From: an uncultured Bacteroidota bacterium
GTDB lineage: Bacteria; Bacteroidota; Bacteroidia; Bacteroidales; GCA-2748055
Direction: 5' to 3'
NCBI GenBank assembly: GCA_963783435.1
Contig: CAWANQ010000011.1
Location: forward strand, 12,808 to 76,807
Length of the DNA: 64,000 nt
Part shown: positions 1 through 64,000 of the stretch, piece by piece
Position numbering within the stretch: the stretch's first letter is position 1
Layout of the letters: each line of letters opens with the position of its first letter
Program-made: the position numbers and the translations under genes
Notes under the pieces: model-generated
Database searches by the model: none
What the model was told of the DNA's origin: nothing
Seen by the model: the letters and a program-made list of their open reading frames with translations, nothing else

Positions 1-839
1 AGCCCAATCACATCCCGGTAAAGGATGTAGAGTTCCATCACAGGAGTGGACCCAAGACCCGAAATCAACAAGACCACATCATCCCCCTTCTCAAAGGGCA
101 GGTCCGGAATTACAACATCCACCATTCGTTTTGCAACCTTCTCAGAAGTTTCCAGATCCGCAATTTCAATCCCCGGCTCGCCATGGTGTCCGATCCCCAC
201 CTCCATTTTACCTGGCTCTACGCTGAAGTTGGGGTGTCCTACTTCGGGGATGGTACATCCGCTGAGCCCCACTCCAATACTCCGGGTATTGTCTATGGCC
301 TTCTGGGCCGCAGCAATTACTTCGTCAAGTGAACCTCCCATGGTGGCCTTGGCACCACCCACTTTCCACATCAGTATCTCTCCGGCCACACCCCGCCGCT
401 TTTCTCTTTCTGCAAGGGGTGCAGAGGGAACATCGTCATTGGCCACCACCTTTTTTACCTCAATTCCATCGTCATCGGCCTCTTCCATGGCCATGGCCAC
501 ATTCATATTATCACCCGCATAATTTCCATATAGTATGGCCACACCCTTTCCTCCGTCGGCTGCTTTGATGGCATCGTAAAACATTTGGGCTGGAGGGGAA
601 GTGAAGATCTCACCTACCGCTACTGCATCACACATATTTTTACCAATATAACCCACAAAGGCGGGTTTATGTCCTGAACCGCCGCCGGTTACAATTCCTA
701 CCTTGCCTTCCACCGGGGCGTTTTTATACTTCAATACGCGGTCATTATCGGTATGGGCCACCACATCGGAATGGGCCTTCACAAATCCCAGTAGCATTTC
801 ATCCACCACCAGGGAAGGATCGTTGATAAACTTTTGCAT
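1..839 (-). CDS. dihydroxyacetone-kinase family protein, DhaK domain (N-terminal ~279 aa; gene runs off the window start)
   Basis: Absent from the ORF track because there is no stop in the window. Manual minus-strand translation from ATG (rc of 837-839) gives MQKFINDPSLVVDEMLLGFVKAH... and the DhaK loop GIVTGGGSGH (rc of ~669-700). Track ORFs 46..522 and 329..568 are antisense shadows. Confidence 0.85.
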   Translation of the reverse strand, partial: MQKFINDPSLVVDEMLLGFVKAHSDVVAHTDNDRVLKYKNAPVEGKVGIVTGGGSGHKPAFVGYIGKNMCDAVAVGEIFTSPPAQMFYDAIKAADGGKGVAILYGNYAGDNMNVAMAMEEADDDGIEVKKVVANDDVPSAPLAEREKRRGVAGEILMWKVGGAKATMGGSLDEVIAAAQKAIDNTRSIGVGLSGCTIPEVGHPNFSVEPGKMEVGIGHHGEPGIEIADLETSEKVAKRMVDVVIPDLPFEKGDDVVLLISGLGSTPVMELYILYRDVIG

Positions 840-843
840 TGTT

Positions 844-1302
844 CTATTTTTTAAAGGATTCTTTTTCTAGTTTGCGCATGGTCTCTACCTTGGGGGCTGA
901 ACCCCCTCCCTGGAACTCTGCCTCCAGCCAGGCATCCACAATGGTTTTTGCCAGCTCAACTCCTACAACCCGTTCTCCCATGGTAAGTACCTGGGCATTG
1001 TTGCTGGCCCTGAGTCTTTGTGCCGAAAAAACATCGTGGCACACACCTGCATATACTCCCTCCAGCTTATTGGCAATCATGGCCATGCCCAGTCCGGTTC
1101 CACAGATCAGGATGGCCCGGTCCAGCTTTTCTGCCTGTACCTTTTTGGCCAGGTTGTAGCCCACCTCGGGGTAGGTGGCATCGGGTTTGGTCCCATTGTA
1201 ATCCAGGTCTTCCACTTCGATGCCCTTGCTTTGCAAATGTTCTACCAGTGCCTTTTTCAATGAAAAAGCGGCATCATCCGCATCTATAATAATTTTGCTC
1301 AC
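844..1302 (-). CDS. rpiB: RpiB/LacA/LacB-family sugar-phosphate isomerase (ribose-5-phosphate isomerase B-like)
   Basis: 152 aa. The ILICGTGLGMAMIANK active-site region and the length are typical of RpiB. The stop lies 5 nt before the DhaK start. Confidence 0.8.
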   Translation of the reverse strand: MSKIIIDADDAAFSLKKALVEHLQSKGIEVEDLDYNGTKPDATYPEVGYNLAKKVQAEKLDRAILICGTGLGMAMIANKLEGVYAGVCHDVFSAQRLRASNNAQVLTMGERVVGVELAKTIVDAWLEAEFQGGGSAPKVETMRKLEKESFKK

Positions 1303-1344
1303 TTTGTTCGCTTTAATGTGATAATAGGTTATTAAGTTAGTGGG

Positions 1345-2207
1345 CTATTTTTCCAGATAGGGCATAATCTTTGCCAAATAATCCAGGCTTTCTTTCACCC
1401 ACCGGTCGGGATCTTCCACAAATCCGCCGCTGGCTTCGCTTCCCATCTCAATGCCTGCTACGCATGGCTCTCCATATTTTTGCAGTTCTCTTCGATGCCC
1501 AGCTCCAGTAGTTTGTCCACATAGGCTTTGAAGTCTACAGCACCGGTTCCCAGGATGGAATTGGTATGAGCAAAGGATTCTGTTTCGCTCAGGTGAACAT
1601 GCAACAGTTTATTTTTAAGTTTTTCCAGGGATTCGGGCCCCTCACGGGTAATCACCAGGTGCCCCACATCCACATTGGGATAAACATTGGGAAGTCCAAG
1701 GTCTTCCACCACTTTGGCCAATTTATAGGTGCTGTTTACGATGAAGTAGACATGGGGATCCAGTTCAAATCCAACCAGCAGGTCCTTATCCAGACACCAT
1801 TCGGCAAATCTGCCCACATTTTCCAGCATATAGAGCCACGACTGCTCGGGAGTAACACCCAACTCATAGAGACCGCCTCCCCAGCAGACCAGCAGTTGCC
1901 TTCCTCCCAGTTCCATCTGGAAATCGGCACACTTTTTCATGTATTCAAATACCGCATCCCGCTTTTTGGGATCGGGGTGTGCCGTATCGCGTGTGGCGAC
2001 CAGCAACATCTGGGAACTCACCAGTCCGTTGTCTTTTACGATCCGGACCGCTTCTTTCCTTTGCTCCATGGTCATGGTAGCCGGATTCCCTTTCCTGATC
2101 CCGGCATACTCGATGTATTTGAAACCAAATTTGGCTGCACTGCGCAGCGACTCTTCGGGCCCCCTGTTGCCCACCTCGTAAACCAGGGTATTTAAGGCTA
2201 ATTTCAT
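1345..2207 (-). pseudogene. sugar phosphate isomerase/epimerase (xylose-isomerase-like TIM barrel), reading frame broken near its 3' end
   Basis: The track ORF 1458..2207 (249 aa) ends ...ENCKNMESHA*. The adjacent frame continues stop-free as YGEPCVAGIEMGSEASGGFVEDPDRWVKESLDYLAKIMPYLEK* to 1345. This restores the family-typical C-terminal IEM metal-ligand strand. The shift maps to an A5 run (T-run 1477-1481 on +). Confidence 0.6.
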
Positions 2208-2225
2208 AATCTCTACTTTATCTAC

Positions 2226-3509
2226 TTATTGCATACTTTCACTTACTTTATCTACCTTTATCACTTTTTCCGGGTTCATGGACAGCCACAGTGCAATGGC
2301 TATGGCAGAGAAGGCTACACAGACATAGAAAAATGGCTGAAAGCTCCCCGTCCACTCATAAAGATATGGGAAAGCAATGATGGTTACAAATGCTCCCAGG
2401 TTTCCCGCCATATTCATGGTTCCGGAGACAACCCCGGCATTCTCTTTCCCAATATCAATACAAAAGGCCCAGGATGGACTCAGGGTCATATCGGCTCCAA
2501 AAATGGCAATGGCCAGGAAAATAATGGCTACCTGTGGCGTTTCGATATTGGCCATCATCAGCATGCCGAAAGCGGCAAGAACAAAACCGGTGATGGCAGG
2601 CAACCTCCTGGAAATTTTTACATTGCGCCGCTTATAAAGGCTATCCACCCAAAGGCCCGATACCCAGTTCCCGGCAGCTCCTGCAAGGAGGGGGATCATG
2701 GCATAGAGGCCAGCTTCCACACCGCCAAGTGCAAAGCGGTCTTTCAGATAGGGGTACATCCAGGTGAGTGTGAAGTAGAAGGTAAAATTACTGGCCATAT
2801 ACTGCAGCATGGCCAGCCACATGGTCCTGGATGAGATAATGGTTCCAAAACTCAGGGCTCCTTTCTCTTTGGATGTGGACTGCTCCCTGTTCTCAAGAAT
2901 GTATTTTTTCTCCTTATCGCTGATGGCTGTGGACTCTTCGGGAGAGTCGCGAAAGAAAGTCCTCCACAGCAAGGCAAAGACCACTCCAATCACACCGAAT
3001 ATGAGAAAACTCATTCTCCAACCCACACGGCCAATAATCATGGCCACAAGGGGGAGGGCAAAGGCTGCCCCAATCCTGGATCCGGAAAAATTAATTCCCT
3101 GTACGATTCCTCGCTCTTTCACCGGGAACCAGTTGTAAACAACTTTGGCCAGGCTGGGAAAGGCTCCGGCTTCACCTGCACCAAAAAGGAAACGGATGAT
3201 CATCATGGAGATAAAATTCCATGCAGCGCCTGTCAATGCAGTGAGAACAGACCAAATGGCAACAATGCCGGTTATTACACTCCTGGGTCCCTTTTTGTCT
3301 GCCCATTTTCCGGAAGGGGTCTGAAAAAGGGCATATCCCAGGGTAAACATGGCCATGACCCATCCGAAATCGGTAAGATCAAAATTAAGATCACTTGAGA
3401 TTTCCTCTTTGGCAGCTGAAATACAGGCCCTGTCGATATAGAGCAGGACAGTCAGCATAAAGGTGGAAAAGACCAGGAGGATTCGGATGGGGAAATTTCT
3501 TTTTTTCAT
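2226..3509 (-). CDS. MFS transporter (anion:cation symporter / hexuronate-type)
   Basis: 427 aa and about 12 predicted TM helices. MFS loop motifs are present (GKWADKKGPR, FGAGEAGAFP). Confidence 0.85.
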   Translation of the reverse strand: MKKRNFPIRILLVFSTFMLTVLLYIDRACISAAKEEISSDLNFDLTDFGWVMAMFTLGYALFQTPSGKWADKKGPRSVITGIVAIWSVLTALTGAAWNFISMMIIRFLFGAGEAGAFPSLAKVVYNWFPVKERGIVQGINFSGSRIGAAFALPLVAMIIGRVGWRMSFLIFGVIGVVFALLWRTFFRDSPEESTAISDKEKKYILENREQSTSKEKGALSFGTIISSRTMWLAMLQYMASNFTFYFTLTWMYPYLKDRFALGGVEAGLYAMIPLLAGAAGNWVSGLWVDSLYKRRNVKISRRLPAITGFVLAAFGMLMMANIETPQVAIIFLAIAIFGADMTLSPSWAFCIDIGKENAGVVSGTMNMAGNLGAFVTIIAFPYLYEWTGSFQPFFYVCVAFSAIAIALWLSMNPEKVIKVDKVSESMQ

Positions 3510-3683
3510 TCCGGCTCGTTTAATTTAGCTTTTTTGGAGAGTAAAGTCTAAAATTCGATCATAAATATAAAACAAAAAATTTGTAACAAATCTGCGCTAT
3601 CCCTAATACGTAACGGTACAATTATGACTATGCAATATGATCAAAATTGTTATCTTAGGGGGGAGAATTAAAACATCACAGAC

Positions 3684-4751
3684 ATGAGCAAAAACAGTCA
3701 CATTGGAAGACGTGCCTTTCTGGGTACAGGTTTGGCAGCAGCCACTTCGGTTGTAGCGGGAAATTCACTTTACGGGACACCTGCCCCTGGTGGCCTTGAT
3801 CTACAGAAGCTTAAGAATGAGCATCCTTATAATGAGCGAACACACCTGGCCATGCCGACCAATGCCTTTGGTAAAACCGGATTTAAAGTAGGGATCCTAA
3901 GCCTGGGAGGCCAGGCAACCCTGGAGCAAAAGGGGACGGAAGATATATCGGTTAAAATGATCAACCGGGCCATCGATTTGGGTGTTAACTATATCGATAC
4001 GGCCGCATCCTATGGCGGTGGGGTCAGCCAGAAACACATTGGGATGGTGATGAACACCAGGCGCAAAGAGGTCTGGCTTTCCACCAAAACTCATGATCGC
4101 AGCTATGATGGCTCTATGAGATTGCTGGAGGAGAGCCTGAATAGCCTTCAGACAGATCACCTTGATATGTGGCAATTGCACAATGTGCAGCGTCAGGACC
4201 AGGTGGATCAGATTTTTGCCAAGGATGGTGCCCTGAAAGCACTGATTAAGGCCAAGGAGGAGGGCGTTGTAAGACACCTTGGGGTCACCGGGCATTATGA
4301 ACCCATGATCCTGCTTGAGTGCCTCAATAGGTTTGATTTTGATGGCATCCTGCTGGCAGTAAATGCGGCAGATGTGCACTACCTGAGTTTTAAGAAATAC
4401 CTGCTTCCGGAGGCACAGAAAAAGGGTACTGCCATTATCGGGATGAAGGTGGCCACCCGAGGGAGGATGATCTCCACCTGGACCCCTCCGCCCCTTGAAG
4501 AGCAGCCAGAGCGGATGAGAACGCCACTTCCGGGCACAATCACCATCAAAGAAGCTCTGAGTTATAACATGACGCTGCCGGTTAGCACCACCATTCTGGG
4601 AGTTGACAATATCGAACAGATAGAGGAGAACATGCAGATTGCATCCCAGTTCTCTCCACTCTCTGAAGAGGAGATGCAGGCCCTTGAATTCAAAACCCTC
4701 CCCATTGCAAGGCAGGGCCTCTATTTCAGACGATGGAACCTGGGAGCCTGA
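3684..4751 (+). CDS. aldo/keto reductase with twin-arginine signal peptide
   Basis: 355 aa. The N-terminus HIGRRAFLGTGLAAA is Tat-like. The AKR core shows GVNYIDTAASYGGG and LDMWQLHN. Confidence 0.85.
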   Translation: MSKNSHIGRRAFLGTGLAAATSVVAGNSLYGTPAPGGLDLQKLKNEHPYNERTHLAMPTNAFGKTGFKVGILSLGGQATLEQKGTEDISVKMINRAIDLGVNYIDTAASYGGGVSQKHIGMVMNTRRKEVWLSTKTHDRSYDGSMRLLEESLNSLQTDHLDMWQLHNVQRQDQVDQIFAKDGALKALIKAKEEGVVRHLGVTGHYEPMILLECLNRFDFDGILLAVNAADVHYLSFKKYLLPEAQKKGTAIIGMKVATRGRMISTWTPPPLEEQPERMRTPLPGTITIKEALSYNMTLPVSTTILGVDNIEQIEENMQIASQFSPLSEEEMQALEFKTLPIARQGLYFRRWNLGA

Positions 4752-4763
4752 TACATAGATTAA

Positions 4764-5648
4764 ATGGGAAAACTATTAGAGAGAATTGGTGAAGGACGGG
4801 TGCTGATATCAGACGGAGCCTGGGGAACTTTCCTTCATCAAAAAGGGCTTAAGGCAGAAGAGTGTCCCGAATCATGGAACCTGGAACGTCCCGATGATGT
4901 GCTGGAGATTGCATCCAGTTATGTGGAAGCCGGAGCCGATATAGTTCTTACCAATAGCTTTGGGGGAAGTCCTGCCAAACTGGAAGGCTACGGATTAAAA
5001 GACCAAACCTATGAACTCAACCTGGCAGCAGCCAAAATATCAAAAGAGGCAGCAGGTGACAGGGCTCTGGTTCTTGGGTCGATGGGGCCCACGGGAAAGA
5101 TGGTTTTTATGGGTGAGATTTCTGAGGAGGAGTTGCTTGAAGGCTTAAAGGAGCAGGCCAAAGGTCTCGTTGATGGGGGTGCAGATGGTATTGTCATAGA
5201 AACCATGTCGGATCTGGAAGAGGCCAGGATTGCCATTATGGCGGCTAAAAGTATTTCTGAGCTGGATGTGGCCTGTACATTTACCTTTTCGAAAACTCAG
5301 ACAGGGGAGTACAGGACCATGATGGGGACGGGCGTGGAAGAATTCCTGGAGATGGCAAAGGCTACAGGCGCAGATGTAATTGGTGCCAACTGTGGCAATG
5401 GTACAGCCGGGATGATAGAGATTGTAAAGGAGATCAGGGCTCTTGATCCGGATATCCCGGTATTGGTGCATGCCAATGCAGGATTGCCTGTCTATGAGGA
5501 TGGAAAGACTGTATTCCCTGAAACTCCAACGGAAATGGCTAGTCAGATGAAGGATCTGGTGAAGGCTGGAGCCAATATTGTGGGAGGATGCTGTGGCACT
5601 ACCCCTGAACATATCAGGTACATATCAAGGCTCTTTCATACTTCTTAA
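4764..5648 (+). CDS. homocysteine S-methyltransferase family protein (Hcy-binding domain)
   Basis: 294 aa. Zinc-ligand motifs GANCG and GGCCGTTPEHI are typical of the S-methyl_trans domain. Confidence 0.85.
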   Translation: MGKLLERIGEGRVLISDGAWGTFLHQKGLKAEECPESWNLERPDDVLEIASSYVEAGADIVLTNSFGGSPAKLEGYGLKDQTYELNLAAAKISKEAAGDRALVLGSMGPTGKMVFMGEISEEELLEGLKEQAKGLVDGGADGIVIETMSDLEEARIAIMAAKSISELDVACTFTFSKTQTGEYRTMMGTGVEEFLEMAKATGADVIGANCGNGTAGMIEIVKEIRALDPDIPVLVHANAGLPVYEDGKTVFPETPTEMASQMKDLVKAGANIVGGCCGTTPEHIRYISRLFHTS

Positions 5649-5749
5649 AAAATTCCCACTATATTCCATAGGGTATATGGAGTGTTGTGCATCATATAAG
5701 AAGGGAGAATCCCTAAAAGAGCGTAAATTCAAACCAAAAATCGATAATC

Positions 5750-6445
5750 ATGAGATCATTAGCTTTGATTGCACTTTGTATGTTGACTGTGATTAGTTCA
5801 TTTGCCCAGACCAGGGTGGTTAAAGGGAAACTGACAACATTTAACAAATATCCGGTCAAAAATATTACTGTAGAATCCAAAAAAGCAGGATCCACTGTAA
5901 TGACCGATACCCTTGGCCAATTTGAACTGGTTTGTAATGAGAAAGATGTAATCCAGATTAAAAATGATGTATTTGAGGCCATGAGTAAAAAGGTCACTCC
6001 TGATGACCAATATATATCGGCCAATCTCATTTTCAGAGACACCAAGAAGAACAGGGAAGTCGCCACTGGTATGGGTTACATTTCCGAAGAAAACCTGACC
6101 TTTGCCCTCGCTCATATGTCCTATGAAAACAATGATTTTTGCAGTTACACTGATGTGTTTACCCTAATTACAGGGAAATTTTCCAGTGTTCAGATCAAAC
6201 CCAGTCAAATGGGTGGAAAGGGGATTTTCATAAGGGGACAGAAATCCCTCTATGGTGACAATGAAGCCATTTATGTGTTAGATGGTGCAAGGGTGGCAGA
6301 TATTTCATTTGTGAATCCATGCGATATGGCCTCCATTGATATCCTGAAAGATGGGGGAGCCGCAATATACGGATCACAGGCAGCCAACGGCGTGGTGGTC
6401 ATTGAGACCAAAGGATATAAACAGCAAGCCGAATCAAATAATTAA
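5750..6445 (+). CDS. secreted CarboxypepD_reg-like plus TonB-plug-N-terminal module protein (stand-alone SusC N-terminus-like)
   Basis: 231 aa with a signal peptide ending FAQ. It shows [21 protein letters not shown] and, at the C-terminus, [26 protein letters not shown], the start of a TonB-dependent receptor plug. No barrel follows. Confidence 0.75.
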
Positions 6446-6450
6446 CAAAC

Positions 6451-7128
6451 ATGACAAAACGAATTATTCTCTTTCTGGGAATCATTATTCTTTTCTCCTC
6501 AACATATGCGCAGACCAGGGTAGTGTATGGAAAACTAACTGCCTTTAATCAGTATCCGATCCAGAACATCGAGGTCAAAACTAAAAAGAGCAAGGCGACA
6601 GTGAAGTCCGATAGCCTTGGAATGTTTTCTATTGTTACCAATATGGAGGACAGGATTACGATCAAACCCAAAGCTTTCAAAACTGTGGTTCGAAAGGTCG
6701 ATGAAGATACAGACACCCTGTTCATCAATCTTATTTTCATCGATACCAAATCCAACCGGGATATAGCCACAGGCTATGGTTATATCAGCCAGCAGGATTT
6801 AAACTATGCGGTAAGTCACCTGACCCAGGAGAACAATGAGTTTTGTAACTACACCAATATTTTCGAATTGATTAAGGGCCGATTCCCGGGTGTCACTGTG
6901 CAAAGTACCGCCATTGGTGGTGCTGTATATATAAGGGGTGGCACTTCAGTGAATATGTCAAACGAAGCCCTCTATGTGGTAGATGGAGGACCCACCATGG
7001 ATATTAATTATCTTTCTCCCTGTGATATCAGGTCCATTGATGTATTGAAAGATGCAAGTGCTTCCATTTATGGAACCCGGGGATCCAATGGGGTGGTGGT
7101 TATAGAGACCAAGCGGGGTAACGATTAG
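6451..7128 (+). CDS. paralogue of 5750..6445 (CarboxypepD_reg-like plus plug-N module)
   Basis: 225 aa with the same architecture and colinear motifs ([23 protein letters not shown] ... [26 protein letters not shown]). Confidence 0.75.
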
Positions 7129-7147
7129 GAAATTCAGCGTTCATAAC

Positions 7148-7188
7148 AAGCCATGGCCCTATGATTAGCAGGCCATGGCTTTTTTTTT
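7148..7188 (+). terminator. intrinsic terminator
   Basis: An 11-bp stem aagccatggcc/ggccatggctt is followed by T8, 20 nt after the stop at 7128. Confidence 0.8.
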
Positions 7189-7224
7189 GGTTTGAATTGC
7201 TAAATTTGAACCATAAAGCTGAAG

Positions 7225-8214
7225 ATGATGGAACACAGAAGACTTGGAAAAACAGGATTTGAGATTTCAGAAGTAAGTCTGGGTACATGGCAGGTGGGAG
7301 GTCGCTGGGGGGAACCTTTTAACGATGTGAGCGCCAAAGCCATTCTGAATAAGGCCATGGATGAGGGCATCAATTTTATCGACACGGCCGATGTCTATGG
7401 AGATGGACTTAGTGAAAAAATGGTGGGTCAGGTGGTTCGCAGTCGAAGTGAGCGAATCTATGTGGCGACCAAGTGTGGTCGAAGACTGAGCCCCCATAAC
7501 AACCAAAGCTATACAGCTGAGGCCCTGAGGCAGTTTGTGGAAGATAGTCTGGCCAATTCGGGCCTGGAGACTCTTGACCTGATCCAGTTGCACTGTCCGC
7601 CATCAGAGGTATATAAAAGAGATGAGATATTCGGACTTTTTGAAAGGCTGAAAGAGGAGGGCAAGATTCAAAACCTGGGTGTAAGCGTCGAGAAAGTGGA
7701 GGAGGCCTTGATGGCCATCAGGTATGACAATGTCACCACCATTCAAATTATCTTCAATATGTTCAGGCATAAACCTTCGGAGCAGTTCTTCCAGGCGGCG
7801 GCTCAAAGAGATGTGGGCATTATTGTTCGGGTACCCCTGGCCAGTGGGTTGCTTACCGGTCTCTACAACCGGGATACCAAATTTGGCAGGACCGACCACC
7901 GCTATTTCAATCGCAATGGGGCCATGTTTGATAAGGGAGAGACCTTTTCAGGCGTCGATTATACCACAGGCCTGGATGCCGTGGACGAGATACGCAAACT
8001 CTTTCCGGAAAGGGAGAACCTGGCACCACTTGCCTTGAAATGGGTCCTGATGTTCAAGGAAGTGAGTTGTGTGATCCCCGGAGCATCCAGTGAAAGTCAA
8101 TTGATTTCCAACCTCAATGCAGCTAACTTAGCTGCCTTTTCAGAAGAGCAAATGGCTGGCATATCAAAGATCTATGACAACTACATAAGGGAAAAAGTAC
8201 ATCCCCTCTGGTAG
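7225..8214 (+). CDS. aldo/keto reductase (cytoplasmic, Tas/YhdN-like)
   Basis: 329 aa. Motifs GINFIDTADVYGDG and LDLIQLHCP. Confidence 0.85.
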   Translation: MMEHRRLGKTGFEISEVSLGTWQVGGRWGEPFNDVSAKAILNKAMDEGINFIDTADVYGDGLSEKMVGQVVRSRSERIYVATKCGRRLSPHNNQSYTAEALRQFVEDSLANSGLETLDLIQLHCPPSEVYKRDEIFGLFERLKEEGKIQNLGVSVEKVEEALMAIRYDNVTTIQIIFNMFRHKPSEQFFQAAAQRDVGIIVRVPLASGLLTGLYNRDTKFGRTDHRYFNRNGAMFDKGETFSGVDYTTGLDAVDEIRKLFPERENLAPLALKWVLMFKEVSCVIPGASSESQLISNLNAANLAAFSEEQMAGISKIYDNYIREKVHPLW

Positions 8215-8239
8215 GATTTGTGACATTTTAAACATTCCT

Positions 8240-9370
8240 GTGGAAAAGTCAAGAACACTTCTCACCTACCACGACCTTACCGTTGAGGTAGAACCCAAGC
8301 CAAGTGACGAGCTTATTGAACATATGCATCATACGGTGATGGGTCAACCGGGCAGCTTTCGGTATCAGCATACCAACCTGATCGATCGGATGAATACACC
8401 CGGGGAGAACTATTTTATGTATCTCAGGAAGTCAGGCAAAATGATGGGGTCAGTTGGTTTTTGCGGTAAGCCAGCTCGGACCAACGGGGTGGCACATGAC
8501 AGCTGGCTGATTCGTTATTTCTCCATCAAGGCCCCCATGCGATCGGTTCCGAAAAAGAGAAAAGAGAAGATCGATCTGAAGGATGAAAACAAGCGCAGTA
8601 CGGTGTTGGGGCGTTTTATTCAACCCGTATTTGCAGAGCCTTCTGTGTTGAAGGAAGAGGGCCCTGACAAAGATCAGCCATCCATTGTCTATGCCATCAT
8701 TGAGCAGAAGAATTTACGTTCAATGAATTTCAGTTCACAGATGGGACTGGAGACCGTGGGGGAGATGGCCAGCTTTAGTTTTAGCAGGCTCACTCCCAAA
8801 AGCTCTTCCAGGGTGGTGCAGCTGCCGGAGGAAGAGCAGGCCGAAATGCTTTCGCTGCTTAAAGCGTACTACCATGATTACACGCTTTTTTTTACAGATC
8901 CCCTGTTTAAAGACAACGACTACTATGTAATTCGTCAGGACGGAAGGGTGGTGGCAGGTATTCAGATCTACCCGGTGACCTGGAAAATTGTGGATTTTGG
9001 AAGCAAGTCAGCCAACCGGCTCATTAGAATCATTACCAGGATTCCCTGGGTCAGAAAAAGGATCACTCCGGAGGAGGTGAAGCTCCTGGCCTTTGATGGC
9101 ATCTACTGTGAGCCTGGCCATGAGTCGGCCCTCTACGAATTAATGGAAGGAGTGCTGGCTCAAAGCAATCGTTACCTGGCCATGGTGATGGTAGATAAAA
9201 GTTCGCAGCTTTATGCGATTTTCAAAAACAGGCAGAAACTGGGTATGCTGCACAAAATGCTGGGTACCTTTTCGGCAGATATTAGAATGAGATTCATTAA
9301 TTTGCCCGACGATACCCGACAATATTTCCTGGACCATCCCACATATATTCCCACATACGATAACTCTTAA
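8240..9370 (+). CDS. hypothetical protein (possibly acyl-CoA N-acyltransferase-like)
   Basis: A 376-aa ORF with a GTG start and coding-like composition. No motif I can name. It sits upstream of two GNAT-type genes. Confidence 0.55.
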   Translation: MEKSRTLLTYHDLTVEVEPKPSDELIEHMHHTVMGQPGSFRYQHTNLIDRMNTPGENYFMYLRKSGKMMGSVGFCGKPARTNGVAHDSWLIRYFSIKAPMRSVPKKRKEKIDLKDENKRSTVLGRFIQPVFAEPSVLKEEGPDKDQPSIVYAIIEQKNLRSMNFSSQMGLETVGEMASFSFSRLTPKSSSRVVQLPEEEQAEMLSLLKAYYHDYTLFFTDPLFKDNDYYVIRQDGRVVAGIQIYPVTWKIVDFGSKSANRLIRIITRIPWVRKRITPEEVKLLAFDGIYCEPGHESALYELMEGVLAQSNRYLAMVMVDKSSQLYAIFKNRQKLGMLHKMLGTFSADIRMRFINLPDDTRQYFLDHPTYIPTYDNS

Positions 9371-9378
9371 CCCTTGAT

Positions 9379-9882
9379 ATGATAATAAATACTAAGATTG
9401 ATGATTTCATCATTCGGAAAGCAGAAAAAGCGGATGTCTCTCTGGTGCTTAATTTCATTCAAAAACTGGCAGCTTATGAACGTCTCTCCCATGAGGTAGT
9501 GGCCACGGAGGAGCAACTGGCAAAATACCTCTTCGGGGAGGATAAGGTGGCCGAAGTGGTTATTGGTTATTACCGGGATATTCCGGTGGGATTTGCGCTG
9601 TACTTCTATAATTTCTCCACTTTTCTGGCAAAACCGGGCATCTACCTGGAGGATCTATATGTACTTGAGGAACAGAGGGGAAAGGGCTTCGGGAAGTCAT
9701 TGTTGGCCTACCTCGCAAAGCTGGCTGTGGAGAAGGATTGTGGTCGGCTCGAATGGGCAGTGCTTGATTGGAACGAACCCTCCATCGAGTTTTATAAGTC
9801 GCTGGGAGCCAATATAATGGACGAATGGCTGGTAAACAGGCTAACAGGTGAAGGATTGATAAAGCTGTCCGAGCAGTTTTAA
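9379..9882 (+). CDS. GNAT family N-acetyltransferase
   Basis: 167 aa. The acetyl-CoA loop QRGKGFGKSLL and the overall GNAT pattern are present. Confidence 0.85.
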   Translation: MIINTKIDDFIIRKAEKADVSLVLNFIQKLAAYERLSHEVVATEEQLAKYLFGEDKVAEVVIGYYRDIPVGFALYFYNFSTFLAKPGIYLEDLYVLEEQRGKGFGKSLLAYLAKLAVEKDCGRLEWAVLDWNEPSIEFYKSLGANIMDEWLVNRLTGEGLIKLSEQF

Positions 9883-9931
9883 TTTTAAAAGAATTAGTCT
9901 ACTTTCACAAGCACTCACCAATCATGATTGC

Positions 9932-11056
9932 ATGGGTATTGTTGTAAAACCTGTCTCCACCAGGCAGGAAATGAGAAAATTCATTCATCTTCCTGCAAAG
10001 ATTCACAAAGGGCATAAGAACTGGATTCCTCCCCTATATTCTGATGAGTGGGAATTTTTTAGTGCAAAAAAGAACAAATCTTTTGGATACAGCAGTGTGA
10101 CTATGTTGCTGGCTTATCGAGGTAGTAAAGTGGTGGGCCGAATTATGGGGATCATTAACCACAAATACAATGAAACGCATGGAGAAAGGAATGGCCGTTT
10201 CAATTACCTTGAAACCTGGGACGACAGAGAGGTGATCGAGGTACTCATTAAGCATGTGGAGGATTGGGCCCGTAAGGAAGGAATGGAGAGGATGGTAGGA
10301 CCGCTGGCATTCTCAGACAAGGATCCCCAGGGTTATTTGATCCAGGGATTTGACGAGCCCATCTCAATTGCCACCCATTGTAATTACGAGTACCTGATTG
10401 GTCACCTGGAAGCACTGGGATATGTGAAGGATATCGACCTGGTGGTTTATAAGATTCAGATCCCGGATCATACACTGAAGTTTCACAGGCTGGTCACAGA
10501 ACGGGCATTTCAAAACAATCCCAATTTAAAATTGTTGGAGTTTACCCGTCGCAAGGACTTAAAGCCATGGATCAGACCTATTTTCACTCTGATTAATGAG
10601 ACCTTTACAGAGATTTATGGTTTTATGCCATTTACCCTGGAGGAGATGGACGATTTTGCAAATCGCTATCTGCTGATCATGGATCCACGCCTGATCAAGG
10701 TGGTTGTGGATGAGAAACAGGATCCAGTGGCATTTGTGATAGCCATGCCTGACATCAGTGAAGGAATCAAAAAGTCAAGGGGCTACATTCTGCCCATTGG
10801 GATTCTTCATATTCTCATTGCCGGACGAAGAACCAAACAATTGAACCTGTTGCTTGGTGCTGTGCGTCCCGACTACCAGAACAGGGGTCTGGATATTGTG
10901 GTGGGGGCCGCTGTTCTGGAATCGGCCAGGAAGCAGAAAATGAAGTTCCTGGATAGCCACCTGGAGATGGAAAGCAATACCAGGGTGCGCTCTGAGATGG
11001 AACATATGGCAGGTAAGGTCTATAAAACCTACCGGGTATTTGGGAAAACCCTCTAA
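9932..11056 (+). CDS. GNAT-like N-acyltransferase family protein (function unknown)
   Basis: 374 aa. It resembles the long Bacteroidota GNAT-like proteins (VVGRIMGIINHKYNE..., C-terminal NRGLDIVVG loop). Confidence 0.6.
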   Translation: MGIVVKPVSTRQEMRKFIHLPAKIHKGHKNWIPPLYSDEWEFFSAKKNKSFGYSSVTMLLAYRGSKVVGRIMGIINHKYNETHGERNGRFNYLETWDDREVIEVLIKHVEDWARKEGMERMVGPLAFSDKDPQGYLIQGFDEPISIATHCNYEYLIGHLEALGYVKDIDLVVYKIQIPDHTLKFHRLVTERAFQNNPNLKLLEFTRRKDLKPWIRPIFTLINETFTEIYGFMPFTLEEMDDFANRYLLIMDPRLIKVVVDEKQDPVAFVIAMPDISEGIKKSRGYILPIGILHILIAGRRTKQLNLLLGAVRPDYQNRGLDIVVGAAVLESARKQKMKFLDSHLEMESNTRVRSEMEHMAGKVYKTYRVFGKTL

Positions 11057-11208
11057 AATATTTTGATTTCTTTACAGAAGGGCCTACTTTTGCTGAATAT
11101 TCTACGAAAACATGAGGATTATTGGAAATATAACTGTGACCCCATCCCCGCTCTTCTAAAGCGGGTTCGTCACTCTGTTTCTTTCTCTAACCAGTAATTC
11201 TCAATTCA

Positions 11209-12645
11209 ATGTCATATATAAGCTACAAATCCAGATTTTCTAAATCATCATTGCGCGAATTTTTCCAGGATTTACGTGAGGCCATCGGTGGTTCTGAACG
11301 TGATTTCACCAAGATTCCTTTAAGCAAGTCCATCATATTGCTCAGTATTCCCATGGTGCTGGAGATGATTATGGAATCGGTATTTGCCCTGGTGGATATA
11401 TTTTTTGTCTCCCGGCTTGGAGCCGAAGCGGTAGCCACTGTAGGGATAACTGAATCGTTGATGACCATCATTTATGCCATCGGAATTGGACTCAGTGTGG
11501 GAACCACTGCGCTTGTATCACGCCGGATTGGAGAGAAGAGACCGGAGGAGGCAGCTGTAGCAGCTGTGCAGGCTGTTTTTACGGGAATTGTTGTGTCGCT
11601 TGTATTCTCAGCTGCAGGTATCTTTTTTGCAAAGGACCTGTTGAGGTTGATGGGAGCTTCTCCTGAAACCGTGGAGATGGGTTACATGTACCCTGGCATC
11701 ATGCTGGGAGGGAATATGGTGATCATGCTGTTATTTATCATCAATGCCGTCTTCCGAAGCAGTGGGGATGCAGCCATCTCCATGAGGGTCCTGTGGTTTG
11801 CCAACATCCTGAATATAGTTCTTGACCCCTTGCTTATTTTCGGTATCGGCCCCTTTCCTGAACTGGGAATCAAAGGAGCCGCTGTGGCCACCAATATTGG
11901 AAGGGGTGTGGCGGTGATCTACCAGCTCTACCTGCTTGGAAGTGGAAAATACCGTGTGAAAGTACATGCAAAACTGATAGTGATCAAGTTCAAGGAGATG
12001 GCAACCCTTGTAAAACTCTCATTGGGAGCCATCGGTCAGTATATCATTGCCACATCTTCCTGGATCTTTATGGTGTGGGTGGTCACCAGCCTGGGGGAAG
12101 AGGTGGTGGCAGGGTATACCATCGCCATTCGGATTTTCATGTTCGTTTTACTCCCTGCCTGGGGCTTGGCCAATGCTGCGGCCACACTGGTGGGACAGAA
12201 CCTGGGGGCGGGTCAGCCCGACAGGGCTGAGAAAGCAGCCTGGACTGTGGGAATTGCCAATATGATTTTCCTGGGATTGGTCTCTATTGTTTTTATTGCC
12301 ATTCCAGATTCATTTATTGGGTTATTTATCGATGGATCGAAGGATGTAGTGGTGATGAGCAGCGGTTCAACCGTCCTGCGTTTGCTTGGTTTCACCTTCT
12401 TTCTTTATGCCATGGGGATGGTCATGGTAAACTCAATCAATGGAGCAGGTGATACAGCCACTCCCATATGGATCAATTTCATTGCTTTCTGGCTGATAGA
12501 GATCCCACTTGCATACCTCTTTACAATAGTGATGGGCCTGCATATCAATGGAGTCTGCTACGCCATCATCATTGGAGAGGTGGCCATGACACTTATTGCC
12601 ATGGCCGTATTCCGCCGGGGAAAGTGGAAGTTGCAGAAGGTATAA
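11209..12645 (+). CDS. MATE family efflux transporter
   Basis: 478 aa with 12 TM helices. The N-terminal LLSIPMVLEMIMESVFALVDIFFVSRLG pattern is typical of NorM/MATE. Confidence 0.9.
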   Translation: MSYISYKSRFSKSSLREFFQDLREAIGGSERDFTKIPLSKSIILLSIPMVLEMIMESVFALVDIFFVSRLGAEAVATVGITESLMTIIYAIGIGLSVGTTALVSRRIGEKRPEEAAVAAVQAVFTGIVVSLVFSAAGIFFAKDLLRLMGASPETVEMGYMYPGIMLGGNMVIMLLFIINAVFRSSGDAAISMRVLWFANILNIVLDPLLIFGIGPFPELGIKGAAVATNIGRGVAVIYQLYLLGSGKYRVKVHAKLIVIKFKEMATLVKLSLGAIGQYIIATSSWIFMVWVVTSLGEEVVAGYTIAIRIFMFVLLPAWGLANAAATLVGQNLGAGQPDRAEKAAWTVGIANMIFLGLVSIVFIAIPDSFIGLFIDGSKDVVVMSSGSTVLRLLGFTFFLYAMGMVMVNSINGAGDTATPIWINFIAFWLIEIPLAYLFTIVMGLHINGVCYAIIIGEVAMTLIAMAVFRRGKWKLQKV

Positions 12646-12647
12646 TA

Positions 12648-12780
12648 GGTAGAAGGTAGAAGGTAGAAGGTAGAAGGTGATTGGTGATTGGTGATTGGTG
12701 ATTGGTGATTGGTGATTGGTGAGTGGTGAGGGTTGATTGGTGATTGGTGATTGGTGATTGGTGAGGGGTGAATGGTGACA
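12648..12780 (+). repeat. heptamer array A: 19 in-phase units, (GGTAGAA)4 then (GGTGATT)6 and variants
   Basis: Counted directly. It starts 3 nt after the MATE stop. Every unit carries TAG or TGA on the + strand, and the whole array contains a single C. Confidence 0.95.
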
Positions 12781-13047
12781 GCTGGCTGCGCCAGATTAGA
12801 AAAAATGAGAGGAGCCGGTTGCAGAACCGAGGCGAATCGAAGATCGGCGAAGCCAACCCGAGCTCGATGAGGCCAAAGGCCGAGTCAAATGTGACCGGCT
12901 TTTCACTTTCTGTAAAATTGCGTAACTTGCAACAGATATGAATCCTAACATCAAACATATCAACCTTTACCATTCCTACGGAATTGGTCTCTACGAGTGC
13001 TGGATGTTCTATCATTAGCACCCGTGGGCAGGCAGCGTGATTTTTGC

Positions 13048-13126
13048 ATCACCACCCACCCCTCACCCCTCACCGCTCTCCACTCACCACCCACTATCCA
13101 CTGAGTACTATTTACTACCCACTATT
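13048..13126 (-). repeat. heptamer array B (about 11 units, G/T-rich strand is the minus strand)
   Basis: The + strand reads catcaccacccacccctcacccctcacc...ccactatccactgagtactatttactacccactatt. It ends exactly at the ATG at 13127. Confidence 0.9.
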
Positions 13127-13921
13127 ATGATTACCTATTTTGATATCAAACGCTTTGCGGTCCATGACGGACCAGGAATCCGCACCACGGTATTCCTGAA
13201 GGGTTGTCCTTTGCGTTGCTGGTGGTGTCACAATCCTGAGAGTCAGGCCAAAGAGCCATTTACCATAGATATCGAGAGAAGGGTAAATGGGAGAAGTGTA
13301 CCTGGAAAGAAAACTTATGGGGAGCAGATAGATGGTGCCGATCTGATGGAGACCATCCTGAGGGATCGTCATTTTTACGAAGAGTCGGGAGGGGGAGTTA
13401 CTTTTTCGGGCGGTGAACCGCTGATGCAGTTAAATGAACTGGCTGAACTTCTTATAGCCTCCAGGCTCAATGGCCTGCACACTGCTGTGGATACAAGTGG
13501 CTTTGCAAGGAGGGAGGATTTTGAGCGAATTTTGGGTAACACCGATCTTTTTCTGTACGACCTCAAGCACATGGATCCGGAGCTGCATAAAAAGTATACG
13601 GGGGTGGATAATAAGCTGATCCATGCCAATGCAGACTATCTTCTGAATATTGGAGCCCATGTGATCTTCAGGATTCCTGTGATTCCTGACGTAAATACCT
13701 CCAGCGATGAGGTGGCCCGGATGATTGGGTTTCTGAACGAGCGTTCTGAAGTGGTAAAAGAGGTTCATTTGCTGCCCTATCATCGCATTGCGGAGAACAA
13801 GTATTTCAAATTGCGAATGAAGCAGCCGCTTCAAAAGGTAAAGGAGCCCGATCAGACCTTTATGGAGCAATTAAAAAAAGAATTTGAAAACAGCGGACTG
13901 GAGGTAGTCATTGGTGGGTAA
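13127..13921 (+). CDS. glycyl-radical enzyme activating protein (radical SAM, PflA family)
   Basis: The radical-SAM cluster motif GCPLRCWWCHNPE is present, and the protein starts MITYFDIKRFAVHDGPGIRT. The track start at 13037 would translate repeat array B, so the ATG at 13127 (in frame, +30 codons) is preferred. Confidence 0.9.
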   Translation: MITYFDIKRFAVHDGPGIRTTVFLKGCPLRCWWCHNPESQAKEPFTIDIERRVNGRSVPGKKTYGEQIDGADLMETILRDRHFYEESGGGVTFSGGEPLMQLNELAELLIASRLNGLHTAVDTSGFARREDFERILGNTDLFLYDLKHMDPELHKKYTGVDNKLIHANADYLLNIGAHVIFRIPVIPDVNTSSDEVARMIGFLNERSEVVKEVHLLPYHRIAENKYFKLRMKQPLQKVKEPDQTFMEQLKKEFENSGLEVVIGG

Positions 13922-13953
13922 ACCTTTGATCACCTTTTTGAAAAATATTTGAA

Positions 13954-16317
13954 ATGACAGAACGGATTGTAAAACTAAGGGAGGAGAGCCTCCAGGCAGT
14001 CAACCGCCTTTCGGCAGAACGCGGGATTTTGGTTACTCAGTTTTATCAGGGATTATCTGCTACACAGTACTCCATTCCTGTTCAGCGGGCCAAAGCCTTC
14101 GAGTACATACTGCAACATAAGGCCATCTGTATCAATGAAGGTGAGCTGATTGTAGGTGAACGAGGTCCGGCTCCCAAAGCCACACCCACCTACCCTGAGA
14201 TAAACCTTCATTCCCTGAAGGATCTGGATATTCTCGACAGTAGAAAGAAGGTCTCCTTTAAGGTGGACTCCGAAACCCGCAAGGCCTTCCAAGAGACAAT
14301 TATTCCATACTGGACGGGTAAGACAAACCGGGAGCGGATTTTTAATAACCTTGAATCCAATTGGCTGGACGCTTACGAGGCGGGTATGTTTACCGAGTTT
14401 CAGGAGCAGCGGGCTCCGGGTCATACGGTGCTGGGAAGTAAAATCTACCGGCAGGGTATGACAGATATCATTGAAGAGGTCCGGAGCGCGATTTCCGGCC
14501 TGGATTTTCTGAATGACCCGGAGGCCTACGACAAGAGGGAAGAGTTAAAGGCGATGGAGATCACTGCAAGGGCTATCATTATGTATGCAGAAAGGCATGC
14601 AGTCCGCCTGGAAGAACTGGCTGTCCTGGAACAAAATTCTGAGCGAAAGCAAGAGTTGCTGAATATGGCCCATGTTTGCAGAAGGGTTCCCGCCCAGGCC
14701 CCCACAAATATGCATGAAGCACTCCAATACTATTGGTTTATCCACCTGGGAGTTATTACCGAATTAAATCCCTGGGACTCTTTCAATCCCGGTCGATTGG
14801 ATCAACATCTTTTCCCATTTTACACAGCCGATTTAAGTTCAGGCAGCTTAACCCGGGAGGGTGCAGTGGAACTGCTGCAGTCCTTCTGGGTGAAGTTCAA
14901 CAACCATCCCTCCCCGCCCAAGGTGGGGGTAACTGCTGAAGAGAGCAATACCTATACCGATTTTTGCCTGATCAATGTGGGAGGGTTAAAAGCCGATGGA
15001 TCCAATGCGGTCAACGAACTCAGTTTTGTGATCCTGGATGTGATTGAGGAGATGCGTCTGCTTCAACCCTCATCCATGGTGCAAATCAGCAAGAAGAATC
15101 CGGACAGCTTTGTGGAGCGCACCGTAAAGATTGTAAAGACCGGATTTGGACAGCCCTCCATTTTTAATACGGATGCAATCGTTCAAGAATTGGTTCGACA
15201 GGGCAAGAGCCTTGAGGATGCCCGCAATGGAGGCGCTTCCGGCTGCGTGGAGAGTGGCGCTTTTGGTACGGAAGCTTACATACTGACTGGCTATTTTAAC
15301 CTGGTGAAGGTATTGGAAGTGACCCTTCACAATGGCGTGGATCCGCTTACGGGAAAGCAGATAGGGATAAAGTCGGGCGAAGTGAAGACCATGGAATCGT
15401 TTGAGGAATTGCTTGCGGCCTTCTCCAGGCAACTAAAACACTTTATCGATATCAAGATTACCGGGAACAACCTGATTGAACGCATTTTCAGTACACATTT
15501 GCCGGTTCCCTTTCTCTCTCTTCTGATTGACGATTGTATGGCCAATGGCAAGGATTACAATTGCGGGGGAGCCAGGTATAACACCAGTTATATTCAGGGA
15601 GTTGGGCTGGGTTCCATTACCGATATGTTTGCAGCCATTGAGACCCATGTATTTAGCAAGCAGAACATGAGCATGGAGACCTTCCTGAAGGTATTGGCCG
15701 ATAATTATGAAGGGCACGACGAATTGCGGGCCGAGCTCCTCTATGAGACACCCAAATATGGAAACGATGACGACAGGGCGGACCAGCATGCCAGCTGGGT
15801 TTTCGATGCCTTTTATGAGGCAGTAAATGGACGAAAAAGTCCCCGTGGAGCCACCTACCGGATCAATATGCTGCCCACCACGAGCCATGTCTATTTTGGC
15901 AAGGTGGTAGGGGCCACCCCCGATGGCCGCCTGGCTCATGAACCCCTCTCAGAGGGAATCTCACCTTTCCAGGGTATGGACAAACTAGGGCCCACCGCAG
16001 TTCTGAATTCTGCGCTTAAAATCGACCATCTGAAGACCGGGGGAACCCTGCTCAACCAGAAGTTCACCCCTGAATTTTTTCAGGATGATCGCAGCATTCA
16101 GAAAATAACCCAGTTGATCCGCAGCTATTTCAGAATGGACGGCCACCACATCCAGTTTAATGTGGTTTCTGCAGACACCCTGCGCGATGCCCAGAAACAT
16201 CCGGAGAAGTATCAGGACCTGATTGTGCGTGTGGCCGGCTACAGCGATTATTTCAACGACCTGGGGCCTGAGCTGCAGGACGAGATCATACGCCGCACCG
16301 AACATAGTAGTACTTAG
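13954..16317 (+). CDS. hypD: glycyl radical enzyme (PFL-like), probable trans-4-hydroxy-L-proline dehydratase
   Basis: 787 aa with the glycyl loop VRVAGYSD (G762) and the thiyl loop GCVE (C431/E433). It is paired with an activase. The substrate call rests on remembered HypD active-site positions that match at a constant offset (see findings). Confidence 0.85.
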   Translation: MTERIVKLREESLQAVNRLSAERGILVTQFYQGLSATQYSIPVQRAKAFEYILQHKAICINEGELIVGERGPAPKATPTYPEINLHSLKDLDILDSRKKVSFKVDSETRKAFQETIIPYWTGKTNRERIFNNLESNWLDAYEAGMFTEFQEQRAPGHTVLGSKIYRQGMTDIIEEVRSAISGLDFLNDPEAYDKREELKAMEITARAIIMYAERHAVRLEELAVLEQNSERKQELLNMAHVCRRVPAQAPTNMHEALQYYWFIHLGVITELNPWDSFNPGRLDQHLFPFYTADLSSGSLTREGAVELLQSFWVKFNNHPSPPKVGVTAEESNTYTDFCLINVGGLKADGSNAVNELSFVILDVIEEMRLLQPSSMVQISKKNPDSFVERTVKIVKTGFGQPSIFNTDAIVQELVRQGKSLEDARNGGASGCVESGAFGTEAYILTGYFNLVKVLEVTLHNGVDPLTGKQIGIKSGEVKTMESFEELLAAFSRQLKHFIDIKITGNNLIERIFSTHLPVPFLSLLIDDCMANGKDYNCGGARYNTSYIQGVGLGSITDMFAAIETHVFSKQNMSMETFLKVLADNYEGHDELRAELLYETPKYGNDDDRADQHASWVFDAFYEAVNGRKSPRGATYRINMLPTTSHVYFGKVVGATPDGRLAHEPLSEGISPFQGMDKLGPTAVLNSALKIDHLKTGGTLLNQKFTPEFFQDDRSIQKITQLIRSYFRMDGHHIQFNVVSADTLRDAQKHPEKYQDLIVRVAGYSDYFNDLGPELQDEIIRRTEHSST

Positions 16318-16440
16318 TGGATAGTAGTACTTAGTGGATAGTAGTACTTAGTGGATAGTAGATAGTAGATAGTGGATAGTGGATAGTGGATAGTAGTACT
16401 TAGTGCATAGTGGATAGTAGATAGTAAATAGTGGGTGGGT
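16304..16440 (+). repeat. array C: 17-mers ATAGTAGTACTTAGTGG (x3, plus 1 variant) interleaved with ATAGTRG heptamers
   Basis: Counted directly. It begins inside the last 4 codons of the glycyl radical enzyme (GRE), and the stop TAG at 16315-16317 is part of the first unit. Confidence 0.95.
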
Positions 16441-16495
16441 TTTCGCTTTAGATCACTATCTTGCATTGACCATATTACAATGTTTGATAGCCCGT

Positions 16496-17734
16496 ATGAT
16501 GCAACTGCAAAAGAATAGATATTTGAGAAACCTCCTGTACCTGTTGACGGCCCTATTTATGACGGTCTCCTGTGATATGCGGACAGGTCAGATTCTGCGC
16601 GGAGTAAGTTTTCTTCTTGATTCGGTGGAAATGGCCCATGCCTCCGATACACGTATTTCTTACTGGAATGTATACCTGCAAGGAGACGATGGAGTTTACT
16701 CCGTGCAGGGTGAGGTGGTCAGCAAAGCAGCCTATGATGCGCTGGACAGGCAACTGAAACAGCAATTTCCGGTTGTGACAAACGAGGTGCTGCTCCTAAC
16801 AGAGGATGGAAGCGGGGTGAAGGTAAACGGGCTTATCAATAATTCGGTGGCAAATTTTCGTGCCGCGCCCGGCAGCCGTAATGAAATGGTCACGCAGGCC
16901 TTGCTGGGTACTCCCGTCAGGATCCTGAAGGTGGAGGATGGCTGGGGGCTGGTGCAGACCCCCAATGGCTACATGGGTTGGGTGAATGACTCGGAGTTTT
17001 ATGCCATGGATCCGAAGGAAATGGCTGGTTTCAGGGAGGCACGGAAAGTTATATACACAGAACAATACGGAAGTTCATATACCAGTCCTGATGAAAACTC
17101 CATGCCAGTTTCCGATCTGGTGTTGGGCTGCATGTTATCTGTAGTATCGAGTGAGGCTGGATTTATCCAGGTTCAGTATCCCGATGGTCGCCTGGCCTGG
17201 GTAAAAGGGGAGGAGCTTGTTGAAGCAGAGGAGGTATTTAATCGCTCGCTTACAGAGGAGGGCCTGGTGGAGGCTGTATTGGAATTTAACGGGATACCCT
17301 ACCTGTGGGGAGGATCCTCTTCTAAGGCCATCGATTGTAGTGGACTAACTACCAATGTGTTTTTTATGAATGGAACCCTGCTGCCCCGGGATGCCGATCA
17401 GCAAGCGCTCTGTGGAAGGGAGATTAGCACGGAATATGATGATGAAAATCTGATGCCTGGTGACCTGCTCTTTTTTGGCAGAAAGGCCAGCGAGGAGCAA
17501 GCTGAATCTGTAATTCATGTGGCCATCTACCTGGATGATAGTGAGTTCATTCATGCTTCAGGCTACCGGGACAGGGTGAGTGTCAACAGCATGGATTCAA
17601 CCCGTGAAAACTATATCCCGGATTATCCTGAAATTTTTGTGAGGTCTGTCAGGATTCTGGGTGAAGAGCTGAAAGGTTTTGAACCCATCACACAGAACAT
17701 ATTCTACAAAGAGATTATCCATACCACTGAATGA
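16496..17734 (+). CDS. NlpC/P60 family peptidase with SH3b domains (YkfC-like gamma-D-glutamyl-L-diamino acid endopeptidase)
   Basis: The catalytic-Cys context is SSSKAIDCSGL, with a His in VIHVAIYL. Upstream SH3b-like repeats include NFRAAPG...GWVND. A lipoprotein-like N-terminus LTALFMTVSC is present. The ATG at 16496 is preferred over the TTG at 16466. Confidence 0.8.
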   Translation: MMQLQKNRYLRNLLYLLTALFMTVSCDMRTGQILRGVSFLLDSVEMAHASDTRISYWNVYLQGDDGVYSVQGEVVSKAAYDALDRQLKQQFPVVTNEVLLLTEDGSGVKVNGLINNSVANFRAAPGSRNEMVTQALLGTPVRILKVEDGWGLVQTPNGYMGWVNDSEFYAMDPKEMAGFREARKVIYTEQYGSSYTSPDENSMPVSDLVLGCMLSVVSSEAGFIQVQYPDGRLAWVKGEELVEAEEVFNRSLTEEGLVEAVLEFNGIPYLWGGSSSKAIDCSGLTTNVFFMNGTLLPRDADQQALCGREISTEYDDENLMPGDLLFFGRKASEEQAESVIHVAIYLDDSEFIHASGYRDRVSVNSMDSTRENYIPDYPEIFVRSVRILGEELKGFEPITQNIFYKEIIHTTE

Positions 17735-18867
17735 AAAACGGAAGAAGAAATTTCTTAAAGAGCGTGGGTGCAGTCTCTCTGGCTGCCACGCTTCCAGCGG
17801 CTGTCTGCCACAGTAAGACAAAGGGTTCGCCCCCGGTAATTCCAAGCGGGAAAATGAAACTGAGTTTCCATAGCTATGAACTTCAGTTGAGGCATACCTT
17901 TACGGTATCGGGATTTTCCCGGGATACCACACCCGTTGTTCTGACTACCATTGAATATGAGGGTTTCACCGGCTATGGTGAGGCCTCCATGCCTCCCTAC
18001 CTGGGCGAATCACAGGAATCTGTGATCTCTTTTTTGAAAAAGGTTGATCTGGGACAGTTCAAAGATCCCTTCCTGATGGATGAGATCCTGGAATATGTGG
18101 ATTCTGTGGATGATGGAAACAGGGCTGCCAAAGCCTGCATTGATATTGCACTTCATGACCTGATGGGAAAGATGGTGGACCAACCCCTCTACAAGCTATG
18201 GGGTCTCAATCCCCGGGATACCCCCATGACCTCATTCACCATTGGAATTGATACGCCTGAAGTGGTTAAGCTGAAGACCGAAGAAGCTGCCCGGTTTAAG
18301 GTATTGAAGGTGAAATTGGGTGGGGGCAACGACCGGGAGATGATTGAAACCGTAAGGTCGGTGACCGATGTTCCCATCTATGTGGATGTGAACCAGGGTT
18401 GGAAGGACAAACAAAAAGCGCTGGATATGGTCCACTGGCTGAAGGAGCAGGGAATTGAATTTGTGGAACAGCCGCTTCCCAAAACCCAGGTCGATGACAT
18501 GGCCTGGCTTACAGAGCGGAGTCCATTGCCCATCATTGCAGATGAGGCTTTTCAGCGGCTGGCCGATGTGGCTGCTTTCAAAGGGATCTACTCGGGGATC
18601 AACATCAAACTGATGAAGAGCACCGGGCTCAGGGAGGCTCATAAAATGATCACCGTGGCCCGGGCCCTGGATATGAATGTGATGATCGGATGCATGACAG
18701 AGACATCCTGCGCGGTGTCTGCTGCGGCGCAGCTTTCGCCCCTGGTGGATTGGGCCGATCTGGACGGAAATCTGTTGATCAGCAACGACCTTTATGAAGG
18801 AGTAAAAGTGATTGATGGCAAAGTCACCCTCAATGAACTTCCCGGTATCGGGATAAAGAAAATATAG
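17731..18867 (+). CDS. dipeptide epimerase (L-Ala-D/L-Glu epimerase-like, enolase superfamily) with Tat-type signal
   Basis: 378 aa. The N-terminus is MKNGRRNFLKSVGAVSLAA. Enolase-superfamily motifs are VLKVKLG, DVNQGW, VEQP and IIADE. Confidence 0.8.
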   Translation: MKNGRRNFLKSVGAVSLAATLPAAVCHSKTKGSPPVIPSGKMKLSFHSYELQLRHTFTVSGFSRDTTPVVLTTIEYEGFTGYGEASMPPYLGESQESVISFLKKVDLGQFKDPFLMDEILEYVDSVDDGNRAAKACIDIALHDLMGKMVDQPLYKLWGLNPRDTPMTSFTIGIDTPEVVKLKTEEAARFKVLKVKLGGGNDREMIETVRSVTDVPIYVDVNQGWKDKQKALDMVHWLKEQGIEFVEQPLPKTQVDDMAWLTERSPLPIIADEAFQRLADVAAFKGIYSGINIKLMKSTGLREAHKMITVARALDMNVMIGCMTETSCAVSAAAQLSPLVDWADLDGNLLISNDLYEGVKVIDGKVTLNELPGIGIKKI

Positions 18868-18873
18868 AGCCGG

Positions 18874-19944
18874 ATGATTGACAGAAGATCATTTCTCAAA
18901 AAGTCGGGTGCAGCCACTGCACTTACCATGGGTGCAGCAGCAGGCTTAAGAGGTGGAATTCCTGGAGCGGAAGCAACGAGCTCGCTGGTTTCAAAACCAA
19001 GAATCCTGCCCAGGGCATTGAAAAAAGGCGATTTAATTGGCCTGGTTACCCCGGGCAGCCCCATCACCAAGGAGCAGTTGGATGGAGCCATTCAGAAATT
19101 GGAAGACCTTGGTTTCAGGACCTACCATCAGGAGTCGGTGCTCTCCGAATATGGTTATCTGGCCGGCAAGGACCCTGAAAGGGCCGACGAGCTGATGCAT
19201 ATGTTTAACAATGAGGAGGTAAAGGGCATCTGGTGTGTTCGGGGCGGATATGGATCCATACGAATTCTGAGTCGGCTCGACTATGAAAAAATTCAACAAA
19301 ACCCCAAAGTATTTATTGGTTACAGCGACATCACTGCGCTTCTGACGACCATTTATGAGCAGACCGGATTGGTCACCTACCATGGACCGGTGGGAACCTC
19401 TGACTTCAATAGATTTAACGTGAAATCTCTGGAAAAGGTGCTGATGAATCCAGGCCCGGACTACCGCTACCCTTACAAAAGAGACAAAGGTACCCGAAAG
19501 AATCCGGAATTTGATCGCTATACCATCCTTGGAGGAGAGGCTGAAGGCCTTCTGATCGGCGGCAATATCAGCGTACTGGACTCCATGATAGGAGGCCCGT
19601 TTGAACCGGACTTTGAGAATAAGATTGTGTACCTGGAGGAGATAGGAGAGAAGACCTACAGGCTGGATAAGATGCTGTTTCATCTCCTGGAGGCCACCAA
19701 CCTGAAGCTGGCAGCAGGGATCGCCATGGGGGTAATGGAAGGTTGCAACATCAATGATGAACCCAGGCTCACACTCAAGCAGGCCATCTGGGATCTGCTG
19801 GAACCCCTGGAGATGCCCATTTCATACGGACTCTCATTCGGACATATTGAGCAGATCATCACCTTGCCCAATGGCATTATGGCCAGTCTCAATGCCGACA
19901 GAAATTCCCTTAAACTTCTTGAAAAAACAGTGGAGGTATGGTAA
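18874..19944 (+). CDS. LD-carboxypeptidase (peptidase S66, LdcA/YkfA-like) with Tat-type signal
   Basis: 356 aa. The N-terminus is MIDRRSFLKKSGAATALTMG. The nucleophile motif is GYSDITAL, and the C-terminus has FGH. Confidence 0.85.
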   Translation: MIDRRSFLKKSGAATALTMGAAAGLRGGIPGAEATSSLVSKPRILPRALKKGDLIGLVTPGSPITKEQLDGAIQKLEDLGFRTYHQESVLSEYGYLAGKDPERADELMHMFNNEEVKGIWCVRGGYGSIRILSRLDYEKIQQNPKVFIGYSDITALLTTIYEQTGLVTYHGPVGTSDFNRFNVKSLEKVLMNPGPDYRYPYKRDKGTRKNPEFDRYTILGGEAEGLLIGGNISVLDSMIGGPFEPDFENKIVYLEEIGEKTYRLDKMLFHLLEATNLKLAAGIAMGVMEGCNINDEPRLTLKQAIWDLLEPLEMPISYGLSFGHIEQIITLPNGIMASLNADRNSLKLLEKTVEVW

Positions 19945-21422
19945 ATGAATTTGGAATTCTTTCGGTCTTACCTCCCCTCCTGGCCATTATCCTGGCCCTG
20001 AGAACCAAGCAGGTCTATATTTCCCTGGTGGTTGGGATCTGGCTGGGCTGGTTGATTATTAGCGACTGGAATATTCTGCAGGGTACCATCGCTACACTGG
20101 AGGGATTTGTGGAGGTATTTAAATCTCCTGGAAATACCAGAACCATCATGTTCAGCGCACTGGTGGGTGCGCTTTTAATTTTCATTCAGTATTCGGGTGG
20201 AGTGCAGGGATTTATCCTGGGGATGGAGAAGTTTCTGTTGAGGGTCGAAAAGAAGGGAAAGGGCAGAAGCAGGGTGGTGGTTGAGTTGATTGCCCTGGCT
20301 ACCGGTGTACTCCTTTTCATAGAAACAAGCATCAGTTCATTAACCGTGGGCACCCTTTACCGGCCTGTATTTGATCGCTTAAAGATCCCCAGAGAGAAGC
20401 TGGCTTACATTGCCGATTCAAGTTCGGCACCCAGTTCCATCCTGATCCCTTTCAATGCCTGGGGAGCATTTATCATGGGACTCTTACTTACCCAGGGAAT
20501 TGAAAATCCGTTCATGACCCTGGTTTCAGCAATGACCTACAATTTCTATCCCATGCTGGCCATTATAATGGTTTTTGTGATCATTATATCGCGAAAGGAT
20601 TTTGGTCCCATGGCCAGGGCAGAGAAACGTACGCGGGAAACGGGAAAGCTGCTTAACGATGGGGCCAGGCCCATGGTCTCCGATGAGATCACCTCTTATG
20701 AGATGAAGAAGGGTATAAAACCCAGAGCCATTAATATGATTCTGCCCCTGGCGGTGATGATTGTGATGATGGTGGTAAGCCTGGCCTATACGGGATGGAA
20801 CCTGGTGGAGGAGCCATCTTCTTTTATGAACCATCTGGCAAAGGCATTGGGCAAGGGATCGGGATCAGCTGCTGTGCTCTATTCGGTTACCACCGCTATC
20901 CTGGTGGCCATGATCCTATACCGAGCCCAGGGAATTATGAGAATCCGTAAAATGGTGGAGCTGATCCTGAAAGGGATCAGTGAGCTGATGCCACTGGCCC
21001 TGCTGATGATGCTGGCCTTTTCCATCAGCCATGTATGTAACAGTCTGGGTACAGGTGAATATGTGGCCGGGATTACCGAGGGGTGGCTTTCACCCGCCCT
21101 CTTGCCTGCTGTAATTTTTATCCTCTCTTCATTTATTGCCTTCTCCACCGGAACATCCTGGGGTACCTTTGCCATCATGATAGCCATCGCGCTCCCCATG
21201 GCAGAGATACATGGAGCAAACCTTTACCTGGTGGTGGCAGCTACCATGGGGGGTGGTGTATTTGGTGATCACTGTTCTCCCATATCAGATACCACCATTA
21301 TCTCTTCCATGGCTTCAGCTTCAGACCACATCGATCATGTGCGGACACAACTGCCCTACGCCCTGCTTACAGGAGGCCTGACTGTGGTGATTTACCTGAT
21401 CCTTGGGTTTATACTCAGTTGA
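19938..21422 (+). CDS. Na+/H+ antiporter NhaC-family transporter
   Basis: 494 aa and polytopic, with NhaC-like segments (SAPSSILIPFNAWGAF, GDHCSPISDTTI). It overlaps the ldcA-like stop by 7 nt. Confidence 0.8.
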   Translation: MVNEFGILSVLPPLLAIILALRTKQVYISLVVGIWLGWLIISDWNILQGTIATLEGFVEVFKSPGNTRTIMFSALVGALLIFIQYSGGVQGFILGMEKFLLRVEKKGKGRSRVVVELIALATGVLLFIETSISSLTVGTLYRPVFDRLKIPREKLAYIADSSSAPSSILIPFNAWGAFIMGLLLTQGIENPFMTLVSAMTYNFYPMLAIIMVFVIIISRKDFGPMARAEKRTRETGKLLNDGARPMVSDEITSYEMKKGIKPRAINMILPLAVMIVMMVVSLAYTGWNLVEEPSSFMNHLAKALGKGSGSAAVLYSVTTAILVAMILYRAQGIMRIRKMVELILKGISELMPLALLMMLAFSISHVCNSLGTGEYVAGITEGWLSPALLPAVIFILSSFIAFSTGTSWGTFAIMIAIALPMAEIHGANLYLVVAATMGGGVFGDHCSPISDTTIISSMASASDHIDHVRTQLPYALLTGGLTVVIYLILGFILS

Positions 21423-22530
21423 CCCTGGGAAGGTGCTTTTTCAGACTCCTTATCAGGCGGTCTATTTGATCAGAGGTGTGCGTGGAGGAGACTACGATTC
21501 TGAGCACCCCTTCTGATCCGGCACCATGGTATTTGGCATATTGGATGAAAATTCCCTCCTCGAGCAGGTCTTGATGAAGGTGGATCATTTGAGAAGAACT
21601 CTCCAATTTGAAAGCCACAATGGGGATTTGATTGTCATCGGAGGCGATTTTAAGTGGCTCTAATCCGGCTTTTAGCAAATAGGCATTCTCCCAGAGCTTT
21701 TGCCTCAGAAAGGGTTCTTTATGCACCAATTCCAGGCCTTTCATAGAAGCTGCTATGGCTGCATTCATAGGGGGTGTGGAGCCTGTTAGTATGCTTCCAT
21801 CTCTTACCTGGGAAATAAAACTGTGACTCCCGCATAGGATCCCTCCATATCCTCCAAAAGCTTTGGAGAGGGTGGCTCCCATGTATATTCTGGGCGAATC
21901 CAAACCAAAATGTTCTATGCTACCCCTTCCGTTTTCTCCCAGGATTCCTACCCCGTGGGCATCGTCTACCCAAATAAGGGCATCGTATCTTTCTGCCAGA
22001 TCGAGGTAGCGGTCCAGGGGTGCCAGCTGGGCTGTCACAGGGAACAAACCATCGGTAACAATAAGGGCTCTCTGCATTTTGGCAGATGTGCTCTCCAAGT
22101 TTGATCTAAGGCTCCTTACATGCCGGTGTGTAAATCTAATAATCGGTAGTCCAAGTGCTGCAGCTCCATCGAACAGGCTGTAGTGCGAGTTTTCATCCAG
22201 CAAAATGACATCAAAAAGATTCATTTCCTTCATCGCTTTTAAGCCGGCCAGGTTGGATAGATAGCCCGAAGGCAGAAAAACAGCGTCATCCGATCTAAAA
22301 TAAGCAGCAATTTTCTCTTCGAGCTCCAGTAGCAAAGGACTTGTTCCTGCCAGGGATCGGCTGGTGGCGGTCCCCACACCCCAGGCTGAGGATGCCTTGT
22401 TGGCAGCAGCAATAATTCTGGAGTCTGACTGCAAATTGAAATAGGCTGTGCCGGCAAAATAGAGGTAATTTTTGCCGTCAAGCCTCACTTCCGCACCCGG
22501 AGGGCTCATCATAAGTGGTCTTTCCATCAT
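21415..22530 (-). CDS. PLP-dependent alpha-oxoamine synthase family enzyme (AONS/KBL/SPT-like)
   Basis: 371 aa. Motifs are DDAHGVGILGENGRG and the PLP-lysine motif ATLSKAFGGYGG. Confidence 0.8.
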   Translation of the reverse strand: MMERPLMMSPPGAEVRLDGKNYLYFAGTAYFNLQSDSRIIAAANKASSAWGVGTATSRSLAGTSPLLLELEEKIAAYFRSDDAVFLPSGYLSNLAGLKAMKEMNLFDVILLDENSHYSLFDGAAALGLPIIRFTHRHVRSLRSNLESTSAKMQRALIVTDGLFPVTAQLAPLDRYLDLAERYDALIWVDDAHGVGILGENGRGSIEHFGLDSPRIYMGATLSKAFGGYGGILCGSHSFISQVRDGSILTGSTPPMNAAIAASMKGLELVHKEPFLRQKLWENAYLLKAGLEPLKIASDDNQIPIVAFKLESSSQMIHLHQDLLEEGIFIQYAKYHGAGSEGVLRIVVSSTHTSDQIDRLIRSLKKHLPRVN

Positions 22531-23642
22531 TGCACTACCTCCCTCTCCATGGAGTGCAGATATGCTTCATCAAATGAGGCTCCAATGCCCACGCCTTCTC
22601 CCAGAATCCATTTCCCGCTGCCCTTATATTCAATCCCATCCTTCACCGGATCTTCTGCCAGCATCAGCGAAGAATCCATATCAAAGTAGACAATGTTTTC
22701 CCTGGCTGCCACCAGATGCATCAGGGCAGTGAGCCCATACCTCGACTCGGACATACAACCTACCTGGCTTTTTATTCCAGAGGCCTGGGCGATGGCTATG
22801 ATTTTGAGTGCGTTATTGATACCGCCGGATTTTGAGAATTTAATATTGAAGTAGTCACAGGCACCCATGTGTGCAAGCCGAAAGGCATCGTGATGATCAA
22901 ACAGGGATTCATCGGCCATAATAGGGATGGGGCTGTTCTCTCTTACTTTGACCTGGTCCCGGTTGTTCCAGTGGGCGATAGGTTCTTCACAATGTTCGAT
23001 GTGATATTTATCCAGGGCTTTCAACGTGGAAATGGCAGTGAGTGTATCCCAACCCTGGTTGGCATCAATCCGGATGGGATAGTCAGGACCCACTGCCTCC
23101 CGAATGGCTTTAATTCTGTTGACATCCTCTTTCTGGGTGGTCCCCAACTTTACTTTGATGGCCGGGAAGCCCGACTTCTTAAACTCCTTTGCATCTTTGG
23201 CCATCTTCTCCGGAGTGCCAATGCTGATGGTCATGTCGGTATAAACCTCCCGGCTGTTGCTTCCTCCCAGTAACTTGTAGAGAGGCAGGTCGGCCCTGCG
23301 GGAAAGCAGATCATAGAGGGCCATATCAAAGGCACTTTTCATGGTGTAGTTGCCTTTCACAGCCCGTTCTATCTCTGCCAGCCTGTCTTCTATGGCAAAA
23401 GGATCTTTGCCCACAAGCAGTTTTCCCACCTGCTTAGCCAGTTCGAAAACGGTCTCCTGGGTTTCACCCACAATAAACACAAAGGGAGCACACTCACCTG
23501 TACCAGTGAGTCCCACTGAGGTGTGTATCCTGATCACCACATTGGTAGCTTCTGGAATAACCCCCAGGGAGATCACAAATGGTTCCTTGTAAGGAATGTT
23601 AAGTTTGAAAATTTCAACCTGGGTGATAAGACTCTTTTGCAT
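22527..23642 (-). CDS. enolase-superfamily dipeptide epimerase / muconate-cycloisomerase-like enzyme (no signal peptide)
   Basis: 371 aa. Motifs are AIKVKLG, RIDANQGW, CEEP and IMADES. The stop overlaps the downstream start by ATGA. Confidence 0.8.
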   Translation of the reverse strand: MQKSLITQVEIFKLNIPYKEPFVISLGVIPEATNVVIRIHTSVGLTGTGECAPFVFIVGETQETVFELAKQVGKLLVGKDPFAIEDRLAEIERAVKGNYTMKSAFDMALYDLLSRRADLPLYKLLGGSNSREVYTDMTISIGTPEKMAKDAKEFKKSGFPAIKVKLGTTQKEDVNRIKAIREAVGPDYPIRIDANQGWDTLTAISTLKALDKYHIEHCEEPIAHWNNRDQVKVRENSPIPIMADESLFDHHDAFRLAHMGACDYFNIKFSKSGGINNALKIIAIAQASGIKSQVGCMSESRYGLTALMHLVAARENIVYFDMDSSLMLAEDPVKDGIEYKGSGKWILGEGVGIGASFDEAYLHSMEREVVQ

Positions 23643-23650
23643 ATTCTTAA

Positions 23651-24541
23651 TTATTTAGGTCGCGCCACCATAATGCCTGTGGCCGATTTGCTGCTTACCA
23701 GATAATCTTCCAGGGTGTTTTCTGATACCACCACCTTTTTCGCAGCACTTGATGCATGTAAGAGGTGAACCCGCCCTGATCTCTTTACCAGGATGCCCAC
23801 ATGGGAGATGGCAAGGCCCTCCACCTGGGTGGTAATTCCCACAATATCACCCTCCATTAATTGGCTTTCTATCTCTGATACCATAGACTCGGGTACATAG
23901 TACATCTCTCTCTTTGAAATCTCTTGTTCCTGCCTGGCAATCACCTCTACCAGGGATGGATCCTCTTTTAATTGTCTGTAGCTATCGGGGTGATTACTCA
24001 TAAAAGAGATCTGTTTAGGAAGTGGTGTATTCGCAATACCTTTCGACATGTCCTTAAGGAGCCCTTTTTTCTCATTGTCATGGATCCAGTCACAGAAGTA
24101 GTGCAAACGGGAAGTGTATCCATCCAGGACTCCATCACGGTATCTTATCTTTTGTAATTCTGCAGCAAATTGCTCGAAAGTGGGTTGGGTACTTTGAATG
24201 GTTCCGGCCAGAGCCAGGCAGTACTCTGCAAAGGTGGTGCAATCCATTTCCCTCACATTGATCACCAGCTGCTCTCCATCCACTTCGAGCGTATGTGCCA
24301 CATAGGGTGTTTCCTGGAAATAGCCACCCACACTTGCCATTAATGTTGAAGTGGCAGCCTCTTTATCGTCAGAAAAATGCTCCAGAATCTCATCCACCAA
24401 ACTCCTGTCTTCCTTCTGGTAAGTCACTTTTTGTAAATCAATGAATGCTTGACTTAGAAGTGTATTACACTCCATGAACAGCAGCAGAGCCAGGAGGAAA
24501 CAGAGCCGGGATTTTCTCAAACATTGGATGTAGAATGTCAT
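23651..24541 (-). CDS. DUF1460 family protein (NlpC/P60-fold N-acetylmuramoyl-L-alanine amidase-like)
   Basis: 296 aa with a signal peptide. The Cys motif is REMDCTTFAEYCLAL and the His motif is ISHVGILV. Confidence 0.7.
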   Translation of the reverse strand: MTFYIQCLRKSRLCFLLALLLFMECNTLLSQAFIDLQKVTYQKEDRSLVDEILEHFSDDKEAATSTLMASVGGYFQETPYVAHTLEVDGEQLVINVREMDCTTFAEYCLALAGTIQSTQPTFEQFAAELQKIRYRDGVLDGYTSRLHYFCDWIHDNEKKGLLKDMSKGIANTPLPKQISFMSNHPDSYRQLKEDPSLVEVIARQEQEISKREMYYVPESMVSEIESQLMEGDIVGITTQVEGLAISHVGILVKRSGRVHLLHASSAAKKVVVSENTLEDYLVSSKSATGIMVARPK

Positions 24542-24858
24542 AAGAGCTTAATTTGTAATTAGTAAAGATAACAAGTTTCATCCATATCTTTTGTAGCCCG
24601 AAGTATAGTAATACGCATGATTCTGTGAGCATTGAATGCCATGTCAAAAAAACCTCTTTTTGCTTAAAACATCGTTTTTGAGATCTGATTGATTTACCAG
24701 GGATATGAGTATGATGTAAATCACCTTCTGATTATTTGCCAGCTTGAAGGGATTCCTTATTTTTAATGAGAGAATAAGGTATCATATACCGAATCTAACA
24801 AAAGCTAACTGAATTAGCCCATATAAATGGAGATTCACATCTCTTAAATAATATATCT

Positions 24859-25765
24859 ATGGAGAATAATTCCCGAAGAAAATTCATGAAAACACTGGGT
24901 GCTTCCCTGGGTACTGCCGGTGTGATAGGCAGTGGCAGTATCCTGGCTTCATGCAACAGGGTAGAAGAGGTATCCGGTGATAAGATTACGCTGCTTACCT
25001 CCAGTGGTGAACTGGTTGAGGTGGATAAATCGCAGCTCACACCGGCAGAAATGCCCTCTCTCACAGAAAATCAAAAAAGGGGAAGGAAAGGTTTACCCGG
25101 GAGGAGCTGGGTCATGGTGATTGACCTCTCCAAGTGCCGCAACGCACGTGAGTGTATGAAGGCATGCCAGAGCCATCATCAACTGAGGCCCGAGCAGCAT
25201 CACATCAATGTGCTTCAAATGCAGGAGACCGAGCAAACCTCTCCTTACTACATGCCTAAAGCCCTGTCAGCATTGCGACAATCCACCCTGTACCAAGGTT
25301 TGTCCGGTGAATGCCACATTCAAACGGGAAGATGGCATTGTATTGATCGACAATGAACGATGCATAGGTTGCAGATTCTGTATTGCTGCCTGTCCCTATT
25401 CGGCCAGGGTGTTTAACTGGTTTGAACCCAGGGATGCAGAGAAATATGAAGGGGTTACCTATAACATAGAGGCCAATGTACCTCAGAAGAAAGGGACCAT
25501 CTCCAAGTGCCTGTTCAGTGCAGACCGCTTGAGAGCAGGACAACTTCCTTCTTGCGTATCCGCCTGTCCCAATGGAGTTTACTGGTTTGGAGACCGCAAT
25601 GAGGACGCAGTAACCAATGGAACCACAAAGGAGACTGTAAGTTTCAGTAAACTGGTTGGAGAGGGAGCTGCTTATACCCTGATGAAGGAACTGGGTACGG
25701 CGCCCAGGGTATACTATTTGCCACCCAAGGACAGGGCCTTCCCTTTTGAAGCTGAACAAGTGTAA
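24859..25765 (+). pseudogene. Tat-exported 4Fe-4S ferredoxin-type subunit (NrfC/PsrB/ActB2-like), split by one extra base
   Basis: ORFs 24859..25356 and 25208..25765 join as ...TSPYYMPK|PCQHCDNPPCTKVCPVNATF...CIGCRFCIAACPY if base ~25261 is skipped. The Tat signal is SRRKFMKTLGA. Confidence 0.7.
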
Positions 25766-25786
25766 CAGAACTTAATTACCTGACAG

Positions 25787-27147
25787 ATGAATAAAATTGA
25801 ATCTCCTGAAGAATCGAGGAAGCTACTTGATAAGATAGTATTCGATTTAACAAGATCCATTGTAAAAAAGGATGAACTGACCAGGTTCTGGTTCTTTATT
25901 CTGATCATGTTCGCTGGTGTTGGATTATGGGGTTGGATCGTGCAGATCGACAATGGTTTGGGTGTGACAGGAATGCGGGACTATGTTTCCTGGGGATTGT
26001 ACATCGCCAACTTCGTTTTCTTTGTGGCGGTGAGCCTGGTGGGCCTTTTGATCAGCTCGGTGTTGCAGTTACTGAAAATAAGCTGGGCGAAGCCTGTATC
26101 CCGGGCTGCCGAGCAAATCGCCATTGCAGCTGTGGCCCTGGCAGGTATTATTATTGTGATGGACATGGGGCGTCCCGACAGGCTGCTTAATGTATTTATG
26201 CATGGCAGGTTTGCTTCACCCATCGTATGGGACCTAACCGTGGTTTCAACCTACCTGGCCATCTCTGTCCTGCTGTTTTACATACCCCTGATTCCGGATC
26301 TGGCCCTGATGCGTGACCGCATGGGATCAGAGCTTCCCAAATGGAAATTGAAGCTCTATAAAATACTGGCATTGGGCTGGAAGGGCAATGATCGACAATA
26401 CAAAACCGTTTACCATGCCCTCAGGGTGCTGATGATTCTGATTATTCCTGTTGGGCTTTCCATCCACACAGTTACCTCCTGGCTTTTCGCTGCCACCCTT
26501 CGTCCTGGATGGGACAGCACTATTTTCGGGCCCTATTTTGTAGTGGGTGCCTTTGTGGCCGGATCGGCAGCAGTCATTATTCTCATGTACGTATACCGGT
26601 TAAGGTATGGCCTCAAGGAGTATTTCGAAGATGTGCATTTTGATAAAATGGGCAGGTTCTGGTGCTGGTGAGCCTGGTCTACCTCTATTTCAACATCAAT
26701 GAATTTTTGGTTCCTGTTTACAAAATGAAGCTTGCTGAAGGGGTTCATCTCAGCGAACTTTTTTCCGGCGGTTATGCCTTTCTTTTCTGGTTTGTTCAGA
26801 TCGTGGGACTGGTCCTGCCCATCCTGCTGATCAGGTTGAAGTTTTTCAGGAAACCATTGCCACTCACACTAATTGCTGTGGTGGTGTTGTTGTCTGCCTG
26901 GTTTAAAAGATATTTAATTGTGATTCCCACCTTGGAACACCCCTTTTTGCCGGTCCAGAATGTACCCGAACACTTTCACCATTATGAGCCCACCAGCATC
27001 GAAGTAATGATCATGCTCTTTTCATTCTTTGCCAGTCTCTTAATCATATCTGTGCTGGCAAAGCTGTTTCCTGTAATCACCATCTGGGAGTATGCCGAGG
27101 AGAAAGGCATCGATAAGAAATACTTTACAGAAAAACCTAAAAACTAA
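25787..27147 (+). pseudogene. NrfD/PsrC-family polytopic quinol-interacting membrane subunit, split by one missing base
   Basis: ORFs 25787..26671 and 26662..27147 join as ...HFDKMGRF(L)VLVSLVYLYFNINEF if one base is restored at ~26660. The combined length of ~450 aa is typical for NrfD-like subunits. Confidence 0.7.
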
Positions 27148-27153
27148 CTGGCC

Positions 27154-28035
27154 ATGAAGAGAAAATGGAGTTATTTACCCGCGGTGCTGCTTATGTCATG
27201 TGCACAACTGGTTTTGGGTCAGGACTGGCTGGTGCCTGACGACGAGTCGGCTCTTCCCAACCCATCACCCTATACCCTGGAGAATATAAAAGCAGGGAAA
27301 GATTTGTATACCCTCAACTGCAAATCGTGCCACGGCGATCCCGGGAAAAACAATCCCCTGCTGCTGGTTCCAACACCGGTGGACATCGCCTCCGAAAAAA
27401 TGCATCTCAACAGTGAAGGTGCCCTCTTCTATAAAATTACCAAAGGGAGGGGTATCATGCCGCCGTTTGAGGGATCCATTTCTGAAGCGGACAGGTGGAG
27501 GCTGGTTAATTTTATTCAGAATTTCAAGCCGGGAGGAGAAATGCTGCTTGTGGATGCTCCCCCCATAAAAGCCAAGCTGTTGGCCTCTGTCAATGAACAG
27601 AATTCTACAGTGGAAATTCTGGCTGAATCTGAAGGTGAAAACAGCTCATTTTCCCAACTTGAGAATGCCCCGGTCATCATCAGTTCCAAGAGGGCTTTTG
27701 GTAACATTGAAATAGGACGGGCAACGACCAATGAAAATGGGAGGGCAGAATATAAAATCCCCGATCAGGTCATAGGGGATGAAGAGGGATACTTGAGCAT
27801 CGTGGTATCTCTGAGTGAAGATTATGAGGCCCAGGAGGTATACCTGGATAAAGCCAGGGTAGGTAAAATGAAAGAGGTTCCTCAATTGATTAAGAGCGAT
27901 GTCCTCTGGTCCACAAATGACAATGTGTCCCTGTGGTTGCTTTTTTCATACATCGCTTTTGCAGGAGGAGCCTGGGCCGTTATTGGATATGTGATCTTCC
28001 AGCTGATAAAGGTTAAAAAGTATAGCAAATCATAA
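27154..28035 (+). CDS. monohaem c-type cytochrome with C-terminal membrane anchor
   Basis: 293 aa with a signal peptide. There is a single CKSCHG haem site with a distal GIMPPF Met, and a C-terminal TM helix LWLLFSYIAFAGGAWAVIGYVIF. Confidence 0.85.
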   Translation: MKRKWSYLPAVLLMSCAQLVLGQDWLVPDDESALPNPSPYTLENIKAGKDLYTLNCKSCHGDPGKNNPLLLVPTPVDIASEKMHLNSEGALFYKITKGRGIMPPFEGSISEADRWRLVNFIQNFKPGGEMLLVDAPPIKAKLLASVNEQNSTVEILAESEGENSSFSQLENAPVIISSKRAFGNIEIGRATTNENGRAEYKIPDQVIGDEEGYLSIVVSLSEDYEAQEVYLDKARVGKMKEVPQLIKSDVLWSTNDNVSLWLLFSYIAFAGGAWAVIGYVIFQLIKVKKYSKS

Positions 28036-28049
28036 TATAATCGGGTCGG

Positions 28050-28217
28050 ATGAATATTTTCTATCTACTGATCGGAGTAAGCCTGCTCGCCGCACTTATT
28101 TTTCTGGGCGCCTTTATCTGGGCAGTTCGGAATGGTCAGTTTGAAGATAATGATACACCCGCAAGACGGATCTTGTTTGACGATGACCCCATTGAAAAAG
28201 AAGAGGTCCCTCATTGA
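28050..28217 (+). CDS. ccoS: cbb3-type cytochrome oxidase maturation protein CcoS (55 aa)
   Basis: It is below the ORF-track size cut-off. Manual translation gives MNIFYLLIGVSLLAALIFLGAFIWAVRNGQFEDNDTPARRILFDDDPIEKEEVPH*, the classic CcoS pattern. Confidence 0.8.
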   Translation: MNIFYLLIGVSLLAALIFLGAFIWAVRNGQFEDNDTPARRILFDDDPIEKEEVPH

Positions 28218-28337
28218 AATGAACTATTGAATTACGCGAGCGAAATCCCCAAAGCACTGCTGAGGGGTAAGCTAGCACAAATAAAATAAACATTGAATCG
28301 ATGATGCCTCGCAGCTTGCTGCGAGAAGAATCAATTA

Positions 28338-30512
28338 ATGCCAGAACCTATGGAAAACCAGAAATTCTATTACGACAATAAGATTGTAAAGTTATTTATT
28401 TTGGCCACGATCATCTGGGGCGTGGTGGCTGTGCTGGTTGGAGTGCTGATTGCATTACAAATCAGGTTTCCCTTCTTCAATTTCGGCCTGGAGTATACCA
28501 CATTTGGAAGGACAAGACCCATACATACCAACGCAGTGATATTCGCTTTTGTGGGGAATGCTATTTTTGCAGGGGTCTACTATTCTCTGCAGAAGCTTCT
28601 CAAAGCCCGACTGTTCAGCGATGTCCTCAGCAAGGTCCATTTTTGGGGATGGCAGCTGATCATTGTTCTTGCTGCAGTCACATTTGCGCTTGGTTTTACC
28701 ACCGGTAAGGAGTATGCAGAGCTGGAATGGCCCATCGATATAATGGTAGCCGCGGTGTGGGTGATCTTCGGATGGAACATGATTGGAACCATCCTGAAAC
28801 GGAGGGTCCAGCACATCTATGCCGCCATATGGTGGTACCTGGCCACCTTCCTGGGGGTCGCCATATTACACATAGTCAACTCATTTGAACTGCCCATCAG
28901 CCTGTTTAAAAGTTACCCTATTTATGCGGGTGCTCAGGATGCCGTGGTACAATGGTGGTATGGTCACAATGCAGTGGCATTTTTTCTGACCACTCCCTTC
29001 CTGGGATTGATGTATTACTATCTTCCCAAGGCTGCCAATCGACCCATCTATTCCTACAAGTTATCCATTATTCATTTCTGGTCACTCATCTTCTTGTACA
29101 TGTGGGCTGGTCCGCACCACTTACTCTACCAGGCTTTGCCCGAATGGGCACAGGCTTTGGGGGTCACCTTTTCCATCATGCTTATTGCTCCTTCCTGGGG
29201 AGGGATGATCAACGGATTGCTCACCCTGAGGGGAGCCTGGGATAAGGTAAGAGACAGTGCTGAGTTGAAGTTCCTGGTGGTAGCCGTAACAGCTTATGGC
29301 ATGTCTACCTTTGAAGGTCCCATGATGTCGCTGAAGAGTGTAAATTCGATGACGCACTTTACCGACTGGACCATTGCCCATACGCACATTGCAGGGATGG
29401 CCTGGAATGGGGGCATTGTGTTTGGCATGCTCTACTGGATGGTTCCCAAACTATTCAATACCAGCCTCTACTCTAAAAAACTGGCGAATGGGCATTTTTG
29501 GATCGCTACCCTTTCCATTTTGATTTACGCCATTCCACTCTATTGGTCAGCAGTAACCCAATGGCTCATGCTTCGTGAGTATACCCCGGAAGGATTTCTG
29601 ACCTATCCCAACTTTCTGGAAACCCTCACCCAGATACTTCCCATGTATACCATCCGCATATTAAGCGGGGTGATGTTCCTGGTGGGCTTCCTCCTGATGG
29701 TCGTCAACCTCTTTAAGACCATGGCTCTGGGCAAAATGGAAGACAATGAGCTTTCAGAAGCACCAGCTCTTGTGCAGCAGGGAGCAAGGAATCCAGTTAG
29801 GGAGACTGTCCACAGGTGGATGGAGAGAAAGGCCGTTCGCTTCTCCATCTGGGTGTTTGTCGCCCTGGCCATTGGGGGGGCAGTGGAGATAATTCCCATG
29901 ATTTTTATTAAGTCCAATATTCCAACCATTGAGGCGGTCACTCCTTATACACCCCTTGAGTTGGAGGGACGGGATATCTATATAAAGGAAGGTTGTTATA
30001 CCTGTCACTCACAAATGATCCGCCCATTCAGATGGGAAACCGATCGCTATGGGGAGTATTCCAAGATCGGAGAATTTGTTTATGATCACCCCTTTCAATG
30101 GGGATCGCGGCGAACGGGCCCCGACCTGGCCAGAGCAGGATATGTAAACGGACCCATGTATAAGAATGCAGCATGGCACTACAACCACTTTATGGATCCG
30201 CAGAAAATGAATGAGCAGTCGATCATGCCCAATTATGCCTGGTTTGCAGAGAATGAGATCAACCTCGATATGATCCCCAATAAAATACGGGCCATGCAAA
30301 CCCTGGGAGTACCCTATGAGGAAGGATATGATGAAGTGGCTGTGGAGGACCTGATGAGGCAGGCTCAAACCATTGTAGACGACCTGAAGCTCTCAAATAT
30401 TACCGTATCACCCACATCACATATGGTGGCTATGATTGCTTACATGCACAAATTGGGAAGAGACATTGATCCCGCCACATTAAACCAGACCAGTCATGAA
30501 GCTAGTGAGTAA
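28338..30512 (+). CDS. ccoNO: cbb3-type cytochrome c oxidase, fused subunits I and II (CcoN-CcoO)
   Basis: 724 aa. The N-terminal part is a haem-copper oxidase core (HFWGWQ, WAHTHIAG-like TIAHTHIAGMAWNG). The C-terminal part is CcoO with CYTCHSQMIRPF. Confidence 0.95.
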   Translation: MPEPMENQKFYYDNKIVKLFILATIIWGVVAVLVGVLIALQIRFPFFNFGLEYTTFGRTRPIHTNAVIFAFVGNAIFAGVYYSLQKLLKARLFSDVLSKVHFWGWQLIIVLAAVTFALGFTTGKEYAELEWPIDIMVAAVWVIFGWNMIGTILKRRVQHIYAAIWWYLATFLGVAILHIVNSFELPISLFKSYPIYAGAQDAVVQWWYGHNAVAFFLTTPFLGLMYYYLPKAANRPIYSYKLSIIHFWSLIFLYMWAGPHHLLYQALPEWAQALGVTFSIMLIAPSWGGMINGLLTLRGAWDKVRDSAELKFLVVAVTAYGMSTFEGPMMSLKSVNSMTHFTDWTIAHTHIAGMAWNGGIVFGMLYWMVPKLFNTSLYSKKLANGHFWIATLSILIYAIPLYWSAVTQWLMLREYTPEGFLTYPNFLETLTQILPMYTIRILSGVMFLVGFLLMVVNLFKTMALGKMEDNELSEAPALVQQGARNPVRETVHRWMERKAVRFSIWVFVALAIGGAVEIIPMIFIKSNIPTIEAVTPYTPLELEGRDIYIKEGCYTCHSQMIRPFRWETDRYGEYSKIGEFVYDHPFQWGSRRTGPDLARAGYVNGPMYKNAAWHYNHFMDPQKMNEQSIMPNYAWFAENEINLDMIPNKIRAMQTLGVPYEEGYDEVAVEDLMRQAQTIVDDLKLSNITVSPTSHMVAMIAYMHKLGRDIDPATLNQTSHEASE

Positions 30513-30687
30513 TTTACTGGAGAACATTGCAGGAATCCAGATCTTTTACGTGGTCGGACTCCTGATTTTCTTCGTGCTGTTCCTGGTCATCGTGGTACGC
30601 ACCCTTCGCCGACCCGCAAAGGAGATGAATGAGATCAAAGAATCCATATTAACCGATAATGACTCGGAAGAGTTGATAATATCTTAA
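30496..30687 (+). CDS. ccoQ: CcoQ/FixQ-like small membrane subunit
   Basis: 63 aa with a single TM helix. It lies between ccoNO and ccoP and overlaps the ccoNO stop. Confidence 0.65.
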   Translation: MKLVSNLLENIAGIQIFYVVGLLIFFVLFLVIVVRTLRRPAKEMNEIKESILTDNDSEELIIS

Positions 30688-30699
30688 ATTATAAAGGGT

Positions 30700-31287
30700 A
30701 TGGAAGAGAATACTCAGAATAACAATCAGCATACATCCCCTGAGGTGGATGAGCATATGATGGAGCACAATTACGATGGCATCCAGGAGTTGGACAATCC
30801 GCCACCCCGATGGATCATGGCCATATTTTATATCACCATTGGTTTTTCCATCATCTATGCTGCCAACTATTTCTGGCTGGATGTGGGTGACCTCCAGGAG
30901 GCCAAGTACGTAAAGAAATCCCAGAAACACGATGCCAAGTATCAACTGGCCAGTGCAGAAACTGGGGAACTGCAGTTGCTTACCGAGGCAAGTGATATCG
31001 CCGCCGGGAAAGAGATCTATGCATCCATGAGCTGCTTTGCCTGTCACGGCATGAACGGAGAGGGCAATGCCATCGGACCCAATCTTACTGACGATGCGTG
31101 GATCAGCGGGTGTGATTTTCAGAGTGTATTTAACATGGTGAAAAATGGAAATCCGGCCAAAGGTATGACTGCCTTTAAGGCCCAGCTCAGTGACACAAAG
31201 ATTCAGCAGGTATCCAGTTATGTCCTGAGCCTGAGGGGGAGCAATCCTGCCAACGCCAAAGCACCTCAGGGGGAAGCCTGTGAGTAA
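30700..31287 (+). CDS. ccoP: cbb3-type cytochrome c oxidase subunit III (short, monohaem CcoP)
   Basis: 195 aa. The FixP_N motif is YDGIQELDNPPPRWIM, and the haem site is CFACHG. Confidence 0.85.
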   Translation: MEENTQNNNQHTSPEVDEHMMEHNYDGIQELDNPPPRWIMAIFYITIGFSIIYAANYFWLDVGDLQEAKYVKKSQKHDAKYQLASAETGELQLLTEASDIAAGKEIYASMSCFACHGMNGEGNAIGPNLTDDAWISGCDFQSVFNMVKNGNPAKGMTAFKAQLSDTKIQQVSSYVLSLRGSNPANAKAPQGEACE

Positions 31288-32644
31288 TACAGATCTTTCT
31301 TTCAGAGACCGGCCCATTAACCTGGACGAGAGGGGAGGTCGTAAGTGGGTATATGCGAAAAAGCCAAAGGGCTTTTGGTATACCCGTCGAACCATTTTCA
31401 GCTGGTTTGTTTTGCTGTTTTTTATAGCAGTCCCTTTTATCAGAATAAACGGAAATCCCTTTATCCTTCTGGATGTAGAAGGACGTCGCTTCATCATATT
31501 TGGAGCCATTTTCTGGGCACAGGACACGTTGATCCTGGCCCTGTTGATGCTCTCCTTTGTACTATTCATTGTGCTCTTTACGGTCACCTTTGGGAGGCTT
31601 TGGTGTGGTTGGGCCTGTCCACAGACCATCTTTCTGGAGATGGTCTTCCGGAAGGTGGAGTACCTGATTGAAGGTGATTATCGCAAAAGACATAAGCTGG
31701 ATAAGGGACCATGGACACTGGAAAAGGCAGGCAAGAAGCTGGCCAAACACTCCATCTTTATTCTGATCTCATTGGCCATGACCAATACATTTCTCATGTG
31801 GTTTATAGGGAGCGAAAAATGGTTTGTTCTTGTCTCTGAGCCCATTTCTTCCAACTCTACTGGTTTTATTATTATGCTTATGGTCTCAGGATTCTTTTAT
31901 TGGGTTTATTCCTGGTTTCGGGAGCAGATATGCACCATGGTATGTCCCTATGGAAGAATGCAGGGGGTGTTGCTGGACTCCAATTCCATTGTGGTTAGCT
32001 ATGACTACAAGCGCGGAGAACCCCGGGGACCTAAAACCAGTGGCGATTGCATCGATTGCCATCAATGCCTCTCGGTCTGTCCCACCGGCATAGATATTCG
32101 CAACGGGACGCAGTTGGAATGCATCAATTGTACGGCCTGCATAGATCAGTGCAACAGTGTGATGAAAGCCACAGGAAAGAAGCCGGGACTCATCCGTTTC
32201 GATTCTGAAAAGGGAATTCAACATGGACACCAGAGCATCTGGAATCCCAGGAACAAGGCCTATTCGGTGGTCTTGCTTATTCTGCTATCCTTCTTTGTAT
32301 ACACCCTTCTGTCGCGGCCCATCATCGAAACCACCATTCTTCGGACTCCCGGTCTGCTCTACCAGGAGAATGAAAACAGCACCATTTCCAATGTTTATAA
32401 CCTGAAAATTGTAAATAAAACCCACGATAACTTACCTTTGGAGATCAGACTGCTTTCCCATGAAGGGGAGATTAAGATGGCAGGAAACCTCATGGAGATA
32501 GCCGACCAGTCTATGTTTGAGGCCACCTTTATTCTTTATATTCATAGCGATCTTTTAAGCAGCGATAAAACCGAAGTCGAGTTCGGAATATACAGCAACA
32601 ATGAATTGATTGAGACTTACAAAACCTCCTTTGTGAGTCCGTAA
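31280..32644 (+). CDS. ccoG: cytochrome c oxidase accessory protein CcoG (4Fe-4S)
   Basis: 454 aa. Motifs are WCGWACPQT, CIDCHQCLSVCP and CINCTACIDQC. Confidence 0.9.
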   Translation: MSNTDLSFRDRPINLDERGGRKWVYAKKPKGFWYTRRTIFSWFVLLFFIAVPFIRINGNPFILLDVEGRRFIIFGAIFWAQDTLILALLMLSFVLFIVLFTVTFGRLWCGWACPQTIFLEMVFRKVEYLIEGDYRKRHKLDKGPWTLEKAGKKLAKHSIFILISLAMTNTFLMWFIGSEKWFVLVSEPISSNSTGFIIMLMVSGFFYWVYSWFREQICTMVCPYGRMQGVLLDSNSIVVSYDYKRGEPRGPKTSGDCIDCHQCLSVCPTGIDIRNGTQLECINCTACIDQCNSVMKATGKKPGLIRFDSEKGIQHGHQSIWNPRNKAYSVVLLILLSFFVYTLLSRPIIETTILRTPGLLYQENENSTISNVYNLKIVNKTHDNLPLEIRLLSHEGEIKMAGNLMEIADQSMFEATFILYIHSDLLSSDKTEVEFGIYSNNELIETYKTSFVSP

Positions 32645-32674
32645 GGCCTGCAGGCCTTAATAAAAGCGAGAGAA

Positions 32675-33115
32675 ATGAAATTTAACTGGGGAACGGGAAT
32701 ATTGATTTTCCTGATACTGTTTTTAATGGCAGCGGGAGTCTTTATTACCTTTGCCATGAGGCAGGAGGTAAACCTGGTTCATGATGATTACTATGAAAGA
32801 GGGGTGGACTATGGGGACCAGATGAAAGCGGAAGCCAGGTCGGCGGTCCTGGCCGATTCCATTCAAAGCTATTTTGAGAACCAATCCCTGGTGGTAGACT
32901 TCTCCCATTTGGAATTGATGAAGATCGATTCGGGATCTATACTCCTTTATCGGCCTTCGAGCAAGAGCCTGGACTTGAAGATGCCTTTGGATTATTCCAC
33001 CGGGTTCATGAGCATTCCCCGGGATGAGTTGATAAGGGGGAGGTATATTCTCAAGCTCAACTGGTACTCGGAGGGCTTGAAATACGAAGTTGATAAAGCC
33101 GTTCAAATTCCTTAA
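32675..33115 (+). CDS. FixH family protein (CcoH-like)
   Basis: 146 aa with an N-terminal TM helix, then VHDDYYERG. It sits directly after ccoG. Confidence 0.75.
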   Translation: MKFNWGTGILIFLILFLMAAGVFITFAMRQEVNLVHDDYYERGVDYGDQMKAEARSAVLADSIQSYFENQSLVVDFSHLELMKIDSGSILLYRPSSKSLDLKMPLDYSTGFMSIPRDELIRGRYILKLNWYSEGLKYEVDKAVQIP

Positions 33116-33130
33116 GTCCGATTTAAAGTC

Positions 33131-33898
33131 ATGGTCATTCTATTTTCAGCACTGGTTCTTGGTTTAATGGGGAGTTTCCATTGTGCCGGAATGTGCGGAC
33201 CCATTGCCATTGCACTGCCCCTTCACGGGAACAGTATTCCGCAAAAGATTTTTGGAGGTACCCTCTACAACCTGGGAAGAACCCTGACTTACGGGGTGAT
33301 GGGGGCCATCTTCGGACTGCTGGGCCAGGGAGTGGAGATGATTGGATTTCAACAGAAGATCTCAATCATTATGGGAGCCATCATGATCCTATCTGTGATA
33401 TTTCCTTCCCTTTTTAGAAACCAGTATAACATGGAGAAGAGCTGGTTCTCCCTGGTGGGAAAACTAAAAAAATCCATTGGGAAACTATTTTCGGTACGCT
33501 CCTTTTCAAGCCTTTTTTTTATAGGATTGTTAAACGGATTGCTTCCATGCGGTCTGGTTTATATGGCCATCGCTGGCGCCATTGGAACCGGCGAGGTGGT
33601 GCTGGGGGCTCTCTATATGGTCATGTTCGGACTGGGCACCATTCCCATGATGCTCTCCATAGCCATTGCCGGGAATATCCTGAGTGTAGCCATCCGGCGC
33701 AAGATAAACCGCCTGATCCCGGTACTGGTAGTGGTGGTGGGAATCTTCTTTATTTTACGTGGATTGAGCCTGGGCATTCCCTACCTGAGTCCTCCAAAAG
33801 AGAAAATTGAGAAAAAGTTTGAGAAGAGTCTGGAAAAAGAGAAACAGGGGACTGCACAATCTTCATCCGGCGGATGCTGCACCCTTCACTTGCGATGA
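33131..33898 (+). CDS. TauE/SafE / DsbD_2-like membrane protein
   Basis: 255 aa and polytopic, with an N-terminal GSFHCAGMCGP motif. It is a common member of Bacteroidota cco clusters. Confidence 0.7.
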   Translation: MVILFSALVLGLMGSFHCAGMCGPIAIALPLHGNSIPQKIFGGTLYNLGRTLTYGVMGAIFGLLGQGVEMIGFQQKISIIMGAIMILSVIFPSLFRNQYNMEKSWFSLVGKLKKSIGKLFSVRSFSSLFFIGLLNGLLPCGLVYMAIAGAIGTGEVVLGALYMVMFGLGTIPMMLSIAIAGNILSVAIRRKINRLIPVLVVVVGIFFILRGLSLGIPYLSPPKEKIEKKFEKSLEKEKQGTAQSSSGGCCTLHLR

Positions 33899-36288
33899 AT
33901 AAGCTGGAAGACAATAGCTGTGTTCATTGTGGGGCCGACTGTGGGAAAAACCCGGTCACCTGGAAAAACCTTTCCTTTTGCTGCAACGGGTGCCTTACGG
34001 TCTACCAACTTCTCCACGAGAATAAGCTCTATAGTTATTACGAAATTGAACAGACTCCCGGAATAAAATTAGAAACCACCGGATTTGGAAATAAGTATGC
34101 CTTTCTGGATAAGGATGAGATCAGGGAGAAGCTTATCTCTTTTTCAGAAGGTGGAATTTCAAAAGTTAAGTTTTACATTCCGGTGATTCACTGCTCCTCC
34201 TGCATTTGGCTGCTGGAGCATCTCTATACCCTGAACCGGGGCATCAAGCACTCCTTTGTGAATTTTACCAGGAAAGAGGTGGATGTGACATTTGATGAAT
34301 CTCAGATCTCCCTCCGCCAGGTGGTGGAGTTGCTCTCTTCCATACACTACATTCCTGATTTGTCCCATAGCCTTTCGGAGAAGAAGGAAGATAAGCACTC
34401 TTACAAGAAATTGCTCCTTAAAATGGGTGTGGCCGGATTTGTTTTTATCAATGTGATGACCTACAGCCTGCCTGCTTATTTTAATGGAGAGCCCCTGGAG
34501 GATAATTTGCAGTCCCTGCTCAGTTTGCTTAGCTATTTTCTGGTCATTCCTGTGGTTTTTTACAGTGGCAGTGATTATTTTATATCAACCTATAAAAACC
34601 TTCGGAAAAAGAATGTGAGCATAGACCTGCCCATTGCCCTGGGGATATTTGTGCTTTTCGGGGTAAGCAGCTATGAAATCCTCTTTACAGGTGGTCAGGG
34701 ATATTGCGACAGTCTTTCGGGTTTAATCTTCTTTCTCCTGGTGGGAAAATGGTACCAGGGAAAAACCTACGAAGCGCTCTCATTTGACCGAAATTACAAG
34801 TCCTATTTTCCCATAGCCGTAACCAAGATCAACAAACAGATTGAAGAGAGTGTATTGCTTGAGCAAATCAGGGAGAAGGACGAATTGATTATTCGCAACA
34901 AGGAGCTTATCCCTGCCGATTCCATAGTGCTGGAAGGAAATGGCAGGATTGACTACAGCTTTGTTACCGGCGAATCAACGCCTTTGGTGAAAAATCCGGG
35001 CGATTTTATCTATGCAGGGGGAAGGCAGATGGGTGAGCTGATCAAAATCCGGGTACAGAAGGAGGTGAGTCAAAGTCATCTCACCAAGCTATGGAATCAG
35101 GATAAAACCTATGAGAAACCCAGCGATTCGTTAAAAACCCTTTCAGATAAGATCAGCAAATATTTCACCATGACCATTGTGGCCATCGCCATCTCAGGTT
35201 TTGCATTCTGGATGCTGAAAGGGGAGACCCACACCGCCATCTTTGTTTTTACAGCTGTTTTGATAGTAGCCTGTCCCTGCGCACTGGCCCTTTCCATCCC
35301 TTTTACATTTGGAAACACCATGCGGATTTTCGGGAAGAACGGCCTCTATATCAAGAACACAAATGTCATCGAACGTCTGTCGCATATTGATACCGTGGTT
35401 TTTGATAAAACCGGAACCCTTACACGCCCCAATGAAAGCAAAATTGTCTACTCAGGCACGACCCTCAGTGAGGCAGAGAAGAGTGCCATATACTCCCTGG
35501 CCAAACAATCGACCCATCCCCTGAGCCTTGCGGTAGCCACCTATCATCAGGGGGCAACATATCACCAGCCAGAGCACTTTGTAGAGGTGTCGGGCAGGGG
35601 GATCTACGGAAAAGTAGAGGGTATAGAGGTGAAAATAGGATCCTGGGAGTATGTAAAAGGGGAGGAAGGGAATGGATCACAAGAAGAAACTGAAGTTCAC
35701 CTCTCCATCAACAAGCAGCCTGTTGGAAATTATGCCATCGGCAACCAGTACCGGGAAGGATTTGAACAGGTACTGGGTTTCCTGAAAGCGCATTTTAATC
35801 TCTACCTTATTTCGGGAGATAACGATTCGGAAGCGGATCACCTGTCAGCCTATTTTAAAAAGGAACACCTGCTTTTTAATCAGAAACCAGCCGACAAGGC
35901 AGATTTTATCAAATCCTTGCAGGATAAAGGTCATACGGTACTGATGACCGGCGATGGGCTTAATGATGGGGGAGCCCTGATGCAGAGTGATGTGGCACTC
36001 ACCATTGCCAACAAGGTCTACCACTTCTCGCCCGCCAGCGATGCGGTGCTGGAGGCAGCCCAGTTCCAGAAACTGGCCCGCTTTATCAGGTATACGAGAA
36101 CTTCGTTAAATATCGTGAAGCTCAGTTTTTTAATCTCATTCCTCTACAATATCATTGGAATCAGTTTTGCGATCACTGGCAATCTATCTCCCATTGTGGC
36201 TGCCATTCTGATGCCGGTCAGCTCAATATCGGTAGTGGCCTTTGCTACTTTTGTGACCCGGGCTACAGGAAAGTTTACCGGGTCCTGA
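33895..36288 (+). CDS. ccoI: copper-translocating P-type ATPase (CcoI/FixI-like)
   Basis: Motifs are an N-terminal CVHCGADC metal site, the TM motif CPCAL, the phosphorylation site DKTGTLT, and the hinge GDGLNDG. The ATG at 33895 (ATGA overlap) is preferred to the track start at 33874. Confidence 0.85.
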   Translation: MNKLEDNSCVHCGADCGKNPVTWKNLSFCCNGCLTVYQLLHENKLYSYYEIEQTPGIKLETTGFGNKYAFLDKDEIREKLISFSEGGISKVKFYIPVIHCSSCIWLLEHLYTLNRGIKHSFVNFTRKEVDVTFDESQISLRQVVELLSSIHYIPDLSHSLSEKKEDKHSYKKLLLKMGVAGFVFINVMTYSLPAYFNGEPLEDNLQSLLSLLSYFLVIPVVFYSGSDYFISTYKNLRKKNVSIDLPIALGIFVLFGVSSYEILFTGGQGYCDSLSGLIFFLLVGKWYQGKTYEALSFDRNYKSYFPIAVTKINKQIEESVLLEQIREKDELIIRNKELIPADSIVLEGNGRIDYSFVTGESTPLVKNPGDFIYAGGRQMGELIKIRVQKEVSQSHLTKLWNQDKTYEKPSDSLKTLSDKISKYFTMTIVAIAISGFAFWMLKGETHTAIFVFTAVLIVACPCALALSIPFTFGNTMRIFGKNGLYIKNTNVIERLSHIDTVVFDKTGTLTRPNESKIVYSGTTLSEAEKSAIYSLAKQSTHPLSLAVATYHQGATYHQPEHFVEVSGRGIYGKVEGIEVKIGSWEYVKGEEGNGSQEETEVHLSINKQPVGNYAIGNQYREGFEQVLGFLKAHFNLYLISGDNDSEADHLSAYFKKEHLLFNQKPADKADFIKSLQDKGHTVLMTGDGLNDGGALMQSDVALTIANKVYHFSPASDAVLEAAQFQKLARFIRYTRTSLNIVKLSFLISFLYNIIGISFAITGNLSPIVAAILMPVSSISVVAFATFVTRATGKFTGS

Positions 36289-36308
36289 ATCCAAAGATTC
36301 GCACTTTT

Positions 36309-36354
36309 AGCAAGCTTTCTAAGGGGATGTGATTACTCCAGATGCACAGACTTC
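36309..36354. repeat. direct repeat copy 1 (39/46 identical to 36784..36829)
   Basis: Copy 1 reads agcaagctttctaagg-ggatg-tgattactccagatgcacagacttc. Copy 2 reads agcaagccttctaagg-ctcca-tgattactccagatgcaccgacttc. Confidence 0.85.
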
Positions 36355-36783
36355 CTGTTTTGTGCGATTTTCTGCTGGCGATTTCTTAACTGTCAAAATC
36401 GAGGATTTTAAGGTTGGAAGAGTTGCTGATTAGGGTATCACGGGCTATTTTACTGAGGGCACTCTTATGGACCATGTTTCAAGTAACCCGGACACTTACA
36501 ACCTGGCTAGCTGGTTAGGGTTTTTCTCCTGAAAACAGTTCCCTCTTATACGAAAGGGATATAAAATATCCGATTATTAGCCTTACAAGCCAATAATTAC
36601 ATAATAATTATCTATTGAGAGATAAAAAATATCCACTTATTAATCAATAAGGTTAACAAATGGATATAATGTATCTGATGTCGATTTATTCCCTCCTTAG
36701 TATGGACATCAGCCTGGATATTAAGGTCTGATAAGTTGCAGATTTTGGTGTTCCATCCCACAAAACAGGAAATCCGCATTCGA

Positions 36784-36829
36784 AGCAAGCCTTCTAAGGC
36801 TCCATGATTACTCCAGATGCACCGACTTC
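36784..36829. repeat. direct repeat copy 2 (contains the stop codon and last 7 codons of the DUF1684 gene)
   Basis: See copy 1. The minus-strand reading is ...EKSVHLE* plus 24 nt of 3' flank. Confidence 0.85.
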
Positions 36830-37713
36830 TCACCGGCTTCTATGGCAATGGGGAGAAAGTTCTCCCTGGGAGGCATGGGGCAGGTGGCATAGGGACTGAA
36901 AGCACAGGGAGGATTGTATGCCTTATTGAAGTCGAGGATGATTCTTCCGGTAGAGTCGGGCATTGCGTACATAAACCGGCCTGCTCCATAGGTATCCAAT
37001 CCGGTTGTTTCATCTGCAATTACAAGAAAATAGCCTTCCCCGGAGGAGAATGGAAATAAGACGAGGTCTTTGTTTTCTATCTGAAAGTGCAGCTCGCCGG
37101 GACACTCGTAGCTCTCCGTAAATCCCTCCAACGGCGTAGCCACAACCATGGTTCTGGGTTCGTCAAAGGTTACCAGGGTGGCTTCAACCACATATGAAGT
37201 TTGTATGGGATAGGAGGGAATGTGATCCAGCTTGTCGATGCGGGGATGTTTGTAATCCCTCATTCGGATCCCATATCTCTCACCCCGTTTGACAATGTAC
37301 CATGCCAGGTCGCCTTGCAGCAAGTGTGTGGTGTTTTTTGCATGATCATGGATCAGATCTGCCTGAGTGACCAATGAATCTCCTATGCCAATCTCGACCC
37401 CTTCATTCACCTGCATAAACACATCGCCCTCAATCAGAGTAAGGGTTCCGCAGAAAGCATCCGCTTTTTCGGGGAAAACCACTTTGTTGGAAGGATCTGA
37501 TCCAAAACTGTTTTCTCCCTCTTCCAGCCAGAACAGGCCTGCCAGGTTTAACCACCCATTTTTACTTTTCAATCGCTCCACCCTCCGGTGCTGCCAATCT
37601 TCAATGGATTCCACATAGGCAGCCTCATCGGTAATGATGGGATCTGAACTACTACATCCGGAAATGAACAAAAGTAAAATCGGGATCAGGGGTAAACAGC
37701 AATTTCGACTCAT
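36808..37713 (-). CDS. DUF1684 domain-containing lipoprotein
   Basis: The C-terminal signature is YNPPCAFSPYATCPMPPRENFLPIAIEAGEK. The start is set at MSRNCCLPLIPILLLFISGC (lipobox). The track start at 37857 overlaps the tRNA on the other strand and is rejected. Confidence 0.85.
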   Translation of the reverse strand: MSRNCCLPLIPILLLFISGCSSSDPIITDEAAYVESIEDWQHRRVERLKSKNGWLNLAGLFWLEEGENSFGSDPSNKVVFPEKADAFCGTLTLIEGDVFMQVNEGVEIGIGDSLVTQADLIHDHAKNTTHLLQGDLAWYIVKRGERYGIRMRDYKHPRIDKLDHIPSYPIQTSYVVEATLVTFDEPRTMVVATPLEGFTESYECPGELHFQIENKDLVLFPFSSGEGYFLVIADETTGLDTYGAGRFMYAMPDSTGRIILDFNKAYNPPCAFSPYATCPMPPRENFLPIAIEAGEKSVHLE

Positions 37714-37751
37714 GGTTTGCACTTTTAAAAGATTGGCCAAATATAAATCTA

Positions 37752-37786
37752 TTTGGTGAGTAGTTCGCGCGAAAGTACTATTTTTG
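37752..37786 (+). promoter_or_regulatory. Bacteroidota-type promoter for tRNA-Ser (-33 TTTG, -7 TATTTTTG)
   Basis: TATTTTTG at 37779-37786 matches TAnnTTTG and lies 10 nt before the tRNA 5' end. TTTG is at 37752-37755. Confidence 0.5.
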
Positions 37787-37795
37787 CAGCGACCA

Positions 37796-37883
37796 GGAGA
37801 GATGCCGGAGTGGTCGAACGGGGCGGTCTCGAAAACCGTTGTGCCCCTCGCGGGCACCGGGGGTTCGAATCCCTCTCTCTCCG
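37796..37883 (+). tRNA. tRNA-Ser (anticodon CGA)
   Basis: Folded by hand. The acceptor stem is GGAGAGA/TCTCTCC. The anticodon stem-loop is GCGGT-CTCGAAA-ACCGT. There is a long variable arm tgcccctcgcgggca and a T-loop GGTTCGAATCC. CCA is not encoded. Confidence 0.9.
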
Positions 37884-37893
37884 CAAAACAATG

Positions 37894-37930
37894 AATAACC
37901 CACAGCCAAACGGCTGTGGGTTATTTTATT
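37894..37930 (+). terminator. intrinsic terminator after tRNA-Ser
   Basis: A 14-bp stem aataacccacagcc/ggctgtgggttatt with loop aaac, followed by ttatt. Confidence 0.75.
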
Positions 37931-37975
37931 CCAGACAGCGTTGAGAGCTTGCTCTCATAAGCTGGATGAGAATAA

Positions 37976-38015
37976 AATAACCCTTTTTGCGCAGACATGC
38001 GCAAAAGGGGTTATT
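37976..38015. repeat. second AATAACCC...GGGTTATT hairpin
   Basis: aataaccctttttgcgc-agacat-gcgcaaaaggggttatt forms a 16-17 bp stem with one bulge. It has the same terminal octamers as the terminator hairpin 80 nt upstream. Confidence 0.7.
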
Positions 38016-38048
38016 CATTGTTTTGTAGGTCCTCCCTCAAAGGGATCA

Positions 38049-38121
38049 AGAGCGAAGCGAATAATCCCATTGGGAGAGCGAAGCGAATAATCCCATTGGG
38101 AGAGCGAAGCGAATAATCCCC
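38049..38121. repeat. 26-nt tandem repeat x2.8 (agagcgaagcgaataatcccattggg)
   Basis: There are two perfect copies (38049-38074 and 38075-38100) and a third truncated copy. Confidence 0.9.
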
Positions 38122-38184
38122 CAAAGGCTCACCCCCGGGCATTTAAAATTGTATTAAATTTGAATAGATATCGTTCAGACCAGC

Positions 38185-38844
38185 ATGGAAGCAAAGCTTA
38201 AGACCACCTCCATTGTCCTGCTCATTATGACCACTATCTGGGTCGTACTCACTGTAATTTCCATGTCTGGAACAGATCCTGGGTGGAGCGATGGGGATTA
38301 CGTGGTGTGGGTGGCGGATCCCGATATTTATTTCACCTTGAACTACATCAATGTCACCCTTCTCACGCTTATTGTAATGCTCCTCTATCTCTACCTGTTC
38401 AATTATTTGAAAGCATTAAACAGGAGACTGGCTCTTGCAGTCTTGCTGCTGGTTCCCGTCTACGGGGCTCTCAATCTTTTCAGTTATTCAATCCAGATTT
38501 TTCTGGTCCCGGGTCTGGCTCGTGCAGCTTTGGAACAGCAGGGAGATCTTACACATGTCTCCTCACTGGTGCAGGCAAACAGCAATTCACTGGTGGGACT
38601 GCTGAACGGTATCGCTTATGCGGTGCTCGGAATTCCGTCCATCGTTTATGGATTTCTGCTTTTCAGGAGTTTTCGGAAGTATTCAGGTATATTCCTTCTC
38701 CTGAACGGTCTACTTTGCCTGCTAGGATTGCTGGGTTACCTGACTGATCTATCACTCTTGTCCATGGGGGTTATGGTGGGAGGGATCTTTTTCCTGATCA
38801 GTCTTCTTTTTATGACCATAGAATTCAAAAGGAACTTACCATGA
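38185..38844 (+). CDS. hypothetical polytopic membrane protein
   Basis: 219 aa and about 6 hydrophobic helices. Its stop overlaps the next start (ATGA). Confidence 0.65.
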   Translation: MEAKLKTTSIVLLIMTTIWVVLTVISMSGTDPGWSDGDYVVWVADPDIYFTLNYINVTLLTLIVMLLYLYLFNYLKALNRRLALAVLLLVPVYGALNLFSYSIQIFLVPGLARAALEQQGDLTHVSSLVQANSNSLVGLLNGIAYAVLGIPSIVYGFLLFRSFRKYSGIFLLLNGLLCLLGLLGYLTDLSLLSMGVMVGGIFFLISLLFMTIEFKRNLP

Positions 38845-40958
38845 AAATCAAGCCAGGTCTTCTGTGGGCCTTCATCATACTTTCCATGGTACTGTCCGGT
38901 TGCAGGGAAAGAGATATGGACAATAATGAGGCAGTGCATCCGCTGCAAAATCGGGCTCCGCTGATAGCCAAGCCTTATATGGAATTGCCATTGGGTTCTG
39001 TCAAACCTGAAGGCTGGATTTTGCAACAGCTTCAGATCATGAAAACTGGAATGACCGGTCACCTGGATGAGTGGTATCCTTCGGTAGTAGGTGAACGCAA
39101 CGGTTGGCTGGGAGGTGATGGCGATGGATGGGAAAGGGGACCCTACTGGTTGGACGGACTTGTTCCCCTGGCCTGGCTACTGGATGATAAGGAGTTGAAG
39201 GCCAAGGTTATGCCATGGATCGAGTGGGCGCTTAGCAGTCAAACCGAGGAGGGCTATTTTGGCCCTGTACCCTTCAGTGAGGAGCCTGAGCCTGAAGCCG
39301 GATTGCAAAAATCCAGGCGGAGGGATTGGTGGCCAAAAATGGTTATGCTGAAGGTATTGCAACAATATTTTGAGGTCTCCTCAGATGAAAGGGTGATCGA
39401 CCTGATGCTGAATTATTTTCGATATCAGCTAGAGGAACTTCCCCTTACTCCCCTTGACCACTGGTCATTCTGGGCCAACAGAAGAGGAGGGGACAACCTC
39501 ATGCTGGTTTACTGGCTCTACAACCAGACTGGAGAAGCCTTCCTGCTCGACCTGGCGGATCTGATCCATGAACAGACATTTCCGTGGACCACAATTTTCC
39601 TGAATGATGATTGTTACGAAGGTGGCAGTCTGGATCACCTTTATCCTTATAATACTGATAACAAGTATCCTTTTGATCAGGAGCTCATTGAGCGCCTTTG
39701 CCTCAAACAACTGCAAAGTTTTCATTGTGTGAACCTGGCTCAGGGAATCAAAGAGCCGATCATCCGCTTTCAGCAGGATAAGGATCCACTCCATCTGGAT
39801 GGGGTGAAAAAAGCATTCTCCGATTTGCGGACCTTTCATGGACAACCTCAGGGCATGTATGGAGGAGATGAACCCATGCATGGAAATGATCCTACGCAGG
39901 GCATCGAGCTGTGCTCGGTGGTGGAACTCATGTATTCGCTGGAGAAAATGTTAGCCATTACTGGAGATCCGGACCTGATGGATCACCTTGAAAAGATCGC
40001 ATACAATGCACTTCCGGCCCAGATCACCAGCGATTTTTCCTCAAGGCAGTATTTTCAGCAGGCAAACCAGGTGATGCTCACAAGGCACCGGCATAATTTC
40101 TACGAGGAGGATCATCATGGGCATACGGATCTCTGTTTTGGACTTCTGACGGGCTATCCCTGTTGCACATGTAACATGCATCAGGGCTGGCCGAAATTGG
40201 TGTCCCACCTCTGGTATGCTTCCTCTGATGGTGGAGTGGCATCGATTATGTATGCCCCCTGCGAGCTAAGCCATCAATTGGCCCAGGGTGAAGAGCTAAG
40301 CATTCGGGAGGAGACTAACTATCCTTTTGAAGATCGCATACGTTTCCATATTTCCACTTCCAGTCCGGTGCAGTTTCCGCTGCACCTCAGGATACCGGGA
40401 TGGTGCAGTCAGCCCGGAATTAGTATCAACGGGGAGACCATTGATTTTGAGATGGGAAAAGGGATGGTGGTACTTGACCGCACCTGGAAGGAGGGAGACC
40501 TGGTTCAGCTAGTCCTGCCCATGGAGGTAAAACTGAGCAGATGGGTGGAAAACTCAGTATCGGTGGCACGCGGCCCACTGGTATATGTGCTGGGGATTGA
40601 GGGTTTGCTATGTGAAGTGGAGAATGGTGATCGCTGGGGCAATTTCAGTGAATTGAGACCTGCCGGAGCATGGAACTACGGACTGCTGGAGTCAGCAGTC
40701 AATCAACCAGAATCGGGTTTTGACTTTGTGAAGATGAACCGGGGTGACACATACCCTTGGACCATGGAAGCTACGCCGCTAACGCTTCAAACCAGGGGGA
40801 AGATCATTCCGGATTGGATCCTTCACAGGGAGATGGCGGGTCCGCTTCCACATAGCCTGCCTTTGAAGCACCTGGAGCAATCACCCCACGACGAGATTAC
40901 CTTGATTCCTTATGGTTGCTCTAAACTGAGGATTACAGAGTTCCCGGTAGTTCGATAA
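38841..40958 (+). CDS. glycoside hydrolase family 127-like protein (DUF1680, beta-L-arabinofuranosidase family)
   Basis: 705 aa with a lipoprotein signal LSGC. The GH127-type Cys cluster is GYPCCTCNMHQGWPK, with an upstream IELCSVVE. Confidence 0.75.
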   Translation: MKIKPGLLWAFIILSMVLSGCRERDMDNNEAVHPLQNRAPLIAKPYMELPLGSVKPEGWILQQLQIMKTGMTGHLDEWYPSVVGERNGWLGGDGDGWERGPYWLDGLVPLAWLLDDKELKAKVMPWIEWALSSQTEEGYFGPVPFSEEPEPEAGLQKSRRRDWWPKMVMLKVLQQYFEVSSDERVIDLMLNYFRYQLEELPLTPLDHWSFWANRRGGDNLMLVYWLYNQTGEAFLLDLADLIHEQTFPWTTIFLNDDCYEGGSLDHLYPYNTDNKYPFDQELIERLCLKQLQSFHCVNLAQGIKEPIIRFQQDKDPLHLDGVKKAFSDLRTFHGQPQGMYGGDEPMHGNDPTQGIELCSVVELMYSLEKMLAITGDPDLMDHLEKIAYNALPAQITSDFSSRQYFQQANQVMLTRHRHNFYEEDHHGHTDLCFGLLTGYPCCTCNMHQGWPKLVSHLWYASSDGGVASIMYAPCELSHQLAQGEELSIREETNYPFEDRIRFHISTSSPVQFPLHLRIPGWCSQPGISINGETIDFEMGKGMVVLDRTWKEGDLVQLVLPMEVKLSRWVENSVSVARGPLVYVLGIEGLLCEVENGDRWGNFSELRPAGAWNYGLLESAVNQPESGFDFVKMNRGDTYPWTMEATPLTLQTRGKIIPDWILHREMAGPLPHSLPLKHLEQSPHDEITLIPYGCSKLRITEFPVVR

Positions 40959-41111
40959 GCAAGTGGGGTGATCACAACGGGACCATCTAAATCGGAGATA
41001 AACATATTCTGCTCAAATTTGTTTGTATTTGAAAGTTGGCTGTGCTAACTTGTTAAAAATGCCACAGATACATTAAAAGCATAATTGACATATCTATCCA
41101 AAAATTTAATC

Positions 41112-41741
41112 ATGAAACAAAAGCTTACTTTTCTACTCATCCTGCTCGCCATTGGAATAACAAAAGTAAATGCACAGGAGGTTCCTGCCACGGACACCAT
41201 TCCACAGGATAGTGTTATTACAGCGCAACCTGTTGTGGCGGAGGCAGCTCCAGCACCAGCTCCGGTACCAGCGCCAAAAAAGAAAAAATCAGTAAAGGAT
41301 AAACTCTATTTCGGCGGTTATCTAAACCTTTCATTGGGTAGTTATACCATGATTGGAATTGAACCCATGGTTGGATATAACATTATTCCCAGATTGTCGG
41401 TCGGTGCCAAAATCAGGTATGACTATATCCAGGACAAAAGGTATTCACAGACCTATACTTCTTCAAATTATGGAGCCAGTATCTTTACCCGCTTAAAGGT
41501 ATTCCGAGGCCTTTATGCACATGCAGAATATGCCGGGTATAATTACGAATACTACAATGCATTTGAAGAATCCAATCGAGAATGGATCCCATTCTTATTT
41601 GTGGGCGCAGGATATACTCTGAGGGTAGGTAAGCGAAGTTCTGTGATGGCGCAGGTGTTATTTGATGTACTGCAAAACGAGAAGTCTCCCTACAAAAGCT
41701 GGGAACCATTCTACAGTGTGGGTATTGGAGTAGGCTTTTAG
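41112..41741 (+). CDS. outer-membrane beta-barrel (porin-family) protein
   Basis: The signal peptide is MKQKLTFLLILLAIGITKVNAQ. An Ala/Pro linker follows, then alternating beta-strand pattern ending ...VGIGVGF. Confidence 0.7.
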   Translation: MKQKLTFLLILLAIGITKVNAQEVPATDTIPQDSVITAQPVVAEAAPAPAPVPAPKKKKSVKDKLYFGGYLNLSLGSYTMIGIEPMVGYNIIPRLSVGAKIRYDYIQDKRYSQTYTSSNYGASIFTRLKVFRGLYAHAEYAGYNYEYYNAFEESNREWIPFLFVGAGYTLRVGKRSSVMAQVLFDVLQNEKSPYKSWEPFYSVGIGVGF

Positions 41742-41886
41742 TCTGGCAGCTACCTGCCGTTCTGCTGACTAAGAAACCGTCTAAATAAACCACTTTTTTC
41801 GTCATCCTTTTATTGAAGAGGGGTGAGGCTCTATTTTCTTATTATTTTAGCGCCTTAATTTGAAATTAACCTCTACACCCCATCTC

Positions 41887-43542
41887 ATGAAAAAAGTATG
41901 CTTACTTATTGCCATTGTTGCGATTAGCTCATCCATAAATTCAGGATATTCCCAGGATGCAAAGGACCTTGGTCTTAATGCAATTACCAAATCTGCCGTC
42001 AAGGGTCAGCTGGAATTTCTGGCTTCTGACTGGACCGAGGGAAGATCCACAGGCCAACCAGGTGCCTACATGGCAGCAGATTATATAGCCAGCCTGTTTA
42101 AGGTGTACGGACTTGAACCTGCCGGTGATATGGCATCCACTCGTGTTAGCCGGGCAGATCGGATGCAGGGCAAGAGGCCTGAATCATACCGCACCTTTTA
42201 CCAGAGTTTCAATTTAATTGAGTACAAATCGGGCGAAAATCAGAAGTTGTCCCTTGTGAATAAGAGTAGTGAAGGATCCCGAACCGTAAATTTTGTCTAT
42301 CAAACCGACTTCTCGGTACGAACCTCTGATGTGGCCATTGAAGTGGAGATGCCGGTTGTATTTGTGGGTTATGGATATAGCGATGAAGAAGCGGGATATG
42401 ATGATTTTAAGGGATTGGATGTAAAAGGGAAGATCATTCTCCGCCTGAGCGGATATCCCGGACATGAGGATAAAGATTCAAAGGCTTATGAGAAGATTGG
42501 CAATAAGAGTCGCTGGGCTCTATATCGGGAGAAGAGCAAGATTGCTTCCGATCTGGGAGTGGCTGCGATCATAGACGTGGATCAGGGCAGTGATGTTGCA
42601 GAATACTGGGCAGATAACCTACCATTCAGGTATAACAGCGGCAACTACGAGGGAGATGTTCCCAGGGCCTCCTATTACGATACCAGGATGAAGCTTCCGG
42701 GAGATAAGATTTCTGGAGAACCAACCCGTATTTCTGTGTCAGACCGGGTTCTGAATGTTTTGTTGGAGGGGACGGATATTGACCTCGAGAAGTTTGAAGA
42801 AGATGCAAAAAACACCCTTAAAGCAGCCTCAAAGCAATTGCCGGGTAAGATCTTAAAAATAAAAACTTCGGTGGACTCAAAGATTATCAGGGCCCGCAAT
42901 GTGGTGGGAGTTTTACCTGGAAAGGACACCTCTGAAATTATTGTTATTGGCGGACACTATGACCACCTGGGCAAACACGATGGTTGGGTCTGGAACGGGG
43001 CCGATGACAATGGTTCGGGAACTGTGGGTGTCATGACCATAGCCAAGGCATGCATGGCCACAGGAGAGAAGCCCGAGAAGACCATTGTTTTTGCTGCCTG
43101 GACCGGGGAAGAAAAGGGATTGCTGGGATCGGAATATTTTGCCAACCACCCTTACGATGACGCAAAGATGATCTTAAACCTGAATTATGACATGATCTCC
43201 CGCGATAACAAAGACGATACCCTGGGTGTGAAGTGTTCCATGGTCTATACCAAAAAGTACGCTGTGCTTAAGGACCTTACCGTAAAAAACAATGAGGATT
43301 ACGATCTTGGATTGGATGTGAACTTCAAACCATCTTCTTCACCTCGTGGGGGTAGTGACCACACCTCTTTTGCAGAGAAGGATGTGCCTGTTTTCTATTT
43401 TATGGCTGGATTTCCCCCGGAATACCATCAGCCCGGTGATCACCTCAATCTGATCAACTGGGATAAGATGGTTAACATTATTAAGGTAGGTTACCTGAAT
43501 ATATGGGACCTGGCCAATCAGGAGTGGGGCGCGGAAGAATAG
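41887..43542 (+). CDS. M28 family metallopeptidase with PA domain
   Basis: Motifs are VIGGHYDHLG, ADDNGSG, TGEEKGLLGS and GGSDHTSF. The start is set at MKKVCLLIAIVA. Confidence 0.85.
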   Translation: MKKVCLLIAIVAISSSINSGYSQDAKDLGLNAITKSAVKGQLEFLASDWTEGRSTGQPGAYMAADYIASLFKVYGLEPAGDMASTRVSRADRMQGKRPESYRTFYQSFNLIEYKSGENQKLSLVNKSSEGSRTVNFVYQTDFSVRTSDVAIEVEMPVVFVGYGYSDEEAGYDDFKGLDVKGKIILRLSGYPGHEDKDSKAYEKIGNKSRWALYREKSKIASDLGVAAIIDVDQGSDVAEYWADNLPFRYNSGNYEGDVPRASYYDTRMKLPGDKISGEPTRISVSDRVLNVLLEGTDIDLEKFEEDAKNTLKAASKQLPGKILKIKTSVDSKIIRARNVVGVLPGKDTSEIIVIGGHYDHLGKHDGWVWNGADDNGSGTVGVMTIAKACMATGEKPEKTIVFAAWTGEEKGLLGSEYFANHPYDDAKMILNLNYDMISRDNKDDTLGVKCSMVYTKKYAVLKDLTVKNNEDYDLGLDVNFKPSSSPRGGSDHTSFAEKDVPVFYFMAGFPPEYHQPGDHLNLINWDKMVNIIKVGYLNIWDLANQEWGAEE

Positions 43543-43555
43543 GACTGGGGTTCTC

Positions 43556-44923
43556 CTATCTCTTAAATACAATACGCATACGGATCCAGTCATCTGTGGG
43601 TCCGTTCTCATTGCTAGCCGGATTCCAGGCTGGGCCTTCCTTCAGTAAGCGGATGGCTTCTTCAGAGAATGATTCTCCCGGGGAACGCAGTGCTGATACT
43701 TCACTGATTTCACCCAGACTGGTAATTTTAAATTTCAATACCACCACCGCCTTATCAGTTTCGATATCTGCTACAGGGAATTGAATATGCTCTTCAATGT
43801 ACTTTTTGTAGGCTTTATAACCCACCGAGGGTTCTGCCACTGAGTAGTCTGGGATCCCCTCATTTTCATCGCTATTTACCACTTTGGTCGAGCTGACCGG
43901 GGAATGCTCACGCTGTGAAACATGCCCTACAATCAATACTTCTTCAAGAGCGATGGCATCAGGTTGCATAAGGAGCTCCACCTGAGCCCCGTCCGATACC
44001 TGGTATTCCTGTGTCTCCATGCCAATAAAGCTGGCTACAAGTGTCGTAGGACTGTCTTCCTGCACAGCGATGTCGAAGCGTCCCTCCACATCAGTCATAA
44101 CGCCGGAATTTAATGCCCTGTTTTCCACAATGGCTCCGGGTATGGGCCCCTGGTCTTCGGCTGATATTACCACCCCTGAGACCTGACCGGTGAGCCTTTT
44201 TTCCAAATCTATCTGTTCAGCTGCCATCCTTGAGCTCTCCTCGGGCGATTGTATCCGAGGTTGTCCCATGGGTTTTTTTTGCCTCCCTGATTTCTGCGTA
44301 GTCCGGGCTGCGCTTTTTTCAACAGCCATGGCCTGTGGCTCGGCTTCCATATGGGTGATCTGGTCTTCTTCCACTGCGTATTCAAATGTTTCGGCCTCAG
44401 CTTGCTCAGCGACCTGTACCTCCACAATTGCAATCGAGGGCTCATCCTTCGGCTTCCCTTCTGCTACTGCTCTGTTGGGCTCAATCTCTTTCAATGGAGC
44501 TTTCTCGGGCAGCTCCTGAACTTTTTCTTGCGTGGGGGAAAGTAGTTCTTCGGCTTCTGCCTCAGGAGGACCAGGATCAAAAAAATCTTCTGTGTAGACC
44601 TGTTTCTCATCAGGGCTGGGGTTAAAGTTTTGGATCTTCAGAAACACAGTGCCTACAATTAACAGGGAGGCGACCGTAGCTGCTACGCTGTAGAAGGCTA
44701 CCCTCCGTCTTCTTGAAAGTCGTTTTCTCAGCCTGTTGTGCAGGTATAAGATATCCTGCTCAGTCTGCTCGTTTTCAAGTGTTTCCAGCCCTTCCATGGC
44801 CTCCTGCTCAAATGGATCTGCCTCCAGGCCTTTCTCAAATGCATGGCGCTCCTGCCTGGAGAGTTCTCCTTTCAGGTATTGCAAATAGTCATTTGCGCTT
44901 CTATGTTTATTCTTCCCGGACAT
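43556..44923 (-). CDS. anti-sigma factor-like membrane protein with CarboxypepD_reg and TonB-C-terminal domains
   Basis: 455 aa. The N-terminal cytoplasmic region is followed by a single TM helix (VAFYSVAATVASLLIVGTVFL) and an acidic linker. Then come GVVISAEDQGPIPGAIV and a TonB_C-like end. Confidence 0.65.
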   Translation of the reverse strand: MSGKNKHRSANDYLQYLKGELSRQERHAFEKGLEADPFEQEAMEGLETLENEQTEQDILYLHNRLRKRLSRRRRVAFYSVAATVASLLIVGTVFLKIQNFNPSPDEKQVYTEDFFDPGPPEAEAEELLSPTQEKVQELPEKAPLKEIEPNRAVAEGKPKDEPSIAIVEVQVAEQAEAETFEYAVEEDQITHMEAEPQAMAVEKSAARTTQKSGRQKKPMGQPRIQSPEESSRMAAEQIDLEKRLTGQVSGVVISAEDQGPIPGAIVENRALNSGVMTDVEGRFDIAVQEDSPTTLVASFIGMETQEYQVSDGAQVELLMQPDAIALEEVLIVGHVSQREHSPVSSTKVVNSDENEGIPDYSVAEPSVGYKAYKKYIEEHIQFPVADIETDKAVVVLKFKITSLGEISEVSALRSPGESFSEEAIRLLKEGPAWNPASNENGPTDDWIRMRIVFKR

Positions 44924-45494
44924 TTTTTCCTTCCAAACAAATTTTCAAATTCCGCTTTCCATTTTGCAGATAGCTCTTGACTTTTTTCTCTTCCATGTTG
45001 AGCTTCTCAGCAACTTCCTGGTAACACAGTTTCTTATAATAGAACAATTCAATACACTGTTTCTGTTCAGACTTCAATTTTTCAATGCAATCCTTAAGGG
45101 CGTCGCCTATGAATTCCTCTTCTCTGTCTATGGGATGCATATTGTATTCAGATTCCATAAATTCTTGCTCAGTTTTTAAACCTTCCAGCCTGCGATTTTT
45201 ACTTTTCTTTGAGCGAATCTCCATCAGACAGTGGTTTTTTGTGAGCACATATAGCCAGCTTTTAAAATTCTGAACCTCATGCTTTGGCAGGTCGGCGACC
45301 AATTTTTCAAAGATATTCATCACAGCATCCTGCGCTTCATCGCGATCCTTGAAATACTTGAGAGAGACCCCATAAACCAGGTGCATGTAGCGGGAAAAAA
45401 GTTCACCCAGCACATCCAGGTTGACAGATTTTTGAAATTGCAGGAGCAATTCCTTATCTGATTTTTCCTTGTGCTTTCCGCTAATTTCAAGCAT
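44907..45494 (-). CDS. ECF-type RNA polymerase sigma-70 family factor
   Basis: 195 aa with sigma region 2 (FSRYMHLVYGVSLKYFKDRDEAQD) and region 4 (YQEVAEKLNMEEKKVKSYLQNGKRNL). It overlaps the anti-sigma start by 17 nt. Confidence 0.85.
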   Translation of the reverse strand: MLEISGKHKEKSDKELLLQFQKSVNLDVLGELFSRYMHLVYGVSLKYFKDRDEAQDAVMNIFEKLVADLPKHEVQNFKSWLYVLTKNHCLMEIRSKKSKNRRLEGLKTEQEFMESEYNMHPIDREEEFIGDALKDCIEKLKSEQKQCIELFYYKKLCYQEVAEKLNMEEKKVKSYLQNGKRNLKICLEGKNVREE

Positions 45495-45601
45495 ATCCCG
45501 GGGAGTGGTGACAGATAAAAGTAAAAAAAATGTGGAAATTTTTATGGAATAGATGTGAACCTGTCATCCTATGGTTGAAGTCAAACTTAAAAATAGAAAT
45601 C

Positions 45602-47542
45602 ATGAAAGCAATAATCTCAATCGGAATCGTACTGTTTTTATCCGCATTTAGTCTGGCCCCAATGCAGAACCGAATAATCAGTGGAATCGTATCTGATGAA
45701 CACGGAAATCTGCTCGTTGGCGTCAATGTGATAGAAAAGGGAACCCACAATGGCACTGTAACTGATATGAATGGTGCTTATCAAATCTCTGTAAGTCAAA
45801 ATGCAAAGTACCTGGTCTTCTCGCATATAGGCAAGGAAACCAGAGATATAAAGCTGGGAAGTAAGCTTCAAATCAATGTAGTCCTTAAAACTGCAACCAT
45901 CGCACTTGAGGAGGTGGTAAGCCTGGAATATGAGGCTGATCACATAAGAGTTCATCATCCAACCTCCTCGGTGCATACAAGTTCCATGCAGGGAACCGTG
46001 AACGGTGTTGCCGTCAAGGGAGGCCACAACCGCTATTCCAAGCAGGCACATTATGCTCCTTCATATGCACCCGAGGCAAGATATATTCAGCACAATACGG
46101 AGGGTTACAGTGCCATTCACGAAAATGGATTTAAAGATGTGATGCATCAGCCCCTCTCCACTTTTAGCATCGATGTGGACAAGGCCTCCTATTCCAACAT
46201 GCGAAGGTTTTTGAACATGGGACAACTGCCTCCCAAGGACGCAATAAGGGTAGAGGAGATGATTAACTATTTTAATTATGATTACCCCGAACCTGAGGGA
46301 AAGCATCCCTTTTCTGTTTATACAGAAATCTCGGAGTGTCCCTGGAATGGTTCTCACCAGCTACTCCATGTGGGACTGAAAGGCAAGAGCATTGATAAAT
46401 CGGAGCTACCTCCATCCAACCTGGTATTCTTAATAGATGTGTCGGGTTCCATGGGTGCAGCCAATAAGTTGCCACTACTGAAACAAGCTTTCAGAATGCT
46501 GGTGAATGAATTGAGACCTGAGGACAGGGTGGCCATGGTAGTTTATGCCGGTGCAGCAGGACTGGTTTTGGAATCCACTCCCGGATCGAAGAAGTCTGAA
46601 ATTCTGTCGGCACTGGATCAATTGCAATCCGGGGGATCCACTGCAGGTGGCGCCGGACTGAAGCTGGCCTACAAGGTGGCCCAGGAAAACTTCATCGAAG
46701 ATGGAAACAACCGGATCATTCTGGCTACCGATGGAGATTTCAATGTGGGTTCTTCCAGCAATGCCGAGATGGAGAGAATGATTGAAGTGAAGCGGGAAAA
46801 GGGTGTCTTTATGACCGTTCTTGGATTTGGGATGGGCAACTATAAGGATGATAAAATGGAGATCATTGCAGACAAGGGAAATGGAAATTATGCCTACATC
46901 GATAACATTCAGGAAGCACGCAAGGTATTTATTACCGAGTTTGGAGGCACGCTCTTTACCATTGCCAAGGATGTGAAGTTCCAGATTGAATTCAATCCTG
47001 CCCGAGTCAAAGGATACAGGCTGGTGGGCTATGAGAACCGACTGCTGAATGACGAGGATTTTAATGACGATAAAAAGGATGCAGGCGAGATGGGTGCCGG
47101 TCATACAGTCACGGCCCTTTATGAACTGATCCCTGCCGGATCCGATGAATCACTGAAGAGTATAGATGCATTAAAGTACCAGTCTGATGGGAGCGAGTCC
47201 AAAGCCATGGCAGAGGTAAAAGTCAATCCAAATGCCGAGCTTATGACCGTTAAGCTTCGCTACAAGCAGCCTGATGGAAATAAGTCTACCAAGGTGGAGA
47301 TTCCCGTGAAAGGCAAAGTTCTGGACCTTGAAGATACGTCTGATAACTTCAGATTTTCAGCCTCCATAGCAGAATTCGGACTCATACTCAGGGATTCTGA
47401 ATACCTGGAAGATGGATCCATAAACCAGGTGATTGCCCTTGCAAAAGGGGCGCGTGGAGAGGATGAAGAGGGATATCGCTCGGAATTCCTGAAGCTGGTG
47501 AAGCTAGCTGACACTCTGAAAGACTGGACTGCGGAAAAATAG
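45602..47542 (+). CDS. von Willebrand factor type A domain protein (YfbK-like) with N-terminal CarboxypepD_reg domain
   Basis: The MIDAS motif is LVFLIDVSGSMG, followed by ...ILATDGDFNVG. The start is set at the signal peptide MKAIISIGIVLFLSAFS. Confidence 0.85.
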   Translation: MKAIISIGIVLFLSAFSLAPMQNRIISGIVSDEHGNLLVGVNVIEKGTHNGTVTDMNGAYQISVSQNAKYLVFSHIGKETRDIKLGSKLQINVVLKTATIALEEVVSLEYEADHIRVHHPTSSVHTSSMQGTVNGVAVKGGHNRYSKQAHYAPSYAPEARYIQHNTEGYSAIHENGFKDVMHQPLSTFSIDVDKASYSNMRRFLNMGQLPPKDAIRVEEMINYFNYDYPEPEGKHPFSVYTEISECPWNGSHQLLHVGLKGKSIDKSELPPSNLVFLIDVSGSMGAANKLPLLKQAFRMLVNELRPEDRVAMVVYAGAAGLVLESTPGSKKSEILSALDQLQSGGSTAGGAGLKLAYKVAQENFIEDGNNRIILATDGDFNVGSSSNAEMERMIEVKREKGVFMTVLGFGMGNYKDDKMEIIADKGNGNYAYIDNIQEARKVFITEFGGTLFTIAKDVKFQIEFNPARVKGYRLVGYENRLLNDEDFNDDKKDAGEMGAGHTVTALYELIPAGSDESLKSIDALKYQSDGSESKAMAEVKVNPNAELMTVKLRYKQPDGNKSTKVEIPVKGKVLDLEDTSDNFRFSASIAEFGLILRDSEYLEDGSINQVIALAKGARGEDEEGYRSEFLKLVKLADTLKDWTAEK

Positions 47543-47573
47543 TACTCAGTGGGTAGTGGATAGTACTTAGTTT
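47539..47573 (+). repeat. array D (about 5 heptamers: atagtac tcagtgg gtagtgg atagtac ttagttt)
   Basis: The vWA stop TAG (47540-47542) lies in the first unit. It shares a 15-nt identity (aatagtactcagtgg) with the reverse complement of array B. Confidence 0.85.
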
Positions 47574-47577
47574 TTTA

Positions 47578-47618
47578 ACAAGGAGAGCCGGTCGCATGTG
47601 CGCCGGCTCTCCTTTTTA
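47578..47618. terminator. bidirectional intrinsic terminator between convergent genes
   Basis: ggagagccgg-tcgcatgtgcg-ccggctctcc is flanked by T6 upstream and T5 downstream. Confidence 0.8.
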
Positions 47619-47634
47619 ATCTTGCTTCCAGAGC

Positions 47635-48390
47635 TTATTCTTTCTCCAGCTTGTTGTAGTATTTGCTGACCATGGCTGCACCCACAATCCCGGCTTCGTT
47701 CATCAGTTTGGCAGGAACTACTTTGGCTTTTGTGGTGAAGTGGTGGAAGAATTTGTCTCCCTTTTTGCTGGCTCCACCCCCGATGATGATGCGGTCAGGC
47801 CACACGAGCTCCTCCATTCTAAGTAGGTATTCATTAAATCGTTTTGCCCAGGTATCCCAGTCCAGTTTCTCCTTTTTTCGTGCTGCATCAGTGGCATATA
47901 GCTCTGCATCGGCACCATGAAGTAGGATATGCCCCATCTCCAGGTTGGGAACCAGTTTTCCATTTGAGAAGATCACAGTTCCAAGTCCGGTACCGACAGT
48001 TACCAGCAACAGGGTGCCCTTTTTACCATTGCCTGCCCCGAATTTTACTTCGGCCATTCCAGCTGCATCGGCATCGTTCACCACATGCACCTTACATCCT
48101 GTGACTGCAGAGAAGAGCTTGTTCAAATCCACATCAATCCAACTATTGTCAACATTCGCTGCCGTGCGGGCAATGCCCTGTTGAATTACTCCGGGAAAGC
48201 CAGCCCCAATGGGGCCTTTCCATTTGAAGTGCTTTGCAATCTTGCCTACAACTTCAGCAACAGCTTCCGGGGTGGCGGGTTGGGGTGTTGGAATACGGTA
48301 ACGTTCAGTGAGCAGTATCCCCTTTTTAGTATCAACAATGGCTCCTTTCACACCCGAGCCACCAATATCGATACCCAGTATTTTTTTCAT
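47635..48390 (-). CDS. ppgK: polyphosphate glucokinase (ROK family)
   Basis: 251 aa. Motifs are [17 protein letters not shown] and GAGFPGVI, and the length is typical of PPGK. Confidence 0.8.
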
Positions 48391-48550
48391 TCTCTTTTAT
48401 ATTGAATTAGTATTTCATGAAAGTTTCAGTAGCAGGTTTAAAAATAGATTTTTTTCTGATCCCTGTGAAATAAATGCCCTGAAAATAGGCGGCCGAATGA
48501 TTATTTATTAACTTAGACTAACACTAAGCGTTGATATTTAGTTATTTATT

Positions 48551-48940
48551 ATGGATAATCCCCCGGAATATCAGTGGAATGAGAAGCACATTCTCGTAGT
48601 CGAAGATGACGAATCGAGTGCCTTTCTGTTGGGAGAGATCCTGAAAGGAACAGGTGCAATTATTGACTTCAGCACCGACGGTGAGGATGCCATTGAATTT
48701 ATAAGGCAAAATCCGGATACAGATTTAATCCTGATGGATATCCATCTTCCTGAGAAGGACGGATTTACCGCTACCCGTGAGATTAAGTCATTTGCCAGGA
48801 ATGTGGTGGTCATAGCTCAGACGGCCTACGCCCTCTCCAAGAACTACCGTGAGGCCAAGGAGGCCGGATGCGATGATTTTCTGACCAAACCGCTAAGTCC
48901 GGGTTATCTGCTGGGTCGTATGAACGATTTTCTTGCCTGA
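48551..48940 (+). CDS. stand-alone response regulator receiver protein
   Basis: 129 aa. REC motifs are ILVVEDDE, LILMDIHLP (phospho-Asp) and TKP. Confidence 0.85.
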   Translation: MDNPPEYQWNEKHILVVEDDESSAFLLGEILKGTGAIIDFSTDGEDAIEFIRQNPDTDLILMDIHLPEKDGFTATREIKSFARNVVVIAQTAYALSKNYREAKEAGCDDFLTKPLSPGYLLGRMNDFLA

Positions 48941-51337
48941 TTACTCAAAAACAGCTTTGTATTTTATATGGGACTCTACAGCATCTTTGCTGAAGTGATC
49001 ATTGCGATACTTATTCTCCAAATAGAGGCTGGTTTGATCCAGGTAGTGAGGAGATGCGGGTACACCCGATGCACCGGTTGGTATAATGGAGAGAGAGAGG
49101 TCCCAATCAGCCGTGTGAAAGATGTGTCTTTCTGAAGCTCCATGGTTTGCGATAAATGAGTGTCCAATTGGGTAACTGTAAGGACAGACTGTATGCGCGG
49201 CTCCTCCGATTGAATAGGGTCCCCTGTTTACTTTAAAAAGCTTATCCACAATGGCTACATTTCCCATGGGATGGATAAGTGCCACCTTATGGAGATCCCC
49301 CCATTGCCACAGAGACGGATCGGGTCCATACTGTGAGGTGAGGGTATCTACTGTTTTCACAAAAGCAACTTCGATGTTGTCCTGGAAAGATTCCATTTTG
49401 TCTTTGGTTTTCACATTGTCACACCAGCCCGAACTGCCTGTGATACTGATCTTATTGATTAAATTTAAGGCAATAATGCCGTTCCCAATCAAAAGAGAAT
49501 AATTTTCATCTCCTAACTCATCATGGAACAGCGCTCTGTAAAGTTCGAGCCGAAGGATCTCGAAAATAAGTGCTGCGGGGGAGGAGGAAGCCATCTGGTA
49601 GTCCCAGGAGGCCAGAATCTGTTGAGCCTGAAGGTAGGTGCCATCCATTTTATCTTCCAGGGCATCAAGGTAGACAGGTGTCATTAATTTGGCAAAGGCC
49701 GAGGTCTGATCCCTTAACATCCGTTTAAAATCATCTGTCCCCAGTTTCTCCTTTTCTTCCAGCATCTCCCTGATTCGGCCAATGCGATAGGGCAAGCTGA
49801 ACCACGATCCGATGTAATAGGGATAGTTTTCATCCACCGTCTTGTTGTTTGCACTTGACACATATCCACACTCCGGATTGTAGGTGTAGGGAAGTTCTTC
49901 AAATGGAACCTGTCCAAGCCAGTCGTAAAGGGAAGTGTCTCCAGGATAGACCAGAATGCCTCCTTCACGTCGGATGGGTACCCCGGCGGCAGTCTGAAGG
50001 CCAATATTGCCATCCCGGTCGGCATAGGCGATATTCTGACTGATAGAATTAAAGGTCTTCACAGCATCTCTGAATTCGCTCCAGTTGGCTGCCCGATTCA
50101 GGTGGTGCACCGATCTAAGTTCATTGCTGTATTCATTGCCCTGCCACCTGGCAGAAATAACCTTGTCTTCTACCCCCTTGAATTGGCTTACAACCGGACC
50201 CCGGTGGGTAAACCTGTTGATTCTGATGGTGGGTTCTTCTTCACCTTTCACATGGATCTCTTCCTCCACTACCCTCATATCGGTCCATACCCCGTCCAGC
50301 AGGTACTGGTTGCTATCGGCCGGATTGATGGTCTCCAGGTAAAAATCCATATCATCTACAGTTACATTGGTCATCCCCCATGCAATATTTTCATTGTGTC
50401 CGGCAATGATAAAGGGGGCTCCGGGAAGAGCTACACCAGTTACATGGAGTTCTCCGTCCACCACCTGGTGCATCTGGTACCAAATGCCTGGTGCCATTAG
50501 TCCCAGGTGCATATCGTTGGAGAAAATGGGCATTCCGGTTTTACTTTTTTTACCTGATACAGCCCAGTTATTTGAGGCTTCAAAAACCTGAAGACCCAGA
50601 TCCTCAATAATTTGTATGGCATCTGGAACATGAGATTGCAATTCCAGCTTCTCTCCTGAACTCATAAATTCGGGGAAAACCGGAATACTCTGGAAGCTCA
50701 TATCAGGCAGTAACTCCCTGAATAGAGAATCTGAAACTGCCTGCTGCAACTTGAAAAGTGCCATATCGGTATTCCAGCCCGATGACAGGTCCCAGGCCAT
50801 GTATCCAATTAAGTTGGCAGTGTGTATGGGTTCCCAGGGTTCAGGCTTGTAGCCAAGCATCGCGAATTCGAAGGGGAGCTTTTTTTGATGCTGATTGATA
50901 TATTGATTGACCCCATCTGAATAGGCTTCTAGGGCCGACAATATTTCAGGACTGGTTTTGGCAAGGACAAGTTTTGATTTTCCAGGGAAATCCAGTGCCC
51001 TGAAAAGCTGGTCGGCATTTACCAGACCGGGATCAAGTACCTCGGACAACCTGCCCTGGGTAATCCTCCTCATAAGATCCATTTGCCATAAACGGTCCTG
51101 AGCCATCACATAACCTACGGTGCGATAGAGGTCTTCTTCATTGCTGGCATAGATTTGCGGAATGCCCATCGAGTCGCGCAATACGGTGACCGGGAACTCC
51201 AGGTTCTCCAGATCAACACCGCTATTGTAATCAGGCACTGCACGGGTTTTCAGGTGGTTGAGGAAAACAATTCCAACTGCAAGAACTACAAAAATCAGAA
51301 TGAGAATAAGGGTGATAATTCTTTTAAAAGATCTCAT
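48941..51337 (-). CDS. penicillin acylase family Ntn-hydrolase (possible acyl-homoserine-lactone/beta-lactam acylase)
   Basis: 798 aa with an N-terminal TM anchor. The autoprocessing/nucleophile site is EASNNWAVSG. Confidence 0.85.
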   Translation of the reverse strand: MRSFKRIITLILILIFVVLAVGIVFLNHLKTRAVPDYNSGVDLENLEFPVTVLRDSMGIPQIYASNEEDLYRTVGYVMAQDRLWQMDLMRRITQGRLSEVLDPGLVNADQLFRALDFPGKSKLVLAKTSPEILSALEAYSDGVNQYINQHQKKLPFEFAMLGYKPEPWEPIHTANLIGYMAWDLSSGWNTDMALFKLQQAVSDSLFRELLPDMSFQSIPVFPEFMSSGEKLELQSHVPDAIQIIEDLGLQVFEASNNWAVSGKKSKTGMPIFSNDMHLGLMAPGIWYQMHQVVDGELHVTGVALPGAPFIIAGHNENIAWGMTNVTVDDMDFYLETINPADSNQYLLDGVWTDMRVVEEEIHVKGEEEPTIRINRFTHRGPVVSQFKGVEDKVISARWQGNEYSNELRSVHHLNRAANWSEFRDAVKTFNSISQNIAYADRDGNIGLQTAAGVPIRREGGILVYPGDTSLYDWLGQVPFEELPYTYNPECGYVSSANNKTVDENYPYYIGSWFSLPYRIGRIREMLEEKEKLGTDDFKRMLRDQTSAFAKLMTPVYLDALEDKMDGTYLQAQQILASWDYQMASSSPAALIFEILRLELYRALFHDELGDENYSLLIGNGIIALNLINKISITGSSGWCDNVKTKDKMESFQDNIEVAFVKTVDTLTSQYGPDPSLWQWGDLHKVALIHPMGNVAIVDKLFKVNRGPYSIGGAAHTVCPYSYPIGHSFIANHGASERHIFHTADWDLSLSIIPTGASGVPASPHYLDQTSLYLENKYRNDHFSKDAVESHIKYKAVFE

Positions 51338-51351
51338 TGTGGGGATGCTAT

Positions 51352-52437
51352 TTAGGATACGGGTTTAAGATGTGCTCTGAGGCGAATGGGTTGGTGATCG
51401 CTGTATTGAAAATCTACATCAATGGTCTCTACCTTTTCTAGCTCTACATTGGGGGACAACAGGTAGTAGTCTATCACTGTGGTTAGTGTGGTGGACTGGT
51501 CATAAGGTGTTGAAACACGTCGGTTTGTGGGTAGTTCAGGGTCATAGGCCCAGGTCCATTCCGGCCCAAGGTAATCCTTATCCACATAGGTGAGATTGAT
51601 GGTGTCGAACAGATGGGAGGGAAGCTCAGGGGCAAGTCCGTATGGGGTCTGGTTCCAGTCTCCGCCCACAATCACATAGTTTCCTTTCTTGTATTCGGAT
51701 TGAAGAAATACCCTTAAAAATGACATCTGCTGGGTCCTGAGGGAACCATCGTCATAAGCAGAATTGTGGGTATTTACAATGAGTAACTCTTTCCCATTGT
51801 TCAAGCCAAAGCGGTTCACCAGAAAACATCTGTCGAGCATAAATAATTTCATAGGCCAGGAATAATTCCCTGGAAAGCTGTGACGCTCAACGCTTAGGGG
51901 GCTGTATTTTGCCAGGGTCATCAAACCAGACTCTACTTTGCCCATGGGTTCATTCAGCGGGATGGGAATAAAAGCCACATTGTAGTTTTTCCCAAAACTA
52001 TAGTGATAATCAACAAATAACTCCTTTACAATCTCATATTCATTGATGTGATAGCTTCTTTTGGAATTTTTATCTACCTCCTGGAGAAGGATAAAGTCAT
52101 AATCCAAATAGTTGGAAAGGGTGCTGGAAATTCCTTCCATATTCTGGAGAACACCCTCCTCGGTAGGACGCATCATCTCCCCTCCGTCGTAGAAAAAGTC
52201 CATGGAGGCATCCAGACCGGCGTAGCCAATGTTCCAAATAAGCAGATCCAGGCTCGCAGTATCGGCGATCTGTTCTGAAGGATTTTCATTTACATAAGAG
52301 GTGACCTCTGCGGGCCGATAATCATCTATTGTTGCAAAAACCAGAAAAAGCAGAAAGCCAACAACCAGGATAAGCAAAAGATAAAGAAAGGGGCGGATAA
52401 TACTCATTCGGATAGGGTTAACAACTCTAAAGTACAT
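51352..52437 (-). CDS. endonuclease/exonuclease/phosphatase (EEP) family protein
   Basis: 361 aa with an N-terminal TM helix. EEP motifs are LLIWNIGY, ILLQEV, VNTHNSAYD, GGDWN and SDHQPI. Confidence 0.8.
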   Translation of the reverse strand: MYFRVVNPIRMSIIRPFLYLLLILVVGFLLFLVFATIDDYRPAEVTSYVNENPSEQIADTASLDLLIWNIGYAGLDASMDFFYDGGEMMRPTEEGVLQNMEGISSTLSNYLDYDFILLQEVDKNSKRSYHINEYEIVKELFVDYHYSFGKNYNVAFIPIPLNEPMGKVESGLMTLAKYSPLSVERHSFPGNYSWPMKLFMLDRCFLVNRFGLNNGKELLIVNTHNSAYDDGSLRTQQMSFLRVFLQSEYKKGNYVIVGGDWNQTPYGLAPELPSHLFDTINLTYVDKDYLGPEWTWAYDPELPTNRRVSTPYDQSTTLTTVIDYYLLSPNVELEKVETIDVDFQYSDHQPIRLRAHLKPVS

Positions 52438-52508
52438 AATAATCCCAAATTCTGAAGGTTGGTCATGTAGAAATTATTTATAAATTGACCCCCGCTAAAC
52501 TCTACTCT

Positions 52509-53868
52509 ATGAAAAACCGATTGCTTTCCATCTGTTTTATAAGCTTAATATGTGCTGCCACGTATGCCCAGGAAGCCGAAGAACTTGCACCTCTGAAACA
52601 AGACAAGGTAAAAACGGGGTTTAACCTGGGAGGTGTTCCCGTGGTGGCTTATGATTCGGATATCGGGTTTAAATATGGGGCTCTGGTGAACTTATACTGG
52701 TATGGGGATGGTTCAAGATATCCGCAATATGATCATTCGCTTTATATGGAGTGGAGCCGCACCACCAAAGGCAATGGCATCAATCAGATTACCTATGAAA
52801 CTGATAAATTATTGCCTGGGATCAGGTCCCTTTTTGAGGCCAGCTACCTCACTGAAAAGGCACTTGATTTTTATGGATTTAATGGGTACCAGGCTGTGTA
52901 TGACCTGGATTTTGAGCAGAATGGTTACGATTCAGAAGGGTATGCCAACAGGTTGTATTACCGCCACTCCAGGAAGCTACTAAGGCTTAAGGCCGATTTT
53001 CAGGGGGAGATCATCGGTCAGAAGCTTCGCTGGCTGGGTGGGATCGCCTACTATGGCACTACCATAGACTCGGTGGATATTGACGGCTTAAATGAAGGCA
53101 AGGATGAGGATCTGCTGTCGCACAACTCCCTCTATGGAAACTATGTGGATTGGGGAATGATAAAGGGTGACCAGGCCAATGGTGGAAATCATACCATCCT
53201 CAAAGGGGGACTTATTTATGATACAAGAGATAATGAACCCAATCCCTTCACAGGCGATCTGGTCCGAAATGCAGCTACATTATGCACCCTCATTTATGAG
53301 CAATACGGATTATGGCTATTTACGTCTGATTCTTACCCATCGGCAATACTTTACCCTGATTCCTGAATGGATGAACCTGGCTTACAGGGTTTCTTACCAG
53401 GGCAAAATTGCAGGAGAGATGCCTTTTTACATGATGCCATTTATGTTCCAGAGTGCACCCAAACTTACCACTGATGGATTGGGAGGTTCAAAAACGGTTC
53501 GTGGCGTCAGGCGCAACCGGATTGTTGGGGATGGATTTGTCTTTGGAAACTTCGAGTTGAGAGGAAAAATTCTGAGGACCACCCTGTTCAAGCAAAATTT
53601 CTATATCGCACTCTCTGCATTTGCCGATGCCGGAATGGTAGTTCAGAAATATAATTTTGATTATTCAGGATTGCCTGATGAATTGCCGGCTGACCTGCCA
53701 GATCAGATCATCGACCTGGAAGCCAAGGAGATTCCTCATATAGGATTTGGCGGGGGGATTCACTTTGCCTTGAATCAAAATTTTATAATCACCGTTGATT
53801 ATGGCATGGCAGCCAAAAAATCGGATGGAGATACGGGCTTATACATCAACCTGAACTACCTTTTTTAA
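52509..53868 (+). pseudogene. Omp85/BamA-like outer-membrane barrel protein, split by one extra base
   Basis: ORFs 52485..53366 and 53167..53868 join as ...YDTRDNEPNPFTG|IWSEMQLHYAPSFMSNTDYGYLRL... if one base near 53256-53259 is skipped. The C-terminus ...LYINLNYLF is typical of OM barrels. Confidence 0.65.
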
Positions 53869-53882
53869 GCTGAAGCCAGCTT

Positions 53883-54899
53883 TTACAGGTGTTTGCTTTC
53901 ACTAACACGCGGATATAAGCGAAGTGCGTTTTTGTAATATATAAGTTCCAGAACCTCTCGGGGTAAGTTTAAACCTTTGATTGCTTCCATTCCGAAGAAG
54001 CTGCCTTCCACCATATCATCACTTTCAAGAATACGAAAACAACGATTATAGGCCTTGGCTCTGTTTAGGTTTTCTTCATTTGCTTCCCATCGCCCGATAT
54101 CAGTTCCAAATAAAATCCGGTCGGCGTATTCAATCATAAAATCCCTGAGGTTTTCAGAAGATACCATATTGAAATATTGAAAAGTTGCCGCAAGGTCCAC
54201 ATGGAAATTAGGATATGTGGAAAGGAGAAAACGTAGATAATCGATTTGTGCATCCTGGCACACCAGCCATGAACCATGGGCAGCAACAATTTTTAAATCA
54301 GGGTGCTTACTCAAGACATTATGTAGTCCAGTTATTTCCCTCCAGTATTCTACTGGATCTGCACACCACGGAGTGCGGTTTCCAAAGGGACCATTGGGAT
54401 CGGCAATATGCAAAGATGCAGCCAGGATTCCAAGTTCTTCCATCTTTGCAAACATGGCCTCGTTGGCTGGATCATCCACATAGGGGAATCCTTTTTCGCC
54501 CTCTTTTAATCTTCTGTAGTATGGTCCATACCAGATCTTATATCCAATAAACCCCTGATCGCGTTTGAGCTCCAGGTCATTGGGCTTATGTTTTAATCCC
54601 CGGGCAGCTTCGTAGTCTCCATAAGCACAGAGCATTCGATTCTGGCTAAGCAGAAGAACAGAATCTGGATTTGTAACCGGATGATTTCTGTCGCTAAGGT
54701 TTATCCACATGGCCAGATCCGTCGAGTATTCAGTCAACAAAATATCCCTTACATCCAGATATTTTTGAATGGCTTCATAGTCATTTCCAGCATGTGTATG
54801 AACATCAATTCTTGGTATATCGGGATAGTTGGTTTTTATCTGTGATAATGCTTCTGAAACAAGCAGAGTTAGCATGCAGATGGTAAGTGCGGCTCTCAT
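53883..54899 (-). CDS. amidohydrolase-2 family metal-dependent hydrolase (secreted)
   Basis: 338 aa with a signal peptide. Motifs are RIDVHTHAG, AAHGSW and LFGTD. Confidence 0.75.
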   Translation of the reverse strand: MRAALTICMLTLLVSEALSQIKTNYPDIPRIDVHTHAGNDYEAIQKYLDVRDILLTEYSTDLAMWINLSDRNHPVTNPDSVLLLSQNRMLCAYGDYEAARGLKHKPNDLELKRDQGFIGYKIWYGPYYRRLKEGEKGFPYVDDPANEAMFAKMEELGILAASLHIADPNGPFGNRTPWCADPVEYWREITGLHNVLSKHPDLKIVAAHGSWLVCQDAQIDYLRFLLSTYPNFHVDLAATFQYFNMVSSENLRDFMIEYADRILFGTDIGRWEANEENLNRAKAYNRCFRILESDDMVEGSFFGMEAIKGLNLPREVLELIYYKNALRLYPRVSESKHL

Positions 54900-54922
54900 A
54901 TGACTATACGTTTTTGTTGTCC

Positions 54923-55579
54923 TCAGGTATTCACATTACATTCCCTGTAAAACTGGTCCAGGAACTCCAGCATGTATTGATGTCGTCCATCTGCCATGGC
55001 TTTACCTGTGGAGGTATTCATCAAATCTTTCAGCTTAAGAAGCTTTTCATAGAAATGATTGATGGTGGGCGCATCCGATTTATGATAGGCTTTTGGATCT
55101 TTGTACTCCTGAAGAGGGATGGAAGGATCATAGATAAGCCTGTTCTTAAAGCCTCCATAGTTAAAGGCTCTGGCAATTCCGACTGCACCTATGGCATCCA
55201 GGCGGTCGGCATCCTGAACGATTTTGAACTCAATGCTGTTGATGCGATTTTGTGGAAATCCGCCCTTGTAGGAGACATACTTAATGATGCTTTGAATATG
55301 CTTAGCTGTTTCGCCCTTTACCCCCAGCGTGCTCAGAAAGTTGAAGGCCAGCTGACTCCCCAGGTCTTCATCTCCCCCGTTAAATTTTGCGTCTGAAATG
55401 TCATGCAGCAATGCAGCCAGCTCGATGGTGAGCAGATCTCCCTGGCCCTCCTGATCCCAAATGTATCTTGACATGTTCCACACCCTTTCGATGTGATACC
55501 AGTTGTGGCCACCTTCCGCATCAGCCAGCAGCTCCTTTACAAAAGCAACCGTCTTTTCTATCAAATTCTCAGCTTCCAT
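54923..55579 (-). CDS. HD domain phosphohydrolase
   Basis: Motifs are GHNWYHIERV and LAALLHDISD. The ATG at 55579 is preferred to the GTG at 55582. Confidence 0.85.
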   Translation of the reverse strand: MEAENLIEKTVAFVKELLADAEGGHNWYHIERVWNMSRYIWDQEGQGDLLTIELAALLHDISDAKFNGGDEDLGSQLAFNFLSTLGVKGETAKHIQSIIKYVSYKGGFPQNRINSIEFKIVQDADRLDAIGAVGIARAFNYGGFKNRLIYDPSIPLQEYKDPKAYHKSDAPTINHFYEKLLKLKDLMNTSTGKAMADGRHQYMLEFLDQFYRECNVNT

Positions 55580-55580
55580 C

Positions 55581-55632
55581 ACTACCCATTACCCATTAAC
55601 CCATTAACCCATTAACCATTACCCTTCTACCC
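55581..55632 (-). repeat. array E (7 units of 7-8 nt: ACTACCC ATTACCC ATTAACCC x2 ...)
   Basis: Counted directly. On the minus (gene-sense) strand it reads gggtagaagggtaatggttaatgggttaatgggttaatgggtaatgggtagt. It occupies almost the whole rnfA-to-HD spacer. Confidence 0.95.
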
Positions 55633-55643
55633 GTTTAGCGCAG

Positions 55644-56216
55644 CTAAACTATCCCCGCAAACCCCATAAAGGCAAGGGCCATCAAGCCGGCTACGATGAA
55701 CGCGATGGGAACGCCTTTTAAGCGAGCCGGTACATTCAGCAGATCCAGCTGCTCCCGAATCCCTGAGAAGGTAATCAGAGCCAGGCCGAAACCTACCGCA
55801 TTTCCAATGGCATAAACCGTACTCTCCAGCAAATTAAAGTCCTTTTGAACTGCCAGGACTGCCACACCCAGAACGGCACAGTTGGTGGTTATAAGAGGCA
55901 AGAAGATTCCAAGTGCCTGGTAGAGTGGGGGACTGATTTTTTTCAGGATGATCTCCACCAGCTGGACCAGGGATGCGATGACCAGAATAAAGGTGATGGT
56001 CCGCATATAGATAATATCCAGAGGAACCAGTACCGAATAGTAGATCAGATAAGTGACCAGGGTGGCGATGACCATCACAAAGGTCACAGCGCCGGTCATT
56101 CCAATGGCAGTCTCGACCTTGCTGGAGACGCCTATAAAGGGGCAGATTCCCAGGAACTGGTTGAGTACAATATTGCTGACAAATACAGCGCCTATAATGA
56201 TTAAGATATATTCCAT
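55644..56216 (-). CDS. rnfA: Rnf electron transport complex subunit A
   Basis: 190 aa and polytopic. The RnfA pattern is FVSNIVLNQFLGICPFIGVS, and it is last in the rnfBCDGEA order. Confidence 0.95.
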   Translation of the reverse strand: MEYILIIIGAVFVSNIVLNQFLGICPFIGVSSKVETAIGMTGAVTFVMVIATLVTYLIYYSVLVPLDIIYMRTITFILVIASLVQLVEIILKKISPPLYQALGIFLPLITTNCAVLGVAVLAVQKDFNLLESTVYAIGNAVGFGLALITFSGIREQLDLLNVPARLKGVPIAFIVAGLMALAFMGFAGIV

Positions 56217-56218
56217 GG

Positions 56219-56806
56219 TCAGCTGGTTTTTTCTTTGAGCATGTTGGCTAATACAATCAGGTATCCCAGGGCAATAAATGCTCCCGGAGGCAGGATAAAC
56301 AGAAGCAATCCATCCCCACTAATCAGTTTCAGGCCAAAGAAGGCACCGCTTCCCAGCAGCTCTCTCACTGCCCCAAGCACCGTAAGTGCCATGGTGAAAC
56401 CAAGTCCCATTCCGGCCCCATCCACCAGGGAGGACCAGATGGTGTTTTTAGAGGCAAAGGCTTCTGCTCTTCCCAGCACCAGGCAGTTGACCACAATCAG
56501 TGGTATAAATAGACCCAGCGCATCAAACAGAGAAGGAACATATCCCTTCATCACCAGTTCGACCACGGTCACAAATGAGGCAATGATCACAATAAACGCG
56601 GGGATCCTTACCTTATCCGGGATTACATTTTTCACAAGCGAAACCACCAGGTTGGACATCACCAGCACAAAAGTGGTGGCCAGTCCCATCCCAAGTCCGT
56701 TAATGGCCGAGGTGGTCACCCCCAGTGTAGGACACAATCCAAGGAACAGCGCAAACACTGCGTTCTCTTTGATAAATCCTTTGCTAAAATTTTTCCACTG
56801 ATTCAT
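56219..56806 (-). CDS. rnfE: Rnf electron transport complex subunit E
   Basis: The RnfE pattern is FIKENAVFALFLGLCPTLGVTT. The ATG at 56806 is preferred, because the track start at 56854 would extend into repeat array F. Confidence 0.9.
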   Translation of the reverse strand: MNQWKNFSKGFIKENAVFALFLGLCPTLGVTTSAINGLGMGLATTFVLVMSNLVVSLVKNVIPDKVRIPAFIVIIASFVTVVELVMKGYVPSLFDALGLFIPLIVVNCLVLGRAEAFASKNTIWSSLVDGAGMGLGFTMALTVLGAVRELLGSGAFFGLKLISGDGLLLFILPPGAFIALGYLIVLANMLKEKTS

Positions 56807-56844
56807 ATGTAAGTATAAAGTTGAAAGTATAAAGTCTATTTTTT

Positions 56845-57083
56845 CACTACGCACTAACCACTAATCACTAACCACTAATCACTAATCACTACCCACTACT
56901 CACTAACTTACTATCCACTACCCACTACCCACTACCCACTACCCACTACCCACTACCCACTACCCACTACCCACTACCCACTACCCACTACCCACTACCC
57001 ACTACCCACTACCCACTACCCACTACCCACTACCCACTACCCACTACCCACTAACCACTATTCACTACCCACTACTCACTATT
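56845..57083 (-). repeat. array F: 34 heptamer units, 19 of them perfect CACTACC (sense-strand GGTAGTG), 56916-57048
   Basis: Counted unit by unit. There are 9 variant units, one 8-nt phase slip, 19 perfect units, then 5 variant units. The rnfG stop (57072-57074) and its last 3 codons lie inside the array. Confidence 0.97.
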
Positions 57084-57641
57084 AAGTGCATCGTACGCCC
57101 GTTGTACGGCATCGCAATAGGCCCTGGAGGTGATGGTAGAGGCGGTGATGGCATCCACATCTCCACGGTCTTTCCTGACTGCCAGTTTAAAATTATCGGG
57201 ATGTTGCCCCATAAACTGAAGGTTAAAATCCGATTTATCCCTCTCCATTTTATCACCCAATCCCGGGGTTTCTGCATGTTTAATCACAGCGATATCGATG
57301 ATTGAACCGTCGGGGGCAAACCCCACCATCAGCTTAAACTCTCCGCTGAAGCCTTTATTGGTAAAGGTCTCTGCTGCAATGCCCAAAATTTCATCCCCTT
57401 TTCTGGCTGTGTAAAAATAGAGGGTGTCTCCATCTACAGCCACCTTCTTCACTTCCTGAGAGGGCTCATTGTCGAAACCCGGCACCACCACCTGGATGGC
57501 ATCATTTTTCTTTTTCAGTTCGGCCAGACGGATGGGTTCTTTGGTCAGTGCATAAACCGATCCCAAGAGCCCCGCTGCCACCAGGGTGACCACAAAAAGT
57601 GTGGCGACCATGCTTACGAAAGTAGATTCTTTTTTAGCCAC
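57072..57641 (-). CDS. rnfG: Rnf electron transport complex subunit G
   Basis: FMN-binding domain pattern (DAITASTITS). A GTG at 57641 gives MAKKESTFVSMVATLF... and an 8-nt overlap with the rnfD stop. The track ATG at 57677 is also possible. Confidence 0.85.
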   Translation of the reverse strand: MAKKESTFVSMVATLFVVTLVAAGLLGSVYALTKEPIRLAELKKKNDAIQVVVPGFDNEPSQEVKKVAVDGDTLYFYTARKGDEILGIAAETFTNKGFSGEFKLMVGFAPDGSIIDIAVIKHAETPGLGDKMERDKSDFNLQFMGQHPDNFKLAVRKDRGDVDAITASTITSRAYCDAVQRAYDALNSE

Positions 57642-58626
57642 GGGATACCTCCTTTCCAAATCGTTTGGGTTTGACAAATTTGTTGATCAACGGTGTGAAA
57701 CCATTGAATATGAGGATGGCAAATTGCACCCCTTCGGGGTAGGCTCCAAAGACCCTTATAAGTACCGTTACGATCCCAATTCCTATTCCATAGATGATCA
57801 TCCCTTTTTGGGTCATGGGTGAGGTAACGTAATCGGTGGCCATGTATATGGCTCCCAGCATGAGTCCCCCGGAAAGCAGGTGGAACAAAGGATCGGCAAA
57901 GCGATCGGGATTAGCCAGCCAGAGGATTCCTGCAAATACGAAAACAGATCCCAGAATGGAGAGCGGAATGTGCCAGGATATAATTTTCTTATACATCATG
58001 TAGAACATGCCAATCAGTAAGGCCAGAGCCGAAACTTCTCCGGCTGAGCCCATCATTTTTCCCAGAAACAGATTGAGGTAGGAGGGAAGCTCAGGCAAAA
58101 GTTCACCCACTGTTTTTGTGGCAAGTCCCTCTTTCATCATTCCCAGGGGGGTGGGTCCTGTGATTGCATCGGTATAGGACATCCACTGTCCGGCTTCAGG
58201 CCAGGCAGTCATGGCCACAGGAAAGGAGATAAAGAGGAATACCCTGCCCACCAGTGCCGGGTTAAAAATATTGTTGCCCAATCCGCCAAATGTCATCTTT
58301 CCGATACCCACGGCTGCCAGTGCCCCGATCATCACCATCCAGATGGGTATGTTTGTAGGAAGGCAAAATGCCAGCAACAAACCGGTGAGCAGGGCAGAGC
58401 CATCCAGGTGGGTGGTTTTTACCTTCATCATAAATTTCTGGATCAGGTATTCAAACAAGATGCAGGAGGCTATGGATACCGTAGTGACCACGATCATCCC
58501 AATACCAAAGTAGAATACCGAGACGCCCAGTGCAGGCAGCAGTGATATGATCACCCCATACATGAGCTTGGGGACCGATCCCGAAGAGTAGGCATGAGGT
58601 GAAGGTGATACAATGAATTTATTCAT
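57634..58626 (-). CDS. rnfD: Rnf electron transport complex subunit D
   Basis: 330 aa and polytopic. The start SPSPHA... and the flavinylation-region context are consistent with RnfD. Confidence 0.95.
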   Translation of the reverse strand: MNKFIVSPSPHAYSSGSVPKLMYGVIISLLPALGVSVFYFGIGMIVVTTVSIASCILFEYLIQKFMMKVKTTHLDGSALLTGLLLAFCLPTNIPIWMVMIGALAAVGIGKMTFGGLGNNIFNPALVGRVFLFISFPVAMTAWPEAGQWMSYTDAITGPTPLGMMKEGLATKTVGELLPELPSYLNLFLGKMMGSAGEVSALALLIGMFYMMYKKIISWHIPLSILGSVFVFAGILWLANPDRFADPLFHLLSGGLMLGAIYMATDYVTSPMTQKGMIIYGIGIGIVTVLIRVFGAYPEGVQFAILIFNGFTPLINKFVKPKRFGKEVSRG

Positions 58627-58644
58627 CTTTATAGCTTATTTCTT

Positions 58645-59979
58645 TTAGACCGCTTTTCGTGCTCTTATAATTTTTCCAAGTTCGGCTTTCCCAAGCCTGA
58701 TGTAATCCAGCAGTGGACGGGAGGAGGGACAGGTGTAGCTACAACTTCCACATTCGATACAATCCATCACTTTGTCACTTTCCATCCGTTCAAATAGCCC
58801 TTTTTGGGCCAATGTCATAAGGAGGTATGGCTCTAGTCCCATGGGACATACAGTCAGGCATTTGCTGCATCGGATGCAAGGAAGGACCTCTTTCCTTTTG
58901 GCTTCTGCCTTGTCTAAAAGAAGAATGCCCGATGAGCCTTTTACCACAGGGACATCAAGGCTTGAGAGCGCTTTTCCCATCATGGGACCTCCGTTAATGA
59001 CCTTGCCCACCTGTTCGGGCAAACCGCCTGCCTTCTCTACCAGGTAGGAGACCGGAGTCCCAATTCTTACCTTAAAGTTTGAAGGTTTTGCCAGCGATTT
59101 TCCGGTCACTGTAACCACGCGTTCAATGAGGGGCTTGTTTCTCATGACAGCTTCATAGGCCGCCAGTGCTGTACCCACATTAAATACAACCACACCCACA
59201 TCTATGGGCAATCCTCCTGAGGGTACCTCACGTTTGAGCAGGGCCTGCACCAGCTGCTTTTCACCTCCCTGGGGATACTGTACCTTTAAGGCCTGAACCG
59301 CTATAGAACTTCCCTCAGCCGCTTTCTTCATCTTCTCAATGGCCTCCGGTTTGTTATTCTCTATGCCCAGTATGGCTTTCTCCACTCCCAGACCTTTCAT
59401 CAATACCTGGATCCCAGAGATTATCTCCTCTGATTGTGATGTCATCAAAGCCTCATCGGCTGTGAGGTAAGGCTCGCACTCCACTCCATTGACCACCAGG
59501 AATTCAGCTTTTTTACCCTTGGGCACCATTAACTTCACATGACTGGGGAAGGTGGCTCCCCCCAGTCCGACGATTCCGGCCTCCAGGATTTTTTTACGGA
59601 TATCCTCGGCAGAAAGTACGGTATTCCTGACCAGGTCGTCGGAGCGGTCGATAAACTCTTCCCATAAATCTCCTTCCACCTGAATCTGCACTGCTGTTCT
59701 CCTGTAACCCGAACTATCGGGAAACTTATCCACCTTTAACACCTTTCCGGAGACAGATGAGTGAATGTTGGTGGAGACAAATCCCTCTGATTGGGCAATG
59801 AGTTGACCCACTTTTACCTGATCTCCCCTGTTGACCAGAACTTTGGCCGGTGCGCCCAGGTGCTGGGATACAGGGATAATCACCACTTCAGGCAGATCGA
59901 GTACCTCAATGGCAGCACCCGAAGAAAGTTTATGTTCGGGGGGATGAACACCGCCCCTTGAAAATGTTTTAAGACTCAT
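58645..59979 (-). CDS. rnfC: Rnf electron transport complex subunit C
   Basis: 444 aa. Motifs are GGVHPPEHK and GLGGATFP, plus two CxxCxxCxxxCP clusters. Confidence 0.95.
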   Translation of the reverse strand: MSLKTFSRGGVHPPEHKLSSGAAIEVLDLPEVVIIPVSQHLGAPAKVLVNRGDQVKVGQLIAQSEGFVSTNIHSSVSGKVLKVDKFPDSSGYRRTAVQIQVEGDLWEEFIDRSDDLVRNTVLSAEDIRKKILEAGIVGLGGATFPSHVKLMVPKGKKAEFLVVNGVECEPYLTADEALMTSQSEEIISGIQVLMKGLGVEKAILGIENNKPEAIEKMKKAAEGSSIAVQALKVQYPQGGEKQLVQALLKREVPSGGLPIDVGVVVFNVGTALAAYEAVMRNKPLIERVVTVTGKSLAKPSNFKVRIGTPVSYLVEKAGGLPEQVGKVINGGPMMGKALSSLDVPVVKGSSGILLLDKAEAKRKEVLPCIRCSKCLTVCPMGLEPYLLMTLAQKGLFERMESDKVMDCIECGSCSYTCPSSRPLLDYIRLGKAELGKIIRARKAV

Positions 59980-59991
59980 TGAATCAACTAT

Positions 59992-60852
59992 TTAATTTCT
60001 GCTTCTACGGTTTCTACTTTTGCCGGCCTGGGGGGTGGGAAAGTTTAGTTCCAGAATGGCACTTGTGGGACATTCCACCACACATTTGCGACACAGCTTA
60101 CACTTCTCCGAATCGATAAATGCCAGGTTATTGTTCATGGTGATGGCATCATAAGGACATACTTTAAAACACTTGGAACATCCGATACAGGCTACACTGC
60201 AGTTCTTTTTCGCCACAGCCCCTTTCTCCTCATTGATACAGCTTACAAATATTTTACGGTCCTTTTTATTCTTCTTACGAAGCTCAATGATATCCCTGGG
60301 ACAGGCATCCACACAGGCTCCGCAGGCAGTACACTTATCATCCACCACTACGGGGAGTTCAGTCACCGGATCCATATGGATGGCATCGAAATTGCATACC
60401 ACCACACAATCCCCTTCACCCAGGCATCCGTGTGGGCATCCTCCCTCACCCGTGTAGAGACTATGCGCAATGGCGCAGGTAGGTGCTCCGTCGTATACAT
60501 TGGTTCTGGGCCTGAATTCAGGAGCCCCATTGCACCTGATCACGGCAACCCGGGGTGCCTGTTCAATGGCTTGTTTGCCTAGTATGGAGGCAGCTTTCGC
60601 CATGGTATCATTGCCTCCCACCGGACAAAACAGGTCGTCCCATGATTCTGTTTTAACCAGTGTTTCGGCAAAATTTCGACAGCCTGGAAATCCACATCCG
60701 CCACAATTGGCAGCTGGTAAGGCTTCCTCTACCTGGTCGATCCGGGGATCTTCGAATACCTTGAATTTCTGCGCCACAAAATAGAGGATGATGGCAGCGG
60801 CGGCGCCAATTCCAACCAGGGTGATTATGGTAAATAGAATGATCTGGCTCAT
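59992..60852 (-). CDS. rnfB: Rnf electron transport complex subunit B
   Basis: 286 aa with an N-terminal TM helix. Motifs are LPAANCGGCGFPGC and several 4Fe-4S motifs. Confidence 0.95.
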   Translation of the reverse strand: MSQIILFTIITLVGIGAAAAIILYFVAQKFKVFEDPRIDQVEEALPAANCGGCGFPGCRNFAETLVKTESWDDLFCPVGGNDTMAKAASILGKQAIEQAPRVAVIRCNGAPEFRPRTNVYDGAPTCAIAHSLYTGEGGCPHGCLGEGDCVVVCNFDAIHMDPVTELPVVVDDKCTACGACVDACPRDIIELRKKNKKDRKIFVSCINEEKGAVAKKNCSVACIGCSKCFKVCPYDAITMNNNLAFIDSEKCKLCRKCVVECPTSAILELNFPTPQAGKSRNRRSRN

Positions 60853-61280
60853 TGCACGGTGTTGGTTTTCTTTATACTGAATGTAAATGTAGACTCGATG
60901 CGTTTTCGGAAAAGATAGAGAAGCAAATAGTAGGGGAGGATGGATAGCAAGGCAAGGCTACCCGCCTTAAGTTCGCTCACTCCCATTAATATAAGCAGGA
61001 TCAATACGGCCATCAGGAGTAAAAATGGGTAGAAATACCCCAGTGCCACTGCTTTAAATCCCAGGCGCCTGGCTACCTGCACATGGACCTGCTCACCGGT
61101 TTTATAGCTTGCTCCCGAGAGCGGGACATCCAGGAATTTCTCTTCCTGGTCGGCAGCACCACATACCCCTTTAGCGTGACAGGCAGAACATGCAGATTCA
61201 CTATTAATCTTTACATGCGCCACATCCCCTTCAATGCGATCAACGATTCCTAAGTGGTCAATTAAGTTATGGTCGGACAT
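60849..61280 (-). CDS. RseC/MucC-family (SoxR-reducing system) protein
   Basis: 143 aa. It has the CSACHAKGVCG motif, two C-terminal TM helices, and an ATGA overlap with rnfB. Confidence 0.8.
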   Translation of the reverse strand: MSDHNLIDHLGIVDRIEGDVAHVKINSESACSACHAKGVCGAADQEEKFLDVPLSGASYKTGEQVHVQVARRLGFKAVALGYFYPFLLLMAVLILLILMGVSELKAGSLALLSILPYYLLLYLFRKRIESTFTFSIKKTNTVQ

Positions 61281-61399
61281 AGTAGCTGTTTAGTCCAAAA
61301 CAGGTACAAAATTATCGATGTAGAGCGAATCTCAGTTGCTGAATATCATATTAATCCAAATTCCGGGCAATTTATTCTGGATTTAAATAGCCAGAGGGC

Positions 61400-62860
61400 T
61401 TAGAACATCACTCCCAGCAGCACATAGAAATTTTGGTTGGTCACCTTAGGCCCTTCACTGTCCTGTCTGAAGTCGGTAAGTCCAGTCTGATAATAGAGCC
61501 CCAGCTGAACATTCATGGCTTCCATCCCAATCCCATAGGTAAGGCCCATTTCGTGCGGGGCATAGGTGTTGTCATAGTCCATGGTGACATTCCCCATTTT
61601 CCCTCCAAAATGATAGCTGTAGTAGCCTCCAACCTGTATATAGGCCCTTACAAAGCTCTCATCAGGAGTTGCCAACAGGAGGCTTAAAGGCGTTGTGACA
61701 GAGTGGGTACGGTAATCCCCATCCCAGGATTGACTTCCCTTGGTTTCATAAAGCACTTCGGGCTGGACCATCAAAAAGCGGTTTAGCTGTATGTTCCCGA
61801 AAAGTCCGGCTTCAAAGGCCAAAATGGTTTTTCCACGGTAAGCTTCATCCTTGAAATTGTGGTAACCTGTACCCATATTTACCCTGACTCCCGGTCTGAA
61901 TGTTTTTGTTCTGGCCACCAGGTCGGCATCCTCCTCCAATGCCGGCATATCTGAAATGGCAGGAACTGTGGAAAGGTACAGGGTGGCTGAACTTATAAAA
62001 TCGCTCACTTTGGCCATTCCATCATAGTCCAGTTTTTTGGCCGTATCCCCGGGTTTATGGTAGGGGGATTCGAGACCGGTGAATGTATGGATGGCCGGGA
62101 TTCCAATATTGCCAAAGGGTGCTGTATCGGTCCGCTGGCCCACCGATTTATTGGCCTTGCTCACTTTGATTCCATACGCTCCGGCCAGCTCAACAACCAC
62201 ATGCTCATAATCGCTTAACATCTTAACGCCCACCATATCAAGTCCCCCATGGGTGTTGTACATTCCCACCATATCGAGACTAAACATCAGTTTGATCTGG
62301 TGTGGAGGGATGATGGAGTTCTCCACAAACCATGTAGAGCCAATGAGCCCACTCTCTTCCCCATCGAAGGCTACAATAACCACACTTCGGCCCAGGGAGG
62401 CCTGACTGGCTGCCATGTTCCTGCCAATTTCAATGATAGCGGCACTCCCAGATGCATTGTCATCTGCCCCGTTGTAGACTACGGTATCGCCTTCGCTGAT
62501 CTTCCAGCCCAGGTGGTCAAAATGGGCTCCAAGCACAATGAATTCTTCTTTCAGCAAAGAATCATTTCCAGGAATAATCCCTGCCACATTGATCCCCGGG
62601 ATATTCAGGATTCCTTTCCGGTGATTAAAGGGATGGAAATAGGTGCCATGGAGAGGAGCAATACCGGCATTCTCCATCTCTTGAGCTATATATTCAGCAG
62701 CCAGCATGCCCTGTGGCGTTCCAAAACCCCTGCCCAGAAGTGCATCTGAAGCCAGTGTGTTTACATGTTCTTCAAGATTAGATGACGGGGTGTTGAATTG
62801 ACCCATTACCTGGAAGGTCATTGTAAGAGCCACAATGACGAAAAGCGTTGATTTAAGCAT
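61400..62860 (-). CDS. M28 family peptidase fused to a C-terminal outer-membrane beta-barrel domain
   Basis: M28 motifs are LGAHFDHLG, ADDNASG and DGEESGLIGS. The C-terminal ~170 aa show an alternating barrel pattern ending YVLLGVMF. The start is set at MLKSTLFVIVALT. Confidence 0.8.
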   Translation of the reverse strand: MLKSTLFVIVALTMTFQVMGQFNTPSSNLEEHVNTLASDALLGRGFGTPQGMLAAEYIAQEMENAGIAPLHGTYFHPFNHRKGILNIPGINVAGIIPGNDSLLKEEFIVLGAHFDHLGWKISEGDTVVYNGADDNASGSAAIIEIGRNMAASQASLGRSVVIVAFDGEESGLIGSTWFVENSIIPPHQIKLMFSLDMVGMYNTHGGLDMVGVKMLSDYEHVVVELAGAYGIKVSKANKSVGQRTDTAPFGNIGIPAIHTFTGLESPYHKPGDTAKKLDYDGMAKVSDFISSATLYLSTVPAISDMPALEEDADLVARTKTFRPGVRVNMGTGYHNFKDEAYRGKTILAFEAGLFGNIQLNRFLMVQPEVLYETKGSQSWDGDYRTHSVTTPLSLLLATPDESFVRAYIQVGGYYSYHFGGKMGNVTMDYDNTYAPHEMGLTYGIGMEAMNVQLGLYYQTGLTDFRQDSEGPKVTNQNFYVLLGVMF

Positions 62861-63012
62861 GATTATTAATGGTTTTAGGAATAGAGCGAGCAAATGTAAT
62901 TAAATAGGTTGTGTTTTCCTGACTAACTGTCTATATTGTAGACGGAAAAGAAAGTCACAGAATTCGCCCTCAGGGCCCATTCTAAAAGAGATTGATTGTA
63001 ATGTAACCTGTT

Positions 63013-63900
63013 ATGGGAAAACCCATTGCATTTCTGCTTGCTACCTTATTGCTGCTGGTGAGTCCATTGTGTGTTGGACAGATCCACACGGTGGTCTCAC
63101 ACCCTGTTTTGGAGCTTAATGATCAGGAAGTACATATCTTCTACGACATTATAAACAGCGGTCCCAACGATAGATTTATTATATCGGTTCTTATTACCGA
63201 TACCCGGGGCCAGGAGCTAATCAGCAATTCATTATCCGGAGATGTGGGAGATAATGTGAGTGGGGGTGTCCAGAAGCACATTGTCTGGGACCTGGTGGAA
63301 GACAGCATTACCCTCAATGGCGACATTGATGTACAGATTTTGCTGGAAGCCCTTCCCCCTGCAATTCCGGAGCGTTTAAGCCAAAAACAGGATCAAAATG
63401 ATTTAATGGAATCCGATCCCCTGGCAGGAGAAGACGCAATTTCGAAAAATCAACTAGCGGGAGCAGCGGGGTCACCTGCAGTACCCAAACATTTTACCCG
63501 GACCGGACTTGTATTTCAGTCACTCGTGTTCCCCGGATGGGGACTTTCACGTTTACAGAAGAAGCCACACTGGATCAAAGGCCTGGCCGCCTATGGTTGT
63601 GTGGCAGGCTCGGTTTACATGAATCGTAAGGCCGTGGAGACCTATGGACAGATAGACAGTTATCAGGACTACCAGGAAAAGGATGATCTCTATCAGGAAT
63701 CCAAAAAACAGGACAACATTTCTGAAGCATTAGCATATACCGCAGCCGGGATCTGGGTGATTGATTTTATCTGGACCCTGGTAGGCACTTCTGAATTAAA
63801 AACCAAACATAAAAGAAGCTCTGTTTCAGGGCTTTCATTGATCACAGACATTGATCCTCTTACTTATGCGCCAATGGTTGGAATACATATTGGTTTTTAG
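63013..63900 (+). CDS. hypothetical secreted/membrane protein
   Basis: 295 aa with a signal peptide. The C-terminal half holds hydrophobic segments with an FPGWG motif. I cannot make a secure family assignment. Confidence 0.55.
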   Translation: MGKPIAFLLATLLLLVSPLCVGQIHTVVSHPVLELNDQEVHIFYDIINSGPNDRFIISVLITDTRGQELISNSLSGDVGDNVSGGVQKHIVWDLVEDSITLNGDIDVQILLEALPPAIPERLSQKQDQNDLMESDPLAGEDAISKNQLAGAAGSPAVPKHFTRTGLVFQSLVFPGWGLSRLQKKPHWIKGLAAYGCVAGSVYMNRKAVETYGQIDSYQDYQEKDDLYQESKKQDNISEALAYTAAGIWVIDFIWTLVGTSELKTKHKRSSVSGLSLITDIDPLTYAPMVGIHIGF

Positions 63901-64000
63901 CTGTTTGCTATTAACCCTATCCTGCGTGAGGTTTGAGCCCCGGGGATTTCTCTTTATTACCACCGACTCTGTTTATATGGATATGGGAGATAAAAGTATT

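Follow-up and report, generated by a model that had tools for sequence, protein, structure and literature searches.

The heptamer arrays at gene ends in the window, by which we mean the whole 64-kb stretch of DNA analyzed here, are real, fast-evolving tandem repeats of 7 bases from an uncultured marine Bacteroidales host. They are a new example but not a new class, since both the kind of repeat and its placement rule are already known. The arrays are best read as the Bacteroidales counterpart of the heptamers in Xanthomonas, Nostoc, Beggiatoaceae, and some Bacteroidetes. The explanation that we favor, as probable if far from secure, is a clade-wide family of heptamer repeats that are driven by slippage and tolerated at ORF ends through stop codons in all frames.

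Heptamer Arrays in the Window

Six period-7 arrays, designated A to F, had been proposed in a sequence-only reading of this DNA. All six are present at the expected positions, but E shows mixed periods of 7 and 8 and D consists of only about two composite units. TRF assigned a period of 7 to A, B, C, and F, whose units are thus arranged head to tail, and made no call for D (47539-47573). An autocorrelation scan of the window at periods 4-12 detected segments at period 7 only (5 segments, 512 nt), plus E at period 8. The proposed depletion of C was evident, with C counts on the G-rich strand of 1/134 in A, 3/79 in B, 5/137 in C, 3/35 in D, 0/52 in E, and 1/239 in F. Each array carries 4-41 stop triplets on the G-rich strand versus 0-7 on the complement. 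For the family as a whole, the consensus unit is TRGTGRN (G-rich strand) or YYCMCYR (complement). Array density is about 6-8 per 64 kb in the window versus 13 per 1.26 Mb in relatives. CRISPR arrays have repeats of 24-48 nt and unique spacers, whereas the 7-nt units here are contiguous and lack spacers. The only match to Rfam 15 covariance models at gathering score in the whole window was a tRNA-Ser, and the region 12600-13200 gave no Rfam 15 match at E ≤ 0.09.

All six arrays adjoin an ORF boundary located 5' of the G-rich strand, and in each the G-rich strand either follows a stop by no more than 50 bp as the coding strand or precedes a start by no more than 50 bp as the non-coding strand. 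Five of them (A, C, D, E, and F) are found 0-11 nt after stops, including cases that contain the stop, while B has the opposite orientation and its end is 1 nt from the start that follows. The flanking genes, identified with Pfam and NCBIfam, encode MatE, a radical-SAM activase, the glycyl-radical enzyme HypD, vWA/YfbK, RnfA, RnfE, and RnfG.

It is extremely improbable that errors of assembly or sequencing created the arrays on this contig alone, a condition that the sequence-only reading had named as decisive. Assembly of tandem repeats is difficult, and the 34 copies of F could be a wrong estimate. However, array B is identical in the independent Logan assembly L194 (99.97% identical), an array occupies the F position in 5 of 6 other contigs encoding RnfE, contigs of six or more other samples, as well as many MAGs, have arrays in the same spacers, and similar arrays were found in more than 120 metagenome hits and 107 viral-contig hits. 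For the existence of the arrays, the independent assembly and the other contigs rule this reading out, while the exact copy number is uncertain.

One extra purine-rich, C-poor array, with a period of 9-10 and the unit GATAAAGTA, was called by TRF on the minus strand (2212..2267). It codes for the last ~13 codons of an MFS transporter and ends 4 nt short of the next ATG.

Position and Strand Polarity in Wider Samples

A total of 1.26 Mb of sequence from 80 related species contains 13 period-7 arrays, compared with 0-5 arrays at other periods; all but one of the 13 lie in intergenic DNA. In other species, the rnfG|rnfE, rnfA|HD, and post-MatE spacers carry period-7 arrays with unrelated units, for example GACTTTC, AGTCGAA, CAGGAAA, and AAGTCGA. 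When position was weighed against sequence in sister genomes, as had been suggested, array position proved to be kept at these three sites but unit sequence did not. Conserved position with variable length and sequence is also seen at the hypD-leader site.

The G/T-rich strand is the sense strand at gene ends in five of the six arrays, as originally noted, although the window sample alone is without significance. The sense preference of the C-poor strand at stops was recovered in larger samples. Among Bacteroidales relatives, 15 stop-adjacent arrays are G>C and 3 are C>G against a 50:50 background (p = 0.004), and the ratio among 190 environmental arrays is 43:17 (p = 0.001); ORFs in these large samples are crude, being the longest ORFs only, without a gene model. 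Part of this stop-adjacent bias is a logical consequence of the stop triplet inside the unit. The "fixed" polarity that had been claimed does not hold as a general rule: environmental arrays between co-oriented genes (n = 79) include 43 in the sense and 36 in the antisense orientation, and C-rich sense arrays occur within the rnf operons of two relatives (L191 and L120). Start-adjacent arrays in the clade show no bias (7:6). The median distance to the nearest ORF is 22 nt on the 5' side of the G-strand versus 55 nt on the other side (p = 0.002).

Arrays in the rnf Operon

Array E (55581..55632, minus strand) contains about six copies of GGGTTAAT/GGGTAAT (TRF 55583-55624, mixed periods). It begins 11 nt past the RnfA stop, between the rnfA stop hairpin and the ATG of an HD-domain gene. 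This triloop hairpin, GTTTAGC-TGC-GCTAAAC (55633..55650, minus strand; read from the sequence by eye), straddles the rnfA stop. Equivalent GC-TNC-GC hairpins are present in L114-L119, and L121 has an AAG-loop hairpin in the same place. In the sister strains L002 and L003, the rnfA|HD spacer is wholly replaced by GGTGAAT-type units together with the hairpin type that closes array A.

Array F (56845..57083, minus strand) comprises about 34 copies of TAGTGGG between rnfG and rnfE (TRF 56845-57081, CACTACC ×33.7). The final codons of rnfG and its stop lie within the array, and the RnfG C-terminus reads ...RAYDALNSE* in the window versus ...RAYGAFMESQKAN* in relatives. Directly upstream of the rnfE ATG lies a pyrimidine-rich mini-array, (NACTTTM)×4 (56808..56840, minus strand; TRF 56811-56835), and the same site in L118-L121 is occupied by GACTTTM or CACCTTT heptamers. 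The six other metagenome contigs mentioned above encode an identical RnfE, and only one of them is without an array at the F position; both contigs that extend to E have an array there. The rnfG|rnfE arrays in the identical-RnfE contigs, whose flanking DNA is 95-97% identical, have 8-12+ units versus 34 in the window, with different variants, although these numbers come from short-read contigs in which assemblers may have collapsed repeats. In the close relatives L114-L117 and L004, there is no array and rnfG and rnfE abut, and L004 has a recombination breakpoint at the spacer.

The G-rich arrays could fold into G-quadruplexes or recruit an RNA-binding protein in trailers and spacers, thereby tuning mRNA stability or the expression of rnfG versus rnfE and of rnfA. 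We regard this as unlikely. Arrays E and F do contain at least four G3+ tracts (6 in E and 21 in F, with loops of 4-5 nt). With G4 energies included, ViennaRNA predicts quadruplexes, and the folding energy drops in E (-1.3 to -6.2 kcal/mol) and in F (-45.8 to -56.5 kcal/mol). Moreover, arrays occupy the same spacers in several species, and comparable Xanthomonas heptamers are transcribed and form G4 in vitro (PMC4692102). No G4 motif is present in C or D, however, and A has GG tracts only; several runs of G3+ can be read in the complementary sequence of B. The units of relatives at the same sites are G-poor or contain C (GACTTTC, CACACTT), the close relatives with abutting rnfG and rnfE do without arrays altogether, and copy number ranges from 0 to 34 inside one species.

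Arrays A and C and the Origin of the Repeats

Array A (12647..12780, plus strand) consists of (AGGTAGA)×4 followed by about 14 copies of GGTGATT (TRF 12647-12778: AGGTAGA ×4.6, GGTGATT ×14.7). Its first base is 2 nt past the MatE stop, and its sense strand is G/T-rich. The array is closed by a terminal hairpin module, ACAG-CTGGC-TGC-GCCAG (12778..12794, plus strand), which a sequence search found as a single copy within the window. At the A locus of L320, whose activase is 87% identical, one GTAGAAG and one GTGAT.GG are followed by the same hairpin, where the window has 4 and 14 units. Comparison of the two loci indicates that array A arose by in-situ expansion of single proto-units such as those present in this relative. 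Post-MatE spacers of other species carry period-7 arrays of their own, with units unrelated to those in the window.

Array C (16304..16440, plus strand; TRF 16304-16434) is built from the units TAGTGGA, TAGTAGA, and TAGTACT and contains the 17-mer ATAGTAGTACTTAGTGG. It codes for the final 3 codons and the stop of HypD, whose C-terminus is ...RTEHSST* in the window versus ...RTEHDSL* in relatives.

In the slippage account, proto-units in short transcribed spacers would grow and shrink in situ by slipped-strand mispairing, a step that we infer from the copy-number polymorphism and from the single-copy state in the relative. A translational filter, itself a presumed form of selection, would then set where and in which orientation arrays survive. 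On the G/T-rich strand, each unit carries TAG, TGA, or TAA, and since 7 is not a multiple of 3 these stops recur in all three frames, so that an array could abut or overrun the 3' end of an ORF while swapping only a few C-terminal residues. Such swaps are observed in RnfG and HypD. The complement, being stop-free with almost no G and almost no predicted structure, would be tolerated as the sense strand directly before a start, as in B; its scarcity of G leaves it with almost no ATG, GTG, or TTG starts and without any purine tract of the Shine-Dalgarno kind. In transcripts, the arrays most likely form 3' trailers, intercistronic spacers, and one 5' leader. Most of them are probably near-neutral filler, with B as the exception.

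Shared Modules and Element D

A purely neutral model does not account for the modules of 14-21 nt that are common to different loci. The longer motif attributed to B, C, and D was recovered as ATAGTACTYAGTGG in B (minus strand), C, and D, with 11 matches versus 0.54 expected. Likewise, D and the reverse complement of B match exactly over 16 nt, one more than had been claimed. Sister strains have in their rnfA|HD spacer a 21-nt module (array end plus hairpin) that also occurs at locus A. The proposal that the arrays form a related family therefore stands for the 14-16-nt composite motifs and the 21-nt module, but relatedness among the units themselves is only weakly above chance. The same composite modules at different loci require some inter-locus transfer or conversion.

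These modules could mean that array and hairpin transpose together as a small element of the REP, MITE, or SDR kind, mobile or dispersed, with gene ends as its insertion sites, a reading to which we assign a low probability. It draws on the occurrence of the composite ATAGTACTYAGTGG at three loci, on the module GGKTACAGCTGGCTGCGCCAG at the end of A in the window and in the rnfA|HD spacer of L002 and L003, on the related motif AGTACTCAG at the post-MatE site of L319, and on the recombination breakpoint of L004. Against it, no terminal inverted repeats or target duplications were seen when the array flanks were read by eye, and array boundaries match stop and start codons instead of element ends. 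The hairpin module occurs once in 64 kb, and at the A locus of L320 it is present without an array, the array at this locus being explained by in-situ expansion. The earlier suggestion of a REP-like element is not borne out, since the units are direct repeats and the sole inverted pairs are whole arrays versus each other.

Element D (47539..47573, plus strand) consists of about two copies of the composite ATAGTACTYAGTGG and includes the vWA stop codon. A separate intrinsic terminator (hairpin plus T-run) lies downstream of it at about 47580-47625. A scan for intrinsic terminators, defined as a G+C-rich stem-loop followed by a T-run, found none in arrays A, B, C, E, and F. The suggested terminator-like nature of the arrays is thus not supported: these five have no terminator-like site, F lies inside an operon, and D precedes a separate terminator.

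Array B and the hypD Leader

Array B (13048..13126, plus strand; TRF 13049-13094) consists of C-rich, G-poor heptamers in the leader of the hypD activase. The 79-nt sense strand, with 49% C and 4% G, stops 1 nt short of the activase ATG, and its RNA has a predicted MFE of only -2.4 kcal/mol over 79 nt. Upstream lies a leader ORF of 26 codons, MNPNIKHINLYHSYGIGLYECWMFYH (12939..13017, plus strand), which ends …GLYECWMFYH and has no match in NCBIfam. Six relatives, with activases 66-87% identical, have kept this ORF while showing synonymous changes in it, and the unit family YYCMCYR is found at B's site in six relatives. The order of promoter, leader ORF, C-rich array, and ATG is kept in seven lineages, whereas L322 lacks both leader ORF and array together. 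The conserved position and unit family of this array across such divergence are a second point for which a purely neutral model does not account. Because position and unit family are kept along with the leader ORF, array B is probably regulatory.

The largely open complement of the arrays produces artefactual ORFs, as had been pointed out. The ORF 12593..13021 is one of them and translates into the repetitive peptide HQSPITN. The effect also reaches public databases through extended activase homologues: N-terminal extensions are present in 9 of the 120 listed homologue clusters, and in the six clusters with (M/L)SAG extensions the reading frame passes from the leader ORF through the array.

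Array B is bipartite, its left half being complementary to A (41 nt at 80%, 270 nt apart) and its right half to C (40 nt at 83%, including 18 nt at 94%; 3.2 kb apart). Complementary arrays might act in pairs, either in RNA, through long-range duplexes that cover the start region or provide RNase III sites, or in DNA, as inverted repeats for inversion; we consider this very improbable. The predicted duplex energies of -94.9 and -75.5 kcal/mol lie beyond all 200 shuffles. In L315, the leader has TCGACTT units, the complement of the AAGTCGA units that follow MatE; L119 shows the same relation between the units preceding rnfE and those following rnfA. Yet complementarity is automatic where one unit family serves both orientations, it is missing in L317 and L319, and there are no inverted-orientation variants among the recovered contigs.

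Another reading holds that the arrays manage Rho, with C-free sense RNA hiding long untranslated spacers from Rho, C-rich antisense RNA terminating antisense transcription, and B serving as a rut site that forms, together with the leader ORF, a tna-like attenuator of the hypD operon. The sense strand has 0-4% C in A, C, E, and F, and B is C-rich, G-poor, and predicted to be unstructured. The layout kept in seven lineages and the joint loss in L322 are also in keeping with this reading. It is nevertheless doubtful as a whole, because L191 and L120 have C-rich, G-free sense arrays inside the rnf operon, and neither the 79 environmental co-oriented cases nor the start-adjacent arrays of the clade show a strand bias.

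For B itself, the array has the features of a rut-like site, being C-rich, G-poor, predicted to be unstructured, 79 nt long where some 60-80 nt or more are expected, and downstream of a leader ORF. We tentatively propose, with little confidence, that B is the working part of a conserved regulatory leader, in which the ribosome position on the leader ORF would gate Rho or another C-binding RNA protein at the rut-like heptamers, as a tna-like attenuator for hydroxyproline catabolism in Bacteroidales. By extension, the A and C trailers could modulate it by pairing. The precedent is the tnaC-rut leader of the E. coli tna operon, which resembles B in having a short conserved leader ORF, then a C-rich, G-poor, unstructured stretch, upstream of catabolic genes. 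B differs in that it has no boxA and no sequence similarity, its C-rich stretch is a heptamer array, and its Rho dependence is putative. If true, the attenuator would give heptamer SSRs a concrete mechanistic role.

Relationship to Known Repeat Classes

REP/BIME elements of enterobacteria are imperfect palindromes that fold into hairpins and are mobilized by RAYT transposases. Like the window arrays, they are dispersed in 3' trailers and intercistronic operon spacers and are often mis-annotated, but the window arrays are head-to-tail direct repeats with little self-complementarity. Phase-variable SSRs are located in 5' coding regions or promoter spacers and shift the reading frame or the promoter spacing. 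The window arrays share with these contingency-locus SSRs presumably slippage-driven copy-number change and strain-to-strain polymorphism; being located after stops or in a leader, however, they change length while sparing the gene frame and, apparently, promoter geometry.

The statement that no described element class has these properties was wrong, as two reports describe closely comparable repeats (Rehm et al., 2015, PMC4692102; MacGregor, 2015, PMC4679880). Rehm et al. (2015) described G-rich heptamers at a distance of 0-50 bp from an ORF, either behind its stop (coding strand) or ahead of its start (non-coding strand), including the intergenic heptameric SSRs GGGAATC of Xanthomonas and GGGGA(C/T)T of Nostoc, whose position is kept between relatives while length and sequence vary (PMC4692102). 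The window arrays resemble them in the 7-nt unit, in copy numbers from 2 to dozens, and in being strongly intergenic between co-oriented ORFs. The placement is the same, including stop overlap and the before-start case of B, the nearest ORF is always on the 5' side of the G-strand, and related species hold repeats at the same site that vary in length and sequence. The differences lie in the units (TRGTGRN), each of which includes a stop triplet, in the host, an uncultured anaerobic Bacteroidales, and in the lack of preference for four units. Furthermore, G4 capacity defines the Rehm class, whereas canonical G3+ tracts in the window are found in E and F.

MacGregor (2015) reported heptamer direct repeats (TAACTGA and others) in Beggiatoaceae, Cyanobacteria, and five Bacteroidetes (PMC4679880). 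These are also intergenic arrays, with up to 43 copies in Bacteroidetes, with other heptamers within the same spacers, and with close relatives that lack repeats there. Many lie a few nt upstream of a start, like B, and contigs break at the arrays; most window arrays, in contrast, follow stops. The TAACTGA unit, searched as TAACTGATAACTGA with up to 2 mismatches, was unmatched in the window. A further difference is that neither an alternate RNA polymerase beta-prime subunit nor any other candidate binding protein was identified here.

Three tandem heptanucleotide repeats of Calothrix PCC 7601, cited in PMC4692102, are older than the 2015 reports. The window arrays resemble such cyanobacterial repeats as tandem heptanucleotides scattered in non-coding DNA with several variants per genome, and differ in phylum and unit sequences. 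We take the Calothrix repeats to be the STRR repeats, reportedly described by Mazel et al. in 1990.

Period-7 arrays in the window and their neighboring genes

The window derives from an uncultured marine-sediment Bacteroidales bacterium, and its RnfE is 96% identical to the RnfE of a MAG labelled "uncultured Bacteroides sp.". TRF identified arrays of period 7 at 12647-12778 (array A), 13049-13094 (array B), 16304-16434 (array C) and 56845-57081 (array F, 33.7 copies), and an array of mixed period 7/8 at 55583-55624 (array E). Element D (47539-47573) amounts to roughly two copies of a composite motif, and TRF made no call there. An autocorrelation scan over periods 4-12 found window segments at period 7 alone (512 nt), plus array E at period 8. 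With these qualifications for D and E, the six arrays that the sequence-only reading had placed at gene ends are borne out.

The genes adjoining the arrays encode MatE, a radical-SAM activase, a glycyl-radical enzyme, vWA/YfbK, RnfA, RnfE and RnfG. With 1225 bits, above the cutoff of 1100, the glycyl-radical enzyme scored as trans-4-hydroxy-L-proline dehydratase HypD. An exact-protein lookup for the ROK gene adjoining D gave no match. Array A begins 2 nt beyond the MatE stop and array E 11 nt beyond the RnfA stop; the stops of HypD, vWA and RnfG fall inside C, D and F, respectively. Array B is inverted and ends 1 nt 5' of the activase ATG. The G-rich strand contains 0-5 C per array and is dense in stop triplets, and its complement is nearly free of stops. 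An independent assembly contains the identical array B, and other samples have arrays at these same spacers; the arrays are therefore not an assembly artefact of one contig, an outcome that the sequence-only reading had allowed for.

The proposed relatedness of the arrays also holds. The motif ATAGTACTYAGTGG is common to B (minus strand), C and D, with 11 matches against 0.54 expected, and D shares an exact match of 16 nt with the reverse complement of B. Relatedness of the heptamer units by Hamming distance is weakly above the null for C-free heptamers, so the longer shared motifs are relied on instead. The GGKTACA-CTGGCTKCGCCAG module may have spread by gene conversion or by mobility.

Several other identities were considered. 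Rfam searches returned nothing but one tRNA at the gathering threshold and no match at a permissive threshold. A terminator-like role, raised earlier, was dropped: a terminator scan found no such site inside A, B, C, E or F, D is followed by a separate hairpin and T-run, and F lies inside the rnf operon. CRISPR was ruled out because the repeats have no spacers. Neither terminal inverted repeats nor target duplications were seen at the arrays. G-quadruplex formation was ruled out as a unifying property, as A, C and D have no G3 tracts; only E and F, and probably the antisense of B, have such potential. BLAST of the arrays or of array-rich viral contigs against phage genomes gave no match, in a search whose low-complexity filter would remove a pure-repeat query.

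Comparison with known heptamer repeats

Intergenic heptamer repeats have been known in cyanobacteria, as STRR, since 1990. The heptamer SSRs GGGAATC in Xanthomonas and GGGGA(C/T)T in Nostoc are intergenic, located between co-oriented ORFs and always closest to the 5' neighboring ORF (Rehm et al., 2015; PMC4692102). They are found 0-50 bp after a stop on the coding strand, stop overlap included, or 0-50 bp before a start on the non-coding strand. They are transcribed, and their function was given as unknown. The SSRs of Xcc and Xac occupy the same position and vary extensively in length and sequence. In passages of that paper that cite other work, heptamers are described as over-represented among bacterial SSRs, and three tandem heptanucleotides are mentioned for Calothrix. 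In five Bacteroidetes, arrays of TAACTGA and other heptamers reach up to 43 copies, many of them immediately 5' of start codons, and the same spacer occurs without arrays in close relatives (MacGregor, 2015; PMC4679880). TAACTGA is absent from the window.

The window arrays follow the same placement rule as the SSRs of Rehm et al. (2015), the exception of B included, but differ in unit, in having no uniform G4 capacity and in lineage. The class is already known, and the window contains a new member in a new lineage. The observation made in the sequence-only reading is confirmed and its interpretation partly supported, and its claim that no such element class had been described is unsupported. 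The placement rule of heptamer repeats was shown in 2015, yet their origin and function were left unexplained. The window adds a well-resolved Bacteroidales example, population-level evidence for fast in-situ expansion and a simple translational-filter rationale for the rule.

Strand polarity and placement

A Bacteroidales set of approximately 1.37 Mb contains 19 period-7 arrays at -12 to +48 nt of a stop, compared with 0-5 for other periods. On crude ORF calls, the sense strand of stop-adjacent arrays has G>C in 15 cases and C>G in 3, against a 50:50 trailer background (p=0.004), and start-adjacent arrays show no bias (7:6). Pattern scans also yielded an environmental sample of 127 loci, from viral and metagenome sequences, with 190 C-free heptamer arrays in total. 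With similarly crude ORF calls, the environmental arrays ≤15 nt from a stop are polarised (43:17, p=0.001), and those between co-oriented genes are not (43 sense vs 36 antisense). In the environmental sample, the ORF located 5' of the G-strand is the nearer of the two neighbors (median distance 22 nt vs 55 nt, p=0.002). The strand polarity proposed earlier is real on the stop side, as a bias, and is not general.

Replication-strand bias was considered as a cause of the polarity. Genes of both orientations have a third-position GC skew of +0.045 on the + strand, whereas the G-rich strand of E and F is the - strand, which argues weakly against such a bias and for polarity that tracks transcription rather than replication.

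On some viral or metagenome contigs (among them L026, L043, L053, L069 and L071), 4-6 C-free heptamer arrays occur within 6-12 kb, indicating that other array-dense genomes exist, some of them classed as viral.

Turnover of arrays in the rnf operon

The strain set consisted of six metagenome contigs with an identical RnfE protein and 95-97% identical flanking DNA. The rnfG|rnfE spacer carries 8-12+ units in these contigs (TAGTGAG, TAGTGGT, TAGTGGG or TAGTGAT) compared with 34 in the window, and one of the six has no array. In two of the six, the rnfA|HD spacer instead has GGTGAAT-type units ending in ACAGCTGGCTGCGCCAG, the hairpin module that also closes window array A.

In 80 related species (1.26 Mb), period 7 is again the commonest short period, with 13 arrays, of which 12 are intergenic, vs 0-5 for any other period. 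Array density there is approximately 10-fold below that of the window, in short-read MAGs, which under-represent repeats. The comparison of position and sequence in sister genomes proposed earlier found the same spacers occupied by period-7 arrays with unrelated units: GACTTTC/GACTAAC 5' of rnfE and (AGTCGAA)x8 after rnfA in L119, CAGGAAA in L140, and CACACTT, C-rich in the sense strand, in L191. In the closest species (L114-L117), the rnfG|rnfE spacer is absent altogether.

A second, pyrimidine-rich mini-array (NACTTTM x4; 56808-56840, sense on the - strand) lies immediately 5' of the rnfE ATG. L118-L121 (RnfE 89-92% identical) have it too, in the form of GACTTTM or CACCTTT heptamers, and the post-rnfA array of L119 is the reverse complement of its rnfE mini-array. 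Small hairpins with a triloop, NNNGC-TNC-GCNNN, are complementary to the GCGAAGC mini-hairpin type. They are placed across or after the rnfA stop, ahead of the heptamers, in the window (55633-55650) and in L114-L119; in L121, the loop is AAG. In L004 (ERZ27251024), the RnfE protein is identical and the downstream DNA is 96.5% identical, the rnfG|rnfE array is absent and the 3' end of rnfG fails to align with the window, an arrangement suggestive of a recombination breakpoint at this spacer.

Leader ORF and array upstream of hypD

The MatE-activase-HypD-NlpC/P60 synteny is kept in relatives, which rules out that the hypD cassette recently inserted between inverted arrays. When the MatE|activase spacers were aligned, three conserved blocks emerged, namely a terminator 3' arm, a promoter-like GTAACTTGCA and a leader ORF of 26 codons, together with two variable array sites. 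The leader ORF (MNPNIKHINLYHSYGIGLYECWMFYH*; 12939-13017, + strand) is located between the promoter-like block and the hypD activase. Its C-terminus, ...GLYECWMFYH*, is kept with synonymous changes in six relatives (activases 66-87% identical). The leader peptide has no NCBIfam match. In the window, an insertion of about 85 nt (~12815-12895) rich in GCGAA/GCGAAGC is present in the loop of the MatE intrinsic terminator relative to the aligned relatives.

The first variable site is directly 3' of the MatE stop. L320, a relative, has a single GTAGAAG, a single GTGAT.GG and the hairpin that closes array A at this site, and the window counterparts of the two units are repeated x4 and x14. This alignment indicates that array A expanded in situ from proto-units such as those in L320. 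The second site, between the leader ORF and the activase ATG, holds a C-rich, G-poor heptamer array in 7/7 leader-bearing lineages (activase identity 66-100%). These arrays belong to one unit family, YYCMCYR, whose reverse complement, TRGTGRR, describes the units found in A, C, E and F. In L322, the leader ORF and the C-rich array are both absent. The complementarity of B with A and with C is striking in the window and is not kept in L317 or L319; it is to be expected whenever one unit family is used in both orientations.

Proposed origin of the placement rule

These comparisons demonstrate that the arrays are specific to period 7, hypervariable in copy number and expanded in situ from proto-units, and that their position persists while units turn over, with polarity on the stop side. 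Gene ends have been altered: the RnfG C-terminus is overwritten (...RAYDALNSE* in the window vs ...RAYGAFMESQKAN* in relatives), and in HypD the three terminal codons have been replaced relative to its relatives.

We infer that the arrays are generated by slipped-strand mispairing and sorted by a translational filter. A strand with TAG, TGA or TAA in each unit would provide stops in all three frames, making contact with, or invasion of, an ORF end harmless. The complement would have no stops, scarcely any G and, judging from B (predicted -2.4 kcal/mol over 79 nt), no structure; being nearly free of G, it would contain hardly any start codons and lack purine-rich runs resembling a Shine-Dalgarno sequence. 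Leaders in Bacteroidota are unstructured and G-poor, and the stop-free, G-poor complement would suit such leaders.

Slippage and filtering leave three features unexplained, one being the complementarity of B with A and with C described above. The presence of identical modules of 14-21 nt at different loci implies a measure of dispersal or conversion. That the hypD-leader array and its leader ORF are deeply conserved together suggests a function; the array is possibly a rut-like platform in a tna-like attenuator. The remaining interest lies in this conserved module, a testable candidate for the first functional heptamer array.

Annotation artefacts

As predicted earlier, the stop-free strand produces spurious ORFs, including ORF 12593..13021. 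Among 120 listed clusters of activase homologues in public databases, nine are 286-308 aa, compared with 263-267 aa for the rest. N-terminal extensions of about 20-45 residues were seen in P0003, P0008, P0009, P0034, P0038, P0039, P0042, P0064, P0071 and P0083. Six extensions start with (M/L)SAG, the +1 frame of the leader-ORF end, the gene caller having run through the stop-free C-rich array; two of these six are visibly repetitive with a 7-residue period (SPITIHLSPITTHH, TVPHPPSTVPHPPF). The extensions are a systematic annotation artefact that is already in public protein databases.

Other repeats in the window

Near tRNA-Ser (37796-37884), a 26-nt unit (AGAGCGAAGCGAATAATCCCATTGGG) containing the GCGAAGC mini-hairpin motif is repeated three times at 38049-38126, two copies being perfect. 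It is preceded by nested perfect inverted repeats, among others 37884-37901 with 38008-38025. Together these may be a small structured element or the scar of an integration. At 2212-2267 (sense on the - strand), a C-poor, purine-rich tandem array (GATAAAGTA) has a period of 9-10. It encodes the C-terminal ~13 residues (EKVIKVDKVSESMQ*) of an MFS transporter, and its far end is 4 nt short of the ATG of the following gene; its placement logic is the same as that of the heptamer arrays, with a different period.

Follow-up and report, generated by a model that had tools for sequence, protein, structure and literature searches.

The locus lies in a 64,000-nt stretch of a Bacteroidales genome (the window, to whose positions all coordinates refer) and consists of a three-gene cluster, here called the trio (24859-28035), followed by the genes of a cbb3 oxidase, all on the + strand. 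The features are as follows.

24542..24858, no strand: intergenic region on the upstream side of the trio, probable operon start
24859..25765, +: NrfC/ActB2-like FeS subunit with Tat signal, about 301 aa if read through; frame broken
25787..27147, +: ActC-like NrfD membrane subunit, about 10 hydrophobic segments; frame broken
27154..28035, +: monohaem cytochrome c, the third subunit, 293 residues (Cytochrome_CBB3, 2e-12)
28050..28217, +: ccoS, cbb3 maturation (TIGR00847, 55.9 bits, cut-off 28.35)
28338..30512, +: fused ccoNO, cbb3 subunits I and II (NF011053, 1163 bits, cut-off 1080)
30496..30687, +: ccoQ-like small membrane protein (FixQ match under cut-off)
30700..31287, +: ccoP, 195 aa, FixP_N and one cytochrome c domain (family searches)
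31280..32644, +: ccoG (TIGR02745, 416 bits, cut-off 316.7)
32675..33115, +: ccoH (FixH; family search)
33131..33898, +: DsbD_2-family membrane protein (family search)
33874..36288, +: ccoI, copper P-type ATPase (family search)

The order FeS protein, NrfD-like protein and monohaem cytochrome c, then ccoS-ccoNO-Q-P-G-H-I, is that of the original prediction, and the open reading frames and family matches confirm it; a DsbD-like gene additionally sits between ccoH and ccoI. The genes of the run are separated by gaps of 6-120 nt or overlap. The scores of ccoNO, ccoS and ccoG exceed curated cut-offs, assigning the downstream genes to a cbb3 operon; the monohaem ccoP scores under its equivalog cut-off (96.5 versus 180). 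Because the neighbouring AmiA-like amidase gene (23651-24541) is on the opposite strand, the operon probably starts within 24542-24858. A terminator and promoter scan of 24400-28500, with a promoter model not of the Bacteroidetes type, gave counts at shuffle level. The palindrome TGAYN4RTCA at 24712-24723 is the sole such match upstream of the trio; an FNR/CRP-like box as a conserved feature was rejected, since only 1 of 71 related loci has such a box in the 300 nt that precede the FeS gene (background 0.03 per 300 nt).

The FeS gene occupies two frames, 24859-25356 and 25208-25765, and its product matches TAT_signal_seq (17.9 bits, cut-off 16.7) and Fer4_11 (3e-22). The NrfD gene is similarly divided into 25787-26671 (PF03916, 6e-29) and 26662-27147. 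A Tat-exported multi-cluster ferredoxin together with a PF03916 membrane subunit identifies the pair as an NrfC/NrfD-type module. The best NCBIfam matches, scored on the broken pieces, are DsrO (150.2 bits, cut-off 200) and DsrP (124.3, cut-off 350); both fall short of the equivalog cut-offs that define DsrMKJOP. The third subunit comprises, in order, a signal peptide, a class I monohaem cytochrome c domain with a single CxxCH (residues 56-60) and Met102, an Ig-like beta-sandwich, and one C-terminal hydrophobic membrane helix (260-278).

The single-base disruptions that had been noted in both the FeS and the NrfD gene are present in the assembly, as +1 and -1 changes respectively. DNA alignment to two same-genus orthologues locates an extra A at about 25257-25260 in the FeS gene (a run of three A, versus two in relatives) and one missing G after 26658 in the NrfD gene (two G, versus three in metagenome contigs). 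The same-genus orthologues are unbroken (NrfD 454-457 aa; FeS 308 aa in genome G001). Among the sequencing runs searched, the best holds 0.54 of the assembly's sampled words, and related metagenome contigs were used instead. In near-identical contigs from four sediment metagenomes, the extra A is absent from all three runs that cover the site, and the missing G is present in four of four. Were the frameshifts real, this strain would have no working module: the family would function elsewhere, the two genes here would be a recent pseudogene pair, and cbb3 would be fed by Alternative Complex III (ACIII) or a Rieske/cytochrome b cluster via soluble cytochrome c. Two independent breaks in adjacent genes are what such decay could produce, the genome does contain these other quinol oxidisers (see below), and the ActF gene of its ACIII is also frame-split. 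This reading is nevertheless the less probable one, since each indel alters the length of a short homopolymer run by one base, both frames are whole in near-identical environmental DNA, and, indels aside, there are no stop codons or other decay and identity to G001 is 87-92% (FeS) and 90-94% (NrfD). Furthermore, 7 of 134 testable genes in the assembly are split, ActF among them; this proportion, about 5%, looks like an assembly-wide error rate, and sequencing error is likely for that reason. Both frameshifts are appreciably more likely to be assembly errors than real lesions. Probably they arose in assembly or are confined to this strain, and they are probably no sign of pathway loss.

In the PDB, the NrfD subunit matches only four ActC sequences (E 2e-54 to 9e-50), near full length. 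Section 7 of PMC8076601 names S164, D169, H139 and R395 as quinol-site residues of R. marinus ActC. An ActC alignment carried onto a 65-sequence NrfD alignment places S164, D169 and R395 at S145, D150 and R376 of the trio NrfD, all invariant; H139 corresponds to an invariant aspartate, D127, as in DsrP and QrcD, and the quinol-site residue D253 is not kept (L234). The FeS subunit aligns with 31% identity to residues 743-989 of ActB from its own genome (the 308-aa orthologue gives a main BLASTP alignment of 2e-36 with the 996-aa protein, over the same residues), and also to PsrB. It features four Cys motifs with 14 Cys invariant among 65 sequences, from which one or two three-Cys clusters would be expected. 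Motifs I and IV are without their second Cys, and IV has an invariant Ser; group III keeps the full CxxCxxCxxxCP, unlike the 3-Cys group of the genome's own ActB, a site which we take to bind a [3Fe-4S] cluster. The haem domain resembles c552, c6 and ActE, the matches to ActE chains being weak (E 1.5e-5 and 3.5e-5; Foldseek 6lod_E, 3.8e-5). A decayed ACIII was considered and rejected because the Cys pattern differs, the third subunit is distinct, the NrfD identity to the genome's own ActC is about 34%, and the trio is intact across hundreds of genomes. The complex probably represents a family of its own, simpler than ACIII and related to its ActB2/ActC/ActE core, and not a cut-down ACIII.

Prediction of the three-chain complex gave a score of 0.74, versus 0.42 for the best of three controls. 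The mark for this score is reached by 116 of 157 solved complexes and by 2 of 215 mismatched pairs, a calibration that is only rough here, with our own alignments and a three-chain job. The runs have at least 88% of contacts in common, with a partner pLDDT of at least 80. In the confident contacts, the C-terminal helix of the cytochrome is predicted to pack on NrfD residues 141-226 and its Ig-like domain on the FeS subunit; the haem domain is outside the confident interface.

Related loci (n = 80) were collected with the NrfD alignment, and all three open reading frames are intact in 69. Downstream of these (same strand, within 7 kb) are ccoNO in 28, COX1 in 24, NapA in 4 and NarG in 4; there is none of these in 5, and 4 loci end too early. 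Genes for cbb3, caa3, Nap or Nar are therefore directly downstream in 60 of the 65 informative loci, and in the other 5 the trio stands alone as a three-gene operon. Co-occurrence and synteny with ccoNO, proposed as a check on the original prediction, hold up in these 28 intact loci and in the same-genus genomes G001 and G002, where the cco operon and the trio are likewise syntenic. In records of cultured relatives such as Marinifilum, Ancylomarina and Labilibaculum (loci L061-L063, L073), the trio immediately precedes ccoI-ccoS-ccoNO. The cbb3, caa3, Nap and Nar contexts have no conserved fourth gene in common. Two of the 80 loci encode NrfD-cytochrome c fusions (756 and 760 aa). In a quick tree, NrfD sub-clades track the neighbouring terminal enzyme; its deep branching, which has long branches and was not relied on, places ActC, ActF and the NrfD of a haem-less sister line beside the Nar-linked trio clade (support 81).

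The window itself contains no bc1 and no ACIII genes, as had been stated, and the trio locus has neither the Rieske nor the cytochrome b gene that would define bc1/b6f. On contig C5 of the same genome, ActA-B-C-D-E-F adjoin a caa3 oxidase, and a Rieske and cytochrome b pair (C5:60486-62315) is followed by a 682-aa multihaem cytochrome c. The lack of a complex III, which had been used as an argument for the trio, is thus contradicted by the genome search; given the ACIII and the Rieske/cytochrome b cluster, cbb3 need not depend on the trio. A bc1 or ACIII elsewhere in the genome, combined with loss of cco synteny in relatives, had been named as the outcome that would tell against the proposal; the former was found, and the latter was not seen. 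From gene content, the trio would be one of three candidate quinol-oxidising routes in this genome, paired with cbb3, while ACIII is placed beside caa3.

The phyletic pattern was examined in one draw of 201 Bacteroidales genomes. Trio-type NrfD, counted by its score tier alone and not by FeS or cytochrome genes genome by genome, occurs in 42, ActD in 32, and both in 5. Mutual exclusion of trio and ACIII was rejected, with about 6.7 genomes with both expected by chance. An A- or C-type oxidase is encoded in 68 genomes: the trio marker occurs without ActD in 34 of them, ActD without the marker in 25, the two together in 5, and neither in 4. The marker is present in 39 of these 68, versus 3 of the 133 oxidase-less genomes. 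The 34 oxidase-bearing genomes with the trio marker only yielded no ActD and no strong match to cytochrome b.

Taken together, the trio probably forms a compact membrane complex that would oxidise menaquinol and pass the electrons, through its own tethered cytochrome c, to the adjacent terminal enzyme, here cbb3. Quinol would bind to the ActC-like NrfD subunit at its periplasmic face; the electrons would then cross the four FeS clusters of the Tat-exported subunit and arrive at the third subunit's haem. This third subunit would dock to FeS and NrfD through its Ig-like domain and C-terminal helix, leaving the haem domain on a tether, from which the cytochrome would feed the terminal enzyme encoded alongside. 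Of the earlier proposal of an electron-entry module for cbb3, the conserved unit and its terminal-enzyme neighbours stand, while the premise of a missing complex III does not; the trio appears to behave like an electron-entry module for terminal enzymes.

It is possible to imagine the complex running in reverse, as a cytochrome c:menaquinone reductase, or serving another partner as a generic periplasmic redox hub. Qrc, Nhc and DsrJOP also combine a cytochrome c, an FeS protein and an NrfD protein, and they reduce quinone (PMC8076601, section 5; PMC13059093); the latter source describes Qrc as running opposite to the direction proposed here. The trio is also found beside NarGHI and NapAGHB, which carry quinol-oxidising subunits of their own, and five informative loci have no terminal enzyme alongside. 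These observations must be set against the association of the marker with cytochrome c oxidases and against the 34 oxidase-bearing genomes described above. In addition, the haem domain is of the class I high-potential type (c552/c6/ActE-like), in contrast with the low-potential multihaem donors of Qrc, and we consider a reverse or hub role improbable.

A similarly slim chance is given to the trio having no catalytic role alone, either as one component of a bigger complex or supercomplex or as an accessory of oxidase assembly. It is almost always co-encoded with a terminal enzyme, and the ACIII of Flavobacterium johnsoniae reportedly forms a supercomplex with the aa3 oxidase. However, the predicted electron path is complete, running from a membrane subunit with a quinol site along an FeS wire to a haem; self-standing three-gene operons occur, and no additional gene is shared across the four contexts. 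Menaquinol oxidation by a compact three-subunit complex remains the preferred reading.

Many Bacteroidales have cytochrome c oxidases without bc1 and without ACIII, so that the route from quinol to cytochrome c is a gap. A literature search, whose coverage did not extend to the main review of the NrfD family (Duarte et al. 2021, BBA 1862:148416), found no published description of the trio family. There is perhaps an even chance that the trio represents a modular, so far unrecognised family of quinol:acceptor oxidoreductases with three subunits (FeS, ActC-like NrfD and an Ig-anchored third subunit). Such a family would be the sole counterpart of complex III in about half of the Bacteroidales that have an oxidase; each of its paralogues would serve a single terminal enzyme (cbb3, caa3, Nap or Nar), perhaps as supercomplexes, and a haem-less sister line would be wired to outer-membrane cytochrome systems. 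Should a three-subunit enzyme bridge the gap between quinol and cytochrome c, it would be the smallest known analogue of complex III, which is usually far larger, and a simple model in which to study energy conservation by NrfD-type subunits. The widespread annotation of these genes as polysulfide reductase or HybB-like, by which metabolic reconstructions of sediment and gut-related Bacteroidales are led astray, would be corrected as well.

Among the known systems closest to the trio is ACIII (PDB ID: 6F0K, 6BTM, 6LOD, 8K9E). The trio NrfD is closest to ActC, with no other PDB match, and its approximately 10 hydrophobic segments agree with the ten-helix, quinol-site type of ActC; the FeS subunit can be aligned to ActB over the latter's C-terminal FeS domain, the monohaem cytochrome is weakly ActE-like, cytochrome c oxidase genes adjoin, and the presumed job, passing electrons from quinol to cytochrome c, is the same. 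In contrast with ACIII, the trio is not accompanied by a pentahaem ActA (no multihaem gene lies within 24542-36288, and ActA is only on C5), by ActD (the only PF11821 match is at C5:275874-276353) or, at its locus, by a second NrfD-like gene, ActF. Its FeS subunit is without the molybdopterin-like ActB1 domain and has its Cys-deficient motifs at I and IV rather than III, and its cytochrome features an Ig-like domain and a C-terminal helix, both absent from ActE. The dimeric quinol dehydrogenase modules of the NrfCD and PsrBC type (CISM family) share the Tat-exported four-cluster ferredoxin and the cofactor-less NrfD with a P-side quinol site, and PMC6303296 and PMC3534657 accept such pairs as able to work without a molybdopterin subunit and to donate to periplasmic cytochromes. 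They differ from the trio, whose operon has a dedicated, anchored monohaem third subunit, sometimes fused to NrfD, and whose NrfD has 10 helices rather than 8, of the ActC/DsrP branch. DsrJOP of DsrMKJOP, QrcABCD and NhcABCD likewise combine a cytochrome c with an FeS protein and an NrfD-like protein; the trio differs in its cytochrome (monohaem class I, not multihaem), its partners (oxidases and nitrate reductases, not sulfite reduction) and its presumed direction, quinol oxidation. The haem-less sister clusters of Bacteroidales (loci L119-L122) have the same layout of FeS, NrfD and third subunit, the latter with a homologous Ig-like domain and helix (hhalign probability 99.5%, E 3e-22); their third subunit, however, is without CxxCH, their FeS subunit has 15 Cys, and genes for multihaem cytochromes, a DUF5777 outer-membrane barrel and cytochrome b561 lie next to them.

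The trio comprises three genes which, in the ORF calls for the window, are made of five ORFs on the + strand. It is bordered upstream by a divergent amidase gene.

23651-24541, divergent from the trio: amidase gene
24859-25356 and 25208-25765, + strand: Tat-signal FeS protein in two ORFs (TAT_signal_seq above cut-off; Fer4_11, 3e-22)
25787-26671 and 26662-27147, + strand: NrfD-family membrane protein in two ORFs (PF03916, 6e-29)
27154-28035, + strand: cytochrome c of 293 residues with a single CxxCH

Downstream follow ccoS, a fused ccoNO, a ccoQ-like ORF, ccoP, ccoG, ccoH, a DsbD_2 protein and ccoI, and all genes of the trio and the cco operon overlap or are separated by gaps of 6-120 nt. The original prediction described these genes correctly, as the ORFs and family matches found here confirm. 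The top NCBIfam match of the FeS protein is DsrO and the NrfD protein matches DsrP, both under the cut-off; in the source records the genes carry only generic names (polysulfide reductase NrfD, HybB-like, cytochrome c). The ccoP product (30700-31287) is a 195-residue protein consisting of FixP_N and one haem domain, scoring 96.5 against the ccoP equivalog cut-off of 180; relatives match it over its full length and have a ccoP of the same size. A 12-base palindrome of the FNR/CRP half-site type is located at 24712-24723, 147 nt ahead of the FeS start; relatives do not conserve it (1 of 71 loci).

Scanning species-representative genomes with the NrfD alignment confirmed at least 506 relatives, and the best 80 loci were taken with 10-kb flanks. 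According to their record titles these 80 are nearly all from Bacteroidota, chiefly Bacteroidales (Prolixibacteraceae, Marinifilaceae and others), with one titled Chlorobi; the query is matched at 100% identity by one locus, L066. In 69 of the 80 no trio ORF is broken, and for these the nearest terminal-enzyme gene was recorded among the genes that follow on the strand of the trio, up to 7 kb away. It is ccoNO in 28 of the 69 loci, COX1 of a caa3-type operon in 24, NapA in 4 and NarG in 4. Five loci have no terminal enzyme, the stand-alone trios being followed by housekeeping genes, and in four the sequence ends too early, so that 60 of 65 informative loci have an enzyme. The caa3, NapAGHB and NarGH(J)I contexts were verified by Pfam in four loci, and both oxidases lie inside 20 kb in 16 loci. 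In a quick maximum-likelihood tree the NrfD sequences cluster by the adjoining enzyme (support of 100 for the cbb3-linked Prolixibacteraceae, 99 for Nap and 100 for Nar); the deep branching, in which long branches are involved, is not relied on. Some genomes, such as G025, carry two trio copies in different contexts.

Among the Prolixibacteraceae loci L040-L058, a caa3 operon (SCO1-like, COX1, COX3, COX2) is divergent from the trio-cbb3 operon, which places the trio between both oxidases; at L040, genes of alternative complex III (ACIII) come after the caa3 operon. Two genes always come between a Nar-linked trio and NarGHJI (L030:7558-8956 of G025; L099, L101, L106, L109, L116): one for a conserved protein of 161 aa that has no Pfam match, the other for a dihaem cytochrome c of 292 aa with a weak CCP_MauG match. 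For a nitrate reductase that contains NarI, the company of a cytochrome c module is odd.

Four family searches covered a single evenly drawn sample of the order, 201 genomes in all, with 197 rated as good quality. Scores against the NrfD profile fall into three tiers, of which the top one (>550 bits, plus the split gene of the source genome) served as the trio marker. This marker, the NrfD gene alone, is present in 42 of the 201 genomes and ActD in 32; they coincide in 5 genomes, where chance would give about 6.7. Cytochrome b is strongly matched (E <1e-30) in 14 genomes, two of which have the marker. By our own tiering (PF00115, best E <=1e-100), 68 genomes bear an A- or C-type oxidase, and another 14 have weaker matches that were left unclassified. 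Of the oxidase-bearing genomes, 34 have the marker without ActD, 25 have ActD without the marker, 5 have both, and 4 lack both; one of these four has a strong cytochrome b. In the 133 genomes without such an oxidase, the marker occurs in 3 (all assemblies of 440-990 contigs) and ActD in 2. This pattern, drawn from related rather than independent genomes and from the NrfD marker alone, matches the expectation for a complex III substitute.

It had been proposed that the trio is a minimal quinol:cytochrome c oxidoreductase feeding cbb3, and the absence of bc1 and ACIII was part of the argument. That premise fails at the level of the genome, since contig C5 encodes ActA, ActB (996 aa), ActC, ActD, ActE and a split ActF, with an A-type oxidase subunit I approximately 9 kb away, and also a bc-type complex in the form of a clustered Rieske protein, 454-aa cytochrome b and 682-aa multihaem cytochrome c (G000:C5:56000-67000, G000 being the source genome). 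The trio is therefore not the sole possible path to cytochrome c in this organism. What stands is the kind of module: the gene context and phyletic data argue for a small quinol:cytochrome c module tied to an oxidase, a reading that appears right in kind.

The source genome has five NrfD-family genes. A further pair of FeS (313 aa) and NrfD (422 aa) proteins (G000:C18:14000-30000) has two GcvH-domain proteins and a sigma-54 two-component system as its flanking genes. Another cluster (G000:C4:428000-444000) combines a 151-aa multihaem cytochrome c, a 196-aa FeS protein, a 395-aa NrfD and a 553-aa protein that has no Pfam match; this too may be a quinol module. Divergent from the Rieske/cytochrome b cluster is a 779-aa multihaem/TPR/HEAT protein.

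The breaks in the FeS and NrfD genes could be true lesions or assembly errors. Aligned at the DNA level with two same-genus orthologues, the FeS gene has one A too many in a short run of A (about 25257-25260), and the NrfD gene lacks a base after 26658. In the same-genus genome G001 the trio ORFs are intact (308, 454 and 294 aa), and NrfD orthologues with open frames of 455-457 aa and 81-94% identity are present in 5 of 24 other genomes of the genus (G001, G022, G009, G023, G002). The whole stretch is found in no public run, the maximum being 0.54 of sampled words. Logan contigs from four sediment-type metagenomes were aligned to the window at >=90% likeness, some differing by just 2-3 letters per 200-600. 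The extra A is absent in all three runs spanning the site (depths 13, 5.6 and 8.9), and a G is inserted after 26658 in four of four (depths 2.2, 4.2, 2.6 and 9.0, the low ones being weak alone). For a background rate, 1174 ORFs of all loci from other genomes were searched against the source genome, and its genes matched at >=45% identity were counted. Seven of 134 each appear as a pair of neighbouring pieces whose frames differ: the FeS and NrfD genes of the trio, ActF (G000:C5:276947-278102; L012:12879-14112), which is a single 389-aa ORF in G001, and four unrelated genes (C13:73010-73763, C15:20291-21536, C2:642465-643779, C4:874023-875530). This suggests an assembly-wide indel problem; we infer that the indel rate of this assembly is elevated and that both trio breaks are probably errors rather than lesions.

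A physical link between the subunits is seen at two loci (L100:9992-12262 and L107:9959-12241), where NrfD and cytochrome c are domains of one protein (756 or 760 aa). At the fusion junction a linker rich in Lys is retained, as is a hydrophobic segment that resembles a signal peptide and has a possible peptidase site; this segment could be an eleventh helix or else be cleaved after insertion. In a three-chain prediction of the G001 proteins, with the cytochrome as partner, the complex scores 0.74, compared with 0.42 for the best of three controls. Among solved complexes 116 of 157 attain the mark, and among mismatched pairs 2 of 215; our custom alignments and three-chain format differ from this calibration. 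The runs have >=88% of contacts in common, with a partner pLDDT of >=80. Confident contacts are predicted between the C-terminal helix of the cytochrome and NrfD residues 141-226, and between its sandwich and the FeS subunit. The haem domain is outside the confident interface, which would fit a tethered carrier and proves nothing. Structures of ACIII already exist, so the predicted FeS-NrfD pairing may be memorised; we know of no solved complex resembling the third subunit.

The fold of the cytochrome is predicted with high confidence (mean pLDDT 92): behind a signal peptide come a cytochrome c domain of class I, a beta-sandwich with its strands at 138-234, and a helix at the C-terminus (260-293). 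In Foldseek searches the haem domain resembles c552, c6 and ActE, and the sandwich Ig/fn3-like domains. In the middle NrfD tier (350-395 bits) are clusters where FeS and NrfD are accompanied by a protein of 287-310 residues that lacks CxxCH (L119, G087:C20:196000-215900, where the cluster is in three tandem copies; L120, L121, L122). By hhalign (99.5%, E 3e-22), this haem-less third protein is homologous to the sandwich-plus-helix of the trio cytochrome; the anchor of the third subunit thus marks a wider family, in which the haem domain would be an exchangeable head. With multihaem cytochromes, a DUF5777 outer-membrane barrel, cytochrome b561 and small monohaem cytochromes as neighbours, the sister clusters look like a quinol-to-envelope electron chain.

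A full-text literature search, with Duarte et al. 2021 outside its reach, found no description of the trio, and none of the named NrfD complexes listed by Calisto and Pereira 2021 (section 5) matches it. Podosokorskaya et al. 2013 and Duarte et al. 2018 state in general terms that NrfCD pairs need no catalytic subunit to be able to serve cytochromes of the periplasm.

In the PDB, the four ActC sequences are the only ones matched by the intact NrfD orthologue (E 2e-54 to 9e-50, residues 3-438 of 454); PsrC is not matched in this search. The R. marinus ActC quinol-site positions listed in section 7 of PMC8076601 (S164, D169, H139, R395, D253) align with S145, D150, D127, R376 and L234, respectively, all invariant within the trio NrfD family. 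The first four are compatible with a functioning quinol site; the fifth, D253, is not retained. The FeS orthologue has PsrB as its best PDB match (7e-31) and ActB as the longest in span, and aligns with residues 743-989 of the ActB of the source genome at 31% identity. Fourteen Cys are invariant in a 65-sequence alignment. Motif I is C-x5-C-x3-C, with the second Cys absent, motifs II and III are complete, and motif IV is C-x2-S...C-x3-C with an invariant Ser; by analogy with four-cluster ferredoxins in general, the two membrane-distal clusters would each have three Cys ligands. In the ActB of the source genome it is motif III that lacks the second Cys, whereas in the trio FeS subunit it is motifs I and IV. 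The trio is not a member of ACIII.

Follow-up and report, generated by a model that had tools for sequence, protein, structure and literature searches.

In the rnf operon of an uncultured Bacteroidales bacterium, rnfG and rnfE are separated by an array of about 34 heptamer units (positions 56845..57083 of the 64-kb stretch of DNA analysed here, referred to as the window; minus strand, which is the rnf sense strand). We believe that this array is probably a hypervariable heptanucleotide simple-sequence repeat, or long microsatellite, and one of many in the intergenic DNA of this genome.

Results

Tandem Repeats Finder placed the array at 56845-57081, with a period of 7, 33.7 copies, 90% matches, a score of 346 and the consensus CACTACC, and, together with our own period scan and a parsing of the units, this showed the 239-base array of about 34 heptamers announced in the original prediction to be real, the number of units being that of the assembly. 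The sense strand is nearly devoid of C and consists of xxTAGTG units (GGTAGTG, AGTAGTG, ATTAGTG, GTTAGTG, and others) in the order AATAGTG AGTAGTG GGTAGTG AATAGTG GTTAGTG (GGTAGTG)19, with about ten degenerate units after these. The expected mismatch-free (CACTACC)19 at 56916-57048 was recovered inside a perfect period-7 core of 139 nt (56915..57053, minus strand), made of (GGTAGTG)19 and partial units, which was the longest perfect run in our scan and holds nearly all the G3 tracts of the rnfG-rnfE spacer. Because no mutations are present in this core, it is probably the result of a recent expansion. When periods of 4 to 12 were scanned over the whole 64 kb for runs of at least three perfect copies, only period 7 (five runs, 276 nt) and period 8 (a single 27-nt run) were represented, which excludes a chance origin. 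Like other long simple sequence repeats, the array has a head-to-tail unit in the 5-11 nt range and a length far beyond chance. The opposite strand had been described as free of G and of stop codons, which is correct for the perfect core but not for the array as a whole, where one G (56851) and seven stop codons are found, the latter being TAA within the degenerate CACTAAC/CACTAAT units of the flanks. No ATG, GTG or TTG start codon is present on the plus strand of the array and this, along with the TAA stops, rules out a hidden coding capacity of the C-rich strand.

NCBIfam models confirmed rnfA, rnfE, rnfG, rnfD, rnfC, and rnfB, as well as an RseC-like gene, every one of them on the minus strand. 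From the stop of rnfG (57072..57677; TIGR01947, 1.4e-46) to the ATG (56806) of rnfE (56219..56806; TIGR01948, 3.4e-80) the distance is 265 nt, as predicted. The array does not fill this gap, as had been thought, since the 38 nt beside the rnfE ATG (56807..56844, minus strand; AAAAAATAGACTTTATACTTTCAACTTTATACTTACAT) are of a different, A/T-rich kind. This proximal spacer is weakly 7-periodic (ACTTTAT/ACTTTCA) and is, judging from its sequence, an older and degenerate ACTTTAN heptamer array; it is also presumed to provide an independent translation initiation site for rnfE. At the opposite end, the expectation that the rnfG stop and the N-S-E codons before it are themselves array units was borne out, as the TAG stop (cta, 57072-57074) and the last three codons, AAT AGT GAG, are supplied by the array (57072..57083, minus strand). 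Comparison of C-termini showed that RnfG orthologues extend 5-9 residues beyond a conserved ..RAYDA(L/F) and that RnfG ends here with ..RAYDALNSE*, the array-derived N-S-E-stop standing in place of the variable tail of the orthologues. A TAG in every unit, moved along by a 7-nt period, was expected to create stops in three frames, and the minus strand does have them in all frames. An overlap between rnfD and rnfG, which had also been proposed, depends on the start codon chosen: the rnfG ORF opens at 57677, but the recorded gene call for an identical protein starts at M23 (57611; 179 aa) and gives a 22-nt gap instead. An exact-protein look-up with the 187-aa version of RnfG found nothing on record.

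The 265-nt spacer had been regarded as anomalous. Unusual it is among rnf operons, but the same trait recurs at many other places in intergenic DNA, both here and in related genomes. At least five further intergenic period-7 arrays are present in the window, that is, at least six in 64 kb, and the six lie in non-coding DNA between confirmed genes. Directly after the MatE stop, (GGTAGAA)4-5 is followed by (GGTGATT)~15 (12646..12778, plus strand), both G-rich on the MatE sense strand and with a REP-like hairpin (12779-12794) immediately 3' of them; the exact-protein look-up for MatE yielded no record. Another array, whose G-rich strand is the minus strand (13049..13126), adjoins the pflA ATG (13127) with its 5' end and is C-rich on the pflA sense strand, and the pflB stop (16315-16317) is overlapped by an array of TAGTGGA, TAGTAGA and TAGTAGTACT units (16304..16434, plus strand) whose G-rich strand is the sense strand. 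The interval that separates the rnfA stop from the start of a gene for an HD-domain phosphohydrolase contains (TAATGGG/TTAATGGG)n, as read on the sense strand (55583..55624, minus strand), and this site holds a different spacer in sister strains. Over 918 kb, comprising the window and related loci, arrays with periods of 7, 14, 21, 28, and 42 accounted for 42 of 119. The array is not specific to the rnf operon.

We compared the same site in six contigs (L081-L086) that encode an identical RnfE and share ~94-97% DNA identity. Eight units were counted in L081 and L085, ten in L082 and L083, none in L084, at least 19 (mostly ATTAGTG) in L086, where the contig ends inside the array, and 34 in the window, although some of these alleles may be re-assemblies of the same samples (ENA/JGI pairs L081/L085 and L082/L083) rather than independent. 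The array is therefore kept in five of the six conspecific contigs, its dominant unit differs from allele to allele, and the arrays of L081 and L082 differ solely by (GGTAGTG)1 versus (GGTAGTG)3. Such polymorphism by whole units among close relatives supports the suggestion of a slipped-strand hypervariable locus. In L081-L083 and L085 the proximal spacer is almost the same (1-3 base changes), and in L086, which has an extra ACTTTAT unit, it has diverged further. These alleles also bear on whether the array, or its length, was made by the assembler. Perfect tandem runs are hard to assemble, as the break of L086 within the array illustrates, and a perfect run of 139 nt corresponds to k-2 at k=141, the longest that such an assembly could resolve. 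We nonetheless hold an artefact to be extremely improbable, as several contigs, assembled separately and from other samples, also have an array of this family at the site, degenerate and uniquely ordered units flank the core on both sides, and a collapsed de Bruijn cycle should, by our reasoning, leave a run no shorter than k (141-147 nt, or 127-133 nt for k=127) and not one of 139.

Outside the species, the junction is organized differently. In L208 (89-92% DNA identity) a 42-nt gap holds only (ACTTTAN)6, in other species of the clade (L001-L004) the gap between rnfG and rnfE is 1 nt, and in most of the 79 Bacteroidales loci where both genes were found these overlap by 4 or 1 nt; because of this, the array is, as far as the sequences compared indicate, recent in the species and dispensable. 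Unrelated heptamer arrays occupy the rnfG-rnfE junction in L005-L008, L027, L074, and L078, those of L005, L006, and L008 being GACTTTN arrays related to the ACTTTAN proximal spacer, and others are found at different rnf junctions (L025, L031, and L078). The relatives' arrays in the rnfG-rnfE gap are G-poor (ACCTTTN, CACACTT, GACTTTC), and genomes rich in arrays carry them at many junctions. We note that retention in five of six conspecific contigs and recurrence in several lineages could reflect selection and not just a mutational hotspot, which speaks against seeing the array as a passenger.

A G-quadruplex (G4) motif had been predicted on the sense strand, where the spacer has 21 G3 tracts separated by 4-nt loops and a G4Hunter score of 0.88, and four quadruplexes are predicted in the minimum-free-energy structure when G4 energies are included in ViennaRNA (-72.4 versus -59.2 kcal/mol). 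The G3N4 pattern is indeed matched many times over, but for the window allele only, as L082 has three G3 tracts, L081 has one, and L086 and L084 have none, so that four or more are found in no other allele compared. Based on these predictions, one could envision that (GGGUAGU)n, folded as RNA or as non-template DNA, lowers RnfE and RnfA relative to RnfB, RnfC, RnfD, and RnfG by attenuating transcription or translation, or by altering mRNA stability. In line with such a role, G3 heptamer repeats of Xanthomonas and Nostoc fold into G4s in vitro and occupy the same place relative to stop codons (PMC4692102), and RNA G4s are reported to inhibit translation in mycobacteria (PMC10801317). We consider it unlikely that this is what the array does. 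In strains with an identical RnfE, the number of G3 tracts is 0-3, which would not suffice for a canonical G4, or the array is missing altogether, the other arrays of the window mostly contain G2 tracts only, four G3 tracts are found in just 9 of the 128 TAGTG-type arrays described below, and the heptamers in the rnfG-rnfE gap of relatives are G-poor, which taken together means that any G4 effect would be allele-specific and is an unlikely reason for the array to exist. There is also no preference for four units. The more specific proposal of a G4 roadblock or stability element built for rnf is contradicted by the same alleles, by the similar arrays at MatE, pflB, pflA, and rnfA, and by relatives in which the gap is 1 nt, is replaced by an overlap, or holds unrelated heptamers that are not G-rich. 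The G4 potential is a property of one allele, a by-product of which unit variant expanded, and G4-based regulation is conceivable for the window allele only. As a separate observation, RNA G4 motifs are reportedly depleted in bacteria, according to work by Guo and Bartel in 2016. Nineteen perfect G3 tracts in one mRNA would be unusual for a bacterium, and this counts against the array being a passive passenger.

A metagenome scan, whose pattern itself required TAGTG, returned 128 TAGTG-type arrays at 120 loci with 31-70% GC, none of which overlapped the window, and the median number of units was 5. As a rule, these arrays begin where the preceding gene stops: of 62 upstream genes on the same strand, 46 terminate no more than 15 nt from the array (median 3 nt), and the next start codon lies a median of ~87 nt away. 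That this anchoring is an artefact of ORF calling is countered by the size of the abutting ORFs (median 274 aa) and by the Pfam domains that reach the C-termini in 8 of the 10 ORFs tested. No functional theme unites the genes that precede equivalent arrays, which are MatE and pflB here, and RecG, Ddl, and UDP-glucose dehydrogenase in other taxa. Slippage alone does not explain why the 5' end of the TAGTG strand is anchored at ORF boundaries; Rehm et al. saw the same anchoring for GGGNATC repeats (PMC4692102).

In this genome and at the 120 metagenome loci, the TAGTG core is conserved and positions 6-7 of the unit vary, which could be taken as a sign of a binding site. An OB-fold protein (cold-shock or S1-like, with one molecule per ~7 nt), or another factor, might occupy TAGTG RNA or single-stranded DNA, and would then influence translation, the recycling of ribosomes, or the protection of 3' ends, along the lines suggested for TAACTGA repeats. 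The strikingly regular placement at stop codons would agree with this, as would the binding of heptamer repeats by CspB, one protein per unit, which PMC4679880 cites from other work. The conservation of the core is however partly built in by the scan pattern and could be inherited through slippage from a single seed, quite different units occupy the same site in relatives, and no candidate binder was identified; overall, both the existence of such a factor and the activities attributed to it seem highly unlikely.

With regard to transcription, TAATTTTG (61307..61314, minus strand), located 27 nt upstream of the RseC-like ATG, matches the -7 promoter motif of Bacteroidetes, whose consensus we take from general knowledge, and this sequence match makes it the likely promoter of the operon. 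No TTTG-N-TAnnTTTG, bare TAnnTTTG, or sigma-70-like site was found on the minus strand of the rnfG-rnfE gap, and the idea of an internal rnfE promoter was set aside. The minus strand between 56807 and 57071 also contains no terminator-like site, and its sense sequence is nearly C-free, so that an intrinsic terminator or attenuator with a G+C-rich hairpin and a U-tract was rejected. The only Rfam match in the whole window at gathering threshold is a tRNA (37796-37883), and the array belongs to no known RNA family. An antisense RNA of the array would be rut-like in composition (42% C, 2.5% G, minimum free energy of -4.7 kcal/mol over 278 nt), and no antisense promoter for such a C-rich transcript was found. 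We also entertained Rho avoidance as the reason for the G-rich sense orientation, since Rho would be loaded by an untranslated spacer rich in C. This idea is weakened by a bias of only 34 versus 19 among metagenome arrays between co-directional genes and by the heptamer arrays in the rnf operons of relatives, in which the sense strand is often rich in C and poor in G (ACCTTTN, CACACTT, AAATCCT). GC skew was uninformative for replication direction, as it tracks gene orientation.

Discussion

The history that best accounts for these data begins with the older ACTTTAN array before rnfE, between which and the end of rnfG the present array arose recently in the species, replacing a dispensable C-terminal tail of RnfG. 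It grows and shrinks by whole 7-nt units, presumably through slipped-strand mispairing in replication or repair, and the error-free (GGTAGTG)19 core is probably its latest expansion. Because the gap contains neither a promoter motif nor a terminator motif, and RnfE and RnfA are subunits that the complex cannot do without, the array is probably a passive spacer within the rnf mRNA, transcribed but not translated. Two features might explain why it is tolerated. With a TAG in each sense unit and stops in three frames, changes in copy number should never alter RnfG past ...NSE, and rnfE appears to retain an A/U-rich initiation region of its own. The sole certain consequence of the array is that the translational coupling of rnfG and rnfE seen in relatives is lost.

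The array shares with the contingency repeats of Haemophilus, Neisseria, and Moraxella a copy number that changes, presumably by slippage, between closely related strains. Unlike these, it is located outside ORFs and promoter spacers, shows no association with surface or host-interaction genes, and offers no ON/OFF mechanism. A phase-variation locus was rejected, as the array is intergenic with no promoter motif in or beside it, and variation through the rnfG frame is excluded by the stop, which sits in the first array units. A gentler version of this idea is that a mutable spacer has been selected because it sets the ratio of RnfEA to RnfBCDG, or uncouples their translation, much like a tuning knob, a proposition that we rate as rather unlikely. 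An equally doubtful corollary is that different expression states would coexist in populations. The uspA2 AGAT repeats cited in PMC4679880 are a case in which a repeat located within a transcribed leader is able to tune expression. The natural allelic series at one site, the repeated and independent arrays at the rnfG-rnfE junction in several Bacteroidales lineages, and the retention of an array in five of six conspecific contigs would all fit the tuning-knob idea. However, equivalent arrays follow unrelated housekeeping genes, array-rich genomes have them at many junctions, as mutational bias would predict, and the location outside the ORF and promoter spacer makes an ON/OFF switch impossible. 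Rehm et al. similarly found no functional theme for their repeats and thought phase variation unlikely (PMC4692102).

The closest known relatives of this microsatellite, in terms of behaviour, are the GGGNATC repeats of Xanthomonas and the GGGGA(C/T)T repeats of Nostoc reported by Rehm et al. in 2015 (PMC4692102). In those genomes as here, the unit has 7 nt and a tract of at least three G, the repeats are scattered over the genome, strongly non-coding, mostly located between co-directional ORFs and not tied to genes of any given function, and the G-strand has its 5' end nearest to an ORF. The same authors describe heptamer repeats that lie beside stop codons, are G-rich on the sense strand, and differ in length and sequence between close relatives (PMC4692102), and the rnfG, MatE, and pflB arrays are likewise G-rich on the sense strand and overlap the upstream stop or lie within 50 bp of it. 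The differences are equally clear. The unit here is GGGTAGT/TAGTGRD, rather than GGGNATC or GGGGAYT, it includes a stop codon, and the host is an uncultured Bacteroidales bacterium. The array reaches 34 units versus a reported maximum of 26 and shows no four-unit preference (8, 10, at least 19, and 34 at the site). Four or more consecutive units with G3 tracts occur in the window allele and not in its sister alleles. As most family members are also without G3 tracts, the family is not defined here by a capacity for G4s.

A stop-containing heptamer is also the unit of the TAACTGA repeats of Beggiatoaceae, Cyanobacteria, and five Bacteroidetes (MacGregor 2015, PMC4679880), which reach 43 copies in the Bacteroidetes (Gramella, Aequorivita) where relatives with the same neighbouring genes have short, repeat-free gaps. 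These arrays are intergenic (PMC4679880), and in common with our locus are the presence of other heptamer repeats in the same spacers and contigs that break within arrays. The unit is nonetheless a different one (TAGTGGG at our locus), and TAACTGA repeats mostly sit just upstream of start codons, whereas TAGTG arrays begin at stops and the one studied here ends 38 nt before the rnfE ATG.

Two broader groups, the cyanobacterial STRR heptamers reportedly described by Mazel in 1990 and the long simple sequence repeats of Mrazek, are general classes, and neither the TAGTG unit family nor its stop anchoring is described in the papers searched. According to that summary of Mrazek 2007 (PMC4679880), repeats with units of 5-11 nt are non-coding and abundant in only some genomes, heptanucleotides are the dominant and most abundant class, and polymerase slippage, with a 7-nt footprint, is invoked for their origin. 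No relevant paper was retrieved when the literature was searched for the units as words (GGGTAGT, CACTACC, TAGTGGG, and others). In the plant-type telomeric repeat TTTAGGG, the heptamer likewise combines a single G3 tract with a loop of 4 nt, and it shows that heptamer arrays of the G3N4 kind can fold into G4s. This repeat is made by telomerase at the ends of eukaryotic chromosomes, and has no evolutionary or functional relation to the array.

Our results add uncultured Bacteroidales to the bacteria with heptamer repeats, in the form of an array of unusual length within the operon of an essential complex. The rule that the 5' end of the G-rich strand rests on a stop codon, known from Xanthomonas and Nostoc, holds as well for an unrelated unit family in contigs of 31-70% GC, a possible sign that such repeats arise, or are tolerated, through the same mechanism. 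A bolder reading is that TAGTG arrays form an undescribed functional class across taxa, namely stop-anchored 3'-end elements, nearly devoid of C and with stops in every frame, whose length would be maintained in a mutable state and which in the G3 allele seen here would set RnfE and RnfA against RnfB, RnfC, RnfD, and RnfG by means of RNA or DNA quadruplexes. Although we see little chance of this being correct, it would amount to a natural, tunable intra-operon attenuator in a phylum where translational coupling is not based on Shine-Dalgarno sequences. Why some bacterial genomes accumulate heptamer repeats, and whether the repeats have any effect, has been a question since the STRR elements and is not answered by the rnfG-rnfE locus, yet the natural allelic series at this one site, with and without G3 tracts, provides material for testing the effect of length and G4s on expression. 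In practical terms, arrays of this kind break short-read contigs and alter the annotated C-termini of neighbouring genes.

Results

The array at 56845-57083 sits in the rnf operon, whose genes were all identified on the minus strand by NCBIfam: RseC-like (60849-61280), rnfB (59992-60852), rnfC (58645-59979), rnfD (57634-58626), rnfG (57072-57677), rnfE (56219-56806) and rnfA (55644-56216). Its plus strand reads (CACTACC)n, and its 7-nt periodicity is clear from Tandem Repeats Finder (score 346, 33.7 copies, period 7, 90% matches) and from direct scanning, where the longest perfect run (139 nt, 56915-57053) contains the 19 perfect CACTACC units noted at 56916-57048 in the original prediction. 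On the sense strand the order is AATAGTG AGTAGTG GGTAGTG AATAGTG GTTAGTG (GGTAGTG)19, followed by about 10 degenerate units and then by a 38-nt A/T-rich stretch up to the rnfE ATG. The sequence agrees with the proposal that array units supply the rnfG stop (TAG, 57072-57074) and the final three codons (N-S-E), and the gap from this stop to the rnfE ATG is indeed 265 nt. Other details needed amendment: the plus strand is free of G and of stops in the core, but not in the degenerate flanks, which carry one G and seven TAA stops, and the rnfD-rnfG overlap depends on the start chosen, as the gene call on record begins at 57611 and leaves a 22-nt gap instead. Because 139 nt equals k-2 for k=141, which is the longest run such an assembly can resolve and not a collapse length, the assembled copy number is plausible.

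An exact look-up of the RnfE protein returned six further contigs (L081-L086) with DNA about 94-97% identical to the window, part of which may be re-assemblies of the same samples, and within this species the array is polymorphic by whole units. The spacer of L081 and L085 has 8 units, AATAGTG (AGTAGTG)3 GATAGTG (GTTAGTG)2 GGTAGTG; that of L082 and L083 differs only in ending with (GGTAGTG)3, for 10 units; L086, a contig that begins within the array, has at least 19, mostly ATTAGTG; and the window has 34, including (GGTAGTG)19. L084 encodes the identical RnfE and matches at 96.5% DNA identity starting 4 nt upstream of the ATG, beyond which the sequence is unrelated, with a wholly different rnfG end and the array absent; this break (L084, 1-79) marks either recombination at the spacer or a chimeric contig. 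The hypervariability implied by one of the roles first suggested, a slipped-strand locus, is thus borne out (8, 10, at least 19 or 34 units, or no array), with slippage as its presumed cause. The spacer downstream of rnfA is also strain-variable.

The proximal segment before the rnfE ATG (AAAAAATAGACTTTATACTTTCAACTTTATAC...) carries one to three base changes in L081-L083 and L085, and is more diverged in L086, with one extra ACTTTAT unit. In a more distant relative (L208; DNA 89-92% identical, RnfA identical) the 42-nt gap holds (ACTTTAN)6 only, so that the proximal array predates the TAGTG one. RnfG orthologues extend 5-9 residues past a conserved ..RAYDA(L/F), and RnfG of the window species ends ..RAYDALNSE*, with array units in place of the tail. 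These comparisons show that the array is of recent origin and that its units have replaced the RnfG tail.

Scanning species-representative genomes with RnfE gave 80 loci, nearly all labelled as metagenome-assembled genomes of Bacteroidales or other Bacteroidota, the best match being 96% identical in protein and about 75-77% in DNA. Both genes were located in 79 loci, in most of which rnfG and rnfE overlap by 4 nt or 1 nt; in the four closest species (L001-L004) the gap is 1 nt. Longer gaps are often occupied by different short arrays, mostly of period 7: GACTTTC/GACTAAC in L006 and L008, where the array likewise supplies the final rnfG codons and stop, ACCTTTN in L007, CAGGAAW in L027 (141 nt), CACACTT in L078, and 8-9 nt units (GACTTTAC/GACTTTAT) in L005, among others. 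L025, L031 and L078 each carry such arrays at several rnf junctions. Spacers in this clade thus acquire heptamer arrays, of whatever sequence, repeatedly and in independent events. Two rnfG-rnfE gaps of 621 and 329 nt (L023, 4827-5449; L074, 5671-6001) combine repeat arrays with an apparent inserted small ORF, whose translation gives the impression of a four-helix-bundle protein of the 23S rRNA-intervening-sequence type.

On the sense strand of the rnfG-rnfE gap we found no sigma-70-like promoter and no terminator-like hairpin, and Rfam gave no match in the gap. The Bacteroidetes -7 promoter motif has the consensus TAnnTTTG, and its sole minus-strand occurrence from rnfA to the start of the operon's first gene (61307-61314) precedes the ATG of the RseC-like gene by 27 nt. 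Transcription of rnfE and rnfA would pass through the array.

The G-quadruplex match proposed for the array is real in the window allele, which has 21 G3 tracts and a G4Hunter score of 0.88, but it is not general: L081 has one tract (0.34), L082 three (0.48), and L086 and L084 none (0.13 and 0.22, respectively). With G4 energies, ViennaRNA predicted four quadruplexes in the minimum-free-energy structure of the window allele (-72.4 vs -59.2 kcal/mol) and no gain for L081, L082, L086 or L084, so that G4 content is allele-specific. The antisense RNA (42% C, 2.5% G) is predicted to be essentially unstructured (-4.7 kcal/mol).

The heptamer array is not peculiar to rnf, and belongs to a genome-wide family. 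The window also holds (GGTAGAA)n then (GGTGATT)n immediately after the MatE stop (12646-12778), a period-7 array adjoining the pflA start (13049-13126), an array of TAGTGGA/TAGTAGA units that includes the pflB stop (16304-16434) and, in the spacer downstream of rnfA, (TAATGGG)n (55583-55624), the flanking genes being confirmed by Pfam or NCBIfam. In each of these arrays one strand is nearly C-free, and every unit on it has a stop (TAG, TGA or TAA). Among perfect runs of at least three copies with periods 4-12 in the 64-kb window, period 7 accounts for five (276 nt) and period 8 for one (27 nt); over 918 kb of window and related loci, 42 of 119 arrays have periods that are multiples of 7.

A metagenome scan with (TAGTGRD)3TAGTG found at least 120 loci with 128 arrays, and the following figures, from 31% to 70% GC, refer to the matches listed. 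Reading along the TAGTG strand, a same-strand 5' gene ends a median of 3 nt before the array (n=62; 46 within 15 nt); median gaps are 54 nt to an opposite-strand 5' gene (n=37), 87 nt to a same-strand 3' gene (n=46) and 83 nt to an opposite-strand one (n=43). Adjoining ORFs encode a median of 274 aa; Pfam domains are present in eight of ten tested, among them RecG, Ddl, UDP-glucose dehydrogenase and a TPP enzyme. TAGTGGG dominates in merely 15 of the 128 arrays and only nine satisfy the G3x4 motif; co-directional gene pairs show a modest bias to the G-rich-sense orientation (34 vs 19). In the window arrays at 12646, 16304 and 57083, too, the TAGTG strand has its 5' end at the stop codon of the gene upstream, which is the positional rule reported for the unrelated GGGNATC repeats.

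Discussion

The array is most likely a slippage-driven hypervariable heptanucleotide repeat in an untranslated spacer of the rnf mRNA. Units would be gained and lost by slippage, and the array would be passively read through; its tolerance may stem from stops in all frames, which would leave RnfG unaffected by changes in length, and from the A/U-rich initiation region that rnfE retains for itself. The sole certain functional effect would be loss of rnfG-rnfE translational coupling.

Polymerase slippage has been held responsible for heptanucleotides, the commonest class of long simple sequence repeats in prokaryotes (Mrazek 2007, as summarised in PMC4679880). In Bacteroidetes, MacGregor (PMC4679880) reported heptamer arrays, TAACTGA among them, with as many as 43 copies, where close relatives have short, repeat-free gaps. 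Rehm et al. (PMC4692102) reported that GGGNATC and GGGGAYT repeats form G4 in vitro, lie on the sense strand overlapping stop codons or within 50 bp of them with the G-strand 5' end closest to an ORF, and are transcribed and variable among close relatives, with no known function. Our array shares all positional and dynamic features of this class, but differs in unit, host and length, and G4 capacity does not characterise its family. We found no mention of its unit in the literature searched.

An older ACTTTAN/GACTTTN array stands directly before the rnfE ATG in the window (56807-56844), L208 (869-910) and the gaps of L005, L006 and L008, and is thus common to several species-level lineages (DNA identity ~75-90%); intergenic repeats are not usually so conserved, and a link to Shine-Dalgarno-less translation initiation may exist. 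A REP-like hairpin (..GGGTTACA(G/T)CTGGCTGCGCCAGG(T/A)TACAAAAA..) occurs at 12779-12794, 3' of the GGTGATT array, in L082 (1556-1571) and L083 (1414-1429), in L208 (~2100-2180, two copies) and in locus L209 (~895-925); sister strains have it in the rnfA-HD spacer, a site taken by (TAATGGG)n in the window. Its 5' flank is GGTGATG, so that the GGTGATT array looks to have been seeded here and expanded by slippage. The stretch 12795-13048, with heptamer arrays of opposite orientation on its two sides, includes a G+C-rich segment (12800-12900) and, shortly upstream of pflA, a 26-codon ORF (12939-13016; MNPNIKHINLYHSYGIGLYECWMFYH); Rfam gave no match there. The 16304-16434 array is composite, its 7-nt units being interleaved with a 10-nt one (TAGTAGTACT) to give higher-order periods of 17 and 52 nt. 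Finally, downstream of tRNA-Ser(CGA) (37796-37884) lies a perfect 26-nt tandem repeat (AGAGCGAAGCGAATAATCCCATTGGG, 2.8 copies, 38049-38120), and the region between the two has a hairpin resembling a terminator (37898-37925) and, further along, a longer palindrome (~37975-38020).
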